A DNA stretch of 62,772 nt, the filler included, from Candidatus Tectimicrobiota bacterium (GTDB lineage: Bacteria; JACPSX01), in NCBI GenBank assembly GCA_016193065.1. It is 9 parts of 9 records of this genome, joined end to end, with 100 filler letters (N's around TTAATTAATTAA, not from the genome) between each part and the next. Parts side by side here need not be neighbours in the genome. Positions count along the whole stretch, not along the records: positions 41,093 to 45,710 come from JACPSX010000275.1; 8 more parts are not named here. The stretch is one strand, 5' to 3'. Within the stretch, counting starts at the first letter, position 1, and the number at the start of each line of letters is the position of its first letter. The notes beneath the pieces were generated by a model. The model did no database searches and had not been told where the DNA came from. It saw only the letters and a program-made list of their open reading frames with translations. The position numbers and the translations under genes were made by a program. This document shows positions 1 through 62,772 of this stretch, one piece after another.

Positions 1-1
1 C

Positions 2-1069
2 CCGTCCTGGACCGTGTCCAGCAACGCGGTGAACGTCTTCGGCATCGGACGCAAGGGGAAGATGGTGGGCGCCCTGCTCTCGGATCATCGGGGCGGTGGA
101 GCCGGGGGCCGCTCCTTCGGCGACGGATTCGACAGCGCGGGCCATCCTTTGTCCTACCTGGGGTTCATGGCGAACGTGGAGGATCAGGAGTGGAAGCTTC
201 CGATCCTGTACATCTTCCGGCAGCGGCTGAAGGACTCCGGAGGGCCGGGGAAATTCCGCGGCGGGGTGACCTCCATTTCCGCTCTGACCCCCTACGGCAC
301 CGAGCGCACCATCTTCAAGTGCATGAACACAGCGGGCACGAACCAGTCCAACGCGGCGGGGATCGAGGGGGGGTACCCGGGGTCGGGCTCCCAGGTCTCC
401 CTGGTGCGCGGCTCGACGGTCTGGGAGATCCTGAAGGGGGGAGAGAGCCCCATGACCCACGAAGCCCTGGGGGGAGAGATGCAGCATCTCCCGTCCAAGG
501 CCGACGGCGTTTTGGAGAACGGAGACCTCCTGGTGTTTTACCCGCCTGGGGGTGGAGGGTATGGAGATCCGCTGGACCGGGATCCCGACAGGGTTCGGGT
601 GGATGTTCTCAACGGCACGGTGTCCGTGGAGGCGGCCCGCAAGTACTACGGGGTGTGGCTGCGTGGGGACCTCAGCGTGGACGAGGGAGGCACCCGTCGA
701 GAGCGGGAGCAGCGGATCGCGGAGCGGCTGGGCACCCGGCAGCCGGGTACCCGGTCCCGGCTGGGTTCGGGCAACGGCTCGGGGGAGCGGCAGATCCAGG
801 GGGAGAGGATCGGAGAATACCTGGTCCGGGTCCGCAAGAACGGGGACGAGAGCCTGCACTGCGCCAAGTGCGGGGAGCACCTAGGCAAAAACGAAGCGGA
901 GTGGGACGGGAAAGTCCTGGTGCGGGAAGTTCCCCTGGGCACGGCAGGCCCGTGGATCTCGCTCAGGTACGGCGGGCAGAGCCCCAACTTTTCTCTGCGG
1001 GAAACTCTGTGCCCGGGCTGCGGCACGCTGCTCGACGTTCGCGAAGTCCTGGTGAATCCTCCCGACTAG
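2..1069 (+). CDS. Hydantoinase B/oxoprolinase-family protein (5' partial) with C-terminal acetone-carboxylase-gamma-like Zn domain
   Basis: DSGGPGKFRGG, GGGGYGDPLDRDP and VSVEAARKYYGV motifs; C-terminal CAKC...CPGCG pair; frame open from the window edge. Confidence 0.85.
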   Translation, partial: PSWTVSSNAVNVFGIGRKGKMVGALLSDHRGGGAGGRSFGDGFDSAGHPLSYLGFMANVEDQEWKLPILYIFRQRLKDSGGPGKFRGGVTSISALTPYGTERTIFKCMNTAGTNQSNAAGIEGGYPGSGSQVSLVRGSTVWEILKGGESPMTHEALGGEMQHLPSKADGVLENGDLLVFYPPGGGGYGDPLDRDPDRVRVDVLNGTVSVEAARKYYGVWLRGDLSVDEGGTRREREQRIAERLGTRQPGTRSRLGSGNGSGERQIQGERIGEYLVRVRKNGDESLHCAKCGEHLGKNEAEWDGKVLVREVPLGTAGPWISLRYGGQSPNFSLRETLCPGCGTLLDVREVLVNPPD

Positions 1070-1088
1070 CCAGGTGATGAAAGGGCTT

Positions 1089-1173
1089 CCGTTCCCCCTT
1101 CGACAAGCTCAGGGCGAACGGAGGAGGCCCTATTCTTATTCCGTTCGTGGTGAGCCTGTCGAACCATGAACGG
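1089..1173. repeat. Inverted pair of REP-like hairpins
   Basis: CCGTTCCCCCTTCGACAAGCTCAGGGCGAACGG and CCGTTCGTGGTGAGCCTGTCGAACCATGAACGG; each is self-complementary at its ends; located between convergent genes. Confidence 0.7.
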
Positions 1174-1227
1174 ATTTCTGACCCAGTCTTCCCCGGGGGG
1201 AGAAGGGATCTTATTGCGTTGCGATAA

Positions 1228-2253
1228 TCAAGCGGAAATCGGGTTGAGAAGACCGTCAGGAAACTTCTTCAGGATCCCCAACTGCACCGCCTTCTTCAGG
1301 TAAAACTCCATTTCTTGCTCCCCTTTCGGTCCCCACTTCCACACGAAGGTTCTGGGAAGGCGCTCGGCGGCAATCTCCACCTCCTTCTCCGTGTTGAGGC
1401 CCAGGGCCTTCCTCAGCCAATCTTTCTGGAGATTCCCTTTGATGTCTTTGGTGAACAATTCCCAGGCTTCGTCCCGGGCTTTGAGGAAGGAAATGATCGC
1501 AGGGCGGGCATTCTTGATCATGTCTTCCCGGGCGCCGATGCCCCCCACCTGCATCAGGGTATTGCCCGTGATCTCCTGCCAGTCCTTGAGAAAGGGATTC
1601 CCGACCACCTTGTATTTTCCCGTGGCCAGCAGCTTCGACAGGCTCACCTCAATGGCCAGGCCGGCATCCAGCTCTCCCTTTTCCACCAGCGCCGCCGACA
1701 GAGGAGCCGTAACCTTACGCAACCGAAATTTCGTTTCCGCATCGATTCCCTTGATCTGAGCCACCATCAGCAGGCCGGCACTCGCCTCGGAAGGGAGACC
1801 GAACCAGCCCACGTTCTTGCCGATGAGGTCCTCCATGCGCTTGTACGGAGCATCCGCCCGGGCGATCAGGCAGGTCTGCTGCTGCATGTTCGGGCTGATG
1901 TACTGAACCGGCCGCCCTTCGAGTCGCCCAATGGCCCCCGAGATGGCGCCAAAGGCCCCGCTGATGTCCGTCTTTCCCAGGAAGAATTGAGTGAACTGGG
2001 CGTTGATGTTGTCAAAAAGCTTGAACTCCAGATCTCCCCCGTATTTGGCATCCAGGTGCAACTGGTTGATGATCGTCGAGTAAATCGACGTGGTGCCGGT
2101 GTTGAGGACGCCGACCACATACTTTTTCTGGGCCAGGGCTCGTGCCGGGGTAAGCAACGATCCTCCCAGGCCGAGCAAGAGAGCGCTTGCCGTTCCACCT
2201 AGGAATTCCCGACGGTTCATGCCCTCCAAGCGCTTACAAACAGTTGTTGCCAT
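1228..2253 (-). CDS. ABC transporter substrate-binding protein (SsuA/NMT1-like), Tat-exported
   Basis: NRREFLGG twin-arginine signal with AxA cleavage site; DLIGKNVG and GELDAG segments typical of class II binding proteins. Confidence 0.8.
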   Translation of the reverse strand: MATTVCKRLEGMNRREFLGGTASALLLGLGGSLLTPARALAQKKYVVGVLNTGTTSIYSTIINQLHLDAKYGGDLEFKLFDNINAQFTQFFLGKTDISGAFGAISGAIGRLEGRPVQYISPNMQQQTCLIARADAPYKRMEDLIGKNVGWFGLPSEASAGLLMVAQIKGIDAETKFRLRKVTAPLSAALVEKGELDAGLAIEVSLSKLLATGKYKVVGNPFLKDWQEITGNTLMQVGGIGAREDMIKNARPAIISFLKARDEAWELFTKDIKGNLQKDWLRKALGLNTEKEVEIAAERLPRTFVWKWGPKGEQEMEFYLKKAVQLGILKKFPDGLLNPISA

Positions 2254-2557
2254 GGCGATCCTCCTTTCCTGGGGGTTAAGGAATCAGTCGCAAAAAAATT
2301 CGCTGCTCGGCCTATCGTTGGCGATGTCGGACGTATAGCACAAAACAAGGGTAATTTTCAGTATCCTTTTTTTCCTCAAAAATTGTCCTTCCCGAATCCC
2401 TCCTCCTTGGAAGCAACCCCCTGGACCCGAAAATAAAGCCCGGGGAGAAGCGTTACCGAGTCGGTTGACCAACTTGCTGTCCCTGATTGGAAAACTGCAG
2501 ACGCCCCGGGAACTCGGAAGAGAGTCCAGGAGAGTTGGATGCTCGGCGGAAATCCAA

Positions 2558-2587
2558 TTGAACTTTCTCCCCACAAGCCCGTATAAT
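2558..2587 (+). promoter_or_regulatory. Putative sigma70 promoter for the ThDP enzyme gene
   Basis: TTGAAC-N18-TATAAT upstream of the AAGGAGG RBS. Confidence 0.4.
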
Positions 2588-2673
2588 AGTCGGGTCATTG
2601 CCCCTCGCAATCAAGACGCAGGTCCCTACCACTACTGGCCGGAGAAGTTCAAAACACCGTAAGGAGGCTCGTC

Positions 2674-4485
2674 ATGCCGGTATCATCCTCGCCATCCACC
2701 GCCAGCGTAGCGGAACTGGCTACCCCTCGCCGACCCGAATACGGGTCCGATCACATCGTCGACGTTTTCAAAGCGCTGGACATCGAGTACACGGCCTTCA
2801 ACCCGGGAGCCACCTTCCGCGGGATTCACGATTCCATCGTGAATTACGGCGGCAACACGCGGCCCGAGGTGATCGAGTGCTGCCACGAGGAGATCTCGGT
2901 GGCCGTCGCCCACGGCTATGCCAAGGCTGCAGGCAAGCCGATGATCGCCATCGTCCACAACATCGTGGGGCTTCAGCACGCCTCCATGGCCATCTTCAAC
3001 GCCTGGTGCGATCGGGTCCCGGTGCTCGTCCTGGGAGGGACGGGACCCATGGACACCATGAAGCGCCGGCCCTGGATCGACTGGATCCATACGGCGCTGG
3101 TGCAGGGCAACCTGGTGCGCGATTTTGTGAAGTGGGACGACCAGCCCCATACCCTCAGCAACGTGGCCGAATCCTTCTTGAGAGGCTACCGGATCGCCCT
3201 GACCGAGCCCCAGGGCCCCATCTATATCTGCTATGATGCCGAGATCCAGGAAGGCCGGGTGACCGAAGAGATCTCCATTCCCGACGTGAGCCGCTACGGC
3301 CTGCCGGCACCCTTTCAGGCGGAACGGGGGGCACTGGAAAAAGCCGCCGACCTTCTTACCCGGGCCAAGTTCCCGGTGATTATCGCCGACTTCGTGGGCC
3401 GGAACCCGGGGGCGGTCCGCCACCTGGTGGAGCTGGCGGAAACCCTTAACGTTCCCGTCCTCGACACGGACAAGAGGAACCGGTTTAACTTCCCGAACAC
3501 GCACCCCCTGGATCTTTCGGGAGCCGATAATGAGATTATCAAGAAAGCCGATGTGATTTTGGGTTTGGATGTCCAGGATCTCTTCGGGGCCCTGAGCACG
3601 ACGGACCGGGTGGCCCGGGTAGCCAGGATGGGAATCGGCAAGGAAACCCAGGTGATTCACATTCACTTGAACGACCTCATCGTCCGAAGCTGGTCCACCG
3701 ATTACCAGCGGCTTCCCGCCGTGGACCTCCCGATCCTGGCCGACACTTCCGTGGCCCTGCCGGAGCTCGTGACCCTGTGCAAGGAGAGATTGAAAGGCGA
3801 AAACCCGAAGACCTCGGGGCGCCAACAGCGCCGGGAGGAATGCACGGAAATTCACCACCGCCTGAGGCAGACCTGGGCGGAAGCCGCCTCAACTCCGGTG
3901 CGCAACGGCCGCCTGACGGTTCCCTTCGTGGCGAAAGAGGTCTATGAAGCGATCAAGTCCGAAGACTGGACCCTGGTAAACGGAGATTTTAACAGTTGGG
4001 TCCGTCGGCTCTGGACAATGGACAAGCCTTACCAGTATCTGGGCCGGGCCGGCGGCGGCGGCGTGGGCTACGGAATGGGAGCCTCCCTGGGAGCCACCCT
4101 GGCGAACAAGGGGAACGGCAGGCTCTGCGTCGATATCCAGTCCGACGGCGACCTTCTCTATTGCGCCAGCTCCTTGTGGACGGCGGCACACCACCGAATT
4201 CCCCTGCTGGCCGTCATGTTCAACAACCGCTCTTACTACAACTCTCAAGAGCACGGAATCAACATGGCCAAGGCGCGCAATCGCCCCGTGGAAAAAGCGG
4301 GGATCGGCACCGAGATCACGGACCCCAACGTGGATTTCACCACGCTGGCCAAAGCGTACGGCTTGTGGGGCAAGGGGCCCATCACCCGTCCCGAGGAGGT
4401 GCGCCCCGCGATCCAGGAAGCCCTGCGCCATGTGAAGGAACAGAACGAATTCGCCCTCGTGGACATCGTCATGGAACCGCGCTGA
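2674..4485 (+). CDS. Thiamine pyrophosphate-dependent enzyme (acetolactate synthase/benzoylformate decarboxylase superfamily)
   Basis: HEE..VAVAHGYAK motif; ThDP-binding SDGD...FNN motif; strong RBS. Confidence 0.9.
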   Translation: MPVSSSPSTASVAELATPRRPEYGSDHIVDVFKALDIEYTAFNPGATFRGIHDSIVNYGGNTRPEVIECCHEEISVAVAHGYAKAAGKPMIAIVHNIVGLQHASMAIFNAWCDRVPVLVLGGTGPMDTMKRRPWIDWIHTALVQGNLVRDFVKWDDQPHTLSNVAESFLRGYRIALTEPQGPIYICYDAEIQEGRVTEEISIPDVSRYGLPAPFQAERGALEKAADLLTRAKFPVIIADFVGRNPGAVRHLVELAETLNVPVLDTDKRNRFNFPNTHPLDLSGADNEIIKKADVILGLDVQDLFGALSTTDRVARVARMGIGKETQVIHIHLNDLIVRSWSTDYQRLPAVDLPILADTSVALPELVTLCKERLKGENPKTSGRQQRREECTEIHHRLRQTWAEAASTPVRNGRLTVPFVAKEVYEAIKSEDWTLVNGDFNSWVRRLWTMDKPYQYLGRAGGGGVGYGMGASLGATLANKGNGRLCVDIQSDGDLLYCASSLWTAAHHRIPLLAVMFNNRSYYNSQEHGINMAKARNRPVEKAGIGTEITDPNVDFTTLAKAYGLWGKGPITRPEEVRPAIQEALRHVKEQNEFALVDIVMEPR

Positions 4486-4507
4486 ACAGGGAGGGATGGC
4501 CGGGCCC

Positions 4508-5404
4508 TCAGGCGTTCGCCAGAGCCTCCTCGATGACCTGATTCTTCCAGGTGGTGGGCAAGGGGATCCCGCATTCTTCCAGACCGACGGTCGCTGCACG
4601 GGGCACCAGACCGATGATCTCCAGATCGGACACCGGCAGCCCCCGGCTCTCCGCTTCGGCGGCGATGCGGCGGATGATCTGGCTCCAGGGTGTGATCCTG
4701 TAGTCCACCAGATTGACCGAGACCTGCACCATCCGGCGGCCGCGGAGTTTCACCCCGATTGCCTTCACAGCCGGAAGCCCCCCATCCCGGGCGCGCACGG
4801 CCCGGGCGACGGCCCGAGCGCTCTCCAGATCCTGCGAGGCCAGGTTGACATTGAAGGCGATGAGAATGCCCCGGGCTCCCACGGCCGTAGCTCCAGACTT
4901 GGCGTGAAACCGGCAAGGGCCTTCGTCGGGCTTCCAGCGCGGGTCTGCAAGCTTCCCCTGCAACCCCTCGTACTCTCCGCGCCGTACCGCCTCCAGCGGG
5001 ATGCGCTTCGCCGTCCGGGCCGCCTCTCCGTAGTAGAAGACCGGAATCCCGTGGCGGCCGGCAAATTGCCGCCCGAACTCATGGGCCGTCTGGACGGCTC
5101 GGGCCATGGGGAGATCCCCCAACGGGACAAAGGGGACCACATCAACGGCCCCGAGACGGGGATGGACGCCGCGATGATTCCTCATGTCAATGTGCTCCAC
5201 AGCCAGGCCGCAGGAAGCCAGGGCCGCCTCCAGGACTCTCTCGGGAGTACCCGCAAAGGTGAGCACCGAGCGATGGTGGTCCGGATCGCTCGTCGCGTGG
5301 AGAAAATTAACTCCGCTCACGCCCTTGACGGCCTGGACCAGGGAATCGACCAGACTCCGGTCCTTCCCCTCGCTGATGTTCGATACACATTCGAGAAGAT
5401 TCAC
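4508..5404 (-). CDS. ftcd: Glutamate formiminotransferase
   Basis: LLECVSNISEG, DPDHHRSV, HRGVHPRLGAVDVVPFVP and VQVSVNL motifs. Confidence 0.92.
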   Translation of the reverse strand: MNLLECVSNISEGKDRSLVDSLVQAVKGVSGVNFLHATSDPDHHRSVLTFAGTPERVLEAALASCGLAVEHIDMRNHRGVHPRLGAVDVVPFVPLGDLPMARAVQTAHEFGRQFAGRHGIPVFYYGEAARTAKRIPLEAVRRGEYEGLQGKLADPRWKPDEGPCRFHAKSGATAVGARGILIAFNVNLASQDLESARAVARAVRARDGGLPAVKAIGVKLRGRRMVQVSVNLVDYRITPWSQIIRRIAAEAESRGLPVSDLEIIGLVPRAATVGLEECGIPLPTTWKNQVIEEALANA

Positions 5405-5471
5405 CGCCGCGCGCTTAGCCCCCCGACAGTCAGTTCTCGCAGGGTTTGCAATGCCTCAACCGCATTCGGAT

Positions 5472-5543
5472 CCCCTCACCCTGTCCCTCTCCGCACGCCC
5501 ATAGGGCACCCGGGGTACCCGGGGGAGAGAGGAGGTGAGGGGG
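5472..5543. repeat. REP-like CCCTCACCC/CCCTCTCC...GGAGAG element with nested GGGCACCCGG/GGGTACCCGG insert
   Basis: Same family as 7044-7080, 8736-8772, 34266-34302, 51646-51685, 52547-52710 and 53682-53706. Confidence 0.65.
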
Positions 5544-5645
5544 CTCTTCCTTGAAGTGCAGCGGGCAGGAATGTTACCATAGAAGAAACGCTGAACCAAG
5601 TTGCGCCGGCGCAGTCTTCCAAACCATAACATCCGGAGGCGAGCC

Positions 5646-7034
5646 ATGAACAAAGACCTGAGGAGCTTTCTCTCCCAATTGGCCAAGATGGGGGATCGGG
5701 AGATTGTCCGCGTCCGCCGCGAGGTCGATCCCCGCTTCGAGCTCAACACGGTGGTGGCCAAGCTGGAACAGGAGGGGAAGTATCCGGCCGTCTATTTCGA
5801 CAAGGTTAAGGGGTCCCGCATTCCCGTGGTCACCAACCTCTGCTCGACTTACGAAAAGCTGGCCCTGGCCCTGGATACGAAACTGGAACATCTCGTGGAG
5901 GAACATGCCGCGCGGGAAAGGCACCCCGTGGCGACCCGCACGGTCAGCAATGCTCCCGTGAAAGACACGATTCTCACCGGAGAGAGGGCGGATCTGGGCA
6001 TCTTGCCCATCCCCACCCACAACGCCCTGGACGGCGGTCCCTACGTGTGCAGCGGAGTGGGAATCGTCAAGGATCCGGAAACCGGAAAGCAAAACGCGGG
6101 GGTTTACCGGCACATGGTCTACGGCCCTCAGACCATGGGAGTTTACATGGTGAGGGCCCATCACATCTTTTACCTGTGGCGCCGCTACAGCGAGCGCCAG
6201 GAGGAGATGGCCATCGCCATCGCCCTGGGACACCATCCGGCTCTCATGCTGGGCGCCATCTCCCGCCACCCGGGAGCCGGCGGTGAACTGGAAGTGGCCG
6301 GCGCCCTTCTCGGGGAACCTCTGGAAGTAGTTCCCGGAGAAACCGTCGATCTCCTGGTACCCGCGGCGGCTGAAATCATCATCGAGGGGAAGATCATCCC
6401 GGGAGAGATGCACGAGGAGGGACCTTTCGGCGAATGGCCGCGATATTACACTTCTTTCGGTCCGCAGCCCTACATGCGGGTCACGGCCATCACCATGCGC
6501 CGCGATCCGATCTACCAGGACCTGTGCGCCGCCCATTCGGACCACCTGGTGGTCGGCGGGCTGGCGCGGATGGGAAGCCTGCTCATGCGGGTGAGGGAAG
6601 TGGTCCCCACCGTGAAAGCCGTCAACATGCCCATGTCCGGCGGCGCCCGGGCCCACTGCTACATTTCCATGAAAAAGCAGACCGAGGGGGAGCCCAAGCA
6701 AGCCGCCTTTGCCGCCCTCACGGTGGAAAACGACATCAAGATGGTCATTGTCGTGGACGAGGACATCAACGTCTTCAACGAACCCGAAGTTCTGTGGGCC
6801 GTGGCCACCCGCTTTGAGGCGGACCGGGACTTGATCGTCATGCCAAACTGCCAGGGGATCGAGCTTATCCCCACAGCTTACGGGCACAACCGCAACGAGC
6901 ACGGCAACATGAACACCAAGCTCATCCTGGATGCCACCAAGCCCTGCCCGCCGGTGCCTTTTCCCGAGCGGGCCGATGTTCCCCAGGATCTGCTGCGCTC
7001 ACTGAACCTGTCGGACTACGTGGTCCCTTATTAG
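5646..7034 (+). CDS. UbiD-family (prFMN-dependent) decarboxylase
   Basis: DLRSFL N-terminus; EEGPFGEW, VDEDINV and LDATKP motifs. Confidence 0.92.
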   Translation: MNKDLRSFLSQLAKMGDREIVRVRREVDPRFELNTVVAKLEQEGKYPAVYFDKVKGSRIPVVTNLCSTYEKLALALDTKLEHLVEEHAARERHPVATRTVSNAPVKDTILTGERADLGILPIPTHNALDGGPYVCSGVGIVKDPETGKQNAGVYRHMVYGPQTMGVYMVRAHHIFYLWRRYSERQEEMAIAIALGHHPALMLGAISRHPGAGGELEVAGALLGEPLEVVPGETVDLLVPAAAEIIIEGKIIPGEMHEEGPFGEWPRYYTSFGPQPYMRVTAITMRRDPIYQDLCAAHSDHLVVGGLARMGSLLMRVREVVPTVKAVNMPMSGGARAHCYISMKKQTEGEPKQAAFAALTVENDIKMVIVVDEDINVFNEPEVLWAVATRFEADRDLIVMPNCQGIELIPTAYGHNRNEHGNMNTKLILDATKPCPPVPFPERADVPQDLLRSLNLSDYVVPY

Positions 7035-7043
7035 TTCCTCCTT

Positions 7044-7080
7044 CCCCTCTCCCTGGTGGGGAGAGGGCGAGGGGGAGGGG
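7044..7080. repeat. REP-like hairpin
   Basis: CCCCTCTCCC-tggt-GGGGAGAGGG followed by GGGGGAGGGG. Confidence 0.65.
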
Positions 7081-7099
7081 ATCCCCCAAGGAATACACT

Positions 7100-7993
7100 A
7101 TGGCCAGAATCTTCGTCACCGGAGGAACCGGTTTCGTGGGTCAGGAAATTCTCCGGGAGCTTCACCGTCAAGGTTATGGTCTCCGCTGTCTGGTGCGCCC
7201 AGGTTCGGAAGGCAAGCTTCCTCTGCGGGAAGGGGTTGAAATCATTCACGGCGATTTGCGAGAGCCCGCTTCTCTGGAGAACGCCGCCACCGGATGCGAG
7301 GCCGTCATCCACCTGGTGGGAATCATCCGGGAATATCCCCGCCAAGGGATCACCTTTAAGAACCTTCACGTGGAAGCGACCCGGCAGGCCTTGAAGATCG
7401 CCCGGACCGCAAGGGTTTCCCGCTATCTTCACATGAGCGCCCTGGGAGTTCGGGAAGGAGCTGTTTCCGCTTACCACCGCACCAAGTGGGAAGCGGAAGA
7501 GATCGTGCGAGCAAGCGGCCTCACCTTCACGATCTTCCGTCCCTCGGTGATCGTTGGCCCCGAAGGCGAATTCATGACAATGATCTCCCGCCTCGTGCGG
7601 TGTGCTCCTGTGGTGCCGGTCATCGGAGATGGTCGCTACCGTCTCCAGCCCGTAGCCCTGGAGACGGTAGCCAGAGGTTTTGTGACGGCGCTGCGCTCCC
7701 CAGCAGCCAAGGACAAGACCTTCGAGGTGGCCGGACCGGATCCGGTGACCTACAACGAGTTCCTGGACTTGGTAGGAAAATGCCTGGGGAAAAAGGTGCG
7801 CCGGCTTCACCAGCCGCTCTGGCTCATGAGGCCTCTGGTCGCCGCGCTGGAAAAAGTCCCTTTCTTTCCTCTCACCAGCAACCAGCTCACCATGCTGCTG
7901 GAAGACAACACGACGGACCCGGACCCGTTTTACCGAACCCTGGGCCTGGAGCCCATCCCCGTGGAAGACGCCATCCGCCGAGCCCTGCGTTGA
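7100..7993 (+). CDS. NAD(P)-binding atypical SDR, NDUFA9-like
   Basis: TGGTGFVG, HLVGIIRE, HMSALG and YHRTK motifs. Confidence 0.88.
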   Translation: MARIFVTGGTGFVGQEILRELHRQGYGLRCLVRPGSEGKLPLREGVEIIHGDLREPASLENAATGCEAVIHLVGIIREYPRQGITFKNLHVEATRQALKIARTARVSRYLHMSALGVREGAVSAYHRTKWEAEEIVRASGLTFTIFRPSVIVGPEGEFMTMISRLVRCAPVVPVIGDGRYRLQPVALETVARGFVTALRSPAAKDKTFEVAGPDPVTYNEFLDLVGKCLGKKVRRLHQPLWLMRPLVAALEKVPFFPLTSNQLTMLLEDNTTDPDPFYRTLGLEPIPVEDAIRRALR

Positions 7994-8078
7994 AACAGAC
8001 TGGGGAGCGTGTTCGACAGAATCAAAGACGGACACTCGGAAATGAAAACGTCCGTCGATAAGCTGGGTCAGTTGTTTT

Positions 8079-8732
8079 TCAGGCGGGGGCGGCCCAGATC
8101 TTGGTTACCGCCTCGCGGCTCAAGGTCGTCTTCCGGCCGCCGATTTCCACCACCAGCGCCCCGCCGTAGTTCCGCTCCAGGACACGGAAGGAAGCCCCGG
8201 GCCGCAGACCCAGGCGGTGCAGGTACTCCATGAAGCTCTGGTCCTTCTCATGGACCCGGATGATCTTCAGGCTATCTCCCGGTGCGGCCGACTCCAGGAT
8301 CTTCACTCCGCCTTTGCGGTCCTCCCGGGGAGCTTCCACGCTCAGGGGGTAGCCGTGGGGGCAGGTGCCTTCCCGGCCGAAGAGCGAAACCAGGCACCTC
8401 TCCAACTCGGGAGAAATCGCGTGCTCCAGGATCTCGGCTTCCTCATGAACCCGGTACCAGGGCATCCGGATCACGTCCGCCAGGAGTTTCTCCACCAGCC
8501 GGTGCCTCCTCACCAGGGTGACGGCAATCCGCTTCCCCTTAGCCGTCAGGAGGATCCTTCCCTGGGGGCCTACCTTGACGTAGCCCTCCTTCGCCATCCT
8601 CTTCAGAGCGGCCGTCACAGCCGGAGGAGAAACCGCCAGTTCCTCCGCCAGCCGGGCCGCGATGGGGCTTTGCCCCTCGTACTGGAGATGCCAGATGGTC
8701 TTTAGGTAATTCTCCTTGGAAACCGTCGGCAT
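8079..8732 (-). CDS. DtxR/MntR-family metal-dependent repressor with C-terminal FeoA domain
   Basis: ENYLKTI, RRHRLVE, EAEILEH and CPHGYP motifs; start taken at ATG 8732 because the ORF-track extension runs through a REP. Confidence 0.92.
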   Translation of the reverse strand: MPTVSKENYLKTIWHLQYEGQSPIAARLAEELAVSPPAVTAALKRMAKEGYVKVGPQGRILLTAKGKRIAVTLVRRHRLVEKLLADVIRMPWYRVHEEAEILEHAISPELERCLVSLFGREGTCPHGYPLSVEAPREDRKGGVKILESAAPGDSLKIIRVHEKDQSFMEYLHRLGLRPGASFRVLERNYGGALVVEIGGRKTTLSREAVTKIWAAPA

Positions 8733-8735
8733 CAA

Positions 8736-8772
8736 CCCCTCACCCCACCCTCTCCCGCCAGGGGAGAGGGGG
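8736..8772. repeat. REP-like hairpin
   Basis: CCCCTCACCCCACCCTCTCCC-gcca-GGGGAGAGGG. Confidence 0.65.
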
Positions 8773-8785
8773 AAAAAGGACCCCC

Positions 8786-8836
8786 TTGACAGGTTATTAA
8801 CCATGGTTAATAATATTTGTTAACCAGGGTTAACAA
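8786..8836 (+). promoter_or_regulatory. Sigma70 promoter overlapped by two 20-bp palindromic operators (probable DtxR-family boxes)
   Basis: TTGACA-N17-AATAAT; perfect palindrome TTATTAACCATGGTTAATAA (8794-8813); near-perfect TTGTTAACCAGGGTTAACAA (8817-8836). Confidence 0.8.
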
Positions 8837-8923
8837 CACAGAGCCCGCAGGTTCACAACCCTTGAGCCTCATTATAGTGGCAGAGGGCCCAACTGCAAGG
8901 CGAGAGTGAACGGAGGGGGGAAG

Positions 8924-9928
8924 ATGGTTTCCAGAAGAGAATTCCTGAAGTACGGCCTCGGCGGTACAGCCGCCTTGGGGGCGGCCACCCTGGCGGCGAG
9001 CGCCGGCGGGCAGACATCCGGCCACGTTCCGGCAGCCGGGGCTTCGGGGCACGCCGTCATGATCCCGAAGGTCCCCCGAACGTTCGGCGATTTCAACCCC
9101 ATGGCCTTTCTCACCTCTTTTGACTACGGGCGCGTGCAGCGTCTCAGCGACGGTACCACGCTGCGCGAGTACAAAATCGTGGCGGTGGATAAGGAGATCG
9201 AGGTGGCCCCGGGGGTGAAGTTCCCCGCCTGGACCTACAACGGCACGGTTCCAGGCCCCACCCTGCGCTGTACCGAGGGGGATCTATTGCGGGTTCACTT
9301 CACCAACGCCGGCAGCCACCCCCATACGATCCACTTCCACGGCATCCACCCGGACAACATGGATGGGGTCTTCGAGATCGTCCCCACAGGGGGAACCTTC
9401 ACCTACGAGTTCCACGCCGAACCCTTCGGGCTGTTCCTTTACCACTGCCACGTGATGCCGATCAAAGCCCACATTCACAAGGGGCTCTACGGAGCCTTCC
9501 TCGTCGACCCGCGCCAGCCCCGGCCCCCGGCCCGGGAGATGATCATGGTGATGAACGGGTTCGACACGGACCTGGATGGGGAAAACGAGTTTTACACCGT
9601 GAACGGCGTTGCCAACTACTATGCCGCTCATCCCATTCCGGTCAAGGTGGGGGAACTGATCCGCGTCTACCTGGTGAACCTGACGGAGTTTGACCTGATC
9701 AACTCCTTCCACCTGCACGCGAACATGTTCCGGCTCTACCGCACGGGGACGAATCTGACCCAGTACGAGTACACCGATACGGTAATGCTCTGCCAGGGGG
9801 AGCGCTGCGTCCTGGAGTTCACCTACAAGTATCCCGGGAAGTACATGTTCCACGCCCACCAGAGCGAATTCGCGGAGCTGGGCTGGATGGGCTTCTTTGA
9901 GGTAACCGGCTCGACTGGAGTCGGCTAA
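8924..9928 (+). CDS. Tat-exported two-domain multicopper oxidase (type C-like)
   Basis: SRREFLK signal; HTIHFHG and YHCH..H..GL in domain 1; FHLHA and FHAH (no Cys) in domain 2. Confidence 0.88.
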   Translation: MVSRREFLKYGLGGTAALGAATLAASAGGQTSGHVPAAGASGHAVMIPKVPRTFGDFNPMAFLTSFDYGRVQRLSDGTTLREYKIVAVDKEIEVAPGVKFPAWTYNGTVPGPTLRCTEGDLLRVHFTNAGSHPHTIHFHGIHPDNMDGVFEIVPTGGTFTYEFHAEPFGLFLYHCHVMPIKAHIHKGLYGAFLVDPRQPRPPAREMIMVMNGFDTDLDGENEFYTVNGVANYYAAHPIPVKVGELIRVYLVNLTEFDLINSFHLHANMFRLYRTGTNLTQYEYTDTVMLCQGERCVLEFTYKYPGKYMFHAHQSEFAELGWMGFFEVTGSTGVG

Positions 9929-9942
9929 GGGGGGAGGCAACC

Positions 9943-11112
9943 ATGAGCACCAAACTTCGCCTGGCTCTCACCTTTCTCCTCCCCCTGGTCGCCCTGGGGA
10001 TACTGGTCGCTTTCCTGCTAACCCGCGGCCATACGCTGCTGGGAAGCCCCGTGCCCCCCGTGGAGAAGCTCACGATCACCCGGGCTCTGTTCCGGCCTCA
10101 GGTCATCGAGGTCCGTGTCCTCAACAACGGACCGATCCCGGCCTCCGTTGCCCAGGTGACGGTCAATGAAGCCCTGTGGGACTTCTCCATCACTCCCAAC
10201 CCGACTATGCCCCGACTCGGTCAGGCAGTCATCTCGATCCCTTACCCCTGGGTGGCCGGCGAGCCCCACAACATCGCGATCATCACCGCCACGGGCCTGA
10301 AGTTCCAGAAGCAGGTGGAAATCGCCGCGCCGGCTCCCTCCCCTTCACCGGGCGCCTTCGGGCTCTTTGCTCTCCTGGGGGTGTACGTGGGGGTGATCCC
10401 CGTGTTTCTGGGGCTCCTCTGGTTCCCGTTCTTGAAGCGGCTGGGGGACCAGTGGCTCGATTTTTTCATGAGCCTCACGGCGGGGCTGCTCATCTTCCTG
10501 GGTCTGGATGCTCTGAAAGAGGCCTTCGAGGTCTCGGGGCGGATCCCCGACCTCTTCCAAGGGGTCGCCATCATCGCGGCGGGCACGGCGGGAAGCTTCC
10601 TGCTGCTGATTGCCATCTCCCAGAAGCTGAGCAAGAGGCTCCCCTCGGGCTCCGCCGGGTTTCTGCTGGCTTACATGATCTCCATCGGGATCGGCCTGCA
10701 CAACCTGGGGGAAGGGCTGGCCATCGGGGCGGCCTACGTCCTCGGCGAGGTGGCCCTGGGGGCTTTCCTGGTCATCGGCTTCACGATCCACAACACGACG
10801 GAAGGGCTGGCCATCGTGTCCCCCCTGGCGCAGAGCAAACCGCCCCTGCGGCATTTCCTGTGGCTCGGACTCATTGCCGGCGCACCGACCATCCTGGGAA
10901 GTTGGATCGGCGGCTTTACTTATTCGGATCCCGCCTCCGTCCTGTTTCTCAGCATCGGAGCCGGAGCCATCTTCCAGGTGGTCCGGGAAGTCATCCGTTA
11001 CCGGGCGCGGGGCGCACCGGTCCTCCAAGCCCTGGGCACTCCGGTGAATTTCTCCGGCCTCCTGTGTGGCTTCCTTCTTATGTACGTGACCAGCCTCTTC
11101 GTGGCCGCCTAG
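9943..11112 (+). CDS. ZIP-family metal transporter with N-terminal extracytoplasmic domain
   Basis: GIGLHNLGEGLAIG and TIHNTTEG motifs; multiple TM helices. Confidence 0.88.
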   Translation: MSTKLRLALTFLLPLVALGILVAFLLTRGHTLLGSPVPPVEKLTITRALFRPQVIEVRVLNNGPIPASVAQVTVNEALWDFSITPNPTMPRLGQAVISIPYPWVAGEPHNIAIITATGLKFQKQVEIAAPAPSPSPGAFGLFALLGVYVGVIPVFLGLLWFPFLKRLGDQWLDFFMSLTAGLLIFLGLDALKEAFEVSGRIPDLFQGVAIIAAGTAGSFLLLIAISQKLSKRLPSGSAGFLLAYMISIGIGLHNLGEGLAIGAAYVLGEVALGAFLVIGFTIHNTTEGLAIVSPLAQSKPPLRHFLWLGLIAGAPTILGSWIGGFTYSDPASVLFLSIGAGAIFQVVREVIRYRARGAPVLQALGTPVNFSGLLCGFLLMYVTSLFVAA

Positions 11113-11825
11113 CATAGTTCTGAACTAAGCCTGAGGAATCGGCGGGCGTCCTCAAGCATGGTGACATTGTTGAACAGGCAGTACACGTCGCCGGGACCGG
11201 CACAGAGCGCCCGCAGATTTTGTAAATCCTCGTCCGTAAATTGATAGCGATAGCCCGTGACGCCATGGAGGCGGAAATAGCGAATTTTCCCCCAGGTAGC
11301 TGTCCCCTTAAAGGGATCCACGCAGTGAATGAGGTTAAGTTCCTCGCAAAGGGTCCGGACCTCTTCCGGTTTCCAATCCCCCCGCGGCTCCCAGGCAAAG
11401 AGGAGGTCCGTGCGGGAAACCGTCTGGAAAAAGCTCATCAGGTTCTGCTTGTTTTCTGCCGTGGGCTTGAAGGAGGCCGGACACTGAAAAACAATGACTT
11501 TGGATTTGAGAACCCGGACAATCTCTTCAGTACGCTCCCAGGCGCGCAAGACTTCACGTGTGGGCTTGAAGCTGCCGCACCGTTCCAGGCTGGCCTGGGG
11601 AATCTTCTCCGTGAGACGCCGGTAGGTCGGACTGGAGAATTCGTGGGTGATGAGCTGCCAAGCTTTCAGCGTGAACTCAAAGTTCTCCGGCGCTTTCTCC
11701 CTCCAGCCTCGCGCGGTTTCCAGCCTCGGCGGCTGGTAGAACGTGATCTGAATTTCGATCACGGGGAATTCCTCAAAATATTTTCTCTGGGTTTCCCCGA
11801 AGCCGCAGCAGCCAACCTTGATCAT
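11109..11825 (-). CDS. DUF72-domain protein
   Basis: IKVGCCG, IEIQITFY, FTLKAWQLITH, FQCPASF, YFRLHG and LFNN motifs. Confidence 0.88.
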   Translation of the reverse strand: MIKVGCCGFGETQRKYFEEFPVIEIQITFYQPPRLETARGWREKAPENFEFTLKAWQLITHEFSSPTYRRLTEKIPQASLERCGSFKPTREVLRAWERTEEIVRVLKSKVIVFQCPASFKPTAENKQNLMSFFQTVSRTDLLFAWEPRGDWKPEEVRTLCEELNLIHCVDPFKGTATWGKIRYFRLHGVTGYRYQFTDEDLQNLRALCAGPGDVYCLFNNVTMLEDARRFLRLSSELC

Positions 11826-11834
11826 TCGTGGCGT

Positions 11835-14288
11835 CTAGCTCCACAGCTCCACCAGCGTCACCCCATCCCCTCCCTCTTGCGGCTCGCCGGGCCGGAACCG
11901 GCGGACATACGGAGAAGTTTCCAGGTAGCGCCGGAGGGAAGCTTTCAGGGCACCGGTGCCGTGGCCATGAATCAGGTAGACGTGGGAAAGATGGTTCAAG
12001 ATGGCCCGGTCCAGGTACTTCTCCGCCTCATCGAGAGCCTCGTCGACTCTAAGGCCTCTCAAATCGCAGGTGTTCTCCGAGCGGGGGAGGTGGACCTCCA
12101 CCTCATCGACGGCCTCGGTTAAATTCCTTCCCGCCGTCGAACGGAGCTTGGCAGATCTCATGGGCTTTGAAGATCCGGAGGGAACACTGCGGCTGTGCCA
12201 GGGCCGCAGATTGTCCGCTCCCACCGTCATCTTCACCTGCCCCACCTGAACCTGGACCCGGCTGGACCGGGTGGGATCCTCCAAAAGAATCCCCTTTTGT
12301 CCCAGAGAGATTACTTCCACCTCTTCTCCCGGGCGGCAAGGCAGAGGGGCACTACTCTCAGACACCTGGGGAGGGAGGAGATCCTTCACAACCTCCTGGA
12401 TCCCGGATCTGACTTGGTTCTCTAAACGGTCTAGAGACCGTTTGGCCTCCCGGAGCCGCTCCAGGCGCCTGTCCTTCTTGGCCTCGTCCAGGATGGTCTC
12501 GATCTCTCCCTTCGCGTTGGAGACCAGGGAGGTGATCTCCCGCAAAGAGCGGTTGAGAATTTCTCTCTTCTCTTCTTTCAGACCCGCCAGCCTTTCCTGG
12601 TATTCCCCGTGCATTGTTTCGGCCTCTTTCCTGAGCCGTTCCAGGAGCTTTTGCTCATCAGACAGGACCAAGCGCCGTTTCTCCAGATCCTCCAGCAGGA
12701 CTTCCAGACTCGCCTGTTCTTCGCCCAGGAGATCCTTGGCCCTTCTGTACGCTTCGGAGGAGAGACCCAATCTGTGAGCAATCTCCATCCCGAAGCTGCG
12801 GCCGGGGACCCCCAGTTCCAGGCGATAGGTTGGACGCAGATCCGTCGTGTGGAATTCCATGCCGGCGTTGGCAAAGCGAGAGTCCCGGATGGGCAGGGCT
12901 TTGAGCTGTCCATAATGGGTGGTGGCCAGAACCAGGGCACCCCGATCCACGAACTGCTCCAAAACGGCCTGAGCCAGGGACGCCCCTTCGTGCGGGTCCG
13001 TGGAGGTGGCCACCTCGTCCAGGAGGACCAGCGCCCCCGGTCCGGCATGATGCAGGATCTCGATCATGTTCAGCAGGTGAGCGGAGAAAGTGGACAGATT
13101 GCTCTCGATGCTCTGCTGGTCCCCGATGTCGGCGTAGATGCCCGAAAAGATCGCCATCTCGGAACCAGGGGCCGCGGCAAGATGGAGGCCGGCCCGCACC
13201 ATCAGCGCGCATAGACCCATGGTCTTCAGGGTGATCGTCTTGCCGCCCGCATTGGGACCGGTGATGATCAGGGCCTGGAACTCCCGCCCCAGGCAAAGAA
13301 CGTTGGGCACCACATCCTCCCGGGCCAAGGCCAGCAAGGGGTGGCGGACGTCCAGGAGTCTTACACGCCCCCGCGCGTTTACGGCGGGCGCACATCCCTT
13401 CATGATCTGACTGAGCCGGGCCTTGCTGTTCACAAGGTCCACCCGCGCCAGGATCTGCAGATCGGCGAGGATTTCGCCGGCATGATCGGCCACCAGGATA
13501 GAGAGTTCTTTCAGGATCCGATAAACTTCGCGGTCCAGCTCCAGCTCAGCCATCTTGAGCTGGTTGTTTCGCTCCACCAGGCTCTGGGGTTCGATAAAGA
13601 CGGTAGCGCCGCTCAGAGAGGAATCGTGCACAATCCCCGGCACGCGGCTGCGGGCTTCGGCCTTCACCGGGATGACATACCGGTTGGCCCGGATCGTGTA
13701 ATAGTTGTCCTGGAGCTCCTGGGCATACGATGGATCATTCAGGATGGACTCCAGATGATCCTTGATCTGTTGATGGAGGAGGCGGACCTGGCGGCGCCGG
13801 GAGCGCAGCACAGGACTGGCGTCGTCGGACAGGTTCCCGCTCGGATCGAAGCTGCGGGCTATGCAGTCGGCCAGCTCGTTGAGATCAGACAGGGGCCCGG
13901 TCAGACGGGAAAGGAGCGGGCAGACGTTTCTCCTCTGCTGAAAGAAGGATTTCAGGCGAGCACCGGCCCGCAGGGTCTCGCCGACAGCAATGAGATCCTT
14001 GGGCTCCAGAACCGCCTCTTTGGCTGCCCTCTCCAGAACCTCCCTCAGATCATGAATGCCAGCCAGAGGAATGTCCCCTTCTTCCTCCAGCAGATCTTTG
14101 CACTCCGTGGTTTCCTGGAGACCTGCGCTGATCGTCGCTTCATCATCCGCCAGAGGGAGGTTGCGACAGAACTCCTTGCCCGGGACCGAGGTTGCGAGAT
14201 CGGCCAGCTTCTCCTTGAGCTTGGGCCATTCGAGCGCCTCCCAGGATCTCTCCTGGAGTGTCTTGGTCATCCCATCCATGCCTATCAA
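11835..14288 (-). CDS. mutS2: MutS2 (Smr-domain endonuclease/ribosome collision factor); start may be ATG 14279 or 14270
   Basis: TGPNAGGKT Walker A; LSTFSAH, LLDE and ATTHY; C-terminal Smr DLRG...IHGHGTG. Confidence 0.95.
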   Translation of the reverse strand: MIGMDGMTKTLQERSWEALEWPKLKEKLADLATSVPGKEFCRNLPLADDEATISAGLQETTECKDLLEEEGDIPLAGIHDLREVLERAAKEAVLEPKDLIAVGETLRAGARLKSFFQQRRNVCPLLSRLTGPLSDLNELADCIARSFDPSGNLSDDASPVLRSRRRQVRLLHQQIKDHLESILNDPSYAQELQDNYYTIRANRYVIPVKAEARSRVPGIVHDSSLSGATVFIEPQSLVERNNQLKMAELELDREVYRILKELSILVADHAGEILADLQILARVDLVNSKARLSQIMKGCAPAVNARGRVRLLDVRHPLLALAREDVVPNVLCLGREFQALIITGPNAGGKTITLKTMGLCALMVRAGLHLAAAPGSEMAIFSGIYADIGDQQSIESNLSTFSAHLLNMIEILHHAGPGALVLLDEVATSTDPHEGASLAQAVLEQFVDRGALVLATTHYGQLKALPIRDSRFANAGMEFHTTDLRPTYRLELGVPGRSFGMEIAHRLGLSSEAYRRAKDLLGEEQASLEVLLEDLEKRRLVLSDEQKLLERLRKEAETMHGEYQERLAGLKEEKREILNRSLREITSLVSNAKGEIETILDEAKKDRRLERLREAKRSLDRLENQVRSGIQEVVKDLLPPQVSESSAPLPCRPGEEVEVISLGQKGILLEDPTRSSRVQVQVGQVKMTVGADNLRPWHSRSVPSGSSKPMRSAKLRSTAGRNLTEAVDEVEVHLPRSENTCDLRGLRVDEALDEAEKYLDRAILNHLSHVYLIHGHGTGALKASLRRYLETSPYVRRFRPGEPQEGGDGVTLVELWS

Positions 14289-14540
14289 ACAAACTCCCTC
14301 ATGCTCTTTAACGTATGGAAGAAAGCTCCACGACGATCCATCGCGCCGGTGGATCTATTGGAACTCATTGTATCTTATCACGGCGTGCTGTCCGTGTGCG
14401 GGGAAGATCCCGGATTTAGGGCTGGCAAGGACTTTTCACTGGGAAAGCAATCGGGGCCCTTTTACCCCTTTACTGGCTTTGCGAAAAAGAGGTAGAGGGC
14501 CCCGGTTCGGATCGAAATGTGTCAGCGGAAGGCGATCCCT

Positions 14541-15365
14541 CTAGGCACTATCCCCTCTCGGTTGGGCAGCCGCATGCTCTCCAGGCTTGCGGGCCGTTAC
14601 GATGATCGAGTAGACCAGCTCGGCGTGGCGGTGAGGCGGCACCACCTCCCGCAGGAAGTCGAGAAACTCCGTGGCGAAAAGCGGATAGCAGGCCAGTTCG
14701 GCCAGGCCAAAGGGTTTTCGCTCCAGCACCTGAATCTCTTCAAATCCGACGTTGAAAAACTTCTTCAGCAGCACTGGCTCCACCAGTGTTCCTGCCAGTC
14801 ACCCCGCCAGGGCCGCCGGGCTCTTGAGGACCGGCTCCGGCAGAGTCTCGGTCAGGACGAGGTCCGAAATCGAAACCCGCCCGCCAGGGCGAAGCACCCG
14901 TATCATTTCCGCCAGGGCGCGGCTCTTGCGCGTTGACAGATTGAGTACCCCATTGGAGATGATCACATCCACGGAGGCATCGGAGAGCGGGATCTCTTCC
15001 ATCATCCCTTCCCGAAGTTCCACGTTCGTAAGGCCCATGAGAGCGGTGTGTTTCTGCGCCCGCTCGAGCATCTTCGGAGTCATGTCAAGGCCGATGGCCT
15101 TCCCCTGAGGGCCTACGGCCATGGCCGCCAGAAGCGTGTCAATCCCGCCCCCACACCCCAGGTCGAGCACCACCTGGCCCGGCTTAAGGCCCGCATGGCG
15201 CACCGGGTGTGCGACCCCTAGAGCCAGCTCGACTGCCCCTCGAGGCAGTCGGGCCAACTCTTCGGGAGCATAAAGGGCCTCGGCTACAGCGGCCCCGTCG
15301 GACTGAACCTGTCCGTAGGTTTCGCGGATGATCGATCGGGCATCCGCTTCACTGAAATAAGGCAT
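14541..15365 (-). CDS. ArsM-like SAM-dependent methyltransferase, predicted selenoprotein (274 aa, Sec189)
   Basis: ORFs 14799-15365 and 14541-14783 are in one frame and separated only by TGA 14799-14801. Read-through gives ALAG-U-LAGTL, the ArsM GC[IV]AGAL motif; also VLDLGCGGG, VIISNGVLNL and terminal ARKP. Confidence 0.85.
14766..14798 (-). promoter_or_regulatory. Bacterial SECIS-like hairpin immediately 3' of the UGA
   Basis: mRNA UGA-C-UGGCAG-GAA-CACUGG-UGGAG-CCAGUG-CUGCUG: two stems, G-containing apical loop 16 nt after the UGA. Confidence 0.75.
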
Positions 15366-15392
15366 GGTGTTCCCCCTCTGCGACGAATCCCC

Positions 15393-15626
15393 TTAGGGAC
15401 GGTTCAAGGCCTGACGGATCCGCTCTTGCAGCCCCGATGGCAGCGAGGCCTCCGGCAGGCGGTTCTTGACAAAGGCGTCAAGCTGGCGGCTGAACGCCAG
15501 CTTATCGCAGCATGACAGACACTCCTGGAGGTGGGCCTCAAGATCCTCAAGCGACTCTCCGGAGAGGGCCCGGTCCAGGTACGCAAAGAACTGTTGCATG
15601 GCTTCTCCACAAGTCATTGGCTTCAT
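15393..15626 (-). CDS. Zinc-binding anti-sigma factor (ZAS/zf-HC2, RsrA/RshA-like)
   Basis: MKPMTC...HLQECLSCC (HxxxCxxC); soluble, 77 aa; ATGA overlap with the sigma stop. Confidence 0.9.
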   Translation of the reverse strand: MKPMTCGEAMQQFFAYLDRALSGESLEDLEAHLQECLSCCDKLAFSRQLDAFVKNRLPEASLPSGLQERIRQALNRP

Positions 15627-16234
15627 GTCTTCCACGTCCTCACTAGTCCACGCCGCTTGGCGCACTCCCACAACTCCCGCTCCAGGATCTTTCTCCCTCG
15701 GTGCAGGCGGGACATCACCGTGCCGACGGGACACCCCAAGACTTCCGCCAGATCCCGGTAACTCATCTCTTCTCCATAGAGCAGAACCAAAGGCAAACGG
15801 TAAACCTCAGGCAAGTGCAGCAAGGCCCTGCGTACCTCCTCATCCTCAAACTGTTTCAGAAAATCATCGTGGAGACAGTCCGAATAGGGGAAAGGATCTT
15901 CATCCCAGATCTGGTCATAGAGAGAGAACCAGTCCGGCTCTTTGGGATCCCCCATGGTAATTTCTCGAGTCTCGCTCCGGTGATGATCCATAACCAGGCG
16001 GCTCAGGATCTGGAAGAGCCACGACCGAACCCGCTCAGGTTGCCGCAATGTGGAGAAGGCCCGGAGCGCCTTAAGGTAGGTGTCTTGTACGAGGTCTTCC
16101 GCATCCTGTGAATCCCCTTTGAGGCGAACCGCTAATCGGTACAGGCTGTCAAGGTGTGGCAGCGTGAGCTCTTCGAACCGCTGTCTCTCCTGCGGATCGA
16201 GCGAGCTTGCCGTCCCTGTGTCCTGACCACCCAT
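15623..16234 (-). CDS. ECF sigma-70 factor (SigR/SigH-like)
   Basis: DAEDLVQDTYLKA region 2; MSYRDLAEVLGCPVGTVMSRLHRGR region 4. Confidence 0.93.
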   Translation of the reverse strand: MGGQDTGTASSLDPQERQRFEELTLPHLDSLYRLAVRLKGDSQDAEDLVQDTYLKALRAFSTLRQPERVRSWLFQILSRLVMDHHRSETREITMGDPKEPDWFSLYDQIWDEDPFPYSDCLHDDFLKQFEDEEVRRALLHLPEVYRLPLVLLYGEEMSYRDLAEVLGCPVGTVMSRLHRGRKILERELWECAKRRGLVRTWKT

Positions 16235-16295
16235 TCCCCCTCCCCTTTGTGCAGTTCAGGACCGCTCTGTTGGTTTTACTGCGTTTGCTTGTTAA

Positions 16296-16321
16296 GACGG
16301 TAAACCAGGAGGAAATATTCC
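16296..16321 (-). promoter_or_regulatory. Putative autoregulatory ECF promoter
   Basis: GGAAT-N18-GTC on the minus strand, close to the SigR/SigH consensus GGAAT-N18-GTT. Confidence 0.7.
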
Positions 16322-16476
16322 CGGCAAAACACGCTACCAGGGCCGGCCTGCCGCGTCAAGGCAAACCAACTTACGCCTTGACAAGGACTTAAAAGGGAAT
16401 AGCATATTATTTTCAATGGGTTGCTACTGGATCGATTCGACGGAGAATTGCCCAGATCCCATGAGAAGAAGGAATC

Positions 16477-18420
16477 ATGGCAAAGCGCAGTGACAAGAAA
16501 AACAGAAGGTTTTCCGCGACCTGGACCTGGGTGGGAGCGGCCCTGATCGTCGCCGCCTTGAGCGGAATCGCCACCGCCCTGACCTTGGGGCAGCTCAAGA
16601 CCGGTCTTCCGGATCTCAGGGTCCTGGAGGACTACCGCCCCATCACCACCAGCCGGTTTTACGCAGACGACGGCACGCTGATTGCCGAGCTGGCCAGCGA
16701 ACGCCGCATCCTGGTCTCCCTCGAGGACATCGCCCCGGAAGTGATTCAGGCCTTCATCGCAGTGGAGGACAAACGCTTCTTTGATCACAAGGGGATTGAT
16801 TTCAAGGCAGTAGTGCGGGCTACCATCAAGAACATTCTTTCCGCGAAGATCGTCGAGGGAGGAAGCACGATCACGCAGCAGGTGGCGAAAAATCTCTTCT
16901 TGAGCCAGAACCGCACCTTGAAGCGCAAGGTCAAGGAAGCCCTCCTGGCCCTGGAGATCGAGCGGCGCTACTCCAAGCGGGAGATCCTGCGCGTGTATCT
17001 GAACCATATCTACTTCGGCTATGGAGCTTACGGGGTCGAGGAAGCCGGCCGCACCTACTTCGGGAAATCGGCCCGGGAACTGACCCTGGCAGAGGCGGCA
17101 GCCCTGGCCGCACTCCCGCGCTCTCCAAAACGGTATTCCTATTTCAACAACCCCAAAGTGGCCCGGGAGAGACGCAATTTCGTTCTCGATCGCATGGTCA
17201 ACGTTGGGTTTATCACGCGCCAGCAAGCCGAAACCGCCAAGAAAGAGCGCTTTACTTTGAAAGCCCCCATCCGGGTGGCGAACACAGCTCCCTATTTCAT
17301 CGAGGAGATCCGCCGCTACATCGAGCAACGCTACGGGGATGAAGCCCTGACCTACGAAGGGCTGCGCATCTACACGACTCTGAACTTGGCCATGCAGCAA
17401 GCAGCCAACGCAGCAATCGAACAGGGGCTCAGAACCCTTGAGGATGAGAAAGTCGTCGCTCCCGCCCGCAGCCACGCCCCTCTGCAAGCGGCTCTGCTCG
17501 CCATTGATCCGGCCAGCGGGGAAATCAAAGCCATGGTGGGAGGGCGGGACTACCGGAAGAGCGAATTTAACCGGGCCACCCAGGCCGAGCGCCAGCCGGG
17601 CTCGGCTTTCAAACCGATTGTCTACCTGACGGCCATGGAAGCGGGCTACACCCCCAGTTCCCAGTTTGAAGATTCACCGGTCACTTACCAGATCCAAGGC
17701 TTCGGGGAGTGGAGCCCCAAAAACTGGGACAACGCTTACCTGGGCCCCATCACACTGAAGACTGCCCTTTCCCGCTCCGTCAACGTCGTCTCCGTAAAAC
17801 TCCTGGATGCCGTCGGATCCGAAAAGGTGGTCGGGATGGGGCGCCGCCTGGGCATTGAAAGTCCCCTGAAGGCGAATCTCTCCCTGGCGCTGGGAACCTC
17901 CGAAGTCAACCTCCTGGAACTGACCAGCGCTTATTCGATTCTGGCCAACCGGGGCCGGCGGGCCCAGCCTTACATGATCCGCAGGATCGTGGATCAAGAG
18001 GGGAAAGTTCTGGAGACAAACCAGCCTCTGATGGTTTCCGTGGTGGATCCCAAGACGGCCTTTCTGGTGACTTCGATGCTCGAGAGCGCCGTCCTGGAAG
18101 GAACTGCGTCCCGGGCCCGGGAGCTGGGAAGACCTGCAGCCGCCAAGACCGGAACCACGAGCGACGCAGCCGACGCCTGGTTCATGGGGTTTACCCCCCA
18201 GCTTGCCGCGGGCGTCTGGGTGGGCTACGACGATCGCAGCCCCCTGGGAGCCCACGTGTTTGCCTCGAATGCCGCCGGCCCCATGTGGGTCCAATTCATG
18301 AAAAAGGCCTTGGCGGACATCGCCGCCGCGGATTTCATCCTTCCCGAGGAGTCACCCCCAAAACCGGACGGAGTCAATGGGGCAGGGCAAAACTCACTTC
18401 CAACCGCCGCCACCCCTTAA
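16477..18420 (+). CDS. Class A penicillin-binding protein (PBP1A family)
   Basis: N-terminal TM; EDKRFFDHKG and GGSTITQQ transglycosylase motifs; SAFK, SVN and KTG transpeptidase motifs. Confidence 0.95.
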   Translation: MAKRSDKKNRRFSATWTWVGAALIVAALSGIATALTLGQLKTGLPDLRVLEDYRPITTSRFYADDGTLIAELASERRILVSLEDIAPEVIQAFIAVEDKRFFDHKGIDFKAVVRATIKNILSAKIVEGGSTITQQVAKNLFLSQNRTLKRKVKEALLALEIERRYSKREILRVYLNHIYFGYGAYGVEEAGRTYFGKSARELTLAEAAALAALPRSPKRYSYFNNPKVARERRNFVLDRMVNVGFITRQQAETAKKERFTLKAPIRVANTAPYFIEEIRRYIEQRYGDEALTYEGLRIYTTLNLAMQQAANAAIEQGLRTLEDEKVVAPARSHAPLQAALLAIDPASGEIKAMVGGRDYRKSEFNRATQAERQPGSAFKPIVYLTAMEAGYTPSSQFEDSPVTYQIQGFGEWSPKNWDNAYLGPITLKTALSRSVNVVSVKLLDAVGSEKVVGMGRRLGIESPLKANLSLALGTSEVNLLELTSAYSILANRGRRAQPYMIRRIVDQEGKVLETNQPLMVSVVDPKTAFLVTSMLESAVLEGTASRARELGRPAAAKTGTTSDAADAWFMGFTPQLAAGVWVGYDDRSPLGAHVFASNAAGPMWVQFMKKALADIAAADFILPEESPPKPDGVNGAGQNSLPTAATP

Positions 18421-18490
18421 TGCTCCGATCTCCTCGTCCCTGGCTTCCCGATTCCCCGGAGCACTCATACCGAATCGGTAAAGGGCAATC

Positions 18491-18728
18491 ATGGCAAAGA
18501 AAACACACACCCGCACAAGAAACACCGCACCCGGGGTAAGCCGTTTCACCGATCACGACGTCTACCTGTTTAAGGAAGGAAGCCATTTTCAACTATACGA
18601 GAAGCTGGGCTCCCATCTCATGAACGCGGGCGGCACGGCGGGAACCTTCTTCGCCGTATGGGCTCCTAACGCCGAGAGAGTCTCGGTCATTGGCGACTTC
18701 AACGGATGGGACCCTGTCTCGAATCCCC
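18491..18728 (+). CDS. glgB: 1,4-alpha-glucan branching enzyme (3' truncated by contig end)
   Basis: [20 protein letters not shown] and [20 protein letters not shown]. Confidence 0.9.
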
Positions 18729-18828
18729 NNNNNNNNNNNNNNNNNNNNNNNNNNNNNNNNNNNNNNNNNNNNTTAATTAATTAANNNNNNNNNNNNNNNN
18801 NNNNNNNNNNNNNNNNNNNNNNNNNNNN
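18729..18828. other. Artificial contig spacer
   Basis: N run with central TTAATTAATTAA (stops in all six frames). Confidence 0.98.
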
Positions 18829-22369
<3,541 letters not shown>

Positions 22370-22381
22370 ATCTCACTCCCC

Positions 22382-22608
22382 CTAGTGCCGGTCCAATTAA
22401 CTTCGCCTAACTTCGTATCACCCACAAGGTGGGTACCCGCCCTCGCTCTCCCTGCGGCGTACTCCCTTGGTACGCCTCAGTCGGCTCCGGGTACCCGCGG
22501 CTCTGCCGTGGGTGTGCGCCTGCACCCATCTGCGATGGGTACCCGGCTCGTTCTTTGGCCCGGCACGCCGCGCGCTCTTTCAGGGCAAAATAGCTAGAAC
22601 AGCACTGG
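22382..22608. mobile_element. MITE-like element between rpoB and rpoC
   Basis: Imperfect terminal inverted repeats CTAGTGCCGGTCCAATT / AGCTAGAACAGCACTGG; internal hairpins; left end is 15/17 identical to a TIR of the 28418-28526 element. Confidence 0.6.
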
Positions 22609-25600
22609 TTATTCTTCCTTATGACCATTCTCAATGAGCTCCACGTCCAGCGCCAAGCTCTGCATCTCCTTGATCAACACATTGAAGGACTCGGGCAGGC
22701 TCGGCTCCAGGGTATTTTCCCCCTTCACGATGGCCTCGTACATGCGGGTGCGGCCCTGCACGTCATCGGATTTTACGGTAAGCATCTCCTGCAGGGTGCG
22801 GGCGGCCCCGTAGGCTTCCAGAGCCCAAACCTCCATCTCTCCCAGACGCTGGCCCCCGAACTGGGCCTTGCCGCCCAGGGGCTGCTGGGTCACCAGAGAA
22901 TAGGGGCCTGTGGAGCGGGCGTGAATCTTGTCGTCGACCAGGTGGTGAAGCTTCATCATGTAGATCTGGCCCACCACCACCTTTTGATCGAAGGGGATCC
23001 CCGTCTTGCCGTCGTAGAGCACCGTTTCCCCGCTTTCGGGCAAACCGGCCCGCTGCAGGAGTTCACGGATCTGAAACTCTTTGGCGCCGTCGAAGACCGG
23101 GGTCGCATAATACTCCTCGAGCTTCCTGGCTGCCCACCCGAGACTGGTCTCCAGGATCTGGCCCACGTTCATACGGGAGGGGACCCCCAGGGGATTCAAG
23201 ATGAGCTCGATGGGCATCCCATCCTCCATGAAAGGCATGTCTTCCTCGGGAACGATGATGGAGACCACCCCCTTGTTGCCGTGGCGGCCCGCCATCTTAT
23301 CCCCCACCGAAAGCTTGCGCTTCATGGCAATGTAGACCTTGACCATCTTGATGACCCCGGGAGGAAGCTCGTCCCCCTTGCGCAGTCTGGCGATCTTCTC
23401 CGCCATGAGGGTCTCCAGGGCGTGAATCTGATCCTTGGCCCCCTCTTCAACCTCCTGGACGCTGTCGCGAACCGACTCGGAGTCGATCAGGGAGGCGATG
23501 ACACTCAGATCCTTGCCCCCGAACTTCTCCACCATGCTCAAGGTGATTTTCTTTTTCTTGGGGATCAGAACCTCCGAGTTCTTCTTGCGCTGGAAATCTT
23601 CACGGAGCGTGCGCCCTTCCAGGAGGTTGCGAATCCGTTTGTCGCGCTCCTCCTCCACGATGCGGATCTCGTCGTCGAAGTCCTTCTTGACGCGAGCGAT
23701 CTCTTCCTCCTCGATGGATTGAGTCCGCAGGTCCTTGTCAACCCCCTTGCGGGAGAAAACTTTCACGTCGATCACGGTGCCCTCAATGCCGGGCGGCACC
23801 GTGAGGGAGGTGTCCTTCACGTCCCCTGCTTTGTCTCCGAAAATGGCCTTGAGGAGCTTCTCCTCGGGGCTGAGCTGGGTCTCCCCTTTGGGGGTCACCT
23901 TGCCCACCAGAATATCCCCCGGGCGAACCTTGGCGCCCATGCGGATGATGCCGCTTTCATCCAGGTTCTTCAGGGCCTCCTCGCCCACGTTGGGAATATC
24001 CCGGGTGATCTCCTCTTTGCCCTGCTTGGTATCCCTGGCCTCAACCTCGAACTCCTCGATATGGATCGAAGTGAAGATGTCCTCCTTGACCACCTTCTCG
24101 CTGATGACAATGGCGTCTTCGTAGTTGTATCCACCCCAGGGCATGAAGGCCACCAGGATGTTCCTGCCCAAAGCGAGCTCCCCTTTATCCGTTGCCGGAC
24201 CGTCCGCAATCACATCCCCCGCTTCCACCCAATTCCCCTCCCGGACGATGGGCTTCTGGTTGATGCTCGTGTTCTGGTTCGAGCGCTGGTACTTGGTCAG
24301 CGTGTAAATGTCGACCCGGGGTTCCGTGCCGGACCCGCTACCTCCCGAAGTGGCCCTGACCACAACCCGAGTGGCGTCCACGCTCACCACTTCTCCGGGT
24401 GCTTTGGCAAGCACAACCGCCCCCGAGTTGCAGGCCGTGATGTACTCCATCCCGGTTCCCACCAGGGGCGCCTCGGTGCGCAGCAAAGGCACGGCCTGCC
24501 GCTGCATGTTGGAACCCATGAGGGCCCGGTTGGCGTCGTCGTTCTCCAGGAACGGAATCAGGGAGGCGGCCACGCTCACCAGCTGCTTGGGGGAAACGTC
24601 CATGTAGTCCACCTTGTCCGGAGGAACCATGACGAACTCCCCGCCCTTGCGGGCCGAGATCAAATCTTGGGCCAAATAGCCCTTCTCATCGAGCTCCGCG
24701 TTGGCCTGGGCAATAATGTATTTGTCCTCCTCGATGGCCGAGAGGAAATCCACTTCGTCGGTCACCTTGCCTTTTTGGACCTGGCGGTAGGGAACCTCGA
24801 TGAAGCCAAACTCATTGACCCGGGCATAGGTGCTCAGGGAAGCAATGAGCCCGATGTTGGGGCCTTCCGGGGTCTCGATGGGACAGATGCGACCGTAGTG
24901 GGTTGGGTGCACATCCCGGACTTCAAACCCCGCCCGCTCGCGGGTCAACCCCCCGGGTCCCAGAGCGCTCAGGCGGCGCTTGTGGGTGATTTCGGAGAGG
25001 GGATTCGTCTGGTCCATAAACTGGGAGAGCTGGCTGGAACCGAAGAACTCCTTGATGGCCGCCGAAACGGGCTTGGAGTTGATCAGATCATGGGGCATGG
25101 CTCCTTCCAGATCCTGGATGCTCATGCGCTCCCGGATGGCCCTCTCCATGCGAACCAACCCGATCCGGAACTGGTTTTCGAGAAGCTCTCCCACCGAGCG
25201 CACCCGGCGGTTGCCCAGATGGTCGATATCGTCCACAAGTCCGATCCCATGCCGCAGACCCAGAAGGTATTTGACCACCGCCACCACGTCCTGCGCGGTG
25301 AGCTTCCTCTGGTCCAGGGGGAGGTCGAGCCCCAGCTTGGTGTTGAGCTTGAGGCGGCCAATCCGGGAGAGATCGTAACGCTTGGGATTGAAAAACAGGT
25401 TCTCGAACAGGTTCCTGGCCGTATCGAGGGTCGGAGGATCACCGGGTCGCAGGCGCTTGTAGATGTCGATCAAGGCTTCCTCGGGAGTCTCCACCCGGTC
25501 GACCGCCATGGTATCCCGCAGAGCCGTATCGTACTGGTAGTTGTCGATGAAGAGGATGTGGAATTCCTTGATCTTTTTTCCCTTGATGATCTCCACCTTC

Positions 25601-26682
25601 TCCGGAGTGAGCTGCTCGTTGATCTCCAGCAGGACTTCTCCCGTGTTCAGATCCACTACGTCCCGGGCGATGAACTGCCCGACCAGGTCTTCCTCCAAGA
25701 TCGGGATCGAGTCCACTTTGAGCTGCTGGAGCCGCTTGAGGGCCCCCCGGGAGATCCGGCGTCCGGCCTTCACCAGCACCTCTCCGGTCTCCGAATCCAC
25801 CAAATCATCCCGGACCCGCTGGCGCAGCAGGAGATCGGAGACTTTCTTGACAAACGCGCCCTTGGTGGGCTGGTAGGACATCCTCTCCTTTTCATAGAAG
25901 GCGTCCAGCAGGTCCTCGGTGTTAAGACCGAAAGCCCGCAGGAGGATGGTGGCGGGGATTTTCCGGCGCCGGTCGATCCGCACATAGATGATTTCCTTGG
26001 CGTCCAGCTCAAAATCGATCCAGGAACCCCGGTAGGGAATGATGCGGGCCATGTACATCCCCCGGCCGCTGGCGTGACTCTTCCCCTTTTCGTGGCTGAA
26101 GAAGGCCCCCGGGGAGCGGTGCAGCTGGCTCACGATGACCCGCTCGGTACCGTTGATGATAAATGTTCCCTTCTCGGTCATCAGGGGGATCTCGCCCAGG
26201 TAGACCTTCTGCTCCTTGATGTCCTTAACGCGCAGCTCTCCCGTGGCGCTATCCTTCTCCCCCAGCACCATGCGCACCAACACCCTCAGGGGGTCCGCGT
26301 AGGTCATCCCCCGCTGGCGGCACTCATCCACATCGTATTTGCTGCGGTAGAGAACCTCCTGGTGGCATTTCTCGCAGACCACGCCCGGTGCACCCAACCC
26401 CCGGTACTCACCGCAGTCGCACTCCCAGGCGCCGATCTCGTAGCCCACGTACTCGAGAAACGAAGTCTCGTTGAAATCGCTGATGGGAAAAACGCTGCGG
26501 AAAACCCCCTCCAGCCCCTTGTCCTCCCGCTGCAGAGGATTGCGATCATACTGGAGAAACCACTCATAGGAGCGCAACTGGATGTCAATCAGGTTGGGGA
26601 TCTCGATGATCTTGGGGATGCGAGCGAAGTCGATCCGCTCTCTGTACTTGCTGCCCTGAGAGGTTGGCTTGGCCTCAAACAT
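22609..26682 (-). CDS. rpoB: RNA polymerase beta subunit
   Basis: [23 protein letters not shown] and GGQRLGEME motifs. Confidence 0.99.
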
Positions 26683-26740
26683 TCTCTTACTTCCTTATCA
26701 GTCTGGCACTGGGTGAAACGCCAGGTCAGAACGGCCCGAG

Positions 26741-27121
26741 TTACTTTATCTCCACCGTGGCCCCCACTGCCTCTAACTGCTGCTTGATCTTTTCAGCCTC
26801 CTCTTTGCTGACCCCTTCTTTGACGGTCTTGGGAGCACCGTCCACGAGATCTTTGGCCTCTTTCAGCCCCAGACTCGTCAAGGCTCGAACCTCCTTGATC
26901 ACCTGAATCTTCTTTTCTCCAACCGCGGACAGGACCACCGCAAACTCGGTCTTTTCTTCCTCCTGCGCTGCGGCCGCCGCCGGCGCCGCCGCGGCCACGG
27001 CAACAGGGGCCGCAGCGGTCACGCCAAAACGATCTTCGAGCTTCTTGACGAACTCCGAGAGTTCGAGGACCGTCATGTTTTCGATGTAGTGCATGACATC
27101 ATCTTGGGTGATGGTGGACAT
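26741..27121 (-). CDS. rplL: 50S ribosomal protein L7/L12
   Basis: [15 protein letters not shown] and [11 protein letters not shown]. Confidence 0.98.
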
Positions 27122-27147
27122 TCCCTTCTTCCTCCCTTGACTCAGCT

Positions 27148-27672
27148 CTAGGTGCTCTTCTTCGCCTTAATGGCATCCAACGTATACAGAAACTTGCGCA
27201 CGACCCCCGCCAGAGCGCCGACCAAGCCGCTGGCCGGCGCTTGAAAACTGGCCAGAGCCCGGGCCAGGAGAACCTCCCGAGGCGGCAACTCCGCAACCGC
27301 TTTGACCTGGGTGGCTTCCAGGACTCTGCCCTCCATGGCCCCGCCCGTGACCACCAACAGGGGTTCCCGGCGCTGGAATTCCGAGATGACTTTGGCCGTG
27401 GCCACCGGGTTCTTATAACTAAATATGACCGAGGTGGGGCCGCTCAAGCGGGCGGAAACCCCCTGGAACGGAGTGCCCTGCACGGCCCGGCGGGCCAGAG
27501 TGTTCTTTACCACGGCCATCTCGGAGCCCACTTGGCGCAAGGCCTGGCGCAATTCGGTGATCTGCTGCACATTCATCCCCCGAAAACTCGCCAGGTAGGC
27601 AGCCTCAGCCCGGGCAAACTTTTCGCTGAGCTCCTCAACTTTTCTTACCTTCGCTGGATTGAGCACGACCAC
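27148..27672 (-). CDS. rplJ: 50S ribosomal protein L10
   Basis: [10 protein letters not shown] motif; position in operon. Confidence 0.97.
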
Positions 27673-27700
27673 ACTCCTTACACAGGAAACGAATGGAAAA

Positions 27701-28408
27701 CTACCCCTTCAGAGCGGCGGCGAGCTGGGATTGATCAATCCGAATTCCGGGTCCCATGGTCGAGGACACGGTGATTCTCTTCAGGTACTGGCCTTTGCTC
27801 GAAGCCGGCTTGAGTCTGACCAGCACGTCGAAGAAGGCCTTGGCATTCTCTACCAGATCCTGAGCGCTGAAGCCCACCTTCCCTAAGGGAGCGTGGACGA
27901 TGCCCGCCTTGTCGACGCGAAATTCCACCTTGCCTGCCTTAATTTCTTTCACCGCGCGGGCCACATCGAAGGTGACCGTTCCCGCCTTCGGGTTGGGCAT
28001 GAGGCCTCTGGGGCCCAGAACCTTTCCGAGCTTGCCCACGGCCCCCATGATGTCGGGAGTCGCCACCGTCCGGTCAAACTCCAGCCACCCTCCCTGGACT
28101 TTCTCCACGTACTCCTCAGCCCCGACGTAGTCCGCTCCTGCCTCCAGGGCCTCTTTCACCTTTTCCCCTTTGGCAAACACGAGCACCTTGACCGTCTTGC
28201 CGATCCCCTTCGGGTAAACCACACTGCCCCTCACCATCTGGTCCGCATGGCGGGGATCCACGCCAAGGTTAACCGCCACGACAACCGACTCATCGAACTT
28301 GGCGTGGGGACCCTTCTTGATCAACTCGACGGCTTCCTCCAGACCGTAAAGACGGGTGCGATCCACCGAATTCCGGAACGCCTCGTATCTCTTTCCGTGC
28401 GCTCTCAT
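27701..28408 (-). CDS. rplA: 50S ribosomal protein L1
   Basis: [16 protein letters not shown] and SSTMGPG. Confidence 0.98.
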
Positions 28409-28417
28409 CCTAACCTC

Positions 28418-28526
28418 CTAGTACCGTTCCAACTATTCCTAAGCCACGCTTCCGGTCCGCGTGGTCCATGTTTGTGCTGCCAGGCAGGTCGCTCCAATTG
28501 GGTGGATCAAGTTGGAACGGCACTAG
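28418..28526. mobile_element. MITE-like element between rplK and rplA
   Basis: 17-bp TIRs CTAGTACCGTTCCAACT / AGTTGGAACGGCACTAG (1 mismatch); CTAG at both ends; the rplK stop lies inside the TIR. Confidence 0.65.
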
Positions 28527-28948
28527 ACAACCACCTCGATCCCCATGCTGCGGGCAGTCCCCATGATGATCTTTACGGCCGCATCCATGTCCGCGGCATT
28601 CAGATCCTTCCGTTTGATCTCGGCGATCTCGCGCACCTGAGCCGCGGTCACCCGGCCGACTTTGTTCCGGTTGGGCTCCCCCGATCCCTTGACAATTCCG
28701 GCGGCCTTTTTTAACAAAACGGAGGCCGGAGGCGACTTGGTGACAAAAGTAAAAGAGCGATCCGAATAGACGGTAATGAGGACCGGAATGATCGTCCCTA
28801 CCTGATTCTGAGTCTGGGCATTGAAGGCCTTGCAAAACTCCATGATGTTGACACCGTGCTGCCCCAGGGCGGGGCCAACGGGTGGAGAGGGGTTCGCCTG
28901 TCCCGCCTGCACCTGCAACTTGACGATTGCCGTAATCTCTTTTGCCAT
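28523..28948 (-). CDS. rplK: 50S ribosomal protein L11
   Basis: [26 protein letters not shown]. Confidence 0.98.
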
Positions 28949-28958
28949 TGTCCAACCC

Positions 28959-29489
28959 TCAGATTTTCTCGACCTGCAAGAATTCCAGTTCCACGGGGGT
29001 GGCGCGCCCGAAAATGCTCACCATCACCTTGAGCTTGCCGCGCTCGGGATTCACCTCATCGATCACTCCGCTGAAGTTGGTAAAAGGCCCGTCGATCACC
29101 CGCACGTTCTCGCTCTTCTCAAACATGACCTTAGGCTTGGGCTTGGCTTTTTCACCGCGGGCCTGTTTGAGCAGATCCTCCACCTCCCCCTCGGAGAGCG
29201 GGCTGGGAACATTCCCCCCTCCCAAAAAGCCGGTGACCTTGGGTGTATTCTTGATCAGGTACCAGGTGTCATGGTCCATTTCCATCTCAACGAGGACGTA
29301 GCCCGGGAAGAACTTCCGAGCTGAAATCCGCTTCTTGCCGCCGCGGATCTCCACCACATCTTCCGTAGGAACCATGATCTGGGTGACCTTTTCAGCCAGC
29401 CCGGTAGAGCCCAGCCGCTCCTCGATGCTGGACTTTACCTTTGATTCAAACCCGGAATAGGTGTGGATCACATACCACTGCTTGGCCAT
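28959..29489 (-). CDS. nusG: Transcription factor NusG
   Basis: [19 protein letters not shown] and KOW motif. Confidence 0.98.
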
Positions 29490-29500
29490 TCCCGCCTACC

Positions 29501-29695
29501 TCAGCGAATTAACGTGGCCACAAAGCGGGCCAATCCCAGATCCACAACCCCCAGGAAGATGGCCACGACGATGGAAACCAGCAACACCATGGCCGTGGAG
29601 GCCATGGTCTGCTCCCGGGTGGGCCAGGAGACTTTCTTGAGTTCCAGGCGGGACTCCCGAAGAAATTGCGCAAGCTGATCGATCTTTTCCTTCAT
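29501..29695 (-). CDS. secE: Preprotein translocase SecE
   Basis: ELKKVSWPT followed by one TM helix. Confidence 0.95.
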   Translation of the reverse strand: MKEKIDQLAQFLRESRLELKKVSWPTREQTMASTAMVLLVSIVVAIFLGVVDLGLARFVATLIR

Positions 29696-29741
29696 GTTCA
29701 CCAGTCGTGCGCTTCCCCCCTGCCAACCCATCCCGAATCGT

Positions 29742-29818
29742 TGGCAGGCCAGGAGGGATTCGAACCCCCAACACCCGGATTTGGAGTCCGGTGCTCTAAC
29801 CGTTAGAGCTACTGGCCT
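29742..29818 (-). tRNA. tRNA-Trp (CCA)
   Basis: AGGCCAG acceptor stem, CCGGA-CTCCAAA-TCCGG anticodon arm, GGTTCGAATCC T arm, encoded CCA end. Confidence 0.97.
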
Positions 29819-29936
29819 GCTTCCGGATCTTGTCTCCCCAAACCCTCAAAGATCCCCCCGCCCCGCGATTTTTAGAAAGTCTCTCGCAAGCGTGCTTTGT
29901 CCCGTCGGAGACAATCTTCGACTCGGTGGAAAATCC

Positions 29937-30086
29937 CTATTTAGTCTCCCGGTGCGGGGTATGTTTCCGGCAGAAGCGGCAATATTTCTTGAACTCCAAG
30001 CGGTCGGGGGTGCTCTTCTTGTTTTTCGTCGTCGAGTAGTTGCGGCGCTTACATTCGGTACACGCCAGCGTCACGATCTCCCTCAT
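29937..30086 (-). CDS. rpmG: 50S ribosomal protein L33 (Zn-binding form, 49 aa; not in ORF track)
   Basis: [49 protein letters not shown]. Confidence 0.97.
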
Positions 30087-30113
30087 GACCAGCCCTCTCC
30101 TCCCCGCGCCGGA

Positions 30114-30282
30114 TTACTCTATGACTTCGCTGACGACGCCAGCGCCCACGGTCCGTCCCCCTTCCCGGATCGCAAAGCGCAATTCCTTCTCCATCGCAAT
30201 GGGCGTGATCAGCTCCACCTGAAAGGACACATTGTCCCCCGGCATCACCATCTCCACCCCCTCGGGCAGCGTCACCACCCCC
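30114..30282 (-). CDS. tuf: Elongation factor Tu (C-terminal fragment at contig end)
   Basis: [13 protein letters not shown]...[16 protein letters not shown]. Confidence 0.97.
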
Positions 30283-30382
30283 NNNNNNNNNNNNNNNNNN
30301 NNNNNNNNNNNNNNNNNNNNNNNNNNTTAATTAATTAANNNNNNNNNNNNNNNNNNNNNNNNNNNNNNNNNNNNNNNNNNNN
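30283..30382. other. Artificial contig spacer
   Basis: N run with TTAATTAATTAA. Confidence 0.98.
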
Positions 30383-30395
30383 AAATTGGGTGATG

Positions 30396-30720
30396 CAGGG
30401 TCGCGATTTATCGCGCCCTAGTTTGTCTGTAGATCCTCGTCGGGCGCAATGAATTGCGCCCCTACATAGGGCTCGCTAACCAGCGGTCAAATTCATCCTC
30501 GCCTTTCCGGCGAGGGTTCTCCCGGTCGAGTTCCCAGCGCAGCGGATTGGTGGCAATATATTGCCGGATGCGGTTTAGGGATTCATCGTTGCGAATGATA
30601 TGCTCGAAGTAGTTGCGCTGCCACTCGACTTTCCCCAATGTAGGGGCGCGATTTATCGCGCCTGGGTTTGTTCTGACTGCCGGCAGATCATCGCCGGGCG
30701 CAATAAATTGCGCCCCTACC
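30396..30720. repeat. Four GTAG-type REP palindromes (30396-30420, 30442-30466, 30639-30663, 30696-30720)
   Basis: GTAGGGGCGCGATTTATCGCGCC and GGGCGCAATAAATTGCGCCCCTAC arranged as two inverted pairs. Confidence 0.88.
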
Positions 30721-30949
30721 AGGACGATAATGCCATGGATATGGTTGGAAGTCTCTCTGGTAGCCCGTCCCAGACCGTCTGTACCACCCGCCCCGCATCG
30801 TTCAACACCATTTTCTCGTCTTCCACCTTTGCAAGTAAATTTTCCCGATTCCGGGCGCAGATCGTCACGAAATAGGCACCGGTCTGGGAGTAATCATACC
30901 CTCGTAGGCGAAGCCAACGGCGATGGTGAATGGACCGGCAGGATGGCAT
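30462..30949 (-). pseudogene. Decayed REP-associated tyrosine transposase (RAYT/Y1)
   Basis: RLRGYDYSQTGAYFVTIC N-terminus; NHIHGII (HUH) in a shifted frame; WQRNYFEHIIRN...YIATNP C-terminus; internal segments missing. Confidence 0.88.
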
Positions 30950-31152
30950 AAATGGATATCCTAAGACGAGTTCATGATTTACCCCTATGGCTTCCCGATA
31001 TTATCAAAAACCACGCCGTAAGGCGAATCCCTGGGGCACTCAGTTCTTGACACGAGGCCCCAAGCCGAGTAAACTTTTGCCGATTTAATCGTACAGTAAT
31101 TCCTTGACAATATTGGCTTTGTAAAAAGCCAAGAGGGGGAAGGCGTGGGGAG

Positions 31153-31912
31153 ATGAAGGGCGTGATTCTTGCGGGGGGGCTGGGCAGCCGGCTGTCCCCG
31201 CTCACCAAAATCACGAACAAACATTTGCTACCGGTTTACGATAAGCCGATGGTCTTTTACCCTCTGCAGTGCCTGGTGAACGCGGGGATCACCGACATCA
31301 TGATCGTTACTGGAGGCAACAATGCCGGAGACTTCTTGAAGCTTCTGGGCAACGGCAAGGACTTTGGCCTCAAACATCTCCACTATGCCTATCAGGAAGG
31401 GGAGGAGGGGATTGCTGCAGCCTTGAGCCTGGCAGAGCATTTTGCCGACAACGAGAAAATCTGTGTGGTGCTGGGCGACAACATTATCGAGGGGAACATC
31501 CGGAGCGCTGTTGAGGAGTTCCAGAAGCGGGAGTCGGGGGCAAAAATCCTCCTCAAGGAGGTGGAAGACTCGGAGCGGTTCGGGGTGCCCGTCTTTAACG
31601 GGGACAAGATTGTGCGGATTGAGGAGAAGCCGGCAGAACCGGGTTCAGATCGAGGAGAAGCCGGCAAAGCCCGGCTCACGCTACGCCGTCACGGGCATTT
31701 ACATGTACGACCACAGGGTCTTTGACATCGTCCGGAAGCTTGTCCCTTCCCGTCGCGGCGAACTGGAGATTACCGACGTGAACAACGATTACATTGCCCG
31801 GGGAGATATGTCCTGGGGCGTTCTGGAGGGGTGGTGGACGGACGCGGGGACCTTCCCGTCGCTCTTGAGGGCGAGCAATCTGGTGGCCACGACCGGGGCC
31901 AACAAGCTGTGA
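31153..31912 (+). pseudogene. rmlA: Glucose-1-phosphate thymidylyltransferase, frameshifted by a 31-bp imperfect duplication
   Basis: GVILAGGLGSRL and KHLLPVYDKPM in one frame; YAVTGIYMY, SRRGELEITD and WTDAGT in another; duplication at 31617-31678. Confidence 0.8.
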
Positions 31913-32076
31913 GGAGCCGGCATGGATAAGCCTGCTGTTATACGAACGTGTGACCTGGTCATTGAAGTCGGTCTCCTGATCTTTCTCTGCCGAGAGTTCG
32001 TGTAGTTATTCCAGGGCCAGGATCAGCCACTCGACAGCCGGCTTCCTTGCATCCGCAAAGGTACAGGGGTGATAGG

Positions 32077-32262
32077 GTGAAGCTTATTGATGGGGACAAA
32101 GTGAAGCAGCTCCAGGTCATTCCCGACGAACGGGGTCGCCTCATGGAAATCCTGCGCTGCGACGACGAGAATTTTGTCAAGTTTGGTCAGGTCTACATGA
32201 CGACGGTTTTTCCCGGGGTCGTCAAGGGCTGGCATGACCATTTTTACCCCCTCTCTCCTTGA
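32077..32262 (+). pseudogene. rmlC: Truncated dTDP-4-dehydrorhamnose 3,5-epimerase-like gene
   Basis: DERGRLMEILR and PGVVKGWH, then a premature end at about 60 aa. Confidence 0.75.
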
Positions 32263-32387
32263 GAGCCGCTCTGAACCCAATGCCCCTTGTCGGTGTTTCC
32301 CGGTCCCTTCCTACCTGGAAGGGAAGGTCAGAATGAGGGTCTCTAAGGAATGCGCACGCGGCACAGATAGGATGAGGTGAGGCCGAT

Positions 32388-33398
32388 ATGAAAGTTCTGG
32401 TCACCGGTGGAGCCGGGTTTATCGGCAGCAATTTTATCCGCTTCCTGGTGCGCAACCATCCGGACTGCGATGTGATCAACCTGGACAAGCTCACCTACGC
32501 AGGAAACCTGGAGAATCTCTCCGACCTGGAGACCGTAGCGCAGTACCGCTTTGTCAAGGGGGATATTGCGGACAAGAAACTGGTGGGACGCGTTTTCCAG
32601 GAAGCCCCGGATGCAGTGGTTAACTTCGCTGCCGAATCCCACGTCGATCGCAGCATTCTCAAAGCAGACCAATTCGTGAAAACCAATGTGCTTGGCATTC
32701 AGGTTCTTCTGGAATGTGCCCGTACGGCAGGAACTCAACGCTTTATTCAAGTGTCCACCGACGAGGTTTACGGGAGCGCAGCTTCAGGAGAGACCTTTTC
32801 CGAGGAGTCTTCCATGCATCCCAACAGCCCCTACGCAGCCAGCAAAGCCGCAGCCGACCTGCTGGCACGCGCTTACTATCACACCTATGGATTCCCTGTG
32901 ATCATCACCCGCTGCACGAACAATTATGGTCCCTACCAATTTCCCGAAAAGCTCCTGCCGCTGATGATCACCAACGCTCTGGCGGATCAACCGTTGCCGG
33001 TTTACGGTGACGGGTACAACGTTCGGGACTGGATTCACGTGGAAGACCATTGCGCGGCTCTCGATCGGGTGCTCCATCAGGGACGACTTGGGGAAATCTA
33101 CAACATCGGATCTCACTGTGAGAAAACCAACCTGGAAATGGTGAAAGAGCTGTTGGGGATTCTCAATAAACCGCAGTCCCTGGTCCGCTTCGTGAAGGAC
33201 CGACCGGGTCATGACAGACGTTATGCGCTGAATGTCAGCAAGATTCAGCGGGAACTGGGCTGGCGGCATCAGATCTCCTTAGGGGATGGACTGCGGCAGA
33301 CTGTCGCGTGGTACTCCTGCCATCGAGAATGGTGGGAGCGGGTCAAGCGCGGGGAGTACCGAAAATACTACAAGAAAGTATATGGCAGGATCTCGTGA
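32388..33398 (+). CDS. rmlB: dTDP-glucose 4,6-dehydratase
   Basis: TGGAGFIGSNF, DKLTYAGN, AAESHVDRSI, STDEVYG and DRPGHDRRY. Confidence 0.96.
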   Translation: MKVLVTGGAGFIGSNFIRFLVRNHPDCDVINLDKLTYAGNLENLSDLETVAQYRFVKGDIADKKLVGRVFQEAPDAVVNFAAESHVDRSILKADQFVKTNVLGIQVLLECARTAGTQRFIQVSTDEVYGSAASGETFSEESSMHPNSPYAASKAAADLLARAYYHTYGFPVIITRCTNNYGPYQFPEKLLPLMITNALADQPLPVYGDGYNVRDWIHVEDHCAALDRVLHQGRLGEIYNIGSHCEKTNLEMVKELLGILNKPQSLVRFVKDRPGHDRRYALNVSKIQRELGWRHQISLGDGLRQTVAWYSCHREWWERVKRGEYRKYYKKVYGRIS

Positions 33399-33415
33399 CT
33401 TCGCGAGGAACATGG

Positions 33416-34297
33416 ATGCCCCGAATTCTGATTACCGGTGCCAGAGGAATGCTGGGGAGTGCACTGGTCCGTTTTCTCCAGAAGAAAAAAAAGGAGAAAA
33501 TTGAGCTTTTCCCCTGCGACCTTGAGGATCTGGATGTAACCAACCCGGGGGGCGTCAGATCCGGAATTGGAGACATCAAACCCCATATAGTCATTCATGC
33601 GGCCGCCTTCACAGACGTGGACGGCTGTGAGGTGGATGAAAAAAAAGCAATGTCGGTGAATGCCGAGGGGACAAAAAGCGTGGCGCAAGCCTGCGCGGAA
33701 GTGGGGGCCCGGCTGATCTACATAAGCACGGATTTTGTATTCGATGGTACAAAGCGCTCGCCATACAGCGAGGCGGATTCTCCGAATCCGGTTAATGTTT
33801 ATGGTCAATCCAAGCTGCGCGGTGAGGAATACGTATCAGGAATTCTGCTCGACTTTTTGATCGTTCGAACGTCGTGGCTTTTCGGTCCGGGAGGCAGGAA
33901 TTTTGTGGATACGATCCGCTGCCTGGCGGATAGCCGGAAGACTCTTTCCGTGGTCACGGATCAGGTCGGCAGTCCGACTTTTTCTGAAGATCTGACGGAG
34001 GCGCTCTGGCTTCTCGCGGATTCCGAAGCGGGGGGAATCGTTCATGTGAGCAATGAAGGTGCCTGCTCACGTTATGAATGGGCGAGAAAAATCGTGGAAT
34101 TTTCAGAGAAAAATCCTGCGATGGTTCGTCCGTCCACTTCACAAGAGGTGATCAGACCCGCGCGACGACCAAGTTACTCGGTTCTAAATTCGTCACGGTT
34201 CAAGGAAATTACCGGTCGTTCGTTAAGGCCCTGGGTTGATGCGGTGGAAGCTTACCTTTCCTCATCCCTCTCCCCTGGCGGGAGAGGGCAAGGGTGA
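33416..34297 (+). CDS. rmlD: dTDP-4-dehydrorhamnose reductase
   Basis: TGARGMLG, AAFTDVDGCE, STDFVFDG, YGQSK and DQVGSPT. Confidence 0.95.
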   Translation: MPRILITGARGMLGSALVRFLQKKKKEKIELFPCDLEDLDVTNPGGVRSGIGDIKPHIVIHAAAFTDVDGCEVDEKKAMSVNAEGTKSVAQACAEVGARLIYISTDFVFDGTKRSPYSEADSPNPVNVYGQSKLRGEEYVSGILLDFLIVRTSWLFGPGGRNFVDTIRCLADSRKTLSVVTDQVGSPTFSEDLTEALWLLADSEAGGIVHVSNEGACSRYEWARKIVEFSEKNPAMVRPSTSQEVIRPARRPSYSVLNSSRFKEITGRSLRPWVDAVEAYLSSSLSPGGRGQG

Positions 34298-34302
34298 GGG
34301 GG
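34266..34302. repeat. REP-like hairpin supplying the rmlD C-terminus and stop
   Basis: CCCTCTCCC-ctggc-GGGAGAGGGCAAGGGTGAGGGG. Confidence 0.65.
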
Positions 34303-34350
34303 ACTTCTTGCGCGGTGGTTTGCACTCATTGTAGCGGAGAGCTGTAAGCG

Positions 34351-34851
34351 ATGATCCCTGAGTGGTATGCGGTGCGCACCATGAGCCGGCATGAGCAGCG
34401 GGTCACTGACAGACTTACGAGCAAGGCTTTCCAGGTCTTTTACCCGACGCTGGAGGTCTGGAGTCAGTGGAAGGACCGCAAAACGAAGGTCCGGAAGCCC
34501 TTGTTTCCAGGCTATCTGTTCATCCAGTTCGAACTGACCCGGGAGGCCTGGATCGAGGTTTTGAAAACTCCGGGGGTGGCCAACATCCTGGGCTATACCG
34601 ATGAACCGACACCGGTGCCTGAGGAGCAGATTCACTCCGTGCAGACGGTTTTGACGGCAGGGGTTCCCGTCAGACCCCATCCCTACTTGAACGTGGGGGA
34701 TAAGGTCATCGTGATTGAGGGTCCCCTCAAGGGGGCGATTGGGATCTTCACCGGTTTTGATCACAAGAAGGGGAAGCTGATCATCTCGGTGGATCTGTTG
34801 TGCCGCTCCATCGAGGTAGAACTGGAAACCCGCGAGGTAGAGAAGTTTTAG
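34351..34851 (+). CDS. NusG paralogue, UpxY/RfaH-like antiterminator of a polysaccharide operon
   Basis: WYAVRT, WSQWKDRK...PLFPGYLF and KOW GDKVIVIEGPLKG. Confidence 0.9.
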   Translation: MIPEWYAVRTMSRHEQRVTDRLTSKAFQVFYPTLEVWSQWKDRKTKVRKPLFPGYLFIQFELTREAWIEVLKTPGVANILGYTDEPTPVPEEQIHSVQTVLTAGVPVRPHPYLNVGDKVIVIEGPLKGAIGIFTGFDHKKGKLIISVDLLCRSIEVELETREVEKF

Positions 34852-34971
34852 GGCGGCCGCGGTGGGAATTCGAGGTGGGTCCCTTTCAGCTAAGGGGTAG
34901 GTGGCCGCTGTCTTTCCTCCTGTGACTGACGGGGCGAAGCTGTCTTTATGGATAATAGAAGGCGGAAACTG

Positions 34972-35940
34972 ATGACGATCCAGGGCAAGCGCATTTTCCT
35001 AACTGGGGGAGCGGGCTTTATCGGCTCGACTCTGGCAGGCCGTCTCTTGGAGGACAACGAAGTTGTTATCTATGACAGCTTCGAGCGGGATGCTTTGAGC
35101 GCAAGGGAATTCTCCCATCATAAGAACCTGCGGCGGATCCGGGGTGACATTCTGGACCATGCGGGCATTCAGTCGGCGATGGAAGGAGCCAACATCGTAG
35201 TCCATCTTGCAGCCATCGCCGGGGTGGATACAGTAATCAAGAGTCCAACCTCCACAATGCGGGTGAATCTCCTGGGGACCTATAACGTACTTCAAGCCGC
35301 GCTGGGTCTAACGAACTGTGAGCGGGTCGTGACGTTCTCCACTAGCGAGGTGTTCGGTACCTACGCTTACCGTGTCAGCGAGGATGACACTGTGAATACC
35401 GGAGCGGTCGGAGAGGCTCGCTGGACGTATGCGGTCAGCAAACTGGCCGGAGAGCATATGAGCTACGCCTATTTCAAGGAATTTGCTCTGCCCACGGTCA
35501 TCGTGCGTCCGTTCAACGTTTACGGACCCGGTCAGGTCGGCGAAGGCGCGATTCACGTTTTCGTCCAGCGATCTCTCTCCGGCCAGGATCTCTTGATCCA
35601 TGGGGACGGTGACCAGATTCGATCCTGGACTTACATCGACGATATGGTGGATGGCATCCTGCTGGTGATGGGGCGACCAGAAGCCGTCGGGCAGTCTTTC
35701 AACCTCGGCAACCCACGAGGTACGGTGACGGTCAACGGCTTGGCGGAGCTCATCCTGGCCGTGACCGGCTCTTCTTCGAAGATCGCGTATGTCCCAAGAC
35801 AAGCAGCCGATGTCGAGCTGCGGATCCCCAGCATAGAAAAAGCCCGAACGCTCCTCGGCTTTCAACCGATCGTCGGTCTCCGGGAAGGAATCGAGCGAAC
35901 GGTGGCATGGTATCGGATCCTCAGGAACAACGACCGGTAG
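34972..35940 (+). CDS. NAD-dependent nucleotide-sugar epimerase/dehydratase
   Basis: TGGAGFIG, STSEVFG, YAVSK and RPFNVYGP. Confidence 0.9.
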   Translation: MTIQGKRIFLTGGAGFIGSTLAGRLLEDNEVVIYDSFERDALSAREFSHHKNLRRIRGDILDHAGIQSAMEGANIVVHLAAIAGVDTVIKSPTSTMRVNLLGTYNVLQAALGLTNCERVVTFSTSEVFGTYAYRVSEDDTVNTGAVGEARWTYAVSKLAGEHMSYAYFKEFALPTVIVRPFNVYGPGQVGEGAIHVFVQRSLSGQDLLIHGDGDQIRSWTYIDDMVDGILLVMGRPEAVGQSFNLGNPRGTVTVNGLAELILAVTGSSSKIAYVPRQAADVELRIPSIEKARTLLGFQPIVGLREGIERTVAWYRILRNNDR

Positions 35941-36737
35941 TAACTCGAATCGTCCGGCCTTCCGTCGGAAAAGAAGAAGCGGAGGCGATCGGGGAAGTGC
36001 TGGCCTCCGGGTTCCTTACCCAAGGTGCGGCCGTGGCGCGGTTCGAGGAACTTCTGGCGAGAGTAACCGGGGCGCCGTATGTAGTGGCGGTGAGTTCGGG
36101 AACCGCTGCTCTACACTTGGCGCTTTTGGCATTGGGAATCGGACCAGAGGACGAGGTCATCACGAGCGATTTTACCTTTCCCGCCACGGTAAACACGATT
36201 GAGCTTGTTGGGGCGAAGCCGGTTCTCTTGGATATTGATCTGGTCACCTACAACATGGAGGCAGATCAGCTGGAGAGCGCAATCACCCCGCGGACGAAGG
36301 CGGTCCTGGCGGTCCATGAGTTTGGGCTCATGGCGGACATGGAGACCATCGGGCAAGTGGCGGGCCGGTGGAGCCTTCCCGTCATTGAAGATGCGGCCTG
36401 TGCACTGGGGGCGAGCCAGCAGGTCCGGGGCCAGCCGGTCGTTGCAGGCTCGGCAGGAAAAGTGGGTTGCTTCAGCTTTCATCCACGCAAGTCCATTACT
36501 ACCGGCGAAGGAGGCTGCCTGACCACTGCGGATGAGGAACTGGCTCGGTGTCTCCGTGCACTGCGCAATCACGGACTGGAGAGTGCCGGAGGACAAGTCA
36601 ATCTGACGCTCCCGGGGCTGAACTATCGTCTCACAGAACTGCAAGCAGCCATGGGCGCCGTGCAGTTAAAAAAACTCGATTGGGCATTGTCCGAGCGCCG
36701 TCGATTGGCAGCTTGTTACAATGAGCGATTAGCATCT
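35907..36737 (+). CDS. DegT/DnrJ/EryC1/StrS sugar aminotransferase (3' truncated)
   Basis: SSGTAALHLAL, IEDAACALG and SFHPRKSITTGEGG. Confidence 0.93.
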
Positions 36738-36837
36738 NNNNNNNNNNNNNNNNNNNNNNNNNNNNNNNNNNNNNNNNNNNNTTAATTAATTAANNNNNNN
36801 NNNNNNNNNNNNNNNNNNNNNNNNNNNNNNNNNNNNN
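36738..36837. other. Artificial contig spacer
   Basis: N run with TTAATTAATTAA. Confidence 0.98.
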
Positions 36838-37959
36838 ATCCCAGTTGAACGGATCGATATCCTCATCGACCAAAATCACGGTCTTGAGCATGCGCCCGGC
36901 CCACGTTCCCAGGATCGCCAGGCCCATCATCTTCCCATATCCCTCGCAGGGCTTCTCGATGGACACAATGGCGTTGAACCCGGACTGGTTCACGTTAATT
37001 TGCTTGAGGCCGGGCAGTGGCACACTGTTGGCCACCCCTGCGGCGATCGAAAAGCTGTAAATCAGGTTCGTCTCCTGCGGCGGCCGCCCGCAGTAAGCTC
37101 CCTGGAGGATCAGATCGTTCCGGAACGTGATGGCCTTGATGCGGATGACCGTCCGTTGCCCCTTGGGACCGTAAAACCCGGTAAATTCTCCGAAGGGCCC
37201 CTCCTCCGCAGTCTCGCCGCGATGGATTTCCCCTTCCAGGACAATCTCCGCGTGGGCGGGAACTTCCAGAGGGACCGTCTCACAGCGCACGAGAGGGACC
37301 GGTTCTCCCCGCAGGGCACCGGCCATGGCCAGCTCATCCACGCCGAAGGCGAAAGGTCCCACGGTGGCCATCGTCACCACCGGATCCAGGCCCACCGCAA
37401 TCGCCACCGGGAACGGCCCGCTCACTTTCCTCCTCTGCATGGTGAGATGGCGATAAGAGGCCGCCAGAACCCCCAGGGTCCGTTTCCCCTGCACTTGCAG
37501 GCGGTACATGGCCGAGTTGCGAATCCCCGTTTCCGGATCTCTACTGATGATGCTGGGCAGATCAATGTAGGGTCCGCCGTCAAGCTCATTCAAGGTGGGA
37601 ATCGGAAAGCGACCGAGGTCCACATCGGACCCCAGGAGCACGTTTTCCTTGCAGGGACCCGTGGAAACCAACGTGGGCTCAATCGGATGTTTGGTGCGCT
37701 CGTTCCAGACGCGCAACAGCGCATCGGGCTCGCATCCCAAAGCAAGACCGAGGCGCTCCTTCGTCCCCAGCACGTTCATAACCACCGGATTCGAATAGCC
37801 ACGGGGTCGCTCAAAAAAGAGGGCCGGCCCATAGGCGTCGCTCACCTTCCTGCAAATGGCTCCGATCTCATACCGGACATCCACTTCCGCACTGACTCGG
37901 ACTAACTCTTGCTGTTTTTCCAGCTCGTCGAGAAAGTCCCTCAGGTCCGCAAATGGCAT
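36838..37959 (-). CDS. UbiD-family (de)carboxylase (3' truncated)
   Basis: FADLRDFL, EEGPFGEFTG and VDEDID; GGAGG RBS before ATG 37959. Confidence 0.92.
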
Positions 37960-38026
37960 AGCAGCCTCCTTTATAAAAGCCCCAACTTGACGAACTTCAG
38001 AATCCGTGATAAAAAACCCTGAATAT

Positions 38027-38061
38027 GTTCGAACTGCGAACGAAAATTTCAGTATGCGAAC
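38027..38061. promoter_or_regulatory. Putative IclR-family operator sites
   Basis: GTTCG-AACTG-CGAAC palindrome plus the related TTTCAGTATGCGAAC 20 bp further on, between divergent ubiD-like and iclR genes. Confidence 0.55.
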
Positions 38062-38088
38062 TTTAACTTTTGGTTCGCGAGGTTGTAA

Positions 38089-38970
38089 ATGAAAAGAACG
38101 CTTCATTTACCTAAATCATTTGCATCATATGCATTAACTAAGGCTGGCCGGAGTAAAGCCCCGAGGACTTCCAAAAAGACCGGGCGGAACCACACCCGGT
38201 CGTCTCCCCGTCCGGATAGTTCGGTGACTTCCCTGGAAAAGGCTCTGGACATCCTGTGCAGCTTCAACGAAGAGCGGGGAGATCTGTCGACCACCAAGCT
38301 GAGCGAGATCCTCGGTTATAACCGGACGACGGTTTATCGCTTGTTGTGCGTCCTCGAGCAGCGGGGGATGGTCAGCAAGAACCCGGAAACCAAGGCCTAC
38401 TCCTTGGGGCTTAAGATTCGGGAACTGGCGGCCCTCGACCTCTGGTACGGGGAACTCCGCCACAAGGCCATGCCGTTCCTCAAACAGCTCAGAGATATCA
38501 CGGGAGAAACGGCCGGGTTATACGTCCTCTCGACCCATTACGAGATCATCTGTGTCGAGAGGGCAGAGAGCCTTTCCGACCTGAGGCGAGCAGCCCACGT
38601 GGGTAGCGTTCTCCCCTTTGGCGGAGCCACCAGCAAAGTTCTCCTTCTCTCGTTCCTGGAGAAGGGCGAACCGGAATTGCAGCAGATATATGATAGCCTC
38701 CCAGTACAGAATCGGATCGTGGACTACCCGAGCCTTCTCCGGGAACTCCGCCAGCTTCAAAAGGAGGGGTATTGCTTCTCGGGCGGAAAGGTGCTTCCCG
38801 GAACCATCGGGCTCTCGACCCCCATCCGGCGCCAGGGGAGCATCATTGCGGCCCTGACCGTCTCGGGCCCCTCTAACCGCTTCGACCGGGAGGCAGTGCG
38901 CAAGTTCGCCCCCCTGATCGTGGACACGGCCCGCCAGCTCTCCGAGAGACTGGGTCCCGCCTCCCCGTAG
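38089..38970 (+). CDS. IclR-family transcriptional regulator
   Basis: SLEKALDIL, TTVYRLL, TGETAGL and ALTVSGP; start uncertain. Confidence 0.92.
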   Translation: MKRTLHLPKSFASYALTKAGRSKAPRTSKKTGRNHTRSSPRPDSSVTSLEKALDILCSFNEERGDLSTTKLSEILGYNRTTVYRLLCVLEQRGMVSKNPETKAYSLGLKIRELAALDLWYGELRHKAMPFLKQLRDITGETAGLYVLSTHYEIICVERAESLSDLRRAAHVGSVLPFGGATSKVLLLSFLEKGEPELQQIYDSLPVQNRIVDYPSLLRELRQLQKEGYCFSGGKVLPGTIGLSTPIRRQGSIIAALTVSGPSNRFDREAVRKFAPLIVDTARQLSERLGPASP

Positions 38971-39034
38971 GAGTCCTCCCGCAAAAAAGGCTGAGGAGCA
39001 CCGGGTCGTCCTTGAGAAGCCGGTCCGCCGCGGC

Positions 39035-39304
39035 TTAGGCATCCCGGGTACTGGGGAGCTCACCTACTTCTTTCAGGATCTTGATACCCCACGGTTTGGG
39101 GTACAGGCGACCAACCAAGCCCCTGACCCATAACAGGTCGCTACCAGGTAAAGTGTCGGGGTCGTCAGAGACGACCGCTTTTACGTATCGGGCTTCGTAC
39201 TTGGTCCTGCCCGGTGTTAGGTCCTTGATGAGTGGCTCGATCTCCGTCCCCTGTTTGAGGTTATCTAGGCTGTCCACAAAAGTCAGGTATTCCTTTCCGG
39301 CCAA
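39035..39304 (-). CDS. ppcC: Phenylphosphate carboxylase gamma-subunit-like protein
   Basis: 89 aa; IKDLTPGRTKY...VKAVVS...LWVR pattern recalled from PpcC; directly downstream of a ppcA-like gene. Confidence 0.75.
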   Translation of the reverse strand: MAGKEYLTFVDSLDNLKQGTEIEPLIKDLTPGRTKYEARYVKAVVSDDPDTLPGSDLLWVRGLVGRLYPKPWGIKILKEVGELPSTRDA

Positions 39305-39401
39305 ACTTTGCCCTCCTCCATGTGGCGATCGCCACCCCGTTGCGACAAGTGCTATCCGTTCGGATTCCGTTAAGAGTTCTCTACTGTCCTACAGCCTATG
39401 A

Positions 39402-40823
39402 CTAGAAGCCATACTGCTTCCATTCGGCGATGATCTTTTTCTGAAGAGCCTCGGGATAGGCGTTCTGGAAAGACATCCGGACCGGTATGTCACTCTCTTT
39501 GGTCCATTCCGCTGGCCAGGTGCAATCATATATCCCGGTAGCCAGCCTGCCTTTCGACCTCTCCTCAGGGCTTAGATAGGGCACCAGGGTCCATCCCTGC
39601 TTGTCCGGGTCAGCCGACACCCCTCGAATTGGATGCAGCCTGGTGCCCATGGCATGCATGACCTCATCCAGGTTAAAAACATCCACATCATCGTTCACGA
39701 TGATCACCTTGGGCACTGAAGTCCTGCGGCCGTGGATGACACCGGCAATCTGGGAGACAATTTCGCGGTTGCTCTCCTTGACGCTAACCACTGCCACCAG
39801 CGCCCCCATCTCTGGTGGAATATAAACGTCCACCACCGGCACACCGTATCTTTTCAGGCGGTTCTTGATGCCGATGGCCCCGGCGATTGAAGGGCCGATC
39901 TTCCCATCACTGATGCCCACGCCCTCGGGGCTCAGACATAGGATCGGATTGGACCGGTAGGTTATGGCCTTGATCTTGAATGCAGACCCGGGCGCCCAGC
40001 CCTGCGTGCGGAAGCCGGGAAACTCACCAAACGGCCCCTCCGGAAGCTCGACATCCCGCAGGATCTCGCCTTCCAGGATAATCTCCGCGTGAGCGGGCAC
40101 CAGCAGGTCATTAGTCTCGCATTTCACCAGCTCAATTGGCGACTGGGCCAGGGCTCCAGCGAAATCCGCCTCATCCTCGCCAATCCCGACCGGGGACGCG
40201 GCAACGATGGCACACAAGGGGTCCGCGCCAATCGCAACAGACACGGGCATGGGCTTGCCGGCCTGTTTGTATTTCTCCTGGATCAGGCCAAAGTGGCTGT
40301 ATGGTTTCAAATAACCGGTGATCAGCCGCCGGTTAAAGACCATCAGCCGGTACATGCCCCAGTTCGTCCAGCCCGTTTCGGGATCCTGGTTGATAACACA
40401 GTGCCAGGTTCCGATGTACCTCCCTCCATCGCCCTCGTGCACGGTGGGGATGGGGAAACGGTACAGGTCCACGTCATCTCCAAAGAGCTTGTTCTCCTTG
40501 CAAGAAGCGGCCTTGACAGCAACAGGCTTAACCGGCCGTGATAGCCGGCGCTCGAACTCCTGAAAGACTTCCCTCATCGGGGTGTCGGGGCCCAGCCCCA
40601 TGGCGATAGCCAGCCTCCGATAGGTGGCCACCGGAGCGCCGAGTATTCGTCCACCCTCGGGATAGTCCTTCAGCCGCTCGAACAGACACGCGGGCCCTTT
40701 CATCTCACAACTTCGCCCGGTGACGGCCGCGGCCTCGAGGTCCCAATCAACCTCACGGCTTACGCGTACGGCATCACCGGTTTTTTGCAGCGCTCCGACG
40801 AAATCCCTGTTATCCTTAAACAC
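39402..40823 (-). CDS. ppcA: UbiD-family phenylphosphate carboxylase alpha-subunit-like protein
   Basis: DNRDF..GDAVR..EVDWD, TYRRLAIAMG, HEGDGGRYIGTWH, NWGMYR and EGPFGE, resembling PpcA. Confidence 0.75.
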   Translation of the reverse strand: MFKDNRDFVGALQKTGDAVRVSREVDWDLEAAAVTGRSCEMKGPACLFERLKDYPEGGRILGAPVATYRRLAIAMGLGPDTPMREVFQEFERRLSRPVKPVAVKAASCKENKLFGDDVDLYRFPIPTVHEGDGGRYIGTWHCVINQDPETGWTNWGMYRLMVFNRRLITGYLKPYSHFGLIQEKYKQAGKPMPVSVAIGADPLCAIVAASPVGIGEDEADFAGALAQSPIELVKCETNDLLVPAHAEIILEGEILRDVELPEGPFGEFPGFRTQGWAPGSAFKIKAITYRSNPILCLSPEGVGISDGKIGPSIAGAIGIKNRLKRYGVPVVDVYIPPEMGALVAVVSVKESNREIVSQIAGVIHGRRTSVPKVIIVNDDVDVFNLDEVMHAMGTRLHPIRGVSADPDKQGWTLVPYLSPEERSKGRLATGIYDCTWPAEWTKESDIPVRMSFQNAYPEALQKKIIAEWKQYGF

Positions 40824-40833
40824 CGTGCCTCCC

Positions 40834-40992
40834 TCACGAAGTAATCTTCCCGGCTACGTTCAGCGCCCGAAAGGTTGCCGTATTGGAGCTGTTCCTCAAC
40901 TTCTCCAGCACCACTCCCGCCAGCGCTTTCTTGTCAACCTTCTGCTCGGCTACCAGAGGCAGCGTCTCGACGATCACCAACAGCTCAGGAAG
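40834..40992 (-). CDS. AMP-binding (acyl/aryl-CoA ligase) C-terminal fragment; not in ORF track
   Basis: LPELLVIVETLPLVAEQKVDKKAL matches the A10 lysine region. Confidence 0.7.
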   Translation of the reverse strand, partial: LPELLVIVETLPLVAEQKVDKKALAGVVLEKLRNSSNTATFRALNVAGKITS

Positions 40993-41092
40993 NNNNNNNN
41001 NNNNNNNNNNNNNNNNNNNNNNNNNNNNNNNNNNNNTTAATTAATTAANNNNNNNNNNNNNNNNNNNNNNNNNNNNNNNNNNNNNNNNNNNN
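40993..41092. other. Artificial contig spacer
   Basis: N run with TTAATTAATTAA. Confidence 0.98.
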
Positions 41093-42312
41093 CCCGGTCC
41101 CATGATCGAATCATTGGACCTGGCCTCGCCAGATTCAAGAGAGATCTGCAGCTTGACCAGACCCGTCATCTTCGCCAGGCGCTCTGCGGCCTTGCTCTGG
41201 ATGCGGGTCCCGTTCGTCATGAGCTGGAAAGAGTAGCCCGCCCTGTCAAGAGTTTCGAGAAAGTCGAAGAGCTCCGGGTGCAGCGTCGGCTCGCCCCCGG
41301 TGAAGAGGAAATGGGGTTTGGCGCCCACGTCATTCACCTGGGCCAGAACCCCGGCCAGTTCTCCCCCGGAGAGACGGTACGGATTACGGGTCATCGGGGA
41401 GGCCGCGTAAAGGCAGTGGGTACACGCCAGGTTGCAGGTCTCGGGCGCCACCGGGAAGACCCAGAGCTCCCGCAAAGCCTGGGCGGCGTTTTCGCGAGCC
41501 AGGCGGGTGTGCTGGGTTCTCTGCAGTGGAGCCCGCAAACTTGCCGCGGACTTGCGGGCACTCAAGGTGACGACATAGACCTCCGGGTTACGGGTCCGCC
41601 TGTTTTCGGAAGTTTCCAGAACCTCGATCCCGGTAAATCCAGCCTCAATGAATTGAATCAGAAAAGACTTTTCTGACAAGGCGCCCGCAATTCACTTGAA
41701 CCAGTCCTCCTCATGAAACCGTTCCTCCAGGCTTGGTTCGCGCTGCAGGACGATTTCGGAGCACAGGACGCGACCCCGGGGCTTCAGGACCCGGTGGACT
41801 TCTTCCAGAATCCTCTCTTTCTCCGGTGAAAGGTTGAAGATCCCGTTGCTGACGACCCAGTCCACCGAGCTATCCGGCAAGGGGAGTTCCTCGGCCAGGG
41901 CCTGAACGCAGCGGACATTGGGGAGTCCAAGTCGCCCCAGCCCTGTGACCGCCTTGCGGACCATCGCCAGGGACAGGTCGATGCCGATCACCTTTCCGGA
42001 AGGCCCCACCTTGCGCGCTAATAAGGCGGTATCCAATCCCCCTCCTGCGCCCAGTTCCAGGATGACCTCTCCCGGCGCAAATTCGCCGCAACGGGCCAGG
42101 TAGGAAGAGACTCCGGTGAAGGATTCCGCCAGCATCTCGGGGAAACTTTCAATCTCCCCGGCGGCATAACCTAAATCGAGGGCGTATTGCTTCCCCACCC
42201 TGAACTTATATTTTGAGGTGGAATTGAGCGCCACTTCGGAATACTTGCCGCGCACAAGCTCCCGAATTTCGCCGGACGAAAGCTCCCCGATCATCTTGAT
42301 GGCTGCTTCCAT
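41093..42312 (-). CDS. ArsM-like methyltransferase / radical SAM fusion, predicted selenoprotein (Sec207; 3' truncated)
   Basis: In-frame TGA 41692-41694 reads DWFK-U-IAGAL. Upstream: ILELGAGGG and VVSNGIFNL. Downstream: AGF..IEV..LSARK completes the MTase, then CNLACTHC, FTGGEP and MTNG. GGGAGG RBS before ATG 42312. Confidence 0.85.
41649..41694 (-). promoter_or_regulatory. Bacterial SECIS-like hairpin
   Basis: UCAGAAAA-GUC-UUUUCUGA stem-loop with the loop 23 nt after the UGA; UGAAUUG can pair with downstream CAAUUCA. Confidence 0.75.
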
Positions 42313-42504
42313 GGCACCCCTCCCTCGGGACTCAATGGGATGGTAATTCTCCCAGGGATGATCCAGTTCAAACTGGAGTCGCGGGATAAGAATTGAAGTT
42401 TGAGCAATAGTATACCTCCTGGCCTCAGACCCTGTCGACCCGAATTGCCTGCGCAAAGCACATGCTGTAGGGAATTCAGCTTTAGTGCAAGTTAAAAGTC
42501 CCAT

Positions 42505-42543
42505 GTAAAGCATGCGTAAAGCCCTGGTAAAGATTTTGTAAAG
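42505..42543 (-). promoter_or_regulatory. Four phased direct repeats, putative OmpR-family binding site
   Basis: GTAAAG (+ strand) at 42505, 42516, 42527 and 42538, an exact 11-bp period. Confidence 0.75.
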
Positions 42544-42600
42544 ATGGCGGGCAAGAAAGAGGGGCAACAAAGTGGATCGGGGGCGGCGTTTTTCAGCAGC

Positions 42601-43665
42601 CTAAGCAGGCAGGGTGAACCAGACCCGAGTCTCGCCGGGAGAGCTTTCGGCACCGACTTCTCCACCGTGGGCCTCAATCAGCTCTTTCATGATGGCAAGC
42701 CCGATACCCGCCCCTCCGTGCTCCCGGGAGCGGGACTTCTCGCCACGATAAAATCGTTCGAAGATAAACGGGAGATCATCCCCGGAAATTCCCTCTCCGG
42801 TATTGACGAAATTCATCTTGATTTTTCCCGGCAAGCGCTCGGCCAGGATCCTGACCTTCCCGCCGTGCAACGTGTACTGCCAGGCGTTCTGCAGGAGATT
42901 CCTGAAGACCTGGAACAGCTTCTCTTGATCAGCAAGAATCCGGCCGTCCACCTCCGAGAAGTCCGTTTCGACGACGATCCGCTTTGCAGCAAACATGGTT
43001 TGGAAAGATTCCATCACCTCCCCTGTCAGCTCCTTGAGATCGATTCTGTCGCGGCGGAGCGTCCCCCAGGAAGCGTCGGCCCTGGCCAACTGGAGCAAAT
43101 CCTCGACCAGCTTGGCCAGGCGCAGAGTTTCCTCATGGAGCAACTTGAAGATCTCTTTCGAGGGGGTCATCACCCCGTCGTTCAAGGCTTCCAGATACCC
43201 GCGCATGTTCGTCAACGGGGTGCGAAGCTCGTGGGCGACATCGATCACCATGGTTTTCCGCAGTTTCTCGATCCTCTGCAGGCTGTTTGCCATTCGGTTG
43301 AACGCGGCGGCCAACTGTCCGACCTCGTCCCGGGAGAAAATCCGCACGCGAGCCGTGTACTCCCCCGCGGCGATTTCCCCGGTAATCCCGATCATCTGAG
43401 ATAAAGGGTTTAAGACTTTTCTCGTTAGCAGGAGGTTCAGGATCACGGCCAGGGCCAGGGCAGCCAGGCTTCCCCAAATCAGGGAGCGGTGACTCGCATC
43501 CAGGAACATCTGGTGAACTGCTACCGGCTCGATGTTGTAATCTTTCATCAACGCCATGAAATATTTTGCGGCGAGGTAATCGATGGTGAGCCAGACGGCG
43601 AGGATGACAACCCCGATGACGAGAACATTGATCCCCAATAGCTTCCAGAGAAGGCGTCCTTTCAT
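42601..43665 (-). CDS. Sensor histidine kinase (HAMP-HisKA-HATPase, BaeS-like)
   Basis: DVAHELRTPL, NLLQNA and GAGIGLAI; two TM helices. Confidence 0.94.
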   Translation of the reverse strand: MKGRLLWKLLGINVLVIGVVILAVWLTIDYLAAKYFMALMKDYNIEPVAVHQMFLDASHRSLIWGSLAALALAVILNLLLTRKVLNPLSQMIGITGEIAAGEYTARVRIFSRDEVGQLAAAFNRMANSLQRIEKLRKTMVIDVAHELRTPLTNMRGYLEALNDGVMTPSKEIFKLLHEETLRLAKLVEDLLQLARADASWGTLRRDRIDLKELTGEVMESFQTMFAAKRIVVETDFSEVDGRILADQEKLFQVFRNLLQNAWQYTLHGGKVRILAERLPGKIKMNFVNTGEGISGDDLPFIFERFYRGEKSRSREHGGAGIGLAIMKELIEAHGGEVGAESSPGETRVWFTLPA

Positions 43666-43666
43666 G

Positions 43667-44377
43667 TCACATCCTATCCTCATCCTCGGCAAATCGATAC
43701 CCAAGCCCCCTTACGGTTAAGACGTACCTGGGGCGTGCAGGGTTCTTCTCGATCTTCTGCCGGAGCTTTCCGATGTGCACGTCGATGACGCGATCGACCA
43801 CGGCCTCGCCATGGGGATAGAGGCGCTCCAGGAGCTCCTGCCGGGAAAAGACTCGACCGGGCGAGGCCATGAGGGAGTGGAGGAGCTTGAACTCAAAAAC
43901 GGTGAGCGAGATGGGGCGGCCGTTCAAGGTAACCCTGCGCTTATCGAGGTCGAAGACCAGACCGGCCCGAGACATGGGACCTTGGGGCTTCCCTTCCTCC
44001 GGTCTGGCCCTTCTCAAGATGGCCTTGACCCTGGCCACCAACTCGCGGGGGCTGAAAGGCTTCACCACGTAGTCGTCGGCGCCCAGCGACAACCCGAGAA
44101 CCCGCTCCATCTCTTCCTCCCGGGCCGTCAGGATCAGGATGGGAACGTCGGATGAGCGTCTAAGTTCCCTACAGACTTCCCACCCGTCCACAGTAGGAAT
44201 CATGAGATCGAGAACCACGAAGATCGGGTGGTGCTGATGGGCCAGATCCAAGGCCTGCTGGCCGTCGTAGGCAGCGATCGTTTGGAATCCATCCCGTTCA
44301 AGGTAAAGGGCCACCAGGGTGGATGTCTTCCTGTCGTCCTCGACGATGAGGACGGGACCCAGTGCAGCATGACTCAT
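43667..44377 (-). CDS. OmpR-family response regulator
   Basis: IVEDD, LDLMIP, GADDYVVKPFSPREL and TVRGLGY. Confidence 0.95.
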   Translation of the reverse strand: MSHAALGPVLIVEDDRKTSTLVALYLERDGFQTIAAYDGQQALDLAHQHHPIFVVLDLMIPTVDGWEVCRELRRSSDVPILILTAREEEMERVLGLSLGADDYVVKPFSPRELVARVKAILRRARPEEGKPQGPMSRAGLVFDLDKRRVTLNGRPISLTVFEFKLLHSLMASPGRVFSRQELLERLYPHGEAVVDRVIDVHIGKLRQKIEKNPARPRYVLTVRGLGYRFAEDEDRM

Positions 44378-44396
44378 GGCAGGCTCTTCCGGTCCT

Positions 44397-45077
44397 TCAT
44401 TTCGAGTGCTCCAGCAGAAACCTCTTGGTATGTTGAGGCCCTGCGGCTTCGTCGCTCCGGAGTGAGGCTTTGAGACGTTGCAGGTCTTCAGGAGTGTCCA
44501 CGTCAAACCACGATGAGAGGCAGGCGACCTTGAGCCCCTTTGCCCGAGCCCGTCCGATGGTTTCGGAGAGGACGTGGGCGGTGCTCCGGACCATGCCGTC
44601 GAAGAGTTCCCGGTAAAGCTGACAGAGACCGATCAAGTAATAGCCGCCGTCCTCGCTGGGTCCCAAAACTACGTCAACTTCCGGCTCACATAGGAGACCA
44701 AGAGCACCTTGAAGATAGTGGAGCGGCAGGGTGGGGGTATCGGTGTCGATCACGATCACCCTGCGGTACCCCAGAGCGAAGAGCCGCTTGAAAGCACCCG
44801 CGAGTCTCTCCCCGAGATCGGATCCCTGCTGAGGGATGAAAGTAAAACCGGTACCGGCCAGGGATTCGAAAAAATCCTTCGTATTTTCGGGTGTATAGAC
44901 AATGACCGGGACGGCGTCTTCCAGCCCCTTGACCTGCTCAATTTTATCGAGAAGGAAGCAGCGGTAGAGTTCGGCCGCCTCTTCGTAGGAGTAAGTCGGG
45001 CAGAGGCGGGTTTTCACCTCCCCGGGCCGGGGAACTTTCGCCATCATGGCGACCGCGGCATCAAAGACCCCTGCCAT
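44397..45077 (-). CDS. TIGR04282/DUF2064-like (CofC-like) glycosyltransferase, rSAM/selenodomain-associated
   Basis: AKVPRPGEVKTRL, QQGSDLGERL, TDTP, LGPSEDGGYYLIG and DVDTPEDL. Confidence 0.88.
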   Translation of the reverse strand: MAGVFDAAVAMMAKVPRPGEVKTRLCPTYSYEEAAELYRCFLLDKIEQVKGLEDAVPVIVYTPENTKDFFESLAGTGFTFIPQQGSDLGERLAGAFKRLFALGYRRVIVIDTDTPTLPLHYLQGALGLLCEPEVDVVLGPSEDGGYYLIGLCQLYRELFDGMVRSTAHVLSETIGRARAKGLKVACLSSWFDVDTPEDLQRLKASLRSDEAAGPQHTKRFLLEHSK

Positions 45078-45166
45078 CGCTCTTCTCCCGAACCATATGA
45101 GTATGAATTCTTCCGGCAAAAGAACGCACTTCATTTAAAAGTTACTGGAAAGAGATGAGGGATGCA

Positions 45167-45198
45167 AAAGAAAAAAGGGGGCCCCGCAGGGCTCCCCG
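45167..45198 (-). terminator. Rho-independent terminator after the repeat protein
   Basis: Imperfect GC stem (GGGGAGCCC...GGGCCCCC) followed by TTTTTTCTTTT on the minus strand. Confidence 0.65.
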
Positions 45199-45246
45199 AG
45201 ATCGGAAGTTAGTTGTTTCGGTCCAGCCGTTCCTGATAGAAGTAGC

Positions 45247-45636
45247 TTATCTGGCGCTGCGGACATGCCGGTCCCCGCTCATCTCGTCCTGGACGGCGGG
45301 AACGCTGGGAGAGGCAATCTCGCGGTCCAGGCTTTCCTGCGCGATGCTTCCCAGGACCCGGTTCTCTCTATCCCAAACCACGCTCTTCTCAACCGTGGTG
45401 GAAACCGCCGGGGAATTGATCTCCCGATCCAGACTTGCCTGCGCGATGCTTCCCGGGGCTCGGTTCTGCCGATCCCATACCTCGCTTGCGGGCACGGTGG
45501 TGGAAACCGCCGGGGAATTGATCTCCCGATCCAGACTTGCCTGCGCGATGCTTCCAAACTCTGCCCACGCACTGGCAGCCCCCAGAACCAGGACCGCCGC
45601 TGCAACCAAACCCATCAGACTCTTTCCTGCCTTCAT
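45247..45636 (-). CDS. Secreted hypothetical protein with three tandem repeats at a 31-aa period
   Basis: Signal peptide ending SAWA; GSIAQ[AE]SLDREI[NA]SP x3; AGGAG RBS; terminator. Confidence 0.8.
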   Translation of the reverse strand: MKAGKSLMGLVAAAVLVLGAASAWAEFGSIAQASLDREINSPAVSTTVPASEVWDRQNRAPGSIAQASLDREINSPAVSTTVEKSVVWDRENRVLGSIAQESLDREIASPSVPAVQDEMSGDRHVRSAR

Positions 45637-45710
45637 GACGTTTCTCCTAGTTAATCTGTTTGTCGAGTCTCGCTCTCCCGGCTCTATCGCCGGGTTCCGT
45701 TGCTTCTTGC

Positions 45711-45810
45711 NNNNNNNNNNNNNNNNNNNNNNNNNNNNNNNNNNNNNNNNNNNNTTAATTAATTAANNNNNNNNNNNNNNNNNNNNNNNNNNNNNNNNNN
45801 NNNNNNNNNN
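45711..45810. other. Artificial contig spacer
   Basis: N run with TTAATTAATTAA. Confidence 0.98.
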
Positions 45811-46277
45811 ATCGGGGTGTGTCCGACGTCATCGTATGCGATGGGTTCATGGGCAACGTGGCTTTAAAGATCAGCGAGAGCCTGGCGGAAATGGTCGAGA
45901 AGAGTCTGCGAGAAGTTTTCTCCCACAACATTTTCTCCAAGCTGGGATACCTGCTGGTCAAGCGGCGATTTGCGGCCATGAGGAAGCGCATGGACTACTC
46001 GGAATATGGGGGCGCCCCGCTCCTCGGCATTAATGGGGTCTGCATTATTTGTCACGGCGGCTCCACGCCGAAGGCGATCAAGAATGCCATTCCCATGGCC
46101 CAGAGGATGGCCGATACCGGGCTCAGCAATCATATCGAGGGAGATATAGAGGCCGATGTCGAGACCCATGGCGCCGACTATCGTAGAGGAACCTTCTGGG
46201 GCCACATCCGCGAATCCTTTTCTTTCTCCATGGAACGCAAAGGGAGGAACCGCCCTCGCGGGAGCAATCAGGAGTAA
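45811..46277 (+). CDS. plsX: Phosphate acyltransferase PlsX (5' partial)
   Basis: DVIVCDGFMGNVALK, DYSEYGGAPLLG and HGGS. Confidence 0.95.
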
Positions 46278-47212
46278 TGGGGGAGCGCCTGGCCTTTGTT
46301 TTTCCGGGACAAGGATCCCAATATGTGGGGATGGGAAAGAGCCTGCAGGAGATTTCCCCACGGGCAAGGGAGATGTTCTCCCTCGCCAACCAAACGCTTG
46401 GCCTGGATCTTCGGGCCCTCTGTATGGAAGGGCCCGAAGAAGCGTTGCGTCTTACGGAAAATACCCAACCCGCCATTCTTCTGGTCAGCGCCATGGCGGC
46501 CGGCCTCCTGCGCGAGCGGGGGATCAATCCCGTGATTGCCGCCGGGCACAGCCTGGGAGAGTATTCGGCCCTGGTGGCGGCAGGGGCGCTTTCCCTGGAA
46601 GATGCCCTGGTCCTGGTGCGCAAGCGAGGGCAGTTCATGCGGGAGGCGACTCCTCCGGGAATGGGCGCCATGGCGGCGCTGATTGGTTTGAGTGTCGAGG
46701 CGGTTGAGGAGATTTGTTTCAAAGCCAGGGACGGCGAGGTGCTGCAGCCGGCCAACCTGAATGGAGCCGATCAGGTGGTTATTGCCGGCCACGCGGGGGC
46801 CGTGGAGAGAGCCATCCGTTTGGCCAAGGAGGCCGGGGCCGCACGGGCCGTTCTTTTGCAGGTCAGCGCCCCCTTCCATTGCGCCTTGATGGAACCTGCC
46901 GCGCAGCGGCTCGCTGTGGAACTGGACCGCATACCTCTTGGGAATTTGGCGTTTCCCGTCGTGGCCAACGTGAGCGCCCGTCCCATGACCACCGGCGCGG
47001 AGGCGCGCAGTGCCCTCAAGGCCCAGGTTTGCGCTCCGGTCCGCTGGCTTGAGACCATGGACACGATTCTCGGCCAGGAAGTCGAGCGGATCGTGGAGGT
47101 GGGGCCCGGGCGCGTATTGTCGGGTCTCTTCAAACGGCACCATCGCCACCTGAAGGTTGCCAACGTGGAAGATGCCGCAAGCCTGGAACGGGCTCTGGAG
47201 GGACTTCCTTAG
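46277..47212 (+). CDS. fabD: Malonyl-CoA:ACP transacylase
   Basis: FPGQGSQ, GHSLGEY and VSAPFH. Confidence 0.97.
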   Translation: MGERLAFVFPGQGSQYVGMGKSLQEISPRAREMFSLANQTLGLDLRALCMEGPEEALRLTENTQPAILLVSAMAAGLLRERGINPVIAAGHSLGEYSALVAAGALSLEDALVLVRKRGQFMREATPPGMGAMAALIGLSVEAVEEICFKARDGEVLQPANLNGADQVVIAGHAGAVERAIRLAKEAGAARAVLLQVSAPFHCALMEPAAQRLAVELDRIPLGNLAFPVVANVSARPMTTGAEARSALKAQVCAPVRWLETMDTILGQEVERIVEVGPGRVLSGLFKRHHRHLKVANVEDAASLERALEGLP

Positions 47213-47222
47213 GAGAGTGGTA

Positions 47223-47966
47223 ATGGGGCTCAGGGGGCGGGTGGCGCTGGTGACTGGAGGGGGTCGCGGGATTGGAGCCGATGTGGCCCGAGGGCTGGCG
47301 GCCCGGGGGGCGAGAGTTTTCATCAACTACCTGCGAGACACCACAGCGGCCGAGAGGGTAAAGGGCGAGATTTGCAGCGCCGGGGGAGAAGCGGAAATCG
47401 TACAGGCCAACGTGGCCTACCCGGCGGACGTGAAGAGGATGTTTGAGCGCGTTTCCGCGGAGGGTGGCCGCCTGGATTTCCTGATCAACAACGCGGGGGT
47501 GACCCGGGACGGGCTCCTTTTGCGCATGTCCGAGGACGACTGGGACTATGTGCTGGATACGAACCTCAAGAGCACGTTTTTGTGCTCCAAAGCCGCGGCC
47601 CGGCTCATGGTACGGCAGCGCTTCGGTCGCATCGTAAACATCTCCTCGGTGGCGGGGATCATGGGAAACCCGGGACAGGCCAATTATGCCGCGGCCAAGG
47701 CGGGGATCGTCGGGTTTACCAAGGCGGTGGCTAAAGAGCTGGCCAGTCGCGGAATCACCGTGAATGCGGTGGCTCCAGGGCTGGTCGACACGGATATGAC
47801 CCGGTCCATGCCTGAAAGGGCCAGGGAAGCGATCCTGGGGACCATCCCCCTGGGCCGCGTGGGCTTGGGACCTGAGGTGATGGCGGTTGTGGAGTTCCTC
47901 CTCTCGGAGGAGGCTTCGTACATTACCGGTCAGGTCCTTCATGTGAACGGCGGGATGTGGATGTAA
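47223..47966 (+). CDS. fabG: 3-oxoacyl-ACP reductase
   Basis: TGGGRGIG, NNAGVTRD and GQANYAAAK. Confidence 0.96.
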   Translation: MGLRGRVALVTGGGRGIGADVARGLAARGARVFINYLRDTTAAERVKGEICSAGGEAEIVQANVAYPADVKRMFERVSAEGGRLDFLINNAGVTRDGLLLRMSEDDWDYVLDTNLKSTFLCSKAAARLMVRQRFGRIVNISSVAGIMGNPGQANYAAAKAGIVGFTKAVAKELASRGITVNAVAPGLVDTDMTRSMPERAREAILGTIPLGRVGLGPEVMAVVEFLLSEEASYITGQVLHVNGGMWM

Positions 47967-48047
47967 GGGTGCCGGTTCGGAGGCAAGGACGGGCACAGGC
48001 CCGTCCAGATGGAGGGATTGTGACTCGCTTGGAGGAGGTGAGTTAAG

Positions 48048-48293
48048 ATGGCTTCAGTAGAGGAAAGGGTAAAAGAGATCATCATGGAGCAGTTGGGAGT
48101 GGAGGCGGACGAGGTGACTCCAGAGGCATCTTTTATTGAAGACCTGGGAGCGGATTCACTGGACACGGTGGAGCTCGTCATGGCGTTTGAGGAGGAGTTC
48201 GATATCGAGATTCCAGATGAAGACGCCGAGAAAATTACCACGGTGCGAGACGCGATGAATTACATTGCCTCCCATTTGAATAGTCAGGATTAA
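48048..48293 (+). CDS. acpP: Acyl carrier protein
   Basis: [14 protein letters not shown]. Confidence 0.98.
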
Positions 48294-48379
48294 AGTCCGC
48301 CTGGAGTCGAGAAGCAGATCCGGGGAATCCGGGTTCTGATGCTATATAGGACCGTCAAAGGGCGGCGGCGAGAAAATGG

Positions 48380-49639
48380 GTGAAGGAGAAAGTCGTGCAG
48401 GGGCGACGGGTCGTGGTCACAGGCTTAGGAGTGGTTACCCCCGTAGGCATCGGAGTAGAGGAGTCTTGGCAAGCCTGGTGCAGAGGGGAATCCGGAATTC
48501 GCCAAATCACGCGCTTTGATGTCTCCGATTTTCCGGTGAAGATCGCCGGCGAAGTGGTCGGATTCGACCCCGGCCTCTACATAGAGAAGAAAGAGATCAA
48601 GAAGATGGATCTCTTCATTCAGTATGCCATGGCGGCCGGGACCATGGCCATGAAGGACTCCGGGCTGCAGGTGAACGGATCGAATGCCGAGCAGGTGGGC
48701 GTCCTGGTCGGCTGCGGTCTCGGAGGTCTCCCCTCCATCGAGAGGTATCACCATATCTTAGAGGCGGAGGGCTACCGCAAGATCTCCCCTTTCTTTATTC
48801 CCATGATGATCGGCAATATGGCCTCGGGGTATCTCTCCATGCGGTTTGGACTCAAGGGCCCCAACAGTTGCGTCTCTACGGCCTGCGCCACCGGGGCCCA
48901 CGCGATTGGAGATGCCTTTAAGATCATCGCCCGCGAGGATGCGGACGCCATGCTGGCGGGGGGGGCGGAGGGCGTCATCACTCCGCTTGGTATCGGCGCT
49001 TTCGCCAACATGAGGGCACTGTCCACCCGCAATGACGAGCCCCCCCGCGCCAGTCGCCCCTTCGATCGCGACCGGGACGGCTTCGTGATGGGGGAAGGGG
49101 CGGGGGTCGTGATGCTGGAGGCGCTGGATTGTGCCAAGGCCAGGGGGGCTCGGATCTATGCCGAGATTGTAGGATACGGCATGAGTTCCGATGCTTATCA
49201 TGTCACCATGCCGGATCCCAAAGGAGACGGAGCCAGCCGTTGCATGGCCAGGACTCTGAAGGACGCCGGTGTCAGGCCCGAAGAGGTGGACTACATCAAC
49301 GCCCACGGCACCTCCACGCCATACAACGACAAGTTTGAGACGATCGCCATCAAAAACGTGTTTGGGGAGCATGCCTACAAGCTGGCGGTGAGCTCTACCA
49401 AGTCGATGATCGGCCACTTGCTCGGTGCGGCCGGCGGCGTCGAAGCGGTCGCCACCGTTCTGTCCGTTAAGCACGGAATCATCACGCCCACCATCAACTA
49501 CGAGAATCCGGATCCGGAGTGCGACCTCGACTACGTTCCCAACGAGGCCCGCAGGATCCCCATCCGCCTGGCGCTTTCCAATTCCTTTGGCTTTGGTGGT
49601 ACGAACGCCTCGGTGCTCTTCAAGAGGTACACCGAGTGA
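48380..49639 (+). CDS. fabF: Beta-ketoacyl-ACP synthase II
   Basis: [22 protein letters not shown] and [10 protein letters not shown]. Confidence 0.97.
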
Positions 49640-50373
49640 AGTCGCCGAAGGCAAAAGGGAAGGCCAAACTCTCCCGAGAGCGGGCGAGGTACCTGGAAGA
49701 GTTTCAGCGCAGCCTGGGTTACTCCTTTCAGGATCTCTCCCTTCTCGACCGGGCTCTGACCCATAAATCATTCGTCAATGAGAACGGGGAACCCCTGGCC
49801 GACAACGAACGCTTGGAATTTCTCGGCGACGCCGTTCTCGAACTGATGGTCAGCGATTATTTTCTCAAGAGGTTTCCGGACTCTGCGGAGGGGGAGCTTT
49901 CCAAGCTCCGGGCTGCCGTGGTGCGTCAGAGCCACCTGGCCAAATTGGCCCGCCAGGTGGATCTGGGTTCCTACCTGCTCCTGGGAAAAGGAGAGGAACA
50001 GACGGGGGGACGTCAGAAGACGTCCATCCTGGCCGATACCCTGGAGGCGGTCCTGGGGGCCATTTACCTCGATGCGGGGTTTGAGAGTGCCCGCGGGGCA
50101 TTCCTGAACTGCTTCGAGGGAGAAATTAATCATGTGGCCCACCAAAAAGAGAGGCGCGATTTCAAAAGCGAGCTGCAGGAATACACCCAGGAGCGGCTCG
50201 GGTGCGTCCCGTCCTATCGGGTGGTAAGATCCTACGGCCCCGACCACGACAAGATCTTCGAAGTCGAGGTGGTCGTGGGGGAAGAGATCCGGGCCATCGG
50301 CTCGGGAAAGAGCAAGAAAGAAGCGGAGCAGCGGGCCGCCAAGGCAGTGCTGGAACAGTTTCCATCCTCCTGA
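49636..50373 (+). CDS. rnc: Ribonuclease III
   Basis: [12 protein letters not shown] and dsRBD; GTGA overlap with the fabF stop. Confidence 0.97.
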
Positions 50374-50567
50374 AAGTGCCCCACCACGCGCAAATCGACT
50401 CCCCTCTCCTGCCACCGGATCACTCAGATCCTCGGGTGCCCCCTTGGGGCCCCGGCACTGTTGGCCCGCGGGTCCTGACACCCGCCAGGCGGGTACCCGG
50501 GTCGCCTCCTCGATCCGCGCTCCGTCACCCTGACGAGGGTCCCACTTTCGCGCGGCTCTGCGGAGGC

Positions 50568-50667
50568 NNNNNNNNNNNNNNNNNNNNNNNNNNNNNNNNN
50601 NNNNNNNNNNNTTAATTAATTAANNNNNNNNNNNNNNNNNNNNNNNNNNNNNNNNNNNNNNNNNNNN
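50568..50667. other. Artificial contig spacer
   Basis: N run with TTAATTAATTAA. Confidence 0.98.
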
Positions 50668-50813
50668 CAAGGACTCTTCCCGTGCCCTTTGTCAGACTTG
50701 ATGATCTCCGGGGATCCGGGGAGTGGACCAAGCCTCCGGACGACCTAATCTTAGAACGATTCAAGGTGCCGTTCCCGAGCAAGGATTTGACCAGGTTGGC
50801 ATACGACCGGTAG
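50668..50813 (+). CDS. Possible antitoxin, C-terminal fragment
   Basis: Frame open from the contig edge (...FPSKDLTRLAYDR*), ending 4 nt before the PIN gene. Confidence 0.4.
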
Positions 50814-50817
50814 AGCC

Positions 50818-51255
50818 ATGGAGGATCTCATTCTCTACGACACCGGCCTTCTCCTCCGAGCCTCGACCACAACCCTGGATCACAGCGAGCTCAGTCTGGC
50901 CCTCTGGGAAAGAGCCAAGGCAAGGCAGATCAGGGCCTGTATCGCCGAGCAAACTGTGTGGGAGTTCTTCTCGATCCTGACCCGGCTCCGCATCCCCCAT
51001 CGGAAGGTCCTCACGGAGCTTCAAAAGCACCTCCAGATCTTTCCCCTGATCGCCCCGACGCGTGAAACCTTTGCCGCCACGTTTGGGTCCCTCCAGCGCC
51101 TGCGGTGGTTGACAGGGCCTCAAGTCTTTGATCTCTTTCTAGCCCACACCGCGTTGGATAACGGCGTGAGAAGGCTCTACACGTTCAACGACCGCCACTT
51201 TCGACGCTTCAATCTCCCACTCCAGGTGGTCAACCCTGCCTCTGAACAGCCTTAG
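50818..51255 (+). CDS. PIN-domain (VapC-like) toxin
   Basis: LYDTGLL, WEFF, VFDLFL and LYTFNDRHF. Confidence 0.85.
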   Translation: MEDLILYDTGLLLRASTTTLDHSELSLALWERAKARQIRACIAEQTVWEFFSILTRLRIPHRKVLTELQKHLQIFPLIAPTRETFAATFGSLQRLRWLTGPQVFDLFLAHTALDNGVRRLYTFNDRHFRRFNLPLQVVNPASEQP

Positions 51256-51268
51256 CCGCTTTTCCGAT

Positions 51269-51415
51269 GACTTCCATCTCCTTGGCGTGAAATACGTCGG
51301 TTGCATTAAAAGATCCAGCGGGGGAACGGAAATCCGAGATCCCCTGTTATTTCGCTGGATAACTCGCGGACACCACGAGCCTCAATCAGGTCCTGGCCAT
51401 GGGGGCCGATGGAGG
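51269..51415 (+). pseudogene. Decayed receiver-domain fragment, copy 1
   Basis: Nucleotide similarity to 54548-54726, ending ...CAGGTCCTGGCCATGGGGGCCGATGGAGG. Confidence 0.7.
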
Positions 51416-51511
51416 CCCCCCCACCTGAATCCCCGCCAGGGGGGAGGAGATATGAGGATGATCCGCCCCCGCGAGGGGGGAGGAGTCGTAATTTCTGCTG
51501 CGTCGTAGAAA

Positions 51512-51637
51512 GAGCTGAGAGCCAAGAGCTGAGAGCCAAGAGCTGAGAGCCAAGAGCCAAGAGCTGAGAGCCAAGAGCCAAGAGCTGAGAGCCAAGAGCC
51601 AAGAGCTGAGAGCCAAGAGCCAAGAGCTGAGAGCCGG
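51512..51637 (+). repeat. Heptamer tandem array (18 units of GAGCTGA/GAGCCAA, ending GAGCCGG)
   Basis: Direct reading; pattern ABABABBABBABBABBA plus a terminal variant. Confidence 0.95.
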
Positions 51638-51645
51638 AAAGCGGA

Positions 51646-51685
51646 CCCCCTTACCCACACCCTCTCCCCCAAATGGAGGCGAGGG
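51646..51685. repeat. REP-like hairpin following the heptamer array
   Basis: CCCCCTTACCCACACCCTCTCCCCC...GGAGGCGAGGG. Confidence 0.6.
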
Positions 51686-51731
51686 AAAATAGGAACTGCC
51701 CGCAATGGAGAAGAAGATAAGGTAGGCGCAG

Positions 51732-51760
51732 TTGATCATCCCAGAGTTCTGATCTATACT
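51732..51760 (+). promoter_or_regulatory. Putative sigma70 promoter of the AbrB-PIN cassette
   Basis: TTGATC-N17-TATACT. Confidence 0.55.
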
Positions 51761-51807
51761 GATTCTCAGTGGTTGTCTGAATACAACAGTGACGGGGAGG
51801 ACAGACC

Positions 51808-52071
51808 ATGGCCGCTGTAAAAATGTGGGGAAGGGGTCAACTGACGATCCCTGCTTCGCTGCGCAGGGAGCTCCATCTGGACGAGGAGACGACGCTGAAT
51901 GTCGTCAAGGTGGGCAAATCTCTGGTTTTGACCACTAGGACTCTGGTTGGAGATAAGGTGGCTAGAAAAGCCGCAAAGGAGATGAAGAATGTCGGACTGA
52001 AATTGAGAGATCTTTTGAAAGACCTTGAGAAACAGCGCGTACGCTATAACAGGGAACGATATGGGAGCTAG
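51808..52071 (+). CDS. AbrB/MazE/SpoVT-family antitoxin
   Basis: VKMWGRGQLTIPASLRRELHL. Confidence 0.88.
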   Translation: MAAVKMWGRGQLTIPASLRRELHLDEETTLNVVKVGKSLVLTTRTLVGDKVARKAAKEMKNVGLKLRDLLKDLEKQRVRYNRERYGS

Positions 52072-52513
52072 CCGGTGGAGAGTGTTCCTCGATACCAGTG
52101 CCCTAATTGCGGGAATTGTATCGGCGAGCGGGGCAGCGCGTGAGGTGCTGCGGTTGTGCGAGGCAAGGGTGGTTGAACCTCTCGTATCCCGCCAGGTTTT
52201 AACGGAAGCGGATCGGAACCTTTCGGGGAAACTCCCCGCTTTGGTTCCTGATTATTGCCATTTGATGCGCCAGATGTCTCCAACGGTTTTGGATGATCCC
52301 TCACGGAGAGAGGTAGCGCAGGCTGTGCGCGTGATCCATCACAAAGACGCACCGATTCTGGCTGCGGCGATCCGCGGAAAGGCTGATTATTTGATTCCAT
52401 GGAATACGAGGCACTTTCAGAAGACCTCGGTCAGGAGGGCTGTTCGTTTTAAAATTATGACGCCCGGCGAGTTCCTGGAGGAGTTTAGAAGGTCACTGCC
52501 TTATGAGTCGTAG
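52061..52513 (+). CDS. PIN-domain toxin
   Basis: RVFLDTSALI, KDAPILAAA, NTRHF and TPGEFL. Confidence 0.88.
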   Translation: MGASRWRVFLDTSALIAGIVSASGAAREVLRLCEARVVEPLVSRQVLTEADRNLSGKLPALVPDYCHLMRQMSPTVLDDPSRREVAQAVRVIHHKDAPILAAAIRGKADYLIPWNTRHFQKTSVRRAVRFKIMTPGEFLEEFRRSLPYES

Positions 52514-52546
52514 GGGGAGATGCCCTTCGGATTGAGCTTCAACATT

Positions 52547-52710
52547 CTCACCCACACCCTCTCCCCCGGCGGGGGCGAGGGGAAATGGTGGTTCTCCCCC
52601 GAAGGGGAGAAGGTGAATAGGGATTTTTCCCCCGGTGGGGGCGAGGGGTTGTGGGAACTCTCCTCCCAAGGAGGGGTAGTGGCGTGTTCTCCCACGCAAG
52701 GGGGAGGAGG
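52547..52710. repeat. Cluster of decayed REP-like hairpins
   Basis: Repeated TCCCCC...GGGGG[AC]GAGG units. Confidence 0.6.
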
Positions 52711-52802
52711 TCTTTCTAGCGGATTGAGCCTCCCGTGTCTCTCTGGTATCATTGTGCCAGCCTATGGTTGATCGAGTTGCCATTTAAGAGGGAGTAGCAA
52801 GC

Positions 52803-53039
52803 ATGTCGCAGGCAAGGGAATTGATGGAAGAATCGCTTCTTCAGCGATTGCGCAGGCTTCCGTCAGAGAGGAGACGGGAGCTCCTTGATTTCCTGGAGTT
52901 CCTGGAATCTCGGGAGCAAGCTCAAGGATGGCTGGAGTTTGATGAGTGGGCCGTTAATCTTGCAAAAGAGAAAGGCTTTGCTCACCTGACCGAAGAGGAC
53001 GTTTCTCGGATTGTCAGCGATTTTAGGGCTGGGAAATAG
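52803..53039 (+). CDS. DUF2281-like antitoxin
   Basis: LRRLPSERRRELLDFLEFL; abuts a PIN gene. Confidence 0.75.
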   Translation: MSQARELMEESLLQRLRRLPSERRRELLDFLEFLESREQAQGWLEFDEWAVNLAKEKGFAHLTEEDVSRIVSDFRAGK

Positions 53040-53452
53040 TGCGGATTGTCGTTGACACCAACGTGCTGATCTCTGCTGCTTTCTGGACCGGCAAACCTAA
53101 AGAGCTCTTGAATAGGGTTCGCCAGCGAAGACTGACCTTTCTCACTTCTGAGGTGCTTCTCGATGAGCTCAGGGAAGTTCTCGTTAGAGAGGACAAGCCC
53201 TTTAAGCTGTCAGCGGAAGAGGCGGCACGGGTCGTCGCAGCAATGCGGGACATCGCTGAGATTGTCCAGCCCCATAGTCGGGTGACAATATGCCAAGATG
53301 ACCAGGACAACAGGGTGTTGGAATGTGCCATGGATGGGTCGGCTGAGTGCATTATCAGCGGGGATTTGCATCTACTCGGGCTGAAATCTTTCCAAGGGAT
53401 ACAGATTATGACTGTCTCGGATTTTTTGAGTCATTCGGGGCCGAGATCATGA
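53039..53452 (+). CDS. PIN-family toxin (TIGR00305-like)
   Basis: RIVVDTNVLISA, DDQDNRVLECA and ISGDLHLL. Confidence 0.92.
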   Translation: MRIVVDTNVLISAAFWTGKPKELLNRVRQRRLTFLTSEVLLDELREVLVREDKPFKLSAEEAARVVAAMRDIAEIVQPHSRVTICQDDQDNRVLECAMDGSAECIISGDLHLLGLKSFQGIQIMTVSDFLSHSGPRS

Positions 53453-53606
53453 AAGCTGCAGAGAGAATAGCTCGCTGCCAGGTTTTTGAGGCTGAGAACG
53501 ACCGCCAGGCTCTCCTGCGGGTGAAGGAGTGCGAGCCTCAGATGGTGATTCTCGATTTTCACCTGCCCAGCGTGAACATCCGCCGGTTGTGCCAGAAGAT
53601 CAAAAA
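53449..53606 (+). pseudogene. Receiver-domain fragment, copy 2
   Basis: VFEAENDRQALLRVKECEPQMVILDFHLPSVNIRRLCQKIK, cut off by the heptamer array. Confidence 0.75.
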
Positions 53607-53655
53607 GAGCTGAGAGCTGAGGGCTAAGGGCTGAGAGCCAAGAGCTAAGAGCCGG
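53607..53655 (+). repeat. Heptamer tandem array (7 units, GRGCYRA, ending GAGCCGG)
   Basis: GAGCTGA GAGCTGA GGGCTAA GGGCTGA GAGCCAA GAGCTAA GAGCCGG. Confidence 0.9.
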
Positions 53656-53726
53656 AAAGCGGCGGACCTCTTCACCGTTGACCCTTACCCCCTATGGGGG
53701 AGAGGGAAAGATGAAGTTCGCTTGTA

Positions 53727-53754
53727 TTGACACGTGATCTCGACGTGTTATAGT
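53727..53754 (+). promoter_or_regulatory. Putative sigma70 promoter with an overlapping ACACGT...ACGTGT palindrome
   Basis: TTGACA-N16-TATAGT with a TGn extension. Confidence 0.6.
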
Positions 53755-53841
53755 GCTCATATCAGAATGGGAAATGGAATCTTATAAGGAGTTTTCAAAG
53801 AGCTCTGGGTGCGGGATCTAGGTTCCCGAGGGCGATAAGAA

Positions 53842-54147
53842 ATGGATGGAGTTATTGCTGCGCAAGCTCTAGATGAAGTCCGCCGGATTATCTGGGAAGT
53901 GGTGGGGAAAGGAACGGCGACGGTTTATCTGTTTGGTTCCTGGGCGCGGGGAGATGCCGGCCCGAACGCTGATATCGACCTGGCCATTGAGGCCCATGCT
54001 CCGTTGCCCCGGGGGACGCTGGCCTTGCTGCGAGAGCGGCTGGAAGAGAGCCACGTGCCCTACCGAGTCGACGTGGTGAACCTGGAGGACGTGGACCCGG
54101 ACTTCCGTCGCCGTGTCCTCGAAGAGGGCATCCGGTGGAGCGACTGA
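53842..54147 (+). CDS. Minimal nucleotidyltransferase (MNT antitoxin)
   Basis: YLFGSWARGD..ADIDLA and VDVV. Confidence 0.92.
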   Translation: MDGVIAAQALDEVRRIIWEVVGKGTATVYLFGSWARGDAGPNADIDLAIEAHAPLPRGTLALLRERLEESHVPYRVDVVNLEDVDPDFRRRVLEEGIRWSD

Positions 54148-54533
54148 AAGAGCGGCTTGTTAGTGCGACACAAGCTTTTGCCACGCTTGAAGAACTGGTT
54201 GCCCTTCCCCATCCGTCGCGCGTAGAGCGAGACGCAGCAATTCAGCGCTTTGCGTACACGTTCGAGGCGTGCTGGAAGGCGGCGCAACGGTACCTGCTGG
54301 TGATCGAAGGAGTGAACGCGGGCTCACCCAAGGCTTGCATTCGGGCCTGCAGAGATGCCGGTCTTTTCTCCGATGAGCAGGCGGTCGTCGGCTTAGAGAT
54401 GAGCGATGACCGGAATCTCACGGCACACACCTACAATGAACTGGTGGCGGAACGGATCCATCGGAATCTTCCCCGATATGCGAGCATGATGAGGCACTGG
54501 CTCACCGCCATGCAAGCGCGGATGAAGACCTGA
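54135..54533 (+). CDS. HEPN-type nucleotidyltransferase substrate-binding protein (HI0074-like toxin)
   Basis: RDAAIQRF.YTFE, SPK and RNLTAH (RxxxxH). Confidence 0.92.
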   Translation: MERLKERLVSATQAFATLEELVALPHPSRVERDAAIQRFAYTFEACWKAAQRYLLVIEGVNAGSPKACIRACRDAGLFSDEQAVVGLEMSDDRNLTAHTYNELVAERIHRNLPRYASMMRHWLTAMQARMKT

Positions 54534-54547
54534 TTGAACCCTGCCTG

Positions 54548-54726
54548 ATGATCCTCGATTTTCACCCGCCCAGCGTGCACGTCCGCCGGCTGTGCCAGAA
54601 GATCAAGGGGCAGAACGGAAATGCCAATCTCCCCATTATCCTGCTGGCCAACTCGGCGGACACGACGACCCTCAGTCAGGTCCTCGCCATGGGGGCCGAT
54701 GGAGGTCCCCCCCACCTGAATCCTCC
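54548..54726 (+). pseudogene. Receiver-domain fragment, copy 3
   Basis: MILDFHPPSVHVRRLCQKIK...LPIILLA...LAMGAD fused to REP-like sequence; no N-terminus. Confidence 0.75.
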
Positions 54727-54826
54727 NNNNNNNNNNNNNNNNNNNNNNNNNNNNNNNNNNNNNNNNNNNNTTAATTAATTAANNNNNNNNNNNNNNNNNN
54801 NNNNNNNNNNNNNNNNNNNNNNNNNN
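54727..54826. other. Artificial contig spacer
   Basis: N run with TTAATTAATTAA. Confidence 0.98.
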
Positions 54827-55186
54827 CTGGAAAAATCCCTCCAGGAAGCGCAGGGAGAACTGAAGAGTTTTGAGGACAAGATCCTGCGCATCCGGGAGTT
54901 CCGGAAATCGAAGGCCCGCTGGAGCGAAGTCATGCGAAACGTTGCCAATGCCACTCCCGGGGGAATAGTGCTCACGGCCTTGGAGGACAAAAGCAAGGGA
55001 AAATTGGTGCTGAGGGGTGAGGCGTCGACTTCGGGCCGGGGCGGCGGACCCGAGCAGGTCGCCGGGTTTGTTGAGCGGCTGGGAGCGCAAGGCTCGGGTC
55101 TGTCGGCGGCTCGGCTCGTTTCCGCACAAAGGGTGAAGACCGGAGAGGTTGAGGTCATCCAGTTCGAGGTGGAATGTGCGCTTTAG
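54827..55186 (+). CDS. PilN-like protein (5' partial)
   Basis: Coiled coil, then WSEVM...P.GIVLT.L...LVLRGEA; context upstream of the secretin. Confidence 0.65.
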   Translation: MEKSLQEAQGELKSFEDKILRIREFRKSKARWSEVMRNVANATPGGIVLTALEDKSKGKLVLRGEASTSGRGGGPEQVAGFVERLGAQGSGLSAARLVSAQRVKTGEVEVIQFEVECAL

Positions 55187-56108
55187 CCTGAAGGAGCTTC
55201 TGGGCGGGAGACGCAGGCTTCCTGTCACTCCGCTTCTGGCGGCGGGGATCGGGGCTTCTTTGCTGGCCTTGTCTCTGTTTTTCTGGGGGACCTACCGCCT
55301 GCAGCGTCAGGATGCCCGTTCCCTATCTCAGAAATTACGGCATCTCTCCCAATTGGTTGTGCAGGCACAGCAAGCTGCCCGTCAGAGGCAAGGAGAACTG
55401 CGGAGAATCTTCAATGAAGGCACGTTACCGGTGGTCTACGGCGACCTGACACAAGAGAGAGAAATTCCCTACTTTCTCCGGGGACTCCTCTCACTCTCCG
55501 CTGATCTGGGAGTGAAGATTGTCGGACTCAGGGCAAAGCCTGCCCTGAGCAAGGCCGAAGGGCCGGTCGGGGAAAACAAGGAAACTCCCGTACGCAGTTT
55601 TGAACTACGCTTCCGAGGATACTTCAAAGACCTCGTGAACCTGGTCCACGTCTTGGAAAGAGCCAGCAAGCCGATGACGATGGAGAACTTCTCCATAAGC
55701 TCGGAGGGGGAAGAGGGGGGCGAGCTTTCCATGCAGCTTACCCTGAACGTGTTGGAGGTAGGTGAGGGACGAGATCCTGAGTCCCGAGTCGCCCTGGAGC
55801 CGGCGGCCAGGTTGATTCACTCTCCTCCAGTGATTCTCTCCAGGGATCCATTCCGTTTCGGCGCGAGTCCCTCGGCGGCCGCCGGAACCCGTGAAGATGG
55901 AATCCTGCGGCTTTCCGCAATCCTCAAGACACCCGCAGGGCCCATGGCCATCATCGGGCAGGAGGTGGTTGGGATTGGAGAGCGCGTGGGGGATCTGGTG
56001 GTGCTGAGAATCAGCGGGAGTCAAGTGCAGCTTCGCGGTGGAGGCAAGACGATTACTCTCGACTGGAAAACGACGGAGAAGGAGGAGACTGGCGCTCATG
56101 AGAATTAG
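55176..56108 (+). CDS. PilO-like protein with a PilP/GspC-like C-terminal domain
   Basis: N-terminal TM; FRGYFKDLVNLVHVLE; RDPF followed by LRLSAIL...MAII...V.IGERVG. Confidence 0.6.
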   Translation: MRFSLKELLGGRRRLPVTPLLAAGIGASLLALSLFFWGTYRLQRQDARSLSQKLRHLSQLVVQAQQAARQRQGELRRIFNEGTLPVVYGDLTQEREIPYFLRGLLSLSADLGVKIVGLRAKPALSKAEGPVGENKETPVRSFELRFRGYFKDLVNLVHVLERASKPMTMENFSISSEGEEGGELSMQLTLNVLEVGEGRDPESRVALEPAARLIHSPPVILSRDPFRFGASPSAAAGTREDGILRLSAILKTPAGPMAIIGQEVVGIGERVGDLVVLRISGSQVQLRGGGKTITLDWKTTEKEETGAHEN

Positions 56109-58368
56109 TTGTCATGGACCCGGGTACCCGCAGAGCGGGTGTCACCCGTGCATCATGAAATCCCCCCTGACCCCCCTTTTTCAAAGGGGGGAGCGGGGGG
56201 ATTTTCTGAGCAGCGTTGTGGGAAGGGCCGGGATCTTGGGGATCATCCTCCTGGTGGCCGCGTCTGGATGTGCCGGGGTACGTGGCGTGGTGCCAGGGCA
56301 GCATATTGCTCCGATCAGTGAGACTCAATTTCTCCTGAGCGTGGAAGGTCTCAGTTTTCCCCGGGTTACCCGGGTCATTTTGCGGGGAAGCCAAAATTTT
56401 GAGCTCGTCGTCGATGAACTGAGTCCCGAGAAAGATTTAATCTCTCTGGATTTTCCCGGGGCCAGGTCTGTGGTCTCACCTCCTCGTGTTTTGATCAACC
56501 GGGGTTCCGTTGGCGCGGCTCAGGTAACCCAGGAGGAGAAAGGTGCCGGGGTTCGCCTGGAGTTGAAGCAGCCCAGGCCGTACAAGATCTTCCGCAGTGG
56601 CGCTGTGCTCTGGGTCGATGTAGAGGAACCTGAGCCGGCCTCCAAGCAGGTCACGGGAGAAATCCCGGTCGTACAGCCTCAGCAACTAGCGGGCGAGGGA
56701 TTGCAAGGAAAGCGGAATGAGGTCCAGAAATCCTCGCCGGCGGAGGAACCTGATCCACTCCGGGAGATTCCCCTTCTCGAGCGTGCCGGACGGCTCGGTC
56801 AACCGATCTCGCTGAAAGCCCGCGATACCGAGATGAAAGACCTTCTGAGATCCGTGAGCAAGCTGCTCGGGGTGGGGCTCCTGGTGGACGAGGAGATCAA
56901 GGATCGAGTGACACTGGAGGTGAAGGAGGTTCCCATCCGGGATCTGTTGAGGACGCTGATCAGGGATTATGGCCTGAGTTTGCAGCAGCAGGGGGAGATG
57001 ATTTCTGTCCGCAAGCTCAAGTTCGACAGCCGGGTGGTCTTCCTTCGCCATGCCAGCGCCGAGCGTCTGAGCCAAACCATCAAGGAATTGAAGGTGGCGG
57101 AAGGCACATCGGTCTCCTCGGATCCTCGCACGAATGCCCTCATCTTCCAGGGGGACCCGGAGGACCTGAGACGGCTCCTGGAATTGGTCCAAGCCCTGGA
57201 TGCGGAAGGAACCTCCGCCTCGAGCAAGCTGAAGACGAGAATCGTTTACTTGAAGTATGCCCGGGTGGGCGAGTTCCAGCGCAAGATTCTCGATCAGACC
57301 GTGACGGAGAAAGGCTTTGACGAGACCTTGAAATCCCTGCTGTCCGAGGTTTCCAAAGGGGGGGTGGGGGCAGGCGGGAAGGGAGAGTCGGGGGGGGGAG
57401 ACATCTTGTCCAGCCGGATCGCCTTTGACAAGAGAACGAACGCGGTCATTATTCGGGATCTTCCCGAAGTGGTCGATCGGATCGTTCCTCTCATCGAGGA
57501 GATGGACAAGTCTCTGCCGCAGATCTCCATTGAAGCTCGTATCGTGCAGACGGATGCCACCTTTGCCCGGGAGCTGGGAATTCAATGGGGAGGCAAGTAC
57601 ACAAAGGGGGGACATTTCGGGAACACAGTAATCCAGGGGGGGATGGTGCCGCTGACGAATACGGCAGGAGGAATCGTCGGCACGACTCCGGGGGGAGGGA
57701 ATATGGTGGTTGATCTTCCCGCCGCTGTCGGCCGGGGGGTAGGTGGGGCCGCAGGAGTCTCGCTGGGGAACCTGGCTCGGGGACTGGTCCTGGACCTGCA
57801 GCTCTCGGCTCTGGAGACGGAAGGGAAGGCGCGGGTGATCTCGCGTCCCAGCATTGTGACCCTGGCCAATCAGGAAGCGCTCATCGAGAGCGGCACGGAA
57901 TTCAATGTGCGGGTGAGAACCGAAGGGACACAAGGGACCATCTCCTCGGATCTTAAGGAAGTGGACGCAACCCTGCGCCTGCGGGTGCGACCCTATATCA
58001 CGCCGGAAGGAAAGATCTTCATGGATATCCAAGCGGAGCAGCGCGAACCCGACTTTAGCCGGGTTGTGGATGGGATTCCTGCCATCCAGAAGAACAGCGC
58101 CTTTACCCAACTCATGGTCGATGACGGAGCCACGGCGGTCATTGGCGGCCTGTTCCGGCAAAAGAGCAGCGACAATGCCAAGCAGGTTCCCGGAGTCTCC
58201 AGGATTCCTATTCTGGGCTGGTTGTTTAAGAACCAGAGCCGCTCGGAATCCTTGACCGAGCTGATGATCTTCATCACCCCGAAGGTTCTGCAGGGGGAGG
58301 AGATTCTCGGGATCCGCAAGATGGGCGGCCCCAATCCCGGAGCCAAGGGCTTCGCAGGTCCACAGTAA
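56098..58368 (+). CDS. pilQ: Type IV pilus secretin PilQ-like (lipoprotein)
   Basis: ASGC lipobox; DPRTNALI, QISIEARIV, RELGIQWG, VPGVSRIPILGWLFK and ELMIFITP. Confidence 0.88.
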   Translation: MRISCHGPGYPQSGCHPCIMKSPLTPLFQRGERGDFLSSVVGRAGILGIILLVAASGCAGVRGVVPGQHIAPISETQFLLSVEGLSFPRVTRVILRGSQNFELVVDELSPEKDLISLDFPGARSVVSPPRVLINRGSVGAAQVTQEEKGAGVRLELKQPRPYKIFRSGAVLWVDVEEPEPASKQVTGEIPVVQPQQLAGEGLQGKRNEVQKSSPAEEPDPLREIPLLERAGRLGQPISLKARDTEMKDLLRSVSKLLGVGLLVDEEIKDRVTLEVKEVPIRDLLRTLIRDYGLSLQQQGEMISVRKLKFDSRVVFLRHASAERLSQTIKELKVAEGTSVSSDPRTNALIFQGDPEDLRRLLELVQALDAEGTSASSKLKTRIVYLKYARVGEFQRKILDQTVTEKGFDETLKSLLSEVSKGGVGAGGKGESGGGDILSSRIAFDKRTNAVIIRDLPEVVDRIVPLIEEMDKSLPQISIEARIVQTDATFARELGIQWGGKYTKGGHFGNTVIQGGMVPLTNTAGGIVGTTPGGGNMVVDLPAAVGRGVGGAAGVSLGNLARGLVLDLQLSALETEGKARVISRPSIVTLANQEALIESGTEFNVRVRTEGTQGTISSDLKEVDATLRLRVRPYITPEGKIFMDIQAEQREPDFSRVVDGIPAIQKNSAFTQLMVDDGATAVIGGLFRQKSSDNAKQVPGVSRIPILGWLFKNQSRSESLTELMIFITPKVLQGEEILGIRKMGGPNPGAKGFAGPQ

Positions 58369-58385
58369 GGTTCGCAATCCCGGAG

Positions 58386-58959
58386 GTGGCAGCGGAGATG
58401 AGCAGTGTCCGGATCGGCTATGAAAGACTCGGGGACATCTTCCTCAGACAGGGCAAGCTGACTGCGGACCAGCTCGATCAGGCTTTGTCCCGACAGCGCG
58501 AATCGGGGGAACGTCTGGGATCGATCCTGGTGGAGATGGGGTTTGTTTCCGCCTACGAACTCCTCAATGTTCTGGGCAACCAGTTGCGGATTCCCCTGGC
58601 GAGTCTGGACACCTATAAGGCTCTGGACCGGCGGCTGTTACACCTGGTGCCCGAGGATTTCGCCCGGCAGCACTCCCTGATCCCCTTGTGGAAGGAGGGA
58701 CCTCTCCTGCTCGTGGCCATGGCCGACCCCTTCGATATCATGGTCACGGATCGGCTGAAGTTCCTGACGGGCTGCCAGATCGCCCCGTTCATCGGCGTGG
58801 CGGACGAAGTTGAGGTGGCGCTGGCCGAAAATTACCGGGGGGGAGACACCCTGGAGGAAGTGGTCCGGGACATCTCCGCCTCCGAGCGCTCGCCGCTGGA
58901 GGAGGAGGTGGACGGCTCCGATGCCGCGCTGGCCATTCAATCCGAAGGCAGCCCGGCCA
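58386..58959 (+). CDS. PilB/GspE ATPase N-terminus with MshEN c-di-GMP-binding motifs (3' truncated)
   Basis: RLGDIFLRQG...QLDQAL..Q...RLGSILVEMG; VAMADP. Confidence 0.88.
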
Positions 58960-59059
58960 NNNNNNNNNNNNNNNNNNNNNNNNNNNNNNNNNNNNNNNNN
59001 NNNTTAATTAATTAANNNNNNNNNNNNNNNNNNNNNNNNNNNNNNNNNNNNNNNNNNNN
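58960..59059. other. Artificial contig spacer
   Basis: N run with TTAATTAATTAA. Confidence 0.98.
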
Positions 59060-59245
59060 CAGGCCATCGGCTGGCATCATCCGGCCGTGCGTCTTGTAGT
59101 AGGCGCTGCCCCAGCCGAAGGTCGTGAACCGGAAGCGGAGGCGCTTGTCGCGCCTGGCCAGGGTCTCCAGGACCCTGCGTCCCTCGGCCACCACCTCGAT
59201 GCCGACCCCGTCCCCGGGGATGACTGCGATCGTAAACGTTGGCAT
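59060..59245 (-). CDS. Tartrate/isopropylmalate dehydrogenase-family protein (3' truncated)
   Basis: IAVIPGDGVGIEV and WGSAYY..HGRMMPADGL. Confidence 0.85.
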
Positions 59246-59478
59246 CTCATCGCTCCTCGTCTCCCCCTTCTAACCTCAACTCACTGACGCACGCCCCTGC
59301 ACCCATCGCAGGAAGTCGAAACCCCTCCCACGCCAAGAGTGGCTCTTTTAGCATAACTTCACGCAATCAATCAAGGACCCTCCGACCCTTCACCCACCCC
59401 CGCTTCGCCGAATACATTCAGCAGGGCAGTGCCCGACGGGGTTCCCCGGTTCGCCCCAACTGTTTAGCGTCGGCAGCT

Positions 59479-59967
59479 CTAGGGTGCTTCTCCGGCGAGT
59501 CTCAGGACGGCAGCCCGGGTGTGCGGGGCGATACGAAAGCGCAAATCCTGAAGTGTATCCAGGATTGGCTGGACCACTGGGATGAGCCCAGCGCGTTTCG
59601 CAGCGAGCAGCAGCCCCAGCGTCCCAGTCAGGCGGATGCCTAGGGTATGTGCTACCCGTCTCGCCAGGGCATCATCGAGGACGACAACGGCATCAGGTGA
59701 CTCCAAAGCCAGCATGAGGACTTCCGTTTCCCCCGGGCCCAGATCCGTGACCAGTGGCAGGGCGGACGAGCTGGACGGACGACGGATTGCCACCCAGTCC
59801 AGCGTGTTTGGGTCAGGCAGGTCCACACCTACCGAGCGGCCCATCGAAAGCTCTTCCATAACCGCCGGGGGAACGATCACCCGGTGGGCCAACGCCGGGA
59901 AGATGTGGAGGAGACCGAGTTGATGGAAGTATTGAATGGGCGATGTGTTGCAGATGACGTCAGGCAA
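59479..59967 (-). CDS. DUF3368 PIN-like protein (putative toxin)
   Basis: ICNTSPI, DLGPGETE, LDDALAR and TGTLGLLLAAK. Confidence 0.9.
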   Translation of the reverse strand: MPDVICNTSPIQYFHQLGLLHIFPALAHRVIVPPAVMEELSMGRSVGVDLPDPNTLDWVAIRRPSSSSALPLVTDLGPGETEVLMLALESPDAVVVLDDALARRVAHTLGIRLTGTLGLLLAAKRAGLIPVVQPILDTLQDLRFRIAPHTRAAVLRLAGEAP

Positions 59968-60211
59968 GGCGGGTCTCTGCCCGGAGCTGCTCTTCGGTCA
60001 GGCGGAAGGTATCCACCCCGTAATCGGCAAGCCTTGAGAGGAAAACGACTCGCGGCACACCCGCCAGTCGGGCCGCCGCGCCGGAGGAAAGGCGCCCCAA
60101 CTCGAATAGCTTGACGGAGGCCGCCATGCGCAACTCCTGGCCGAACGCGTCCGGGGACATCTTCAGCGCCAGCAAAGCGTCATCCGGTATGTCCAGCTTG
60201 ATTTGGCTCAT
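59960..60211 (-). CDS. UPF0175-family protein (putative antitoxin)
   Basis: VKLFELGRLSSGAAARLAG. Confidence 0.9.
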   Translation of the reverse strand: MSQIKLDIPDDALLALKMSPDAFGQELRMAASVKLFELGRLSSGAAARLAGVPRVVFLSRLADYGVDTFRLTEEQLRAETRLA

Positions 60212-61018
60212 GACCAACTCACCCCCAGCCCTTACCGAAGTGGGCCCCGGCGGCGCAATCCGCCCTCGGTCGATCACGGGCCCTCTTTGCGATGAAACCT
60301 GTGACCGCGTCTTCTACTCCGGGGACTGACGCTACGACAAAGTCTCCGCCGTGTCAACCTTGATGTAGTGGGAAACGTCGTTGATCGAGCGGGATAATCC
60401 TCAGGGGGGCTTCCTGGAAAAGCGTCCGGCGAGCCAAAACGGGGGGTGTCGCGTAGGTTCAATCAGGTCCTCCGGGCAGGTTGGGCTTTTTCCTCGGCTC
60501 CAGGGTCCGGATGGTCAACGCCATGACCGGGCTATCCCGGGAACTTGTAGGCCGCGGATGCAGGCTGCCCTTCGGAGGAACACGGCAATGAGAATCGCAA
60601 GCGCAGGCCTCTCCGCCTCACGAATCATGGAAGAAATCCGAAGGCGGGTGAGCGGATAAGTCAACACAGTCAACTACGGTGTTCTTAGCACGAGTGAGCC
60701 TGCGTAATCAAGCCTGCCGCCGCATCCCATCTGATCGGCCGTCTTTCAGGCGCGGGCTCACCTTCCAGGTGCGCCGCTTGAGGCAGGCTTTCGACGAGAG
60801 ATTCGACCAGAGATTCGCGTTGACGCCCGCCGAGCCCTGTGGTAGAGGGGAAATGGGGATGGCAGTAGGTCTTTCCAGCCATGCGGATCTACATAGATCG
60901 AGAAACCGGCCAGCGGCGCCGGCACCACTTCCACGAATCGGTCCTTTAGCCGATTTGGCTGTTTCATTGAACACGGGCGTCAGGCGGCTGATGGAGGCAC
61001 GCTTCGCAGGAGCTTGGA

Positions 61019-61459
61019 ATGACCGAGCGAGCCGGCTTACAGATCCTCTTTCATGGTGCGATCGTGCTGTTCGTCGGATTGCTGTGCGGATTCCCCTTCG
61101 CCGCTGCGGTGACCGGTGCCTGGGGTGATGAGACTGTGCGCGCCTGGCGTCTTGCGCATGTCGGTCTAGCCGCGGTAGGAATCTGGTTGATCGCAACCGG
61201 AGCCGCGCTACCGCGTCTGGCGCTCGGAGACCGGACGGCTTCAGTCCTTGTGTGGTCCGTCGTGATGTCCGCCTACGCCTTTGTACTCGCCCTTCTGATC
61301 GCGCCCGTTGCAGGCATGCGCGGACTCGAGCCCTTCGGTTCCGGGCTCAACTGGATTGCGTTCGCCAGTAACATGGTCGGTACGTTGGGGGCATTACTCG
61401 GTGGCGCGCTCATGATCATTGGTGCGCACCGGGCGGTACGCGCGGGGGGCCTGATGTGA
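61019..61459 (+). CDS. Four-TM membrane protein, styrene-oxide-isomerase (StyC)-like
   Basis: FHG..LF..LLCG, WRLAH.G...G and LPRL...DRTA follow my recollection of StyC (HG, WARAH, LPSL..DKTA). Confidence 0.55.
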   Translation: MTERAGLQILFHGAIVLFVGLLCGFPFAAAVTGAWGDETVRAWRLAHVGLAAVGIWLIATGAALPRLALGDRTASVLVWSVVMSAYAFVLALLIAPVAGMRGLEPFGSGLNWIAFASNMVGTLGALLGGALMIIGAHRAVRAGGLM

Positions 61460-61477
61460 AGGCGCCGTGTCGCGATC

Positions 61478-61746
61478 GTAAGAAGGGGACCCGGCTTTAG
61501 TGGCCTTAGGAGGCGGACGACACCCGGAGGCCTGTCGCGCCCGCAATGGGCTGGCGTACCACTGGGTGAGGGTGCTAGGGCGCAGTGGATGGCAGCTCGC
61601 GCGGAAGTTGCGGTCCGGCGGGAATCCGTCTTCAGGGCGGCGCGGCACCCACGAGCAGGAGCGCTGGCGAGGAGTGGTGGGGGCATACCACAAAGTCACT
61701 AAAGCCGCAACGTCCCCAATCTTAAGCCGCAACGTCCCCAATCTTA
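61478..61746 (+). mobile_element. Internally deleted remnant of a Y1-transposase-type element
   Basis: Imperfect inverted ends GTAAGAAGGGGACCCGGCTTTAGTG / CACTAAAGCCGCAACGTCCCCAATCTTA; 22-bp tandem duplication 61702-61745; frameshifted ARNGLAYHWVRVLG..S...LARKL helix segment. Confidence 0.5.
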
Positions 61747-62076
61747 CTGTTCGTCGCCCAGGTGGTCGGCCGCTCAATGGAGCCGAGGATTCCAGACTGT
61801 GGCTGGTGCCTCTTCCGGAGTCCGGTCGAGGGCACCCGCCAGGGGCGCGTTGTCCTGGTCCAACACCGCGACATCGACGACCCGGAAACAGGCGGCAGCT
61901 ACACGGTCAAGCGCTACGAGAGCCAGAAAGAAAGTGACCGTACCGGAAGTTGGCGGCACACCGAGATTCGGCTCTTCCCGGAAAACCCGGACTTCGCTCC
62001 GATCATTCTGAGGGACATCCGCGACGACGAGTTCCACGTCATCGCGGAGATGGTCGAGGTGCTTGCGACCCCATGA
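61747..62076 (+). pseudogene. C-terminal S24/LexA-like peptidase domain of a decapitated gene
   Basis: LFVAQVVGRSMEP (Ser), YTVKRY (Lys) and PENPDFAPI; begins abruptly at the element end. Confidence 0.7.
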
Positions 62077-62675
62077 CGGCTTCCACGCAACGGCGCAGAC
62101 GAATGTCAGAAGGACGCCAGCCCAAGAGCTTCGTGGCAGTCCTTGTCAGCGGAGGCATCGACTCTGCCGCACTGTTGGCATTCTACTTACGCCAGCGGTT
62201 CAACGTCCGAGCGCTGTTCGTGGATTTCGGTCAGCCCGCCGCCAAGCAGGAGTCACACGCTGCGAGGGCGGTCTGCAAGCATTACGGCGTCCGCCTCTCG
62301 ATCATGACCGTGAAGGCTGGGGCGGCTTTCTCGGCTGGCGAGATCCCTGGCCGCAACGCATTCCTCGTGTTCGCGACAGTTCTGGTGTGTGGCGCACAAC
62401 CTGGGATGATTGCGATAGGCATCCATGAAGGACCTCCCTACTACGACTGCAGCGAGGGCTTCCTCAAGAGCATCCAGACGGTTGTTGACGGCTATGCGGC
62501 AGGCAGAATCAAGGTCGCCGCTCCGTTCCTCAAGTGGGGTAAGCAGACCATCTGGGAGTTCTGCAAGAAGGTCGGAGTACCTGTCGACTCGACATACAGC
62601 TGCGAGAAGGGCGGCGTCCGGCCGTGCGGCAGATGCCTCTCCTGCAAGGATCGGGAGGCCCTCAGTGCTCTGTAG
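62073..62675 (+). CDS. Short QueC-like (7-cyano-7-deazaguanine synthase family) ATP pyrophosphatase
   Basis: SGGIDS PP-loop; FVDFGQ, PGRN and YYDC; SC..CGRCLSC Zn site; ATGA overlap with the upstream stop. Confidence 0.85.
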   Translation: MTASTQRRRRMSEGRQPKSFVAVLVSGGIDSAALLAFYLRQRFNVRALFVDFGQPAAKQESHAARAVCKHYGVRLSIMTVKAGAAFSAGEIPGRNAFLVFATVLVCGAQPGMIAIGIHEGPPYYDCSEGFLKSIQTVVDGYAAGRIKVAAPFLKWGKQTIWEFCKKVGVPVDSTYSCEKGGVRPCGRCLSCKDREALSAL

Positions 62676-62772
62676 AACGTCCAAGCTGATTCACCCGGCC
62701 TCCGGTGCTTCGTTAGAGACACCGTTACTCGTCCCCTCGTTTTCCAGCAAGGCATTCGGATTTGGCCGCGAC
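62665..62772 (+). CDS. Possible TGT/DpdA-like protein, N-terminus (runs off the window; not in ORF track)
   Basis: GGGAGG RBS then GTG; MLCRTSKLIHPASGASLETPLLVPSFSSKAF resembles the TGT R..L...G..ETP...P start. Confidence 0.5.
   Translation, partial: MLCRTSKLIHPASGASLETPLLVPSFSSKAFGFGRD

Follow-up and report, generated by a model that had tools for sequence, protein, structure and literature searches.

Two selenocysteine-containing ArsM-like methyltransferases of a Candidatus Tectimicrobiota bacterium that keep one of the four key cysteine positions

Two genes of a Candidatus Tectimicrobiota bacterium (GCA_016193065.1), here called A and B, encode ArsM-like SAM methyltransferases that are best read as true selenocysteine (Sec) proteins rather than nonsense mutants. 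Sequence comparison supports their placement in a branch with Val at the position of Cys72, a near-invariant Gly at that of Cys174 and Sec or Cys at that of Cys224 of canonical ArsM, hereafter the SNG-type branch. We would give even chances to the view that this is a branch of real selenoproteins which hold their substrate on a single Se-X bond instead of using three-thiolate chemistry. The window, i.e. the whole stretch of DNA that was analyzed (62,772 nucleotides, filler included), consists of nine contigs joined with N-linkers. Gene A is located on the contig at 1-18728 and gene B on that at 41093-45710, and the original prediction was right to place them on different contigs. In the translation of each gene, one TGA was read through:

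14541..15365, minus strand: gene A, stand-alone ArsM-like SAM methyltransferase selenoprotein (translation of 274 aa, U189)
14799..14801, minus strand: UGA codon within the frame of gene A (Sec189), aligned with the Cys224 column of ArsM
41095..42312, minus strand: gene B, methyltransferase (Sec207) fused to a radical SAM domain (406 aa visible, as the contig ends before the gene does)
41692..41694, minus strand: in-frame UGA of gene B (Sec207), on the column identical to that of gene A

Both proteins retain the fold and the SAM-binding motifs. Pfam Methyltransf_31 was matched with 115 bits by A and 83 bits by B, and the canonical ArsM/AS3MT enzymes (CmArsM, 4FR0/4FS8/6CX6; CrArsM, 5EVJ; human AS3MT, 8XT7) were the best matches in both sequence and structure. 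The AlphaFold models of A (pLDDT 95.1) and B matched ArsM/AS3MT structures best (TM 0.68-0.73), chains of these enzymes filling the top 11-13 ranks, and the Sec loop was flexible in the model (pLDDT 54-64 around residues 190-210). Like canonical ArsM, both proteins combine a class I SAM-methyltransferase fold with an N-terminal segment and a lid of the ArsM type, and their Sec lies on the column of the As-binding Cys224. However, the equivalents of Cys44/CC, Cys72 and Cys174 are nothing, Val and Gly, respectively; gene A lies outside an ars operon, gene B carries a radical SAM domain, and both score below the cutoff of the NCBIfam ArsM model NF008823.

The cysteine columns were scored by alignment to solved ArsM structures and to the canonical ArsM proteins from our searches, which located the following segments:

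15204..15221, minus strand: LGVAHP of gene A, the GCGNP (Cys72) column, now Val
14943..14957, minus strand: SNGVL of gene A, the SNCV (Cys174) column, now Gly
41755..41769, minus strand: VLCSE of gene B with the non-canonical Cys184 (in family B, Cys in 107/120 and Asn in 10)

The counterparts of GCGNP are LGVAHP in A and TGVSSY in B, with Val at the Cys72 column of both, and those of SNCV are SNGV and SNGI, with a Gly that extends family-wide; these replacements had been called correctly beforehand. At the Cys72 column, the A clade has Val, Leu or Met, and B has Val. SNGV[LI]N is present in 111 of the 120 A relatives (the pattern matched none of the other 9) and SNGIFN in all 120 B relatives. 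The expected absence of an N-terminal CC was also confirmed by the translations and family alignments: no Cys precedes residue 71 in A or 75 in B, and the N-terminal Cys column is empty or non-Cys throughout both families. The UGA falls on the Cys224-equivalent column, with canonical C[VIL][AS]G reading ULAG in A and UIAG in B.

The original statement that only this last position remains holds among the four canonical columns and needs correction outside them, as A has an extra Cys71 and B an extra Cys184. Cys71 lies within the SAM-binding loop LGCGxG; its column is Cys in 115/120 close A relatives and 33/43 of a broader set, and Ser in the remainder. In the model, Cys184 is on a strand predicted at 176-189, following the strand 150-156 that ends in SNG, and it is predicted to adjoin the strand that bore Cys174. 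A Cys one position earlier on that strand was seen in many A-type Cys forms (10 of 43). A second ligand might be provided by Cys184 in B or by this earlier Cys in the A-type Cys forms. In family A, the only chalcogen residue conserved without exception is the lone selenol or thiol; family B also keeps Cys184 at the frequency given above.

Nearly all of 150 representatives had Cys-Cys-Cys or the SNG-type pattern (Gly preceded by Val, Leu or Thr) at these columns. The few exceptions comprised four odd patterns (Ser-Cys-Cys, Ser-Cys-Val, Cys-Asn-Cys), and the Gly column was Ala in P0254 and Gln in P0356. A phylogeny scored at the cysteine columns, the check put forward with the original prediction, revealed that the SNG-type pattern marks the A and B clades (SH-aLRT 96 and 100, respectively). 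Since a tree with all SNG-type rows as one clade was not rejected (p-AU 0.644), A and B need not be independent. The near-invariance of the Gly in A and its presence in 120/120 B relatives point to selection rather than decay. All SNG-type proteins tested scored 163-249 bits against NF008823 (A, 230.5; B, 162.9; one Cys form, 228.9; other SNG-type proteins, 220-248.5), below its curated cutoff of 263 bits.

The interpretation of both UGAs as Sec codons is supported by the distribution of homologs. In family A, 112 of the 120 best clusters are 188-190 aa long and end in ...PAALAG right before the UGA; for the N-terminal part of B, all 120 matches listed are 203-243 aa long and 119 end at DWF[KTR]. 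This agrees with the earlier argument that two chance nonsense mutations at one column were unlikely. The truncated clusters were drawn from many phyla, and the codon at the column is TGA wherever DNA was seen (the window and the A-type loci L001, L002 and L004). Five full-length relatives of A bear Cys at the UGA column, and the Cys224 column is Cys or Sec in 17/17 sequences that cover it. The frame 3' of the gene A UGA is open and homologous for 85 codons. In addition, the tree indicated at least five Sec/Cys exchanges among 28 rows of the A clade, the sister rows L002 and L003 differ in Sec vs Cys, and 34 rows of family A comprised 14 Cys and 20 Sec forms. None of selA, selB, selC and selD was found in the window, where tRNA-Trp is the only tRNA. 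A hairpin follows each UGA:

14767..14796, minus strand: SECIS-like hairpin belonging to gene A; the GGA of its apical loop lies 21-23 nt from the U of the UGA
41657..41677, minus strand: hairpin of gene B, 9-bp stem with UCU loop, starting 15 nt past the UGA

A hairpin with the GGA loop is also present in L001 and L004, and L002 fits the structure poorly. Across these four sequences, three pairs are changed on both sides and 81% of cells are paired (slid controls, 0-1), with 40 of 500 shuffles scoring as high. The energies were not better than those of shuffled sequences (z -1.09 for A and -0.11 for B). Comparison of the regions 3' of both UGAs showed that the two hairpins are unrelated in sequence, as had been claimed.

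Analysis of genomic context revealed that gene A is the last gene of an operon for a sigma factor, an anti-sigma factor and the methyltransferase:

15623..16234, minus strand: ECF sigma-70 factor, first gene of the operon (NCBIfam TIGR02937, 86.7 bits, cutoff 42.9)
15393..15635, minus strand: small cytoplasmic zinc-type anti-sigma factor (zf-HC2; C8, then H-x3-C-x2-C-C)
16295..16321, minus strand: ECF-type promoter-like element GGAAT-N17-CGTCT, 5' of the sigma gene

The anti-sigma factor, which reads ...TC...HLQECLSCC (Pfam zf-HC2 PF13490, 34.8 bits, cutoff 22.2), has the ZAS pattern of a zf-HC2 domain, H-x3-C-x2-C and an N-terminal Cys, and at L001, L003 and L005 its homologs immediately precede the methyltransferase gene. 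By tblastn, the sigma factor was detected at L001, L002, L003 and L005, i.e. 4 of 6 A-type loci, vs none of 74 canonical arsM loci. The element precedes the sigma gene at the same four loci (GGAAT, CAATA or GGATT, N17-18, CGTCT), and the window contains 2 matches to it vs 0.57 expected. No ars genes were found near gene A; ArsR/ars genes lie near 10 of the 19 canonical loci scanned vs 0 of the A-type places (p = 0.028), a comparison comprising 6 A-type places only. At L005, OsmC lies between two SNG-type genes. The operon resembles the ZAS systems SigR/RsrA and SigH/RshA in its small soluble anti-sigma factor with an N-terminal Cys and H-x3-C-x2-C, and in its autoregulated ECF-type promoter. 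Unlike in those systems, the third gene is a methyltransferase, and the window sigma factor is not a member of the SigH_actino family, whose model was among its top matches with 122 bits, below the cutoff of 251. We infer that an ECF sigma/cytoplasmic zinc anti-sigma switch has gene A as its effector, which would probably make this gene inducible by thiol-reactive stress, the sensing being suggested by the family of the anti-sigma factor.

In gene B, the methyltransferase domain is joined in frame to a radical SAM domain (Radical_SAM PF04055, 58.5 bits, cutoff 29.5), and a two-component system on the same strand lies immediately 5' of it (42601..44506):

41413..41436, minus strand: CX3CX2C radical SAM cluster motif (C293, C297, C300; Pfam Radical_SAM)
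42601-43704, minus strand: histidine kinase (NCBIfam)
43667-44506, minus strand: OmpR-type response regulator (NCBIfam)

The position of the kinase and regulator suggests a functional tie to gene B. The methyltransferase segment after the UGA and the radical SAM domain form one ORF, and 45 homologous clusters span the junction. Such a fusion was found neither in NCBIfam nor in the searchable literature, and no full-length Cys form of it occurred among the best 120 of 191 matches. The original prediction mentioned neither this fusion nor the sigma/anti-sigma operon of gene A. A C-terminal 4-Cys motif is present in 86 of the 107 homologs of the radical SAM domain. None of the full C-terminal homologs P0125, P0182 and P0237 reached the NCBIfam cutoff of a named radical SAM family. 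The domain is similar to maturases of the SPASM/twitch group (mycofactocin, NirJ, AhbD), with scores of 64-97 bits that all stay under the cutoffs, the mycofactocin maturase model being matched best (77-97 vs 265), and it is not ArsS (TIGR04167, 45-51 bits for the homologs vs 300). TusA-like domains are joined both to A-type enzymes (P0248, P0250) and to the B-type radical SAM domain (P0237, P0239), with marginal matches of 29.0, 27.5, 27.2 and 20.4 bits vs the cutoff of 28.6. In P0244, a canonical ArsM is joined to an SNG-type domain.

Sec forms of ArsM-like proteins were said to have appeared in selenoproteome surveys; they are indeed catalogued. A table of PMC13188914 lists a Sec 'arsenite methyltransferase' with UxxG (Fomenko 2007) together with NF041537 (ArsM/AhpD), NF041536 (ArsM/DUF2284) and NF047649 (methyltransferase/UXPK-star) (Haft and Tolstoy 2025). 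These families share Sec in the UxxG motif with A and B, and their models were among the top four NCBIfam matches for both (the top three for B), although the best scores were far below the cutoffs (187 vs 510, 181 vs 460 and 164 vs 575 for B). Unlike them, A and B have no AhpD, DUF2284 or UXPK tail, A ending after the methyltransferase domain, and the Cys versions of the AhpD fusion (P0238, P0243) retain all canonical cysteines. TtArsM of Thermus thermophilus is presented in PMC8649762 as a single-cysteine arsenite methyltransferase that is evolutionarily distant from other ArsM and has an ArsR/SmtB-type repressor. It is similar to A and B as a SAM methyltransferase proposed to handle arsenic with one cysteine, whereas, as described there, it is without Sec, its lone cysteine (C77) is in the N-terminal part, and two histidines are proposed as As ligands. 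The pairs ArsM + ArsS (arsenosugar) and ArsM + ArsL (arsinothricin) likewise combine an ArsM-type methyltransferase with a radical SAM enzyme, acting on one metalloid substrate, but unlike in gene B these are two separate proteins and the ArsM has canonical cysteines, according to PMC8552651.

With one of the four key cysteine positions kept, A and B probably handle arsenite unlike ArsM: since the two partner thiols are gone, As(OH)3 would not be chelated in the ArsM manner. The substrate would instead be tethered by one Se-X (or S-X) bond beside the SAM methyl group, atom X would be methylated, and the product would be freed by an external thiol or redox partner (thioredoxin-, AhpD-, OsmC- or TusA-like). 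Such a single-ligand site would fit substrates that require one protein ligand only. It was reported that iAs(III) is bound by three cysteines, MMA by two and DMA by one (PMC3877260), and that the second methylation is independent of Cys72 (PMC4211708). Our first candidate substrate, a tentative one, is a trivalent arsenical that is already methylated or is conjugated to a thiol; the second, which we hold to be doubtful, is a sulfur, selenium or tellurium species in the form of a mixed selenosulfide or persulfide. In gene B, the radical SAM domain would probably act on the intermediate held by, or methylated at, the Sec, adding a radical reaction as the second step. The original proposal of a mechanistically distinct subfamily is partly supported: given the distinct branch, the below-cutoff scores and the different regulatory setting, a mechanism other than three-thiolate As(III) binding is reasonable to assume, and methylated arsenicals, another soft metalloid or a Se-methyl intermediate, as suggested originally, may all be involved.

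Both proteins might also be ordinary arsenite methyltransferases acting on As(III), with the missing ligands provided by other residues or by As-bound small thiols, e.g. glutathione. No family is closer to A and B in sequence and fold than ArsM, and P0244 ties an SNG-type domain to canonical ArsM. Candidate ligands are His53 of GVxHP in A, a His being present two residues after the lost Cys72 in 97/120 close A relatives, and the conserved Cys184 in B. Moreover, TtArsM is reported to methylate As(III) by means of a single cysteine, with two histidines as proposed ligands, and a two-cysteine ArsM (Huang 2018) is cited in the same paper (PMC8649762); thus, cysteine loss is no proof of lost arsenite activity. 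However, the lack of ArsR/ars genes at all A-type places compared with the canonical loci, the control by an ECF sigma factor or two-component system in their stead, the NF008823 scores under the curated cutoff, and the fixed Gly and Val, which suggest that the pocket was remodelled rather than that ligands were exchanged, make this explanation appear unlikely to us.

Another explanation is that Sec serves as a methyl carrier rather than a ligand: SAM would methylate the selenol and the Se-methyl would be passed on, the radical SAM domain of B acting on it in analogy to the radical SAM action of RlmN and Cfr on their methyl-cysteine. The fusion of a methyltransferase domain that has one nucleophilic selenol beside the SAM site to a radical SAM domain across so many clusters, the missing Cys form among the best 120 matches and the flexible Sec loop are in line with this idea, but it would leave the stand-alone A family with its common Cys forms unexplained, and the radical SAM domain is similar to SPASM/twitch maturases, not to RlmN or Cfr. 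We consider it rather improbable. As for the possibility that the UGAs are true stops in truncated or decaying genes, B being a 206-aa methyltransferase fragment beside a separate radical SAM gene, it would agree with public gene calls (188-aa and 206-aa proteins, the radical SAM part having entries of its own), with the unremarkable hairpin energies and with the lack of Sec machinery in the window. Nevertheless, the recurrence of the stop at one column in many phyla, the Cys-bearing full-length relatives, the open homologous frame in gene A, the Sec/Cys swaps between sister rows and the fact that a 188-aa product would be without the last strands of the fold leave it with hardly any probability.

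If the reading of SNG-type proteins as selenoproteins acting through a single Se-X bond holds, hundreds of database entries for families A and B would be stumps ending at the Sec codon. Surveys that require three or more of the four cysteines in an arsM match (PMC5552862) would miss this branch, whereas surveys counting any ArsM-like protein would take it for arsenic methylation without evidence. The one-selenol ArsM-like scaffold would offer a clean test of the role of each cysteine and of the added value of selenium, the sigma/anti-sigma operon would provide a route to the substrate via inducers, and the radical SAM fusion would point to undescribed two-step chemistry. As a long shot, SNG-type proteins may represent a widespread, largely unannotated one-selenol class that tethers and methylates thiol-reactive metalloids or chalcogens and that most databases show just as stumps of 188 or 206 aa, with the stand-alone form as the dedicated output of a thiol-stress ECF switch and the fused form combining Se-bound or Se-methyl chemistry with a radical SAM domain to make a carbon-metalloid or carbon-selenium bond. 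If true, the fused form would open a new way to organo-arsenic or organo-selenium compounds, or provide the selenium counterpart of radical methylation through methyl-cysteine.

In the window, which consists of nine contigs linked by stretches of N, two genes with an in-frame UGA were compared with canonical arsenite methyltransferases, and the Methyltransf_31 domain was detected in both (Pfam):

14541-15365, minus strand: gene A, on the first contig; with TGA read as Sec, a protein of 274 residues with a single U at position 189.
Start at 42312, contig 41093-45710, minus strand: gene B, with a single U at position 207 and 406 residues up to the contig end.

In phmmer alignments of A with the solved structures of the Chlamydomonas and Cyanidioschyzon ArsM chains, wGCGNPi was matched by lGVAHPv, iSNCViNLS by iSNGVlNLS and lgeCLAGAL by lagULAGTL. 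A multiple alignment with canonical ArsM proteins (P0238-P0243), all of which contained CC, GCGNP, SNCV and C[VL][AS]G, placed TGVSSY, SNGIF and UIAG of gene B at the corresponding motifs, and the N-terminal CC was absent from both A and B. Thus, the cysteine replacements that the original prediction had described at four columns were exact at every residue. Its statement that only the last ArsM position remains holds for the ArsM columns themselves; however, each family has an additional non-canonical cysteine. Cys71 of A lies in the SAM-binding loop LGCGGG; this cysteine is shared by 115 of 120 close relatives and by 33 of 43 sequences of a broader set, and Ser can take its place. Family B has C184 in the motif VLCSE (107 of 120 members). 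ArsM/AS3MT structures were the best matches of the AlphaFold models of A (pLDDT 95.1) and of the methyltransferase domain of B (pLDDT 84.0). Two residues past the lost Cys72, where canonical ArsM has Asn, His is found in 97 of the 120 close relatives of A (LGVGHP, LGVAHP or LGVSHP; 15204-15221, minus strand, in the window) and may serve as a ligand or a base.

A profile search of 1.84 billion representative proteins found roughly 30,000 relatives with E-values of 1e-10 or below; the columns were scored in the best 150. At the three columns, these proteins were either Cys-Cys-Cys or SNG-type (Val, Leu or Thr at the first, Gly at the second, and Cys or a truncation at the third), apart from Ser-Cys-Cys (twice), Ser-Cys-Val (once) and Cys-Asn-Cys (once), and the Gly column was Ala in P0254 and Gln in the chimeric P0356. 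For a quick maximum-likelihood tree of 85 domains, the trait columns were masked, and P0356 was left out for its chimeric C-terminus, as was L006_b, which was too short. In this tree, the A family (28 rows) formed a clade with an SH-aLRT of 96, the B family (3 rows) a clade with a support of 100 and a long stem, and the second methyltransferase genes of two A-type loci, L001 and L005, a third SNG-type clade (support 97). The unconstrained tree required four changes of the SNG label, and constraining all 34 SNG-type rows to one group gave a tree that was better by 8.03 log-likelihood units and was not rejected by the AU test (p = 0.644). Therefore, a separate origin of the losses in A and B was unsupported, and the SNG-type branch may have arisen once. 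Within the A clade, Sec and Cys were exchanged at least five times. Val at the Cys72 column and Gly at the Cys174 column were nearly invariant in A, and Gly was found in 120 of 120 B relatives; such near-invariance points to a remodelled site and not to decay. On the NCBI ArsM model, the SNG-type proteins scanned reached 163-249 bits (cutoff 263), and they were far under the cutoffs of three ArsM-fusion selenoprotein models.

It might be argued that the UGAs are true stops. The original prediction had considered two chance nonsense mutations unlikely, and the relatives bear this out. Among the best 120 clusters for A, 112 comprised proteins of 188-190 residues ending in PAALAG or a one-residue variant just before the UGA (KSPAALAG in 106), and the five full-length clusters (265-290 aa) had Cys at the UGA column. 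Similarly, the 120 clusters listed for residues 1-206 of B were all 203-243 residues long, and 119 ended in DWF[KTR]. At the DNA level, the Sec column was TGA in the window (twice), L001 (twice), L002 and L004, and encoded Cys in L003, L005 and L006. A and B are thus genuine selenoprotein genes rather than broken ones. On the 3' side of the UGA, A, L001 and L004 share a hairpin whose apical loop, GGA, lies 21-23 nt from the U; in the second methyltransferase gene of L001, the loop is again GGA on a stem unrelated to this one. In a four-sequence alignment of the A-type hairpin, 81% of cells were paired and three pairs were changed on both sides (0-1 in slid controls), with 40 of 500 shuffles scoring equally on covariation and a poor fit of L002. 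By folding energy, neither hairpin surpassed its shuffled versions (A, z = -1.09; B, z = -0.11). Within the window, no tRNA-Sec or sel genes were detected, and an Rfam scan gave tRNA-Trp alone.

Two genes directly precede gene A on the same strand:

15623-16234, minus strand: ECF sigma factor.
15393-15635, minus strand: zf-HC2 anti-sigma factor of 80 residues, with C8 and HLQECLSCC, directly upstream of gene A.

The loci fetched for comparison comprised 74 with canonical arsM and six of A type (L001-L006), with no B-type locus; the peptide pattern used for the search ends before the Gly column. By tblastn against all 80 loci, sigma matches were found only in L001, L002, L003 and L005, and anti-sigma matches were confined to L001, L003 and L005, each time immediately before the A-type gene; neither occurred at any of the 74 canonical arsM loci. 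L004 had no sigma gene within its 2.3 kb of upstream DNA, and the L006 sequence includes no upstream DNA. An ECF-type element (GGAAT, CAATA or GGATT, a spacer of N17-18, and CGTCT) was present upstream of the sigma gene in the window and in L001, L002, L003 and L005. A frameshift is possible in the L005 sigma gene, which tblastn matched in two segments with differing frames. As a control, 19 of the 74 canonical loci were scanned (105 ORFs, with the arsM genes and the ORFs at the outer edges excluded). In 10 of these 19 loci, a regulator of the ArsR/SmtB type or genes of the ars set (ArsC, Acr3, ArsA, ArsF, ArsG) lay within 3.8 kb, compared with none of the six A-type places (hypergeometric p = 0.028). 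The regulation of these enzymes is thus unlike that of canonical arsM. After its sigma/anti-sigma pair, L001 contains a tandem of SNG-type methyltransferase genes, both with Sec (8001-8840 and 8803-9573), and L005 (1976-4239) a methyltransferase, an OsmC-like protein and a second SNG-type methyltransferase, both enzymes being Cys forms. A ChrR-type cupin gene lies close by in L001 (9959-10432). At one canonical locus, L020, an HgcC-like "HgcAB-associated" protein (7550-7846; 125.6 bits, cutoff 70) is encoded directly upstream of arsM.

Gene B is preceded on the same strand by genes for a histidine kinase and an OmpR-type regulator. Its residues 292-398 form a Radical_SAM domain (Pfam), with the CX3CX2C motif at C293, C297 and C300. 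The C-terminal part of B matched 107 radical SAM proteins with an identical cluster motif; 45 of them begin no more than 20 residues from the post-UGA segment SEKxF and encode, in a single frame, the end of the methyltransferase domain together with the radical SAM domain. Several N- and C-terminal B fragments had longest contigs of identical size (e.g., 661602, 19924 and 49223), which fits one gene divided by the gene caller. Among the best 120 of 191 matches, no full-length Cys version of the fusion was found. In these homologues of B (P0124-P0236), a C-terminal four-cysteine motif was present in 86 of 107, and 106 of 107 ended in C[LRK][KR]G[SNGA][TSA]; the end was nearly always CxxCLKGST, with exactly CLKGST in 87. 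The radical SAM domain of B reached no NCBIfam cutoff; for full-length C-terminal homologues, the mycofactocin maturase model gave 77-97 bits, NirJ2 and AhbD gave 62-80 bits and ArsS only 45-51 bits (cutoff 300), and a search of a protein atlas with the radical SAM fragment gave generic radical SAM clusters only.

SNG-type domains also occur in other fusions. In P0244, an ArsM with the three canonical cysteines is fused both to AhpD/CMD and to an SNG-type domain; since its entry ends in DAWAT at the Sec column, the true protein is probably longer. Two A-type Cys forms, P0248 and P0250, carry a C-terminal TusA-like domain with marginal scores (29.0 and 20.4 bits; cutoff 28.6), and in P0237 and P0239 a TusA-like domain, again marginal (27.5 and 27.2 bits; same cutoff), replaces the methyltransferase before a B-type radical SAM domain. 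These repeated TusA-like fusions weakly hint at sulfur/selenium carrier chemistry. P0249 joins an A-type methyltransferase to a cupin domain. In P0283, a zf-HC2-like N-terminal part precedes an A-type methyltransferase with an internal shortening, and the protein ends in a cupin.

Elsewhere in the window, three UbiD-family decarboxylase genes were identified (5601-7034, plus strand; 36838-38106 and 39402-40823, minus strand), the last having as its nearest family the alpha subunit of phenylphosphate carboxylase, at 416 bits against a cutoff of 565, and 53039-54533 (plus strand) encodes a PIN-domain toxin and a MntA/HepT-like nucleotidyltransferase toxin-antitoxin pair. In this GC-rich DNA, crude ORF calling returned antisense ORFs such as 22621-26787 (plus strand), at the expected place of rpoB; only ORFs with family matches were used.

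Sec at the UxxG motif of ArsM-like proteins was already known in 2007, and the catalogued Sec-ArsM proteins include three fused forms (PMC13188914, PMC9312934, PMC2398784). We found no description in NCBIfam release 20 or in the open-access literature searched of an SNG-type branch without the Cys72 and Cys174 equivalents, of its ECF sigma/anti-sigma operon or of the methyltransferase(Sec)/radical SAM fusion.

The proposal of a mechanistically distinct subfamily is supported in part, by the cysteine losses, the sub-cutoff ArsM scores and the different regulation. The SAM-binding fold is kept in SNG-type enzymes and both partner cysteines are gone, while the conserved Sec/Cys occupies the ArsM position that binds As beside the SAM methyl group. 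In earlier studies, iAs(III) is bound by three cysteines, MMA by two and DMA by one (PMC3877260), and the second methylation does not need Cys72 (PMC4211708). A and B might nevertheless carry out ordinary arsenite methylation, with substitute ligands in place of the lost cysteines, for which TtArsM is a reported precedent (PMC8649762); a Se-methyl relay is another alternative. We give an even chance to a one-ligand tether-and-methylate mechanism, in which the substrate would be held on a single Se-X or S-X bond, X would be methylated while bound, and the product would be released by an outside thiol or redox partner. The candidate substrates of this tethering enzyme carry about equal weight, with a slight lead for already substituted trivalent arsenicals, which would fit the kinship with ArsM, the Val/Gly pocket and the fusion in P0244, over a chalcogen species held as a mixed selenosulfide or persulfide, which would fit the TusA-like, OsmC and AhpD links together with a thiol-stress type regulator. 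In gene B, as the fusion itself suggests, the radical SAM domain would act on the Sec-held or Sec-methylated intermediate.

Follow-up and report, generated by a model that had tools for sequence, protein, structure and literature searches.

The window, by which we mean the whole stretch of DNA analyzed here (62.8 kb), is made up of nine contigs joined by linkers of the form N44-TTAATTAATTAA-N44. On the minus strand of one of these contigs, a single reading frame runs from an ATG at 42312 to the contig end at 41093 and is interrupted by only one TGA triplet (41692-41694). Two ORFs, 41692..42570 and 41041..41679, share this frame and have that TGA as their sole separator, in agreement with the initial annotation; the real start of the former is the ATG at 42312, which is preceded by GGGAGGGG. 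On translation, reading through the TGA gives ...EEDWFK-U-IAGA-L-SEKSF..., in which the Leu comes from a TTG at 41679, and the chain then continues without a stop into the CNLACTHC (41413-41436) and FTGGEP (41287-41304) motifs, just as had been described. The linker that connects the methyltransferase domain to the radical SAM domain has about 25 residues and contains no stop. In the window the fusion gene is cut at the contig end and its 3' end is missing, and complete relatives are 546-551 aa long when read through. The features of the locus are listed in Table 1.

Table 1. Features identified at the fusion locus and on the same contig
Feature	Position	Strand	Evidence
Fusion gene, 5' 406 codons of ~550 (ArsM-like methyltransferase, linker, radical SAM)	41094..42312	-	ORF, profile matches, relatives
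In-frame TGA, very probably Sec (residue 207), inside WFK-U-IAGA	41692..41694	-	27/27 conservation; aligned with CmArsM C224
Methyltransferase domain, class I SAM fold, ArsM-like	41545..42312	-	NCBIfam, Pfam, AlphaFold, Foldseek
Radical SAM domain, N-terminal part only, remainder missing	41094..41475	-	PF04055, 58.5 bits
SECIS-like hairpin, 9-bp stem, GUC loop	41657..41677	-	Fold, pairing, synonymous suppression
Histidine kinase, upstream of fusion	42601-43704	-	Pfam HAMP, HisKA, HATPase_c
OmpR-type response regulator	43667-44374	-	Pfam Response_reg, Trans_reg_C
TIGR04282 family (DUF2064) transferase gene	44397..45134	-	Same contig; 185 bits vs cut-off 134

It had been anticipated that standard pipelines would split such a gene, and this is what the databases contain: methyltransferases of 206-243 aa that end in ...DWFK, and 'radical SAM proteins' of 337 aa that begin with MSEKSF or MAGALSEKSF. 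No entry covering both halves was present among the 120 word-index matches or the 150 profile matches listed. The mis-annotation as two genes affects the whole family; over 100 database entries are concerned, and the MAGs from which they come carry the labels Binatia, Deltaproteobacteria, and Acidiferrales. When the window was scanned for further frames joined at a TGA, about 60 unranked candidates were returned.

The junction is covered by 27 sequences (the window, seven genome loci, and 19 metagenome loci), all of which have TGA at the same column. In alignments, this TGA falls on C224 of CmArsM and on the corresponding Cys of CrArsM, and the column is occupied by Cys in 16/16 ArsM-like methyltransferases that are neighbors of a distant, Cys-only family; Cys/TGA pairs at this position, for which the initial annotation had proposed to search, do occur. 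The predicted Sec of the window also lies in a UxxG motif, the motif listed for known ArsM selenoproteins in PMC13188914. In the four codons immediately 3' of the TGA (IAGA), the amino acids are kept while two to four synonymous codons are used at each, which indicates that these codons are translated. Contigs of four out of four public groundwater runs, all from one study and one of them possibly the source of the window DNA, cover the TGA site with no variant, so that none of the TGC, TGT, or TGG codons considered earlier was found, and an assembly error was rejected. A 6,403-base contig of run X2 covers this stretch and runs on for more than 2 kb past 41093. Together with a conserved hairpin that follows the Cys-aligned TGA, these data bear out the earlier suggestion of a hidden selenoprotein.

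Complete relatives carry another TGA close to the C-terminus. Among C-termini that stay in frame, 19/20 (8/8 genome loci and 11/12 metagenome loci) end in ...CLKGST-TGA-Ala-stop (KGST-TGA-GCN-TAR), and all four GCN codons occur at the Ala following the TGA. In the distant Cys-only family, the column of this second TGA is an invariant Cys (13/13 aligned sequences). One relative, L110, ends in ...CLKG-RVLGEH-TAA and has neither TGA nor Cys. The radical SAM domain of complete relatives terminates in C-x2-C-LKGST-U-A-stop, with a second predicted Sec as the penultimate residue. Since the window copy stops before the second TGA, its own second Sec is predicted from the relatives, and because of the same truncation it was invisible to the earlier reading of this DNA.

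Hairpins were found downstream of both UGAs. The one with a G-first loop 23 nt after the first UGA, already pointed out in the initial annotation, was recovered as GUCAGAAAA-GUC-UUUUCUGAU, with the stem starting 14 nt and the loop G lying 23 nt past the UGA. The minimum-energy structure calculated from the window sequence itself contains it, 99.5% of its cells are paired over 22 distinct sequences, and synonymous entropy across it is 0.27 vs 0.65-0.71 in the flanks. It is not unusually stable (fold z -0.6 to -1.5), and its covariation, a single compensatory pair equaled in 54 of 500 shuffles, is not significant. Past the second UGA, a hairpin lies 8-12 nt 3' in 17/17 distinct sequences of relatives; a shuffle test of its covariation was likewise flat and not significant. 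A conserved hairpin begins 8-14 nt past both UGAs. With regard to the Sec machinery, selA, selB, and selD were each detected in 5/5 genomes of relatives and tRNA-Sec in 4/5, and the selD of each relative carries its own in-frame TGA. Searches of the 62.8-kb window by tblastn and blastn with the relatives' SelA, SelB, SelD, and tRNA-Sec gave no match, and Rfam and ARAGORN reported tRNA-Trp alone and no tRNA-Sec in the same window.

Several other explanations of the first TGA have to be considered. If it were a true stop, the locus would encode a 206-residue methyltransferase and, re-initiated at the TTG, a radical SAM protein preceded by about 60 leftover methyltransferase residues. Gene callers do annotate two genes here, a TTG or ATG is located five codons past the TGA in 21 of the 27 sequences, and a stand-alone radical SAM module exists (L006, P0112). 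However, the putative start codon is CTG or CTA in 6/27 sequences, which makes re-initiation at the nearby TTG, a reservation in the initial annotation, unlikely. Moreover, the conserved IAGA codons with their synonymous changes lie between the TGA and the putative start, a stop would split the methyltransferase fold amid its ArsM-like C-terminal part, and the stand-alone forms begin about 70 residues later, where the actual border of the domain lies. Taken together, we regard a true stop as improbable. There is next to no chance that the TGA reflects a sequencing or assembly error or a pseudogene: the window does come from a fragmented metagenome bin, and some related metagenome contigs have defects (an in-frame TAA in L111 and broken frames in L104, L113, and L114), but the TGA is found at the identical column in every junction sequence from many samples, the contigs of the four runs agree, and the amino acids are conserved across both halves. 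Non-Sec read-through, in which near-cognate tRNAs insert Trp or Cys at the UGA or the lineage follows another genetic code, might be suspected from the missing Sec machinery in the 62.8-kb window of this organism. On the other hand, long frames in the window end more often in TGA than in any other stop (20/47), and global recoding of TGA was rejected on these grounds; relatives have complete selA-selB-selD loci together with tRNA-Sec (4/5), hairpins are located at SECIS distance past both UGAs, and both UGAs align with Cys in homologs. Such decoding is accordingly very improbable. The best explanation, in which we have high confidence, is that TGA 41692-41694 is a Sec codon and that one polypeptide chain, about 550 residues long, is made from the gene. 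The gene is a real, unannotated double-selenoprotein fusion, and what annotation has cut in two is most likely one enzyme, methylase-like and radical SAM, with Sec at the TGA. The earlier claim that both domains reside in one polypeptide agrees with the single frame through the TGA and its conservation in 27/27 sequences.

The N-terminal half has a class I SAM fold with an ArsM-type C-terminal subdomain, as judged from Pfam (Methyltransf_31, 83 bits on this half) and Foldseek. ArsM/AS3MT proteins are both its best sequence match (E 2.9e-20) and its best Foldseek match; with the full-length model of a relative, the top 50 Foldseek matches are all methyltransferases, led by the ArsM/AS3MT structures 6CX6, 4FR0, 5EVJ, and 8XT7. 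Completion of the methyltransferase fold by read-through, as the initial annotation had it, was also observed. NCBIfam ArsM-type matches extend to residues 227-267, past Sec207, the fold runs about 50 residues beyond the Sec, and the AlphaFold model of the relative places a helix and two strands there with pLDDT of 82-91 (averages of 10-residue blocks), although the arrangement of domains in this model is uncertain (pTM 0.52).

The fusion resembles ArsM/AS3MT (4FR0, 4FS8, 5EVJ, 8XT7) in the fold, in the SAM-binding motifs, and in the placement of Sec exactly at the C224 position. The domain motifs are LELGAGGG (42037-42060), FTGVSS (42103-42120), and SNGIFNLSP (41824-41850). Unlike those enzymes, it lacks the N-terminal Cys pair and has Val and Gly for C72 and C174. 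In CmArsM numbering (taken from the alignment chain coordinates), C72, C174, and C224 are the As(III)-binding cysteines, and the corresponding residues in the window are Val68, Gly157, and Sec207. FTGVS and SNGIFNLS, which contain the Val and the Gly, respectively, are kept in all 15 family sequences compared. These replacements, along with the absence of the N-terminal Cys pair, exclude As(III) binding in the manner of ArsM. In addition, the match to the ArsM model NF008823 (162.9 bits vs a cut-off of 263) falls below threshold, and that to NF038099 (AsSugarArsM) reaches 66 bits vs 400. Hence, the description of this half as an ArsM-like methyltransferase holds for the fold and for the Sec at the C224 equivalent, but not for the other two cysteines or the ArsM profile. 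By its sequence, the methylase half is not a canonical ArsM, and the predicted Sec is the only conserved chalcogen nucleophile of the methyltransferase domain.

[quoted passage not shown] Pfam detected the Radical_SAM domain only and no SPASM domain. The best NCBIfam matches are of the SPASM/twitch type, at 50-75 bits vs cut-offs of 265-650, and Foldseek with the relative's radical SAM model (mean pLDDT 69.7) retrieved BlsE, SuiB, anSME, SkfB, and MoaA with TM of about 0.45-0.53. SPASM/twitch enzymes (BlsE, SuiB, anSME, SkfB, MoaA, MftC, and AhbD) are thus the best profile and fold matches, below cut-off, while ESM Atlas yielded generic radical SAM clusters only. The proposed likeness to ArsS did not hold up at the level of family membership. 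In a complete relative, TIGR04167 (ArsS) scores 44.3 bits vs a cut-off of 300 and covers model positions 16-145 only, and the C-terminal 131 residues, compared with NCBIfam to E = 10, gave only a chance-level carbamate kinase match (E 0.12, 11.5 bits). Similar to the fusion, ArsS is a radical SAM protein that can carry Sec C-terminally and occurs with an ArsM-like methyltransferase and a TIGR04282 transferase; the NCBIfam name of TIGR04167 includes '(seleno)protein', and ArsS appears in the selenoprotein table of PMC13188914. In contrast to ArsS, the fusion aligns over the generic radical SAM core only and has a different C-terminal domain.

Another enzyme to be compared is ArsL, which takes part in arsinothricin synthesis. 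It is a radical SAM enzyme of the CX3CX2C type that works with ArsM, and its C-terminal Cys tail, RCCLKC, is described as a binding site for the substrate, As(III), and not for a cluster (bioRxiv 10.1101/2024.02.01.577332). The fusion tail, C-x2-C-LKGST-U-A, is also terminal and chalcogen-rich, a likeness drawn from the description of ArsL only; ArsL was absent among the matches listed. For an ArsM-like neighbor of the distant Cys-only family, the best model is the arsinothricin ArsM, at 346 bits vs a cut-off of 500.

No curated NCBIfam model reaches its cut-off on either half of the fusion. The three best matches are NF041537 (ArsM/AhpD, 186.9 bits vs 510), NF047649 (methyltransferase/UXPK-star, 181.4 vs 460), and NF041536 (ArsM/DUF2284, 164.0 vs 575), each far below threshold and restricted to the methyltransferase part. 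These families, attributed to Haft & Tolstoy 2025 in the table of PMC13188914, are similar to the fusion in having an ArsM-like domain with a UxxG Sec, a C-terminal partner, and more than one Sec per chain; in the UXPK-star family, one Sec is also located only a few residues before the C-terminus. The fusion differs from them in that its partner is a radical SAM domain and its tail is ...GST-U-A-stop. Read correctly, the gene would enlarge the small set of known ArsM-type multi-Sec fusions by one whose partner is a radical SAM domain and whose tail is of the "U-A-stop" type.

The neighborhood was compared among relatives. A conserved cassette includes a second methyltransferase, a NUDIX hydrolase, the fusion, a second radical SAM/SPASM enzyme, and a TIGR04282 transferase, as well as two proteins that Pfam matches only weakly (DoxX-like and GT87-like). 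TIGR04282 homologs were identified in 17/28 related loci; the name of this model, 'arsenosugar biosynthesis glycosyltransferase', is a 'hypoth_equivalog' label and not an assay. No ars resistance genes were detected among the neighbors scanned, and the neighbors of the distant-family locus L027 included nothing arsenic-specific. Because of the nearby TIGR04282 gene, arsenic or organo-metalloid chemistry is plausible for the fusion but unproven.

Another assignment, along the lines of the initial annotation, would be a fusion of canonical ArsM and ArsS that makes arsenosugar precursors (DMAs, then 5'-deoxy-5'-dimethylarsinoyl-adenosine). The ArsM structures matched by the N-terminal half, the 'arsenosugar' transferase in the vicinity, and the listing of ArsS itself among selenoproteins are all in line with it. 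Nevertheless, this assignment is unlikely, given that the ArsS profile covers the generic core only and leaves the C-terminal domain without a model, that both ArsM profiles fall short of their cut-offs, and that every family member compared has Val and Gly in place of C72 and C174.

The double-selenoprotein fusion may form bonds between carbon and a metalloid, with arsenic as the most likely one. Sec207 would hold the metalloid while the methyltransferase domain methylates it, the flexible Cys/Sec tail at the C-terminus would hold the substrate for the radical SAM domain, in a way similar to the RCCLKC tail of ArsL with As(III), and the radical SAM domain would add a SAM-derived radical in an ArsS-like or ArsL-like manner. 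When selenium is not available, translation would stop at residue 206 and leave an incomplete methyltransferase. A more detailed scheme, which we consider possible but doubtful, is that the metalloid (As, possibly Sb, Se, or Te) is bound by both Sec207 and the penultimate Sec, the latter on a swinging C-terminal tail, and methylated there; once only one Se-metalloid bond remains, the tail would deliver it to the radical SAM site, and a carbon radical derived from SAM would then make a second type of C-metalloid bond. The NUDIX hydrolase, the TIGR04282 transferase, the second radical SAM enzyme, and the GT87-like protein might then finish an undescribed, selenium-gated metabolite of Binatia-like groundwater and soil bacteria.

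Such an enzyme would combine two kinds of SAM chemistry, nucleophilic and radical, in a single chain, with one Sec in place of the cysteine triad. This replacement suggests a substrate for which one or two chalcogen ligands suffice, which makes the fusion a concrete candidate for an enzyme that forms new C-As (or other C-metalloid) bonds. It would also connect the organo-metalloid metabolism of groundwater and soil bacteria with the availability of selenium.

In the window, the genes located directly upstream of the fusion on the same strand encode the histidine kinase and the response regulator (42601..44374), a context seen in this organism only; in the relatives examined, this place is taken by other genes, namely those for the second methyltransferase, the NUDIX hydrolase, or the TIGR04282 transferase.

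The window is composed of nine contigs separated by artificial linkers, and genes flanking a linker are not genomic neighbours. On one of these contigs, a minus-strand frame begins with an ATG located 5 bases downstream of GGGAGGGG and, once its single TGA is passed, stays open until the contig end. The read-through product has 406 residues (...EEDWFK-U-IAGA-L-SEKSF...SARK, a linker region, and ...ELWVFPVAPET-CNLACTHC...FTGGEP...), and a 9-bp hairpin lies 3' of this UGA with its loop G at +23 nt. All elements described in the initial annotation (the frame, the TGA, WFK-U-IAGAL, CNLACTHC/FTGGEP and the hairpin at 23 nt) were found again in the sequence. As it had anticipated, such genes are split by annotation pipelines: database entries are broken at the same point into methyltransferases of 206-243 residues ending in ...DWFK and 337-residue "radical SAM proteins" starting with MSEKSF or MAGALSEKSF.

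Coordinates of the features in the window
Feature	Position	Strand	Remark
Linkers	18729-18828, 30283-30382, 36738-36837, 40993-41092, 45711-45810, 50568-50667, 54727-54826, 58960-59059		N44-TTAATTAATTAA-N44
Contig with fusion gene	41093-45710
Fusion frame	42312-41093	minus	ATG at 42312; contig end at 41093
First TGA	41692-41694	minus	in frame
TIGR04282 gene	44397-45134		same contig as fusion gene; 185 bits vs cut-off 134
129-residue ORF	45247-45636	minus	just upstream of TIGR04282 gene

The first TGA occupies the same column and the same frame in all seven genome loci spanning the junction (the stand-alone radical SAM gene L006 and the cut locus L008 are outside this count), and likewise in 19/19 metagenome loci. 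Including the window, the total is 27/27, of which 22 sequences are distinct, or 26/26 without G005, a relative's genome flagged as unpublished that holds locus L009. The residues after the TGA stay Ile-Ala-Gly-Ala (Val replaces the first Ala in one sequence) although each of the four codons varies among 2-4 synonyms, so this stretch is translated. Translation could also restart behind a true stop, and the initial annotation had considered re-initiation at a TTG. Gene callers do place a start there, and the codon is TTG in 12 and ATG in nine of the 27 sequences; it is CTG in five and CTA in one, and a restart codon is thus not conserved. A non-standard genetic code was rejected, since TGA serves as a normal terminator in the window more often than any other stop codon (20 of 47 long frames). 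TGC, TGT or TGG in place of the TGA was not seen in contigs from four public groundwater runs (one study, of which one run may be the source of the window DNA), which span the site with zero variants. The residue itself points to selenocysteine: U stands opposite Cys224 in the solved structure of Cyanidioschyzon ArsM and opposite the counterpart Cys in that of Chlamydomonas ArsM, and Cys is present at this column in 16/16 ArsM-like proteins encoded beside a distant Cys-only family. Both comparisons bear out the proposed placement of Sec at the last catalytic Cys of ArsM. Its UxxG motif is the one with which arsenite methyltransferase is listed as a selenoprotein in passages of a 2026 review (PMC13188914).

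The hairpin downstream of the first UGA has 99.5% of cells paired, compared with 30-57% when partner columns were slid, and shows a single compensatory change, from A-U to G-C in locus L003, along with several G-U changes. Its covariation was not significant by shuffle control (54/500 shuffles were equally good) and its stability was not unusual (z-scores -0.6 to -1.5). A stronger signal for a SECIS element than either test is the dip in synonymous-site entropy, which is 0.27 at codons +5 to +12 after the UGA versus 0.65-0.71 on both flanks. The candidate hairpin is consistent with a SECIS element, short of proof.

Complete relatives contain another TGA at the penultimate codon. Their C-terminus reads ...A-C-x-V-C-L-K-G-S-T, TGA, one GCN codon and TAA/TAG in all eight genome loci, and in the metagenome set 11 of the 12 loci with a frame open to the end carry KGST-TGA-GCN-stop, not counting loci with broken frames (L104, L113, L114), loci that end too early (L105, L106, L112) and L111, which has KGST-TGA behind an earlier in-frame TAA. 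The exception, L110 (3470-3520), ends in ...CLKG-RVLGEH-TAA and has neither TGA nor Cys. In an alignment of 19 sequences, T-G-A-G-C never changes, the position behind it shows all four bases, T-A is again fixed and free variation follows, the pattern that marks an Ala codon as translated. The second U falls in an invariant Cys column (13/13) of a protein alignment that includes nine members of the distant family. A GC-rich hairpin of 5-8 bp without a U-tract begins 8-12 nt downstream in 17/17 distinct sequences; its stem sequence varies from subfamily to subfamily, and a shuffle test on the plain alignment was flat. Given the second TGA, the Ala codon, the Cys column and the downstream hairpin, the family's complete product is most likely a selenoprotein with two Sec residues and a length of 546-551 residues; in the window's own copy, we infer the second Sec from these relatives. 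In L111 (890-935), a TAA lies in frame nine codons past the putative restart codon, itself the fifth codon after the first TGA. L110 and L111 are possibly Sec-loss or decaying copies, or else contig errors.

Sec machinery was detected in the relatives' genomes G001-G005: selA, selB and selD exceeded their cut-offs in 5/5 and tRNA-Sec in 4/5 (4/4 each and 3/4 without G005). The selA, selB and selD genes adjoin in one row, and each selD copy has one in-frame TGA (e.g. L176, L177), by which the selenophosphate synthetase of these relatives is itself a predicted selenoprotein.

The N-terminal half matched Pfam Methyltransf_31 (83 bits), and ArsM and AS3MT structures were the top Foldseek matches. 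Both homology and the confident AlphaFold region extend ~50 residues beyond Sec, so the methyltransferase fold is complete on read-through only. NF008823 and three curated fusion selenoproteins of the ArsM type gave the best NCBIfam matches, each under its cut-off. Whereas ArsM binds As(III) by C72, C174 and C224 (Cyanidioschyzon numbering), the fusion family has Val, Gly and Sec at these positions; the Val and Gly are common to all 15 family sequences printed, among which no other Cys in this half is invariant. Hence, of the proposed ArsM-like methyltransferase, the ArsM-like class I fold stands, and the protein is, judging by these residues, a relative of ArsM and not a canonical arsenite methyltransferase. 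Database protein P0149 and some 40 further profile-search matches of about 200 aa are ArsM-like methyltransferases (~190-210 residues) ending exactly at the Sec column, which suggests that truncated Sec-type relatives are common in public protein sets. P0149 ends in ...SAWFR, with SNGIFNLSP present and the C174 cysteine absent.

The C-terminal half is a canonical radical SAM domain, whose nearest profiles are SPASM/twitch enzymes (50-75 bits, far under cut-offs). Its suggested ArsS-like identity did not hold: TIGR04167 scored 44 bits versus a cut-off of 300, with only the core aligned. The final 131 residues matched no NCBIfam model. The predicted structure of this half (mean pLDDT 69.7) is nearest to BlsE, SuiB, anSME, SkfB and MoaA, at a TM of about 0.45-0.53. 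The module stands alone in L006 and database protein P0112, and in P0115 and P0122 (364 aa each) it follows a TusA-like domain in place of the methyltransferase (PF01206 at 32.6 bits in P0122; from a precomputed Pfam list in P0115), with a CPVLVK-like motif and a C-terminal ...C-x-V-C-K-R-G-S-[ST]. Among 1.84 billion representatives, a profile search brought up unrelated proteins that join a methyltransferase to a radical SAM/SPASM domain, in either order, but no Cys orthologue covering the full length of the fusion.

Full-text literature searches, which covered neither supplements nor Haft & Tolstoy 2025, brought up no account of a selenoprotein that fuses an ArsM-like and a radical SAM domain. 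An earlier mention would most likely stand in that paper. No NCBIfam model reached its cut-off on either half. The fusion is also absent from the term-matched table passages of the review PMC13188914; ArsM selenoproteins, ArsM-type multi-Sec fusions and the radical SAM selenoproteins ArsS, TrsS and CUAEP-tail are already described in passages of that review and of bioRxiv 10.1101/2022.07.06.499078. What is established for the fusion is a single open frame, a UGA at each of two Cys positions, intact SAM-binding signatures in both domains and a conserved cassette. The lone methylase Sec and the Cys/Sec tail of the radical SAM domain would suit a substrate requiring no more than one or two chalcogen ligands, for example a partly alkylated arsenical. 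Based on this ligand count and on the tail of ArsL, we propose that the two Sec residues hold a metalloid, which would undergo methyl transfer and radical alkylation in sequence. Passages of a preprint (bioRxiv 10.1101/2024.02.01.577332) state that the C-terminal RCCLKC tail of ArsL binds As(III) and not a cluster, a possible precedent for a metalloid-holding Cys/Sec tail, and that all three C-S bonds of SAM serve arsenic chemistry (ArsM, ArsS, ArsL). Arsenic is a possible but rather doubtful substrate of the fusion enzyme: no ars resistance genes were found among the scanned neighbours, and two of the ArsM cysteines are missing.

In close relatives, the cassette comprises a second radical SAM/SPASM enzyme directly 3' of the fusion gene (18/28 loci), a TIGR04282 (DUF2064) transferase (17/28), and a second methyltransferase, a NUDIX hydrolase, a DoxX-like protein and a GT87-like protein (11/28 each, with weak Pfam matches for the latter two); these counts are lower bounds, many loci being short. 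In the distant family (~30% identity, mostly Acidobacteriota MAGs), the radical SAM module has a gene of its own, which ends in C-x2-C-x6-C, adjoins a full-cysteine ArsM-like methyltransferase (best model arsinothricin ArsM, 346 bits vs cut-off 500) and is often near a DUF2064 gene. In a Thermoanaerobaculia MAG (L045:1843-3921), both share one 692-residue frame without TGA, which is either a fusion of the Cys type that occurs naturally or the result of a frameshift in the contig. TIGR04282 is labelled "arsenosugar biosynthesis glycosyltransferase" by NCBI, with model type hypoth_equivalog. In the window, this gene is separated from the fusion gene by a histidine kinase with its response regulator. 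The 129-residue ORF beside the TIGR04282 gene has a signal-peptide-like start and three tandem ~35-residue copies (…GSIAQASLDREINSPAVSTTV…).
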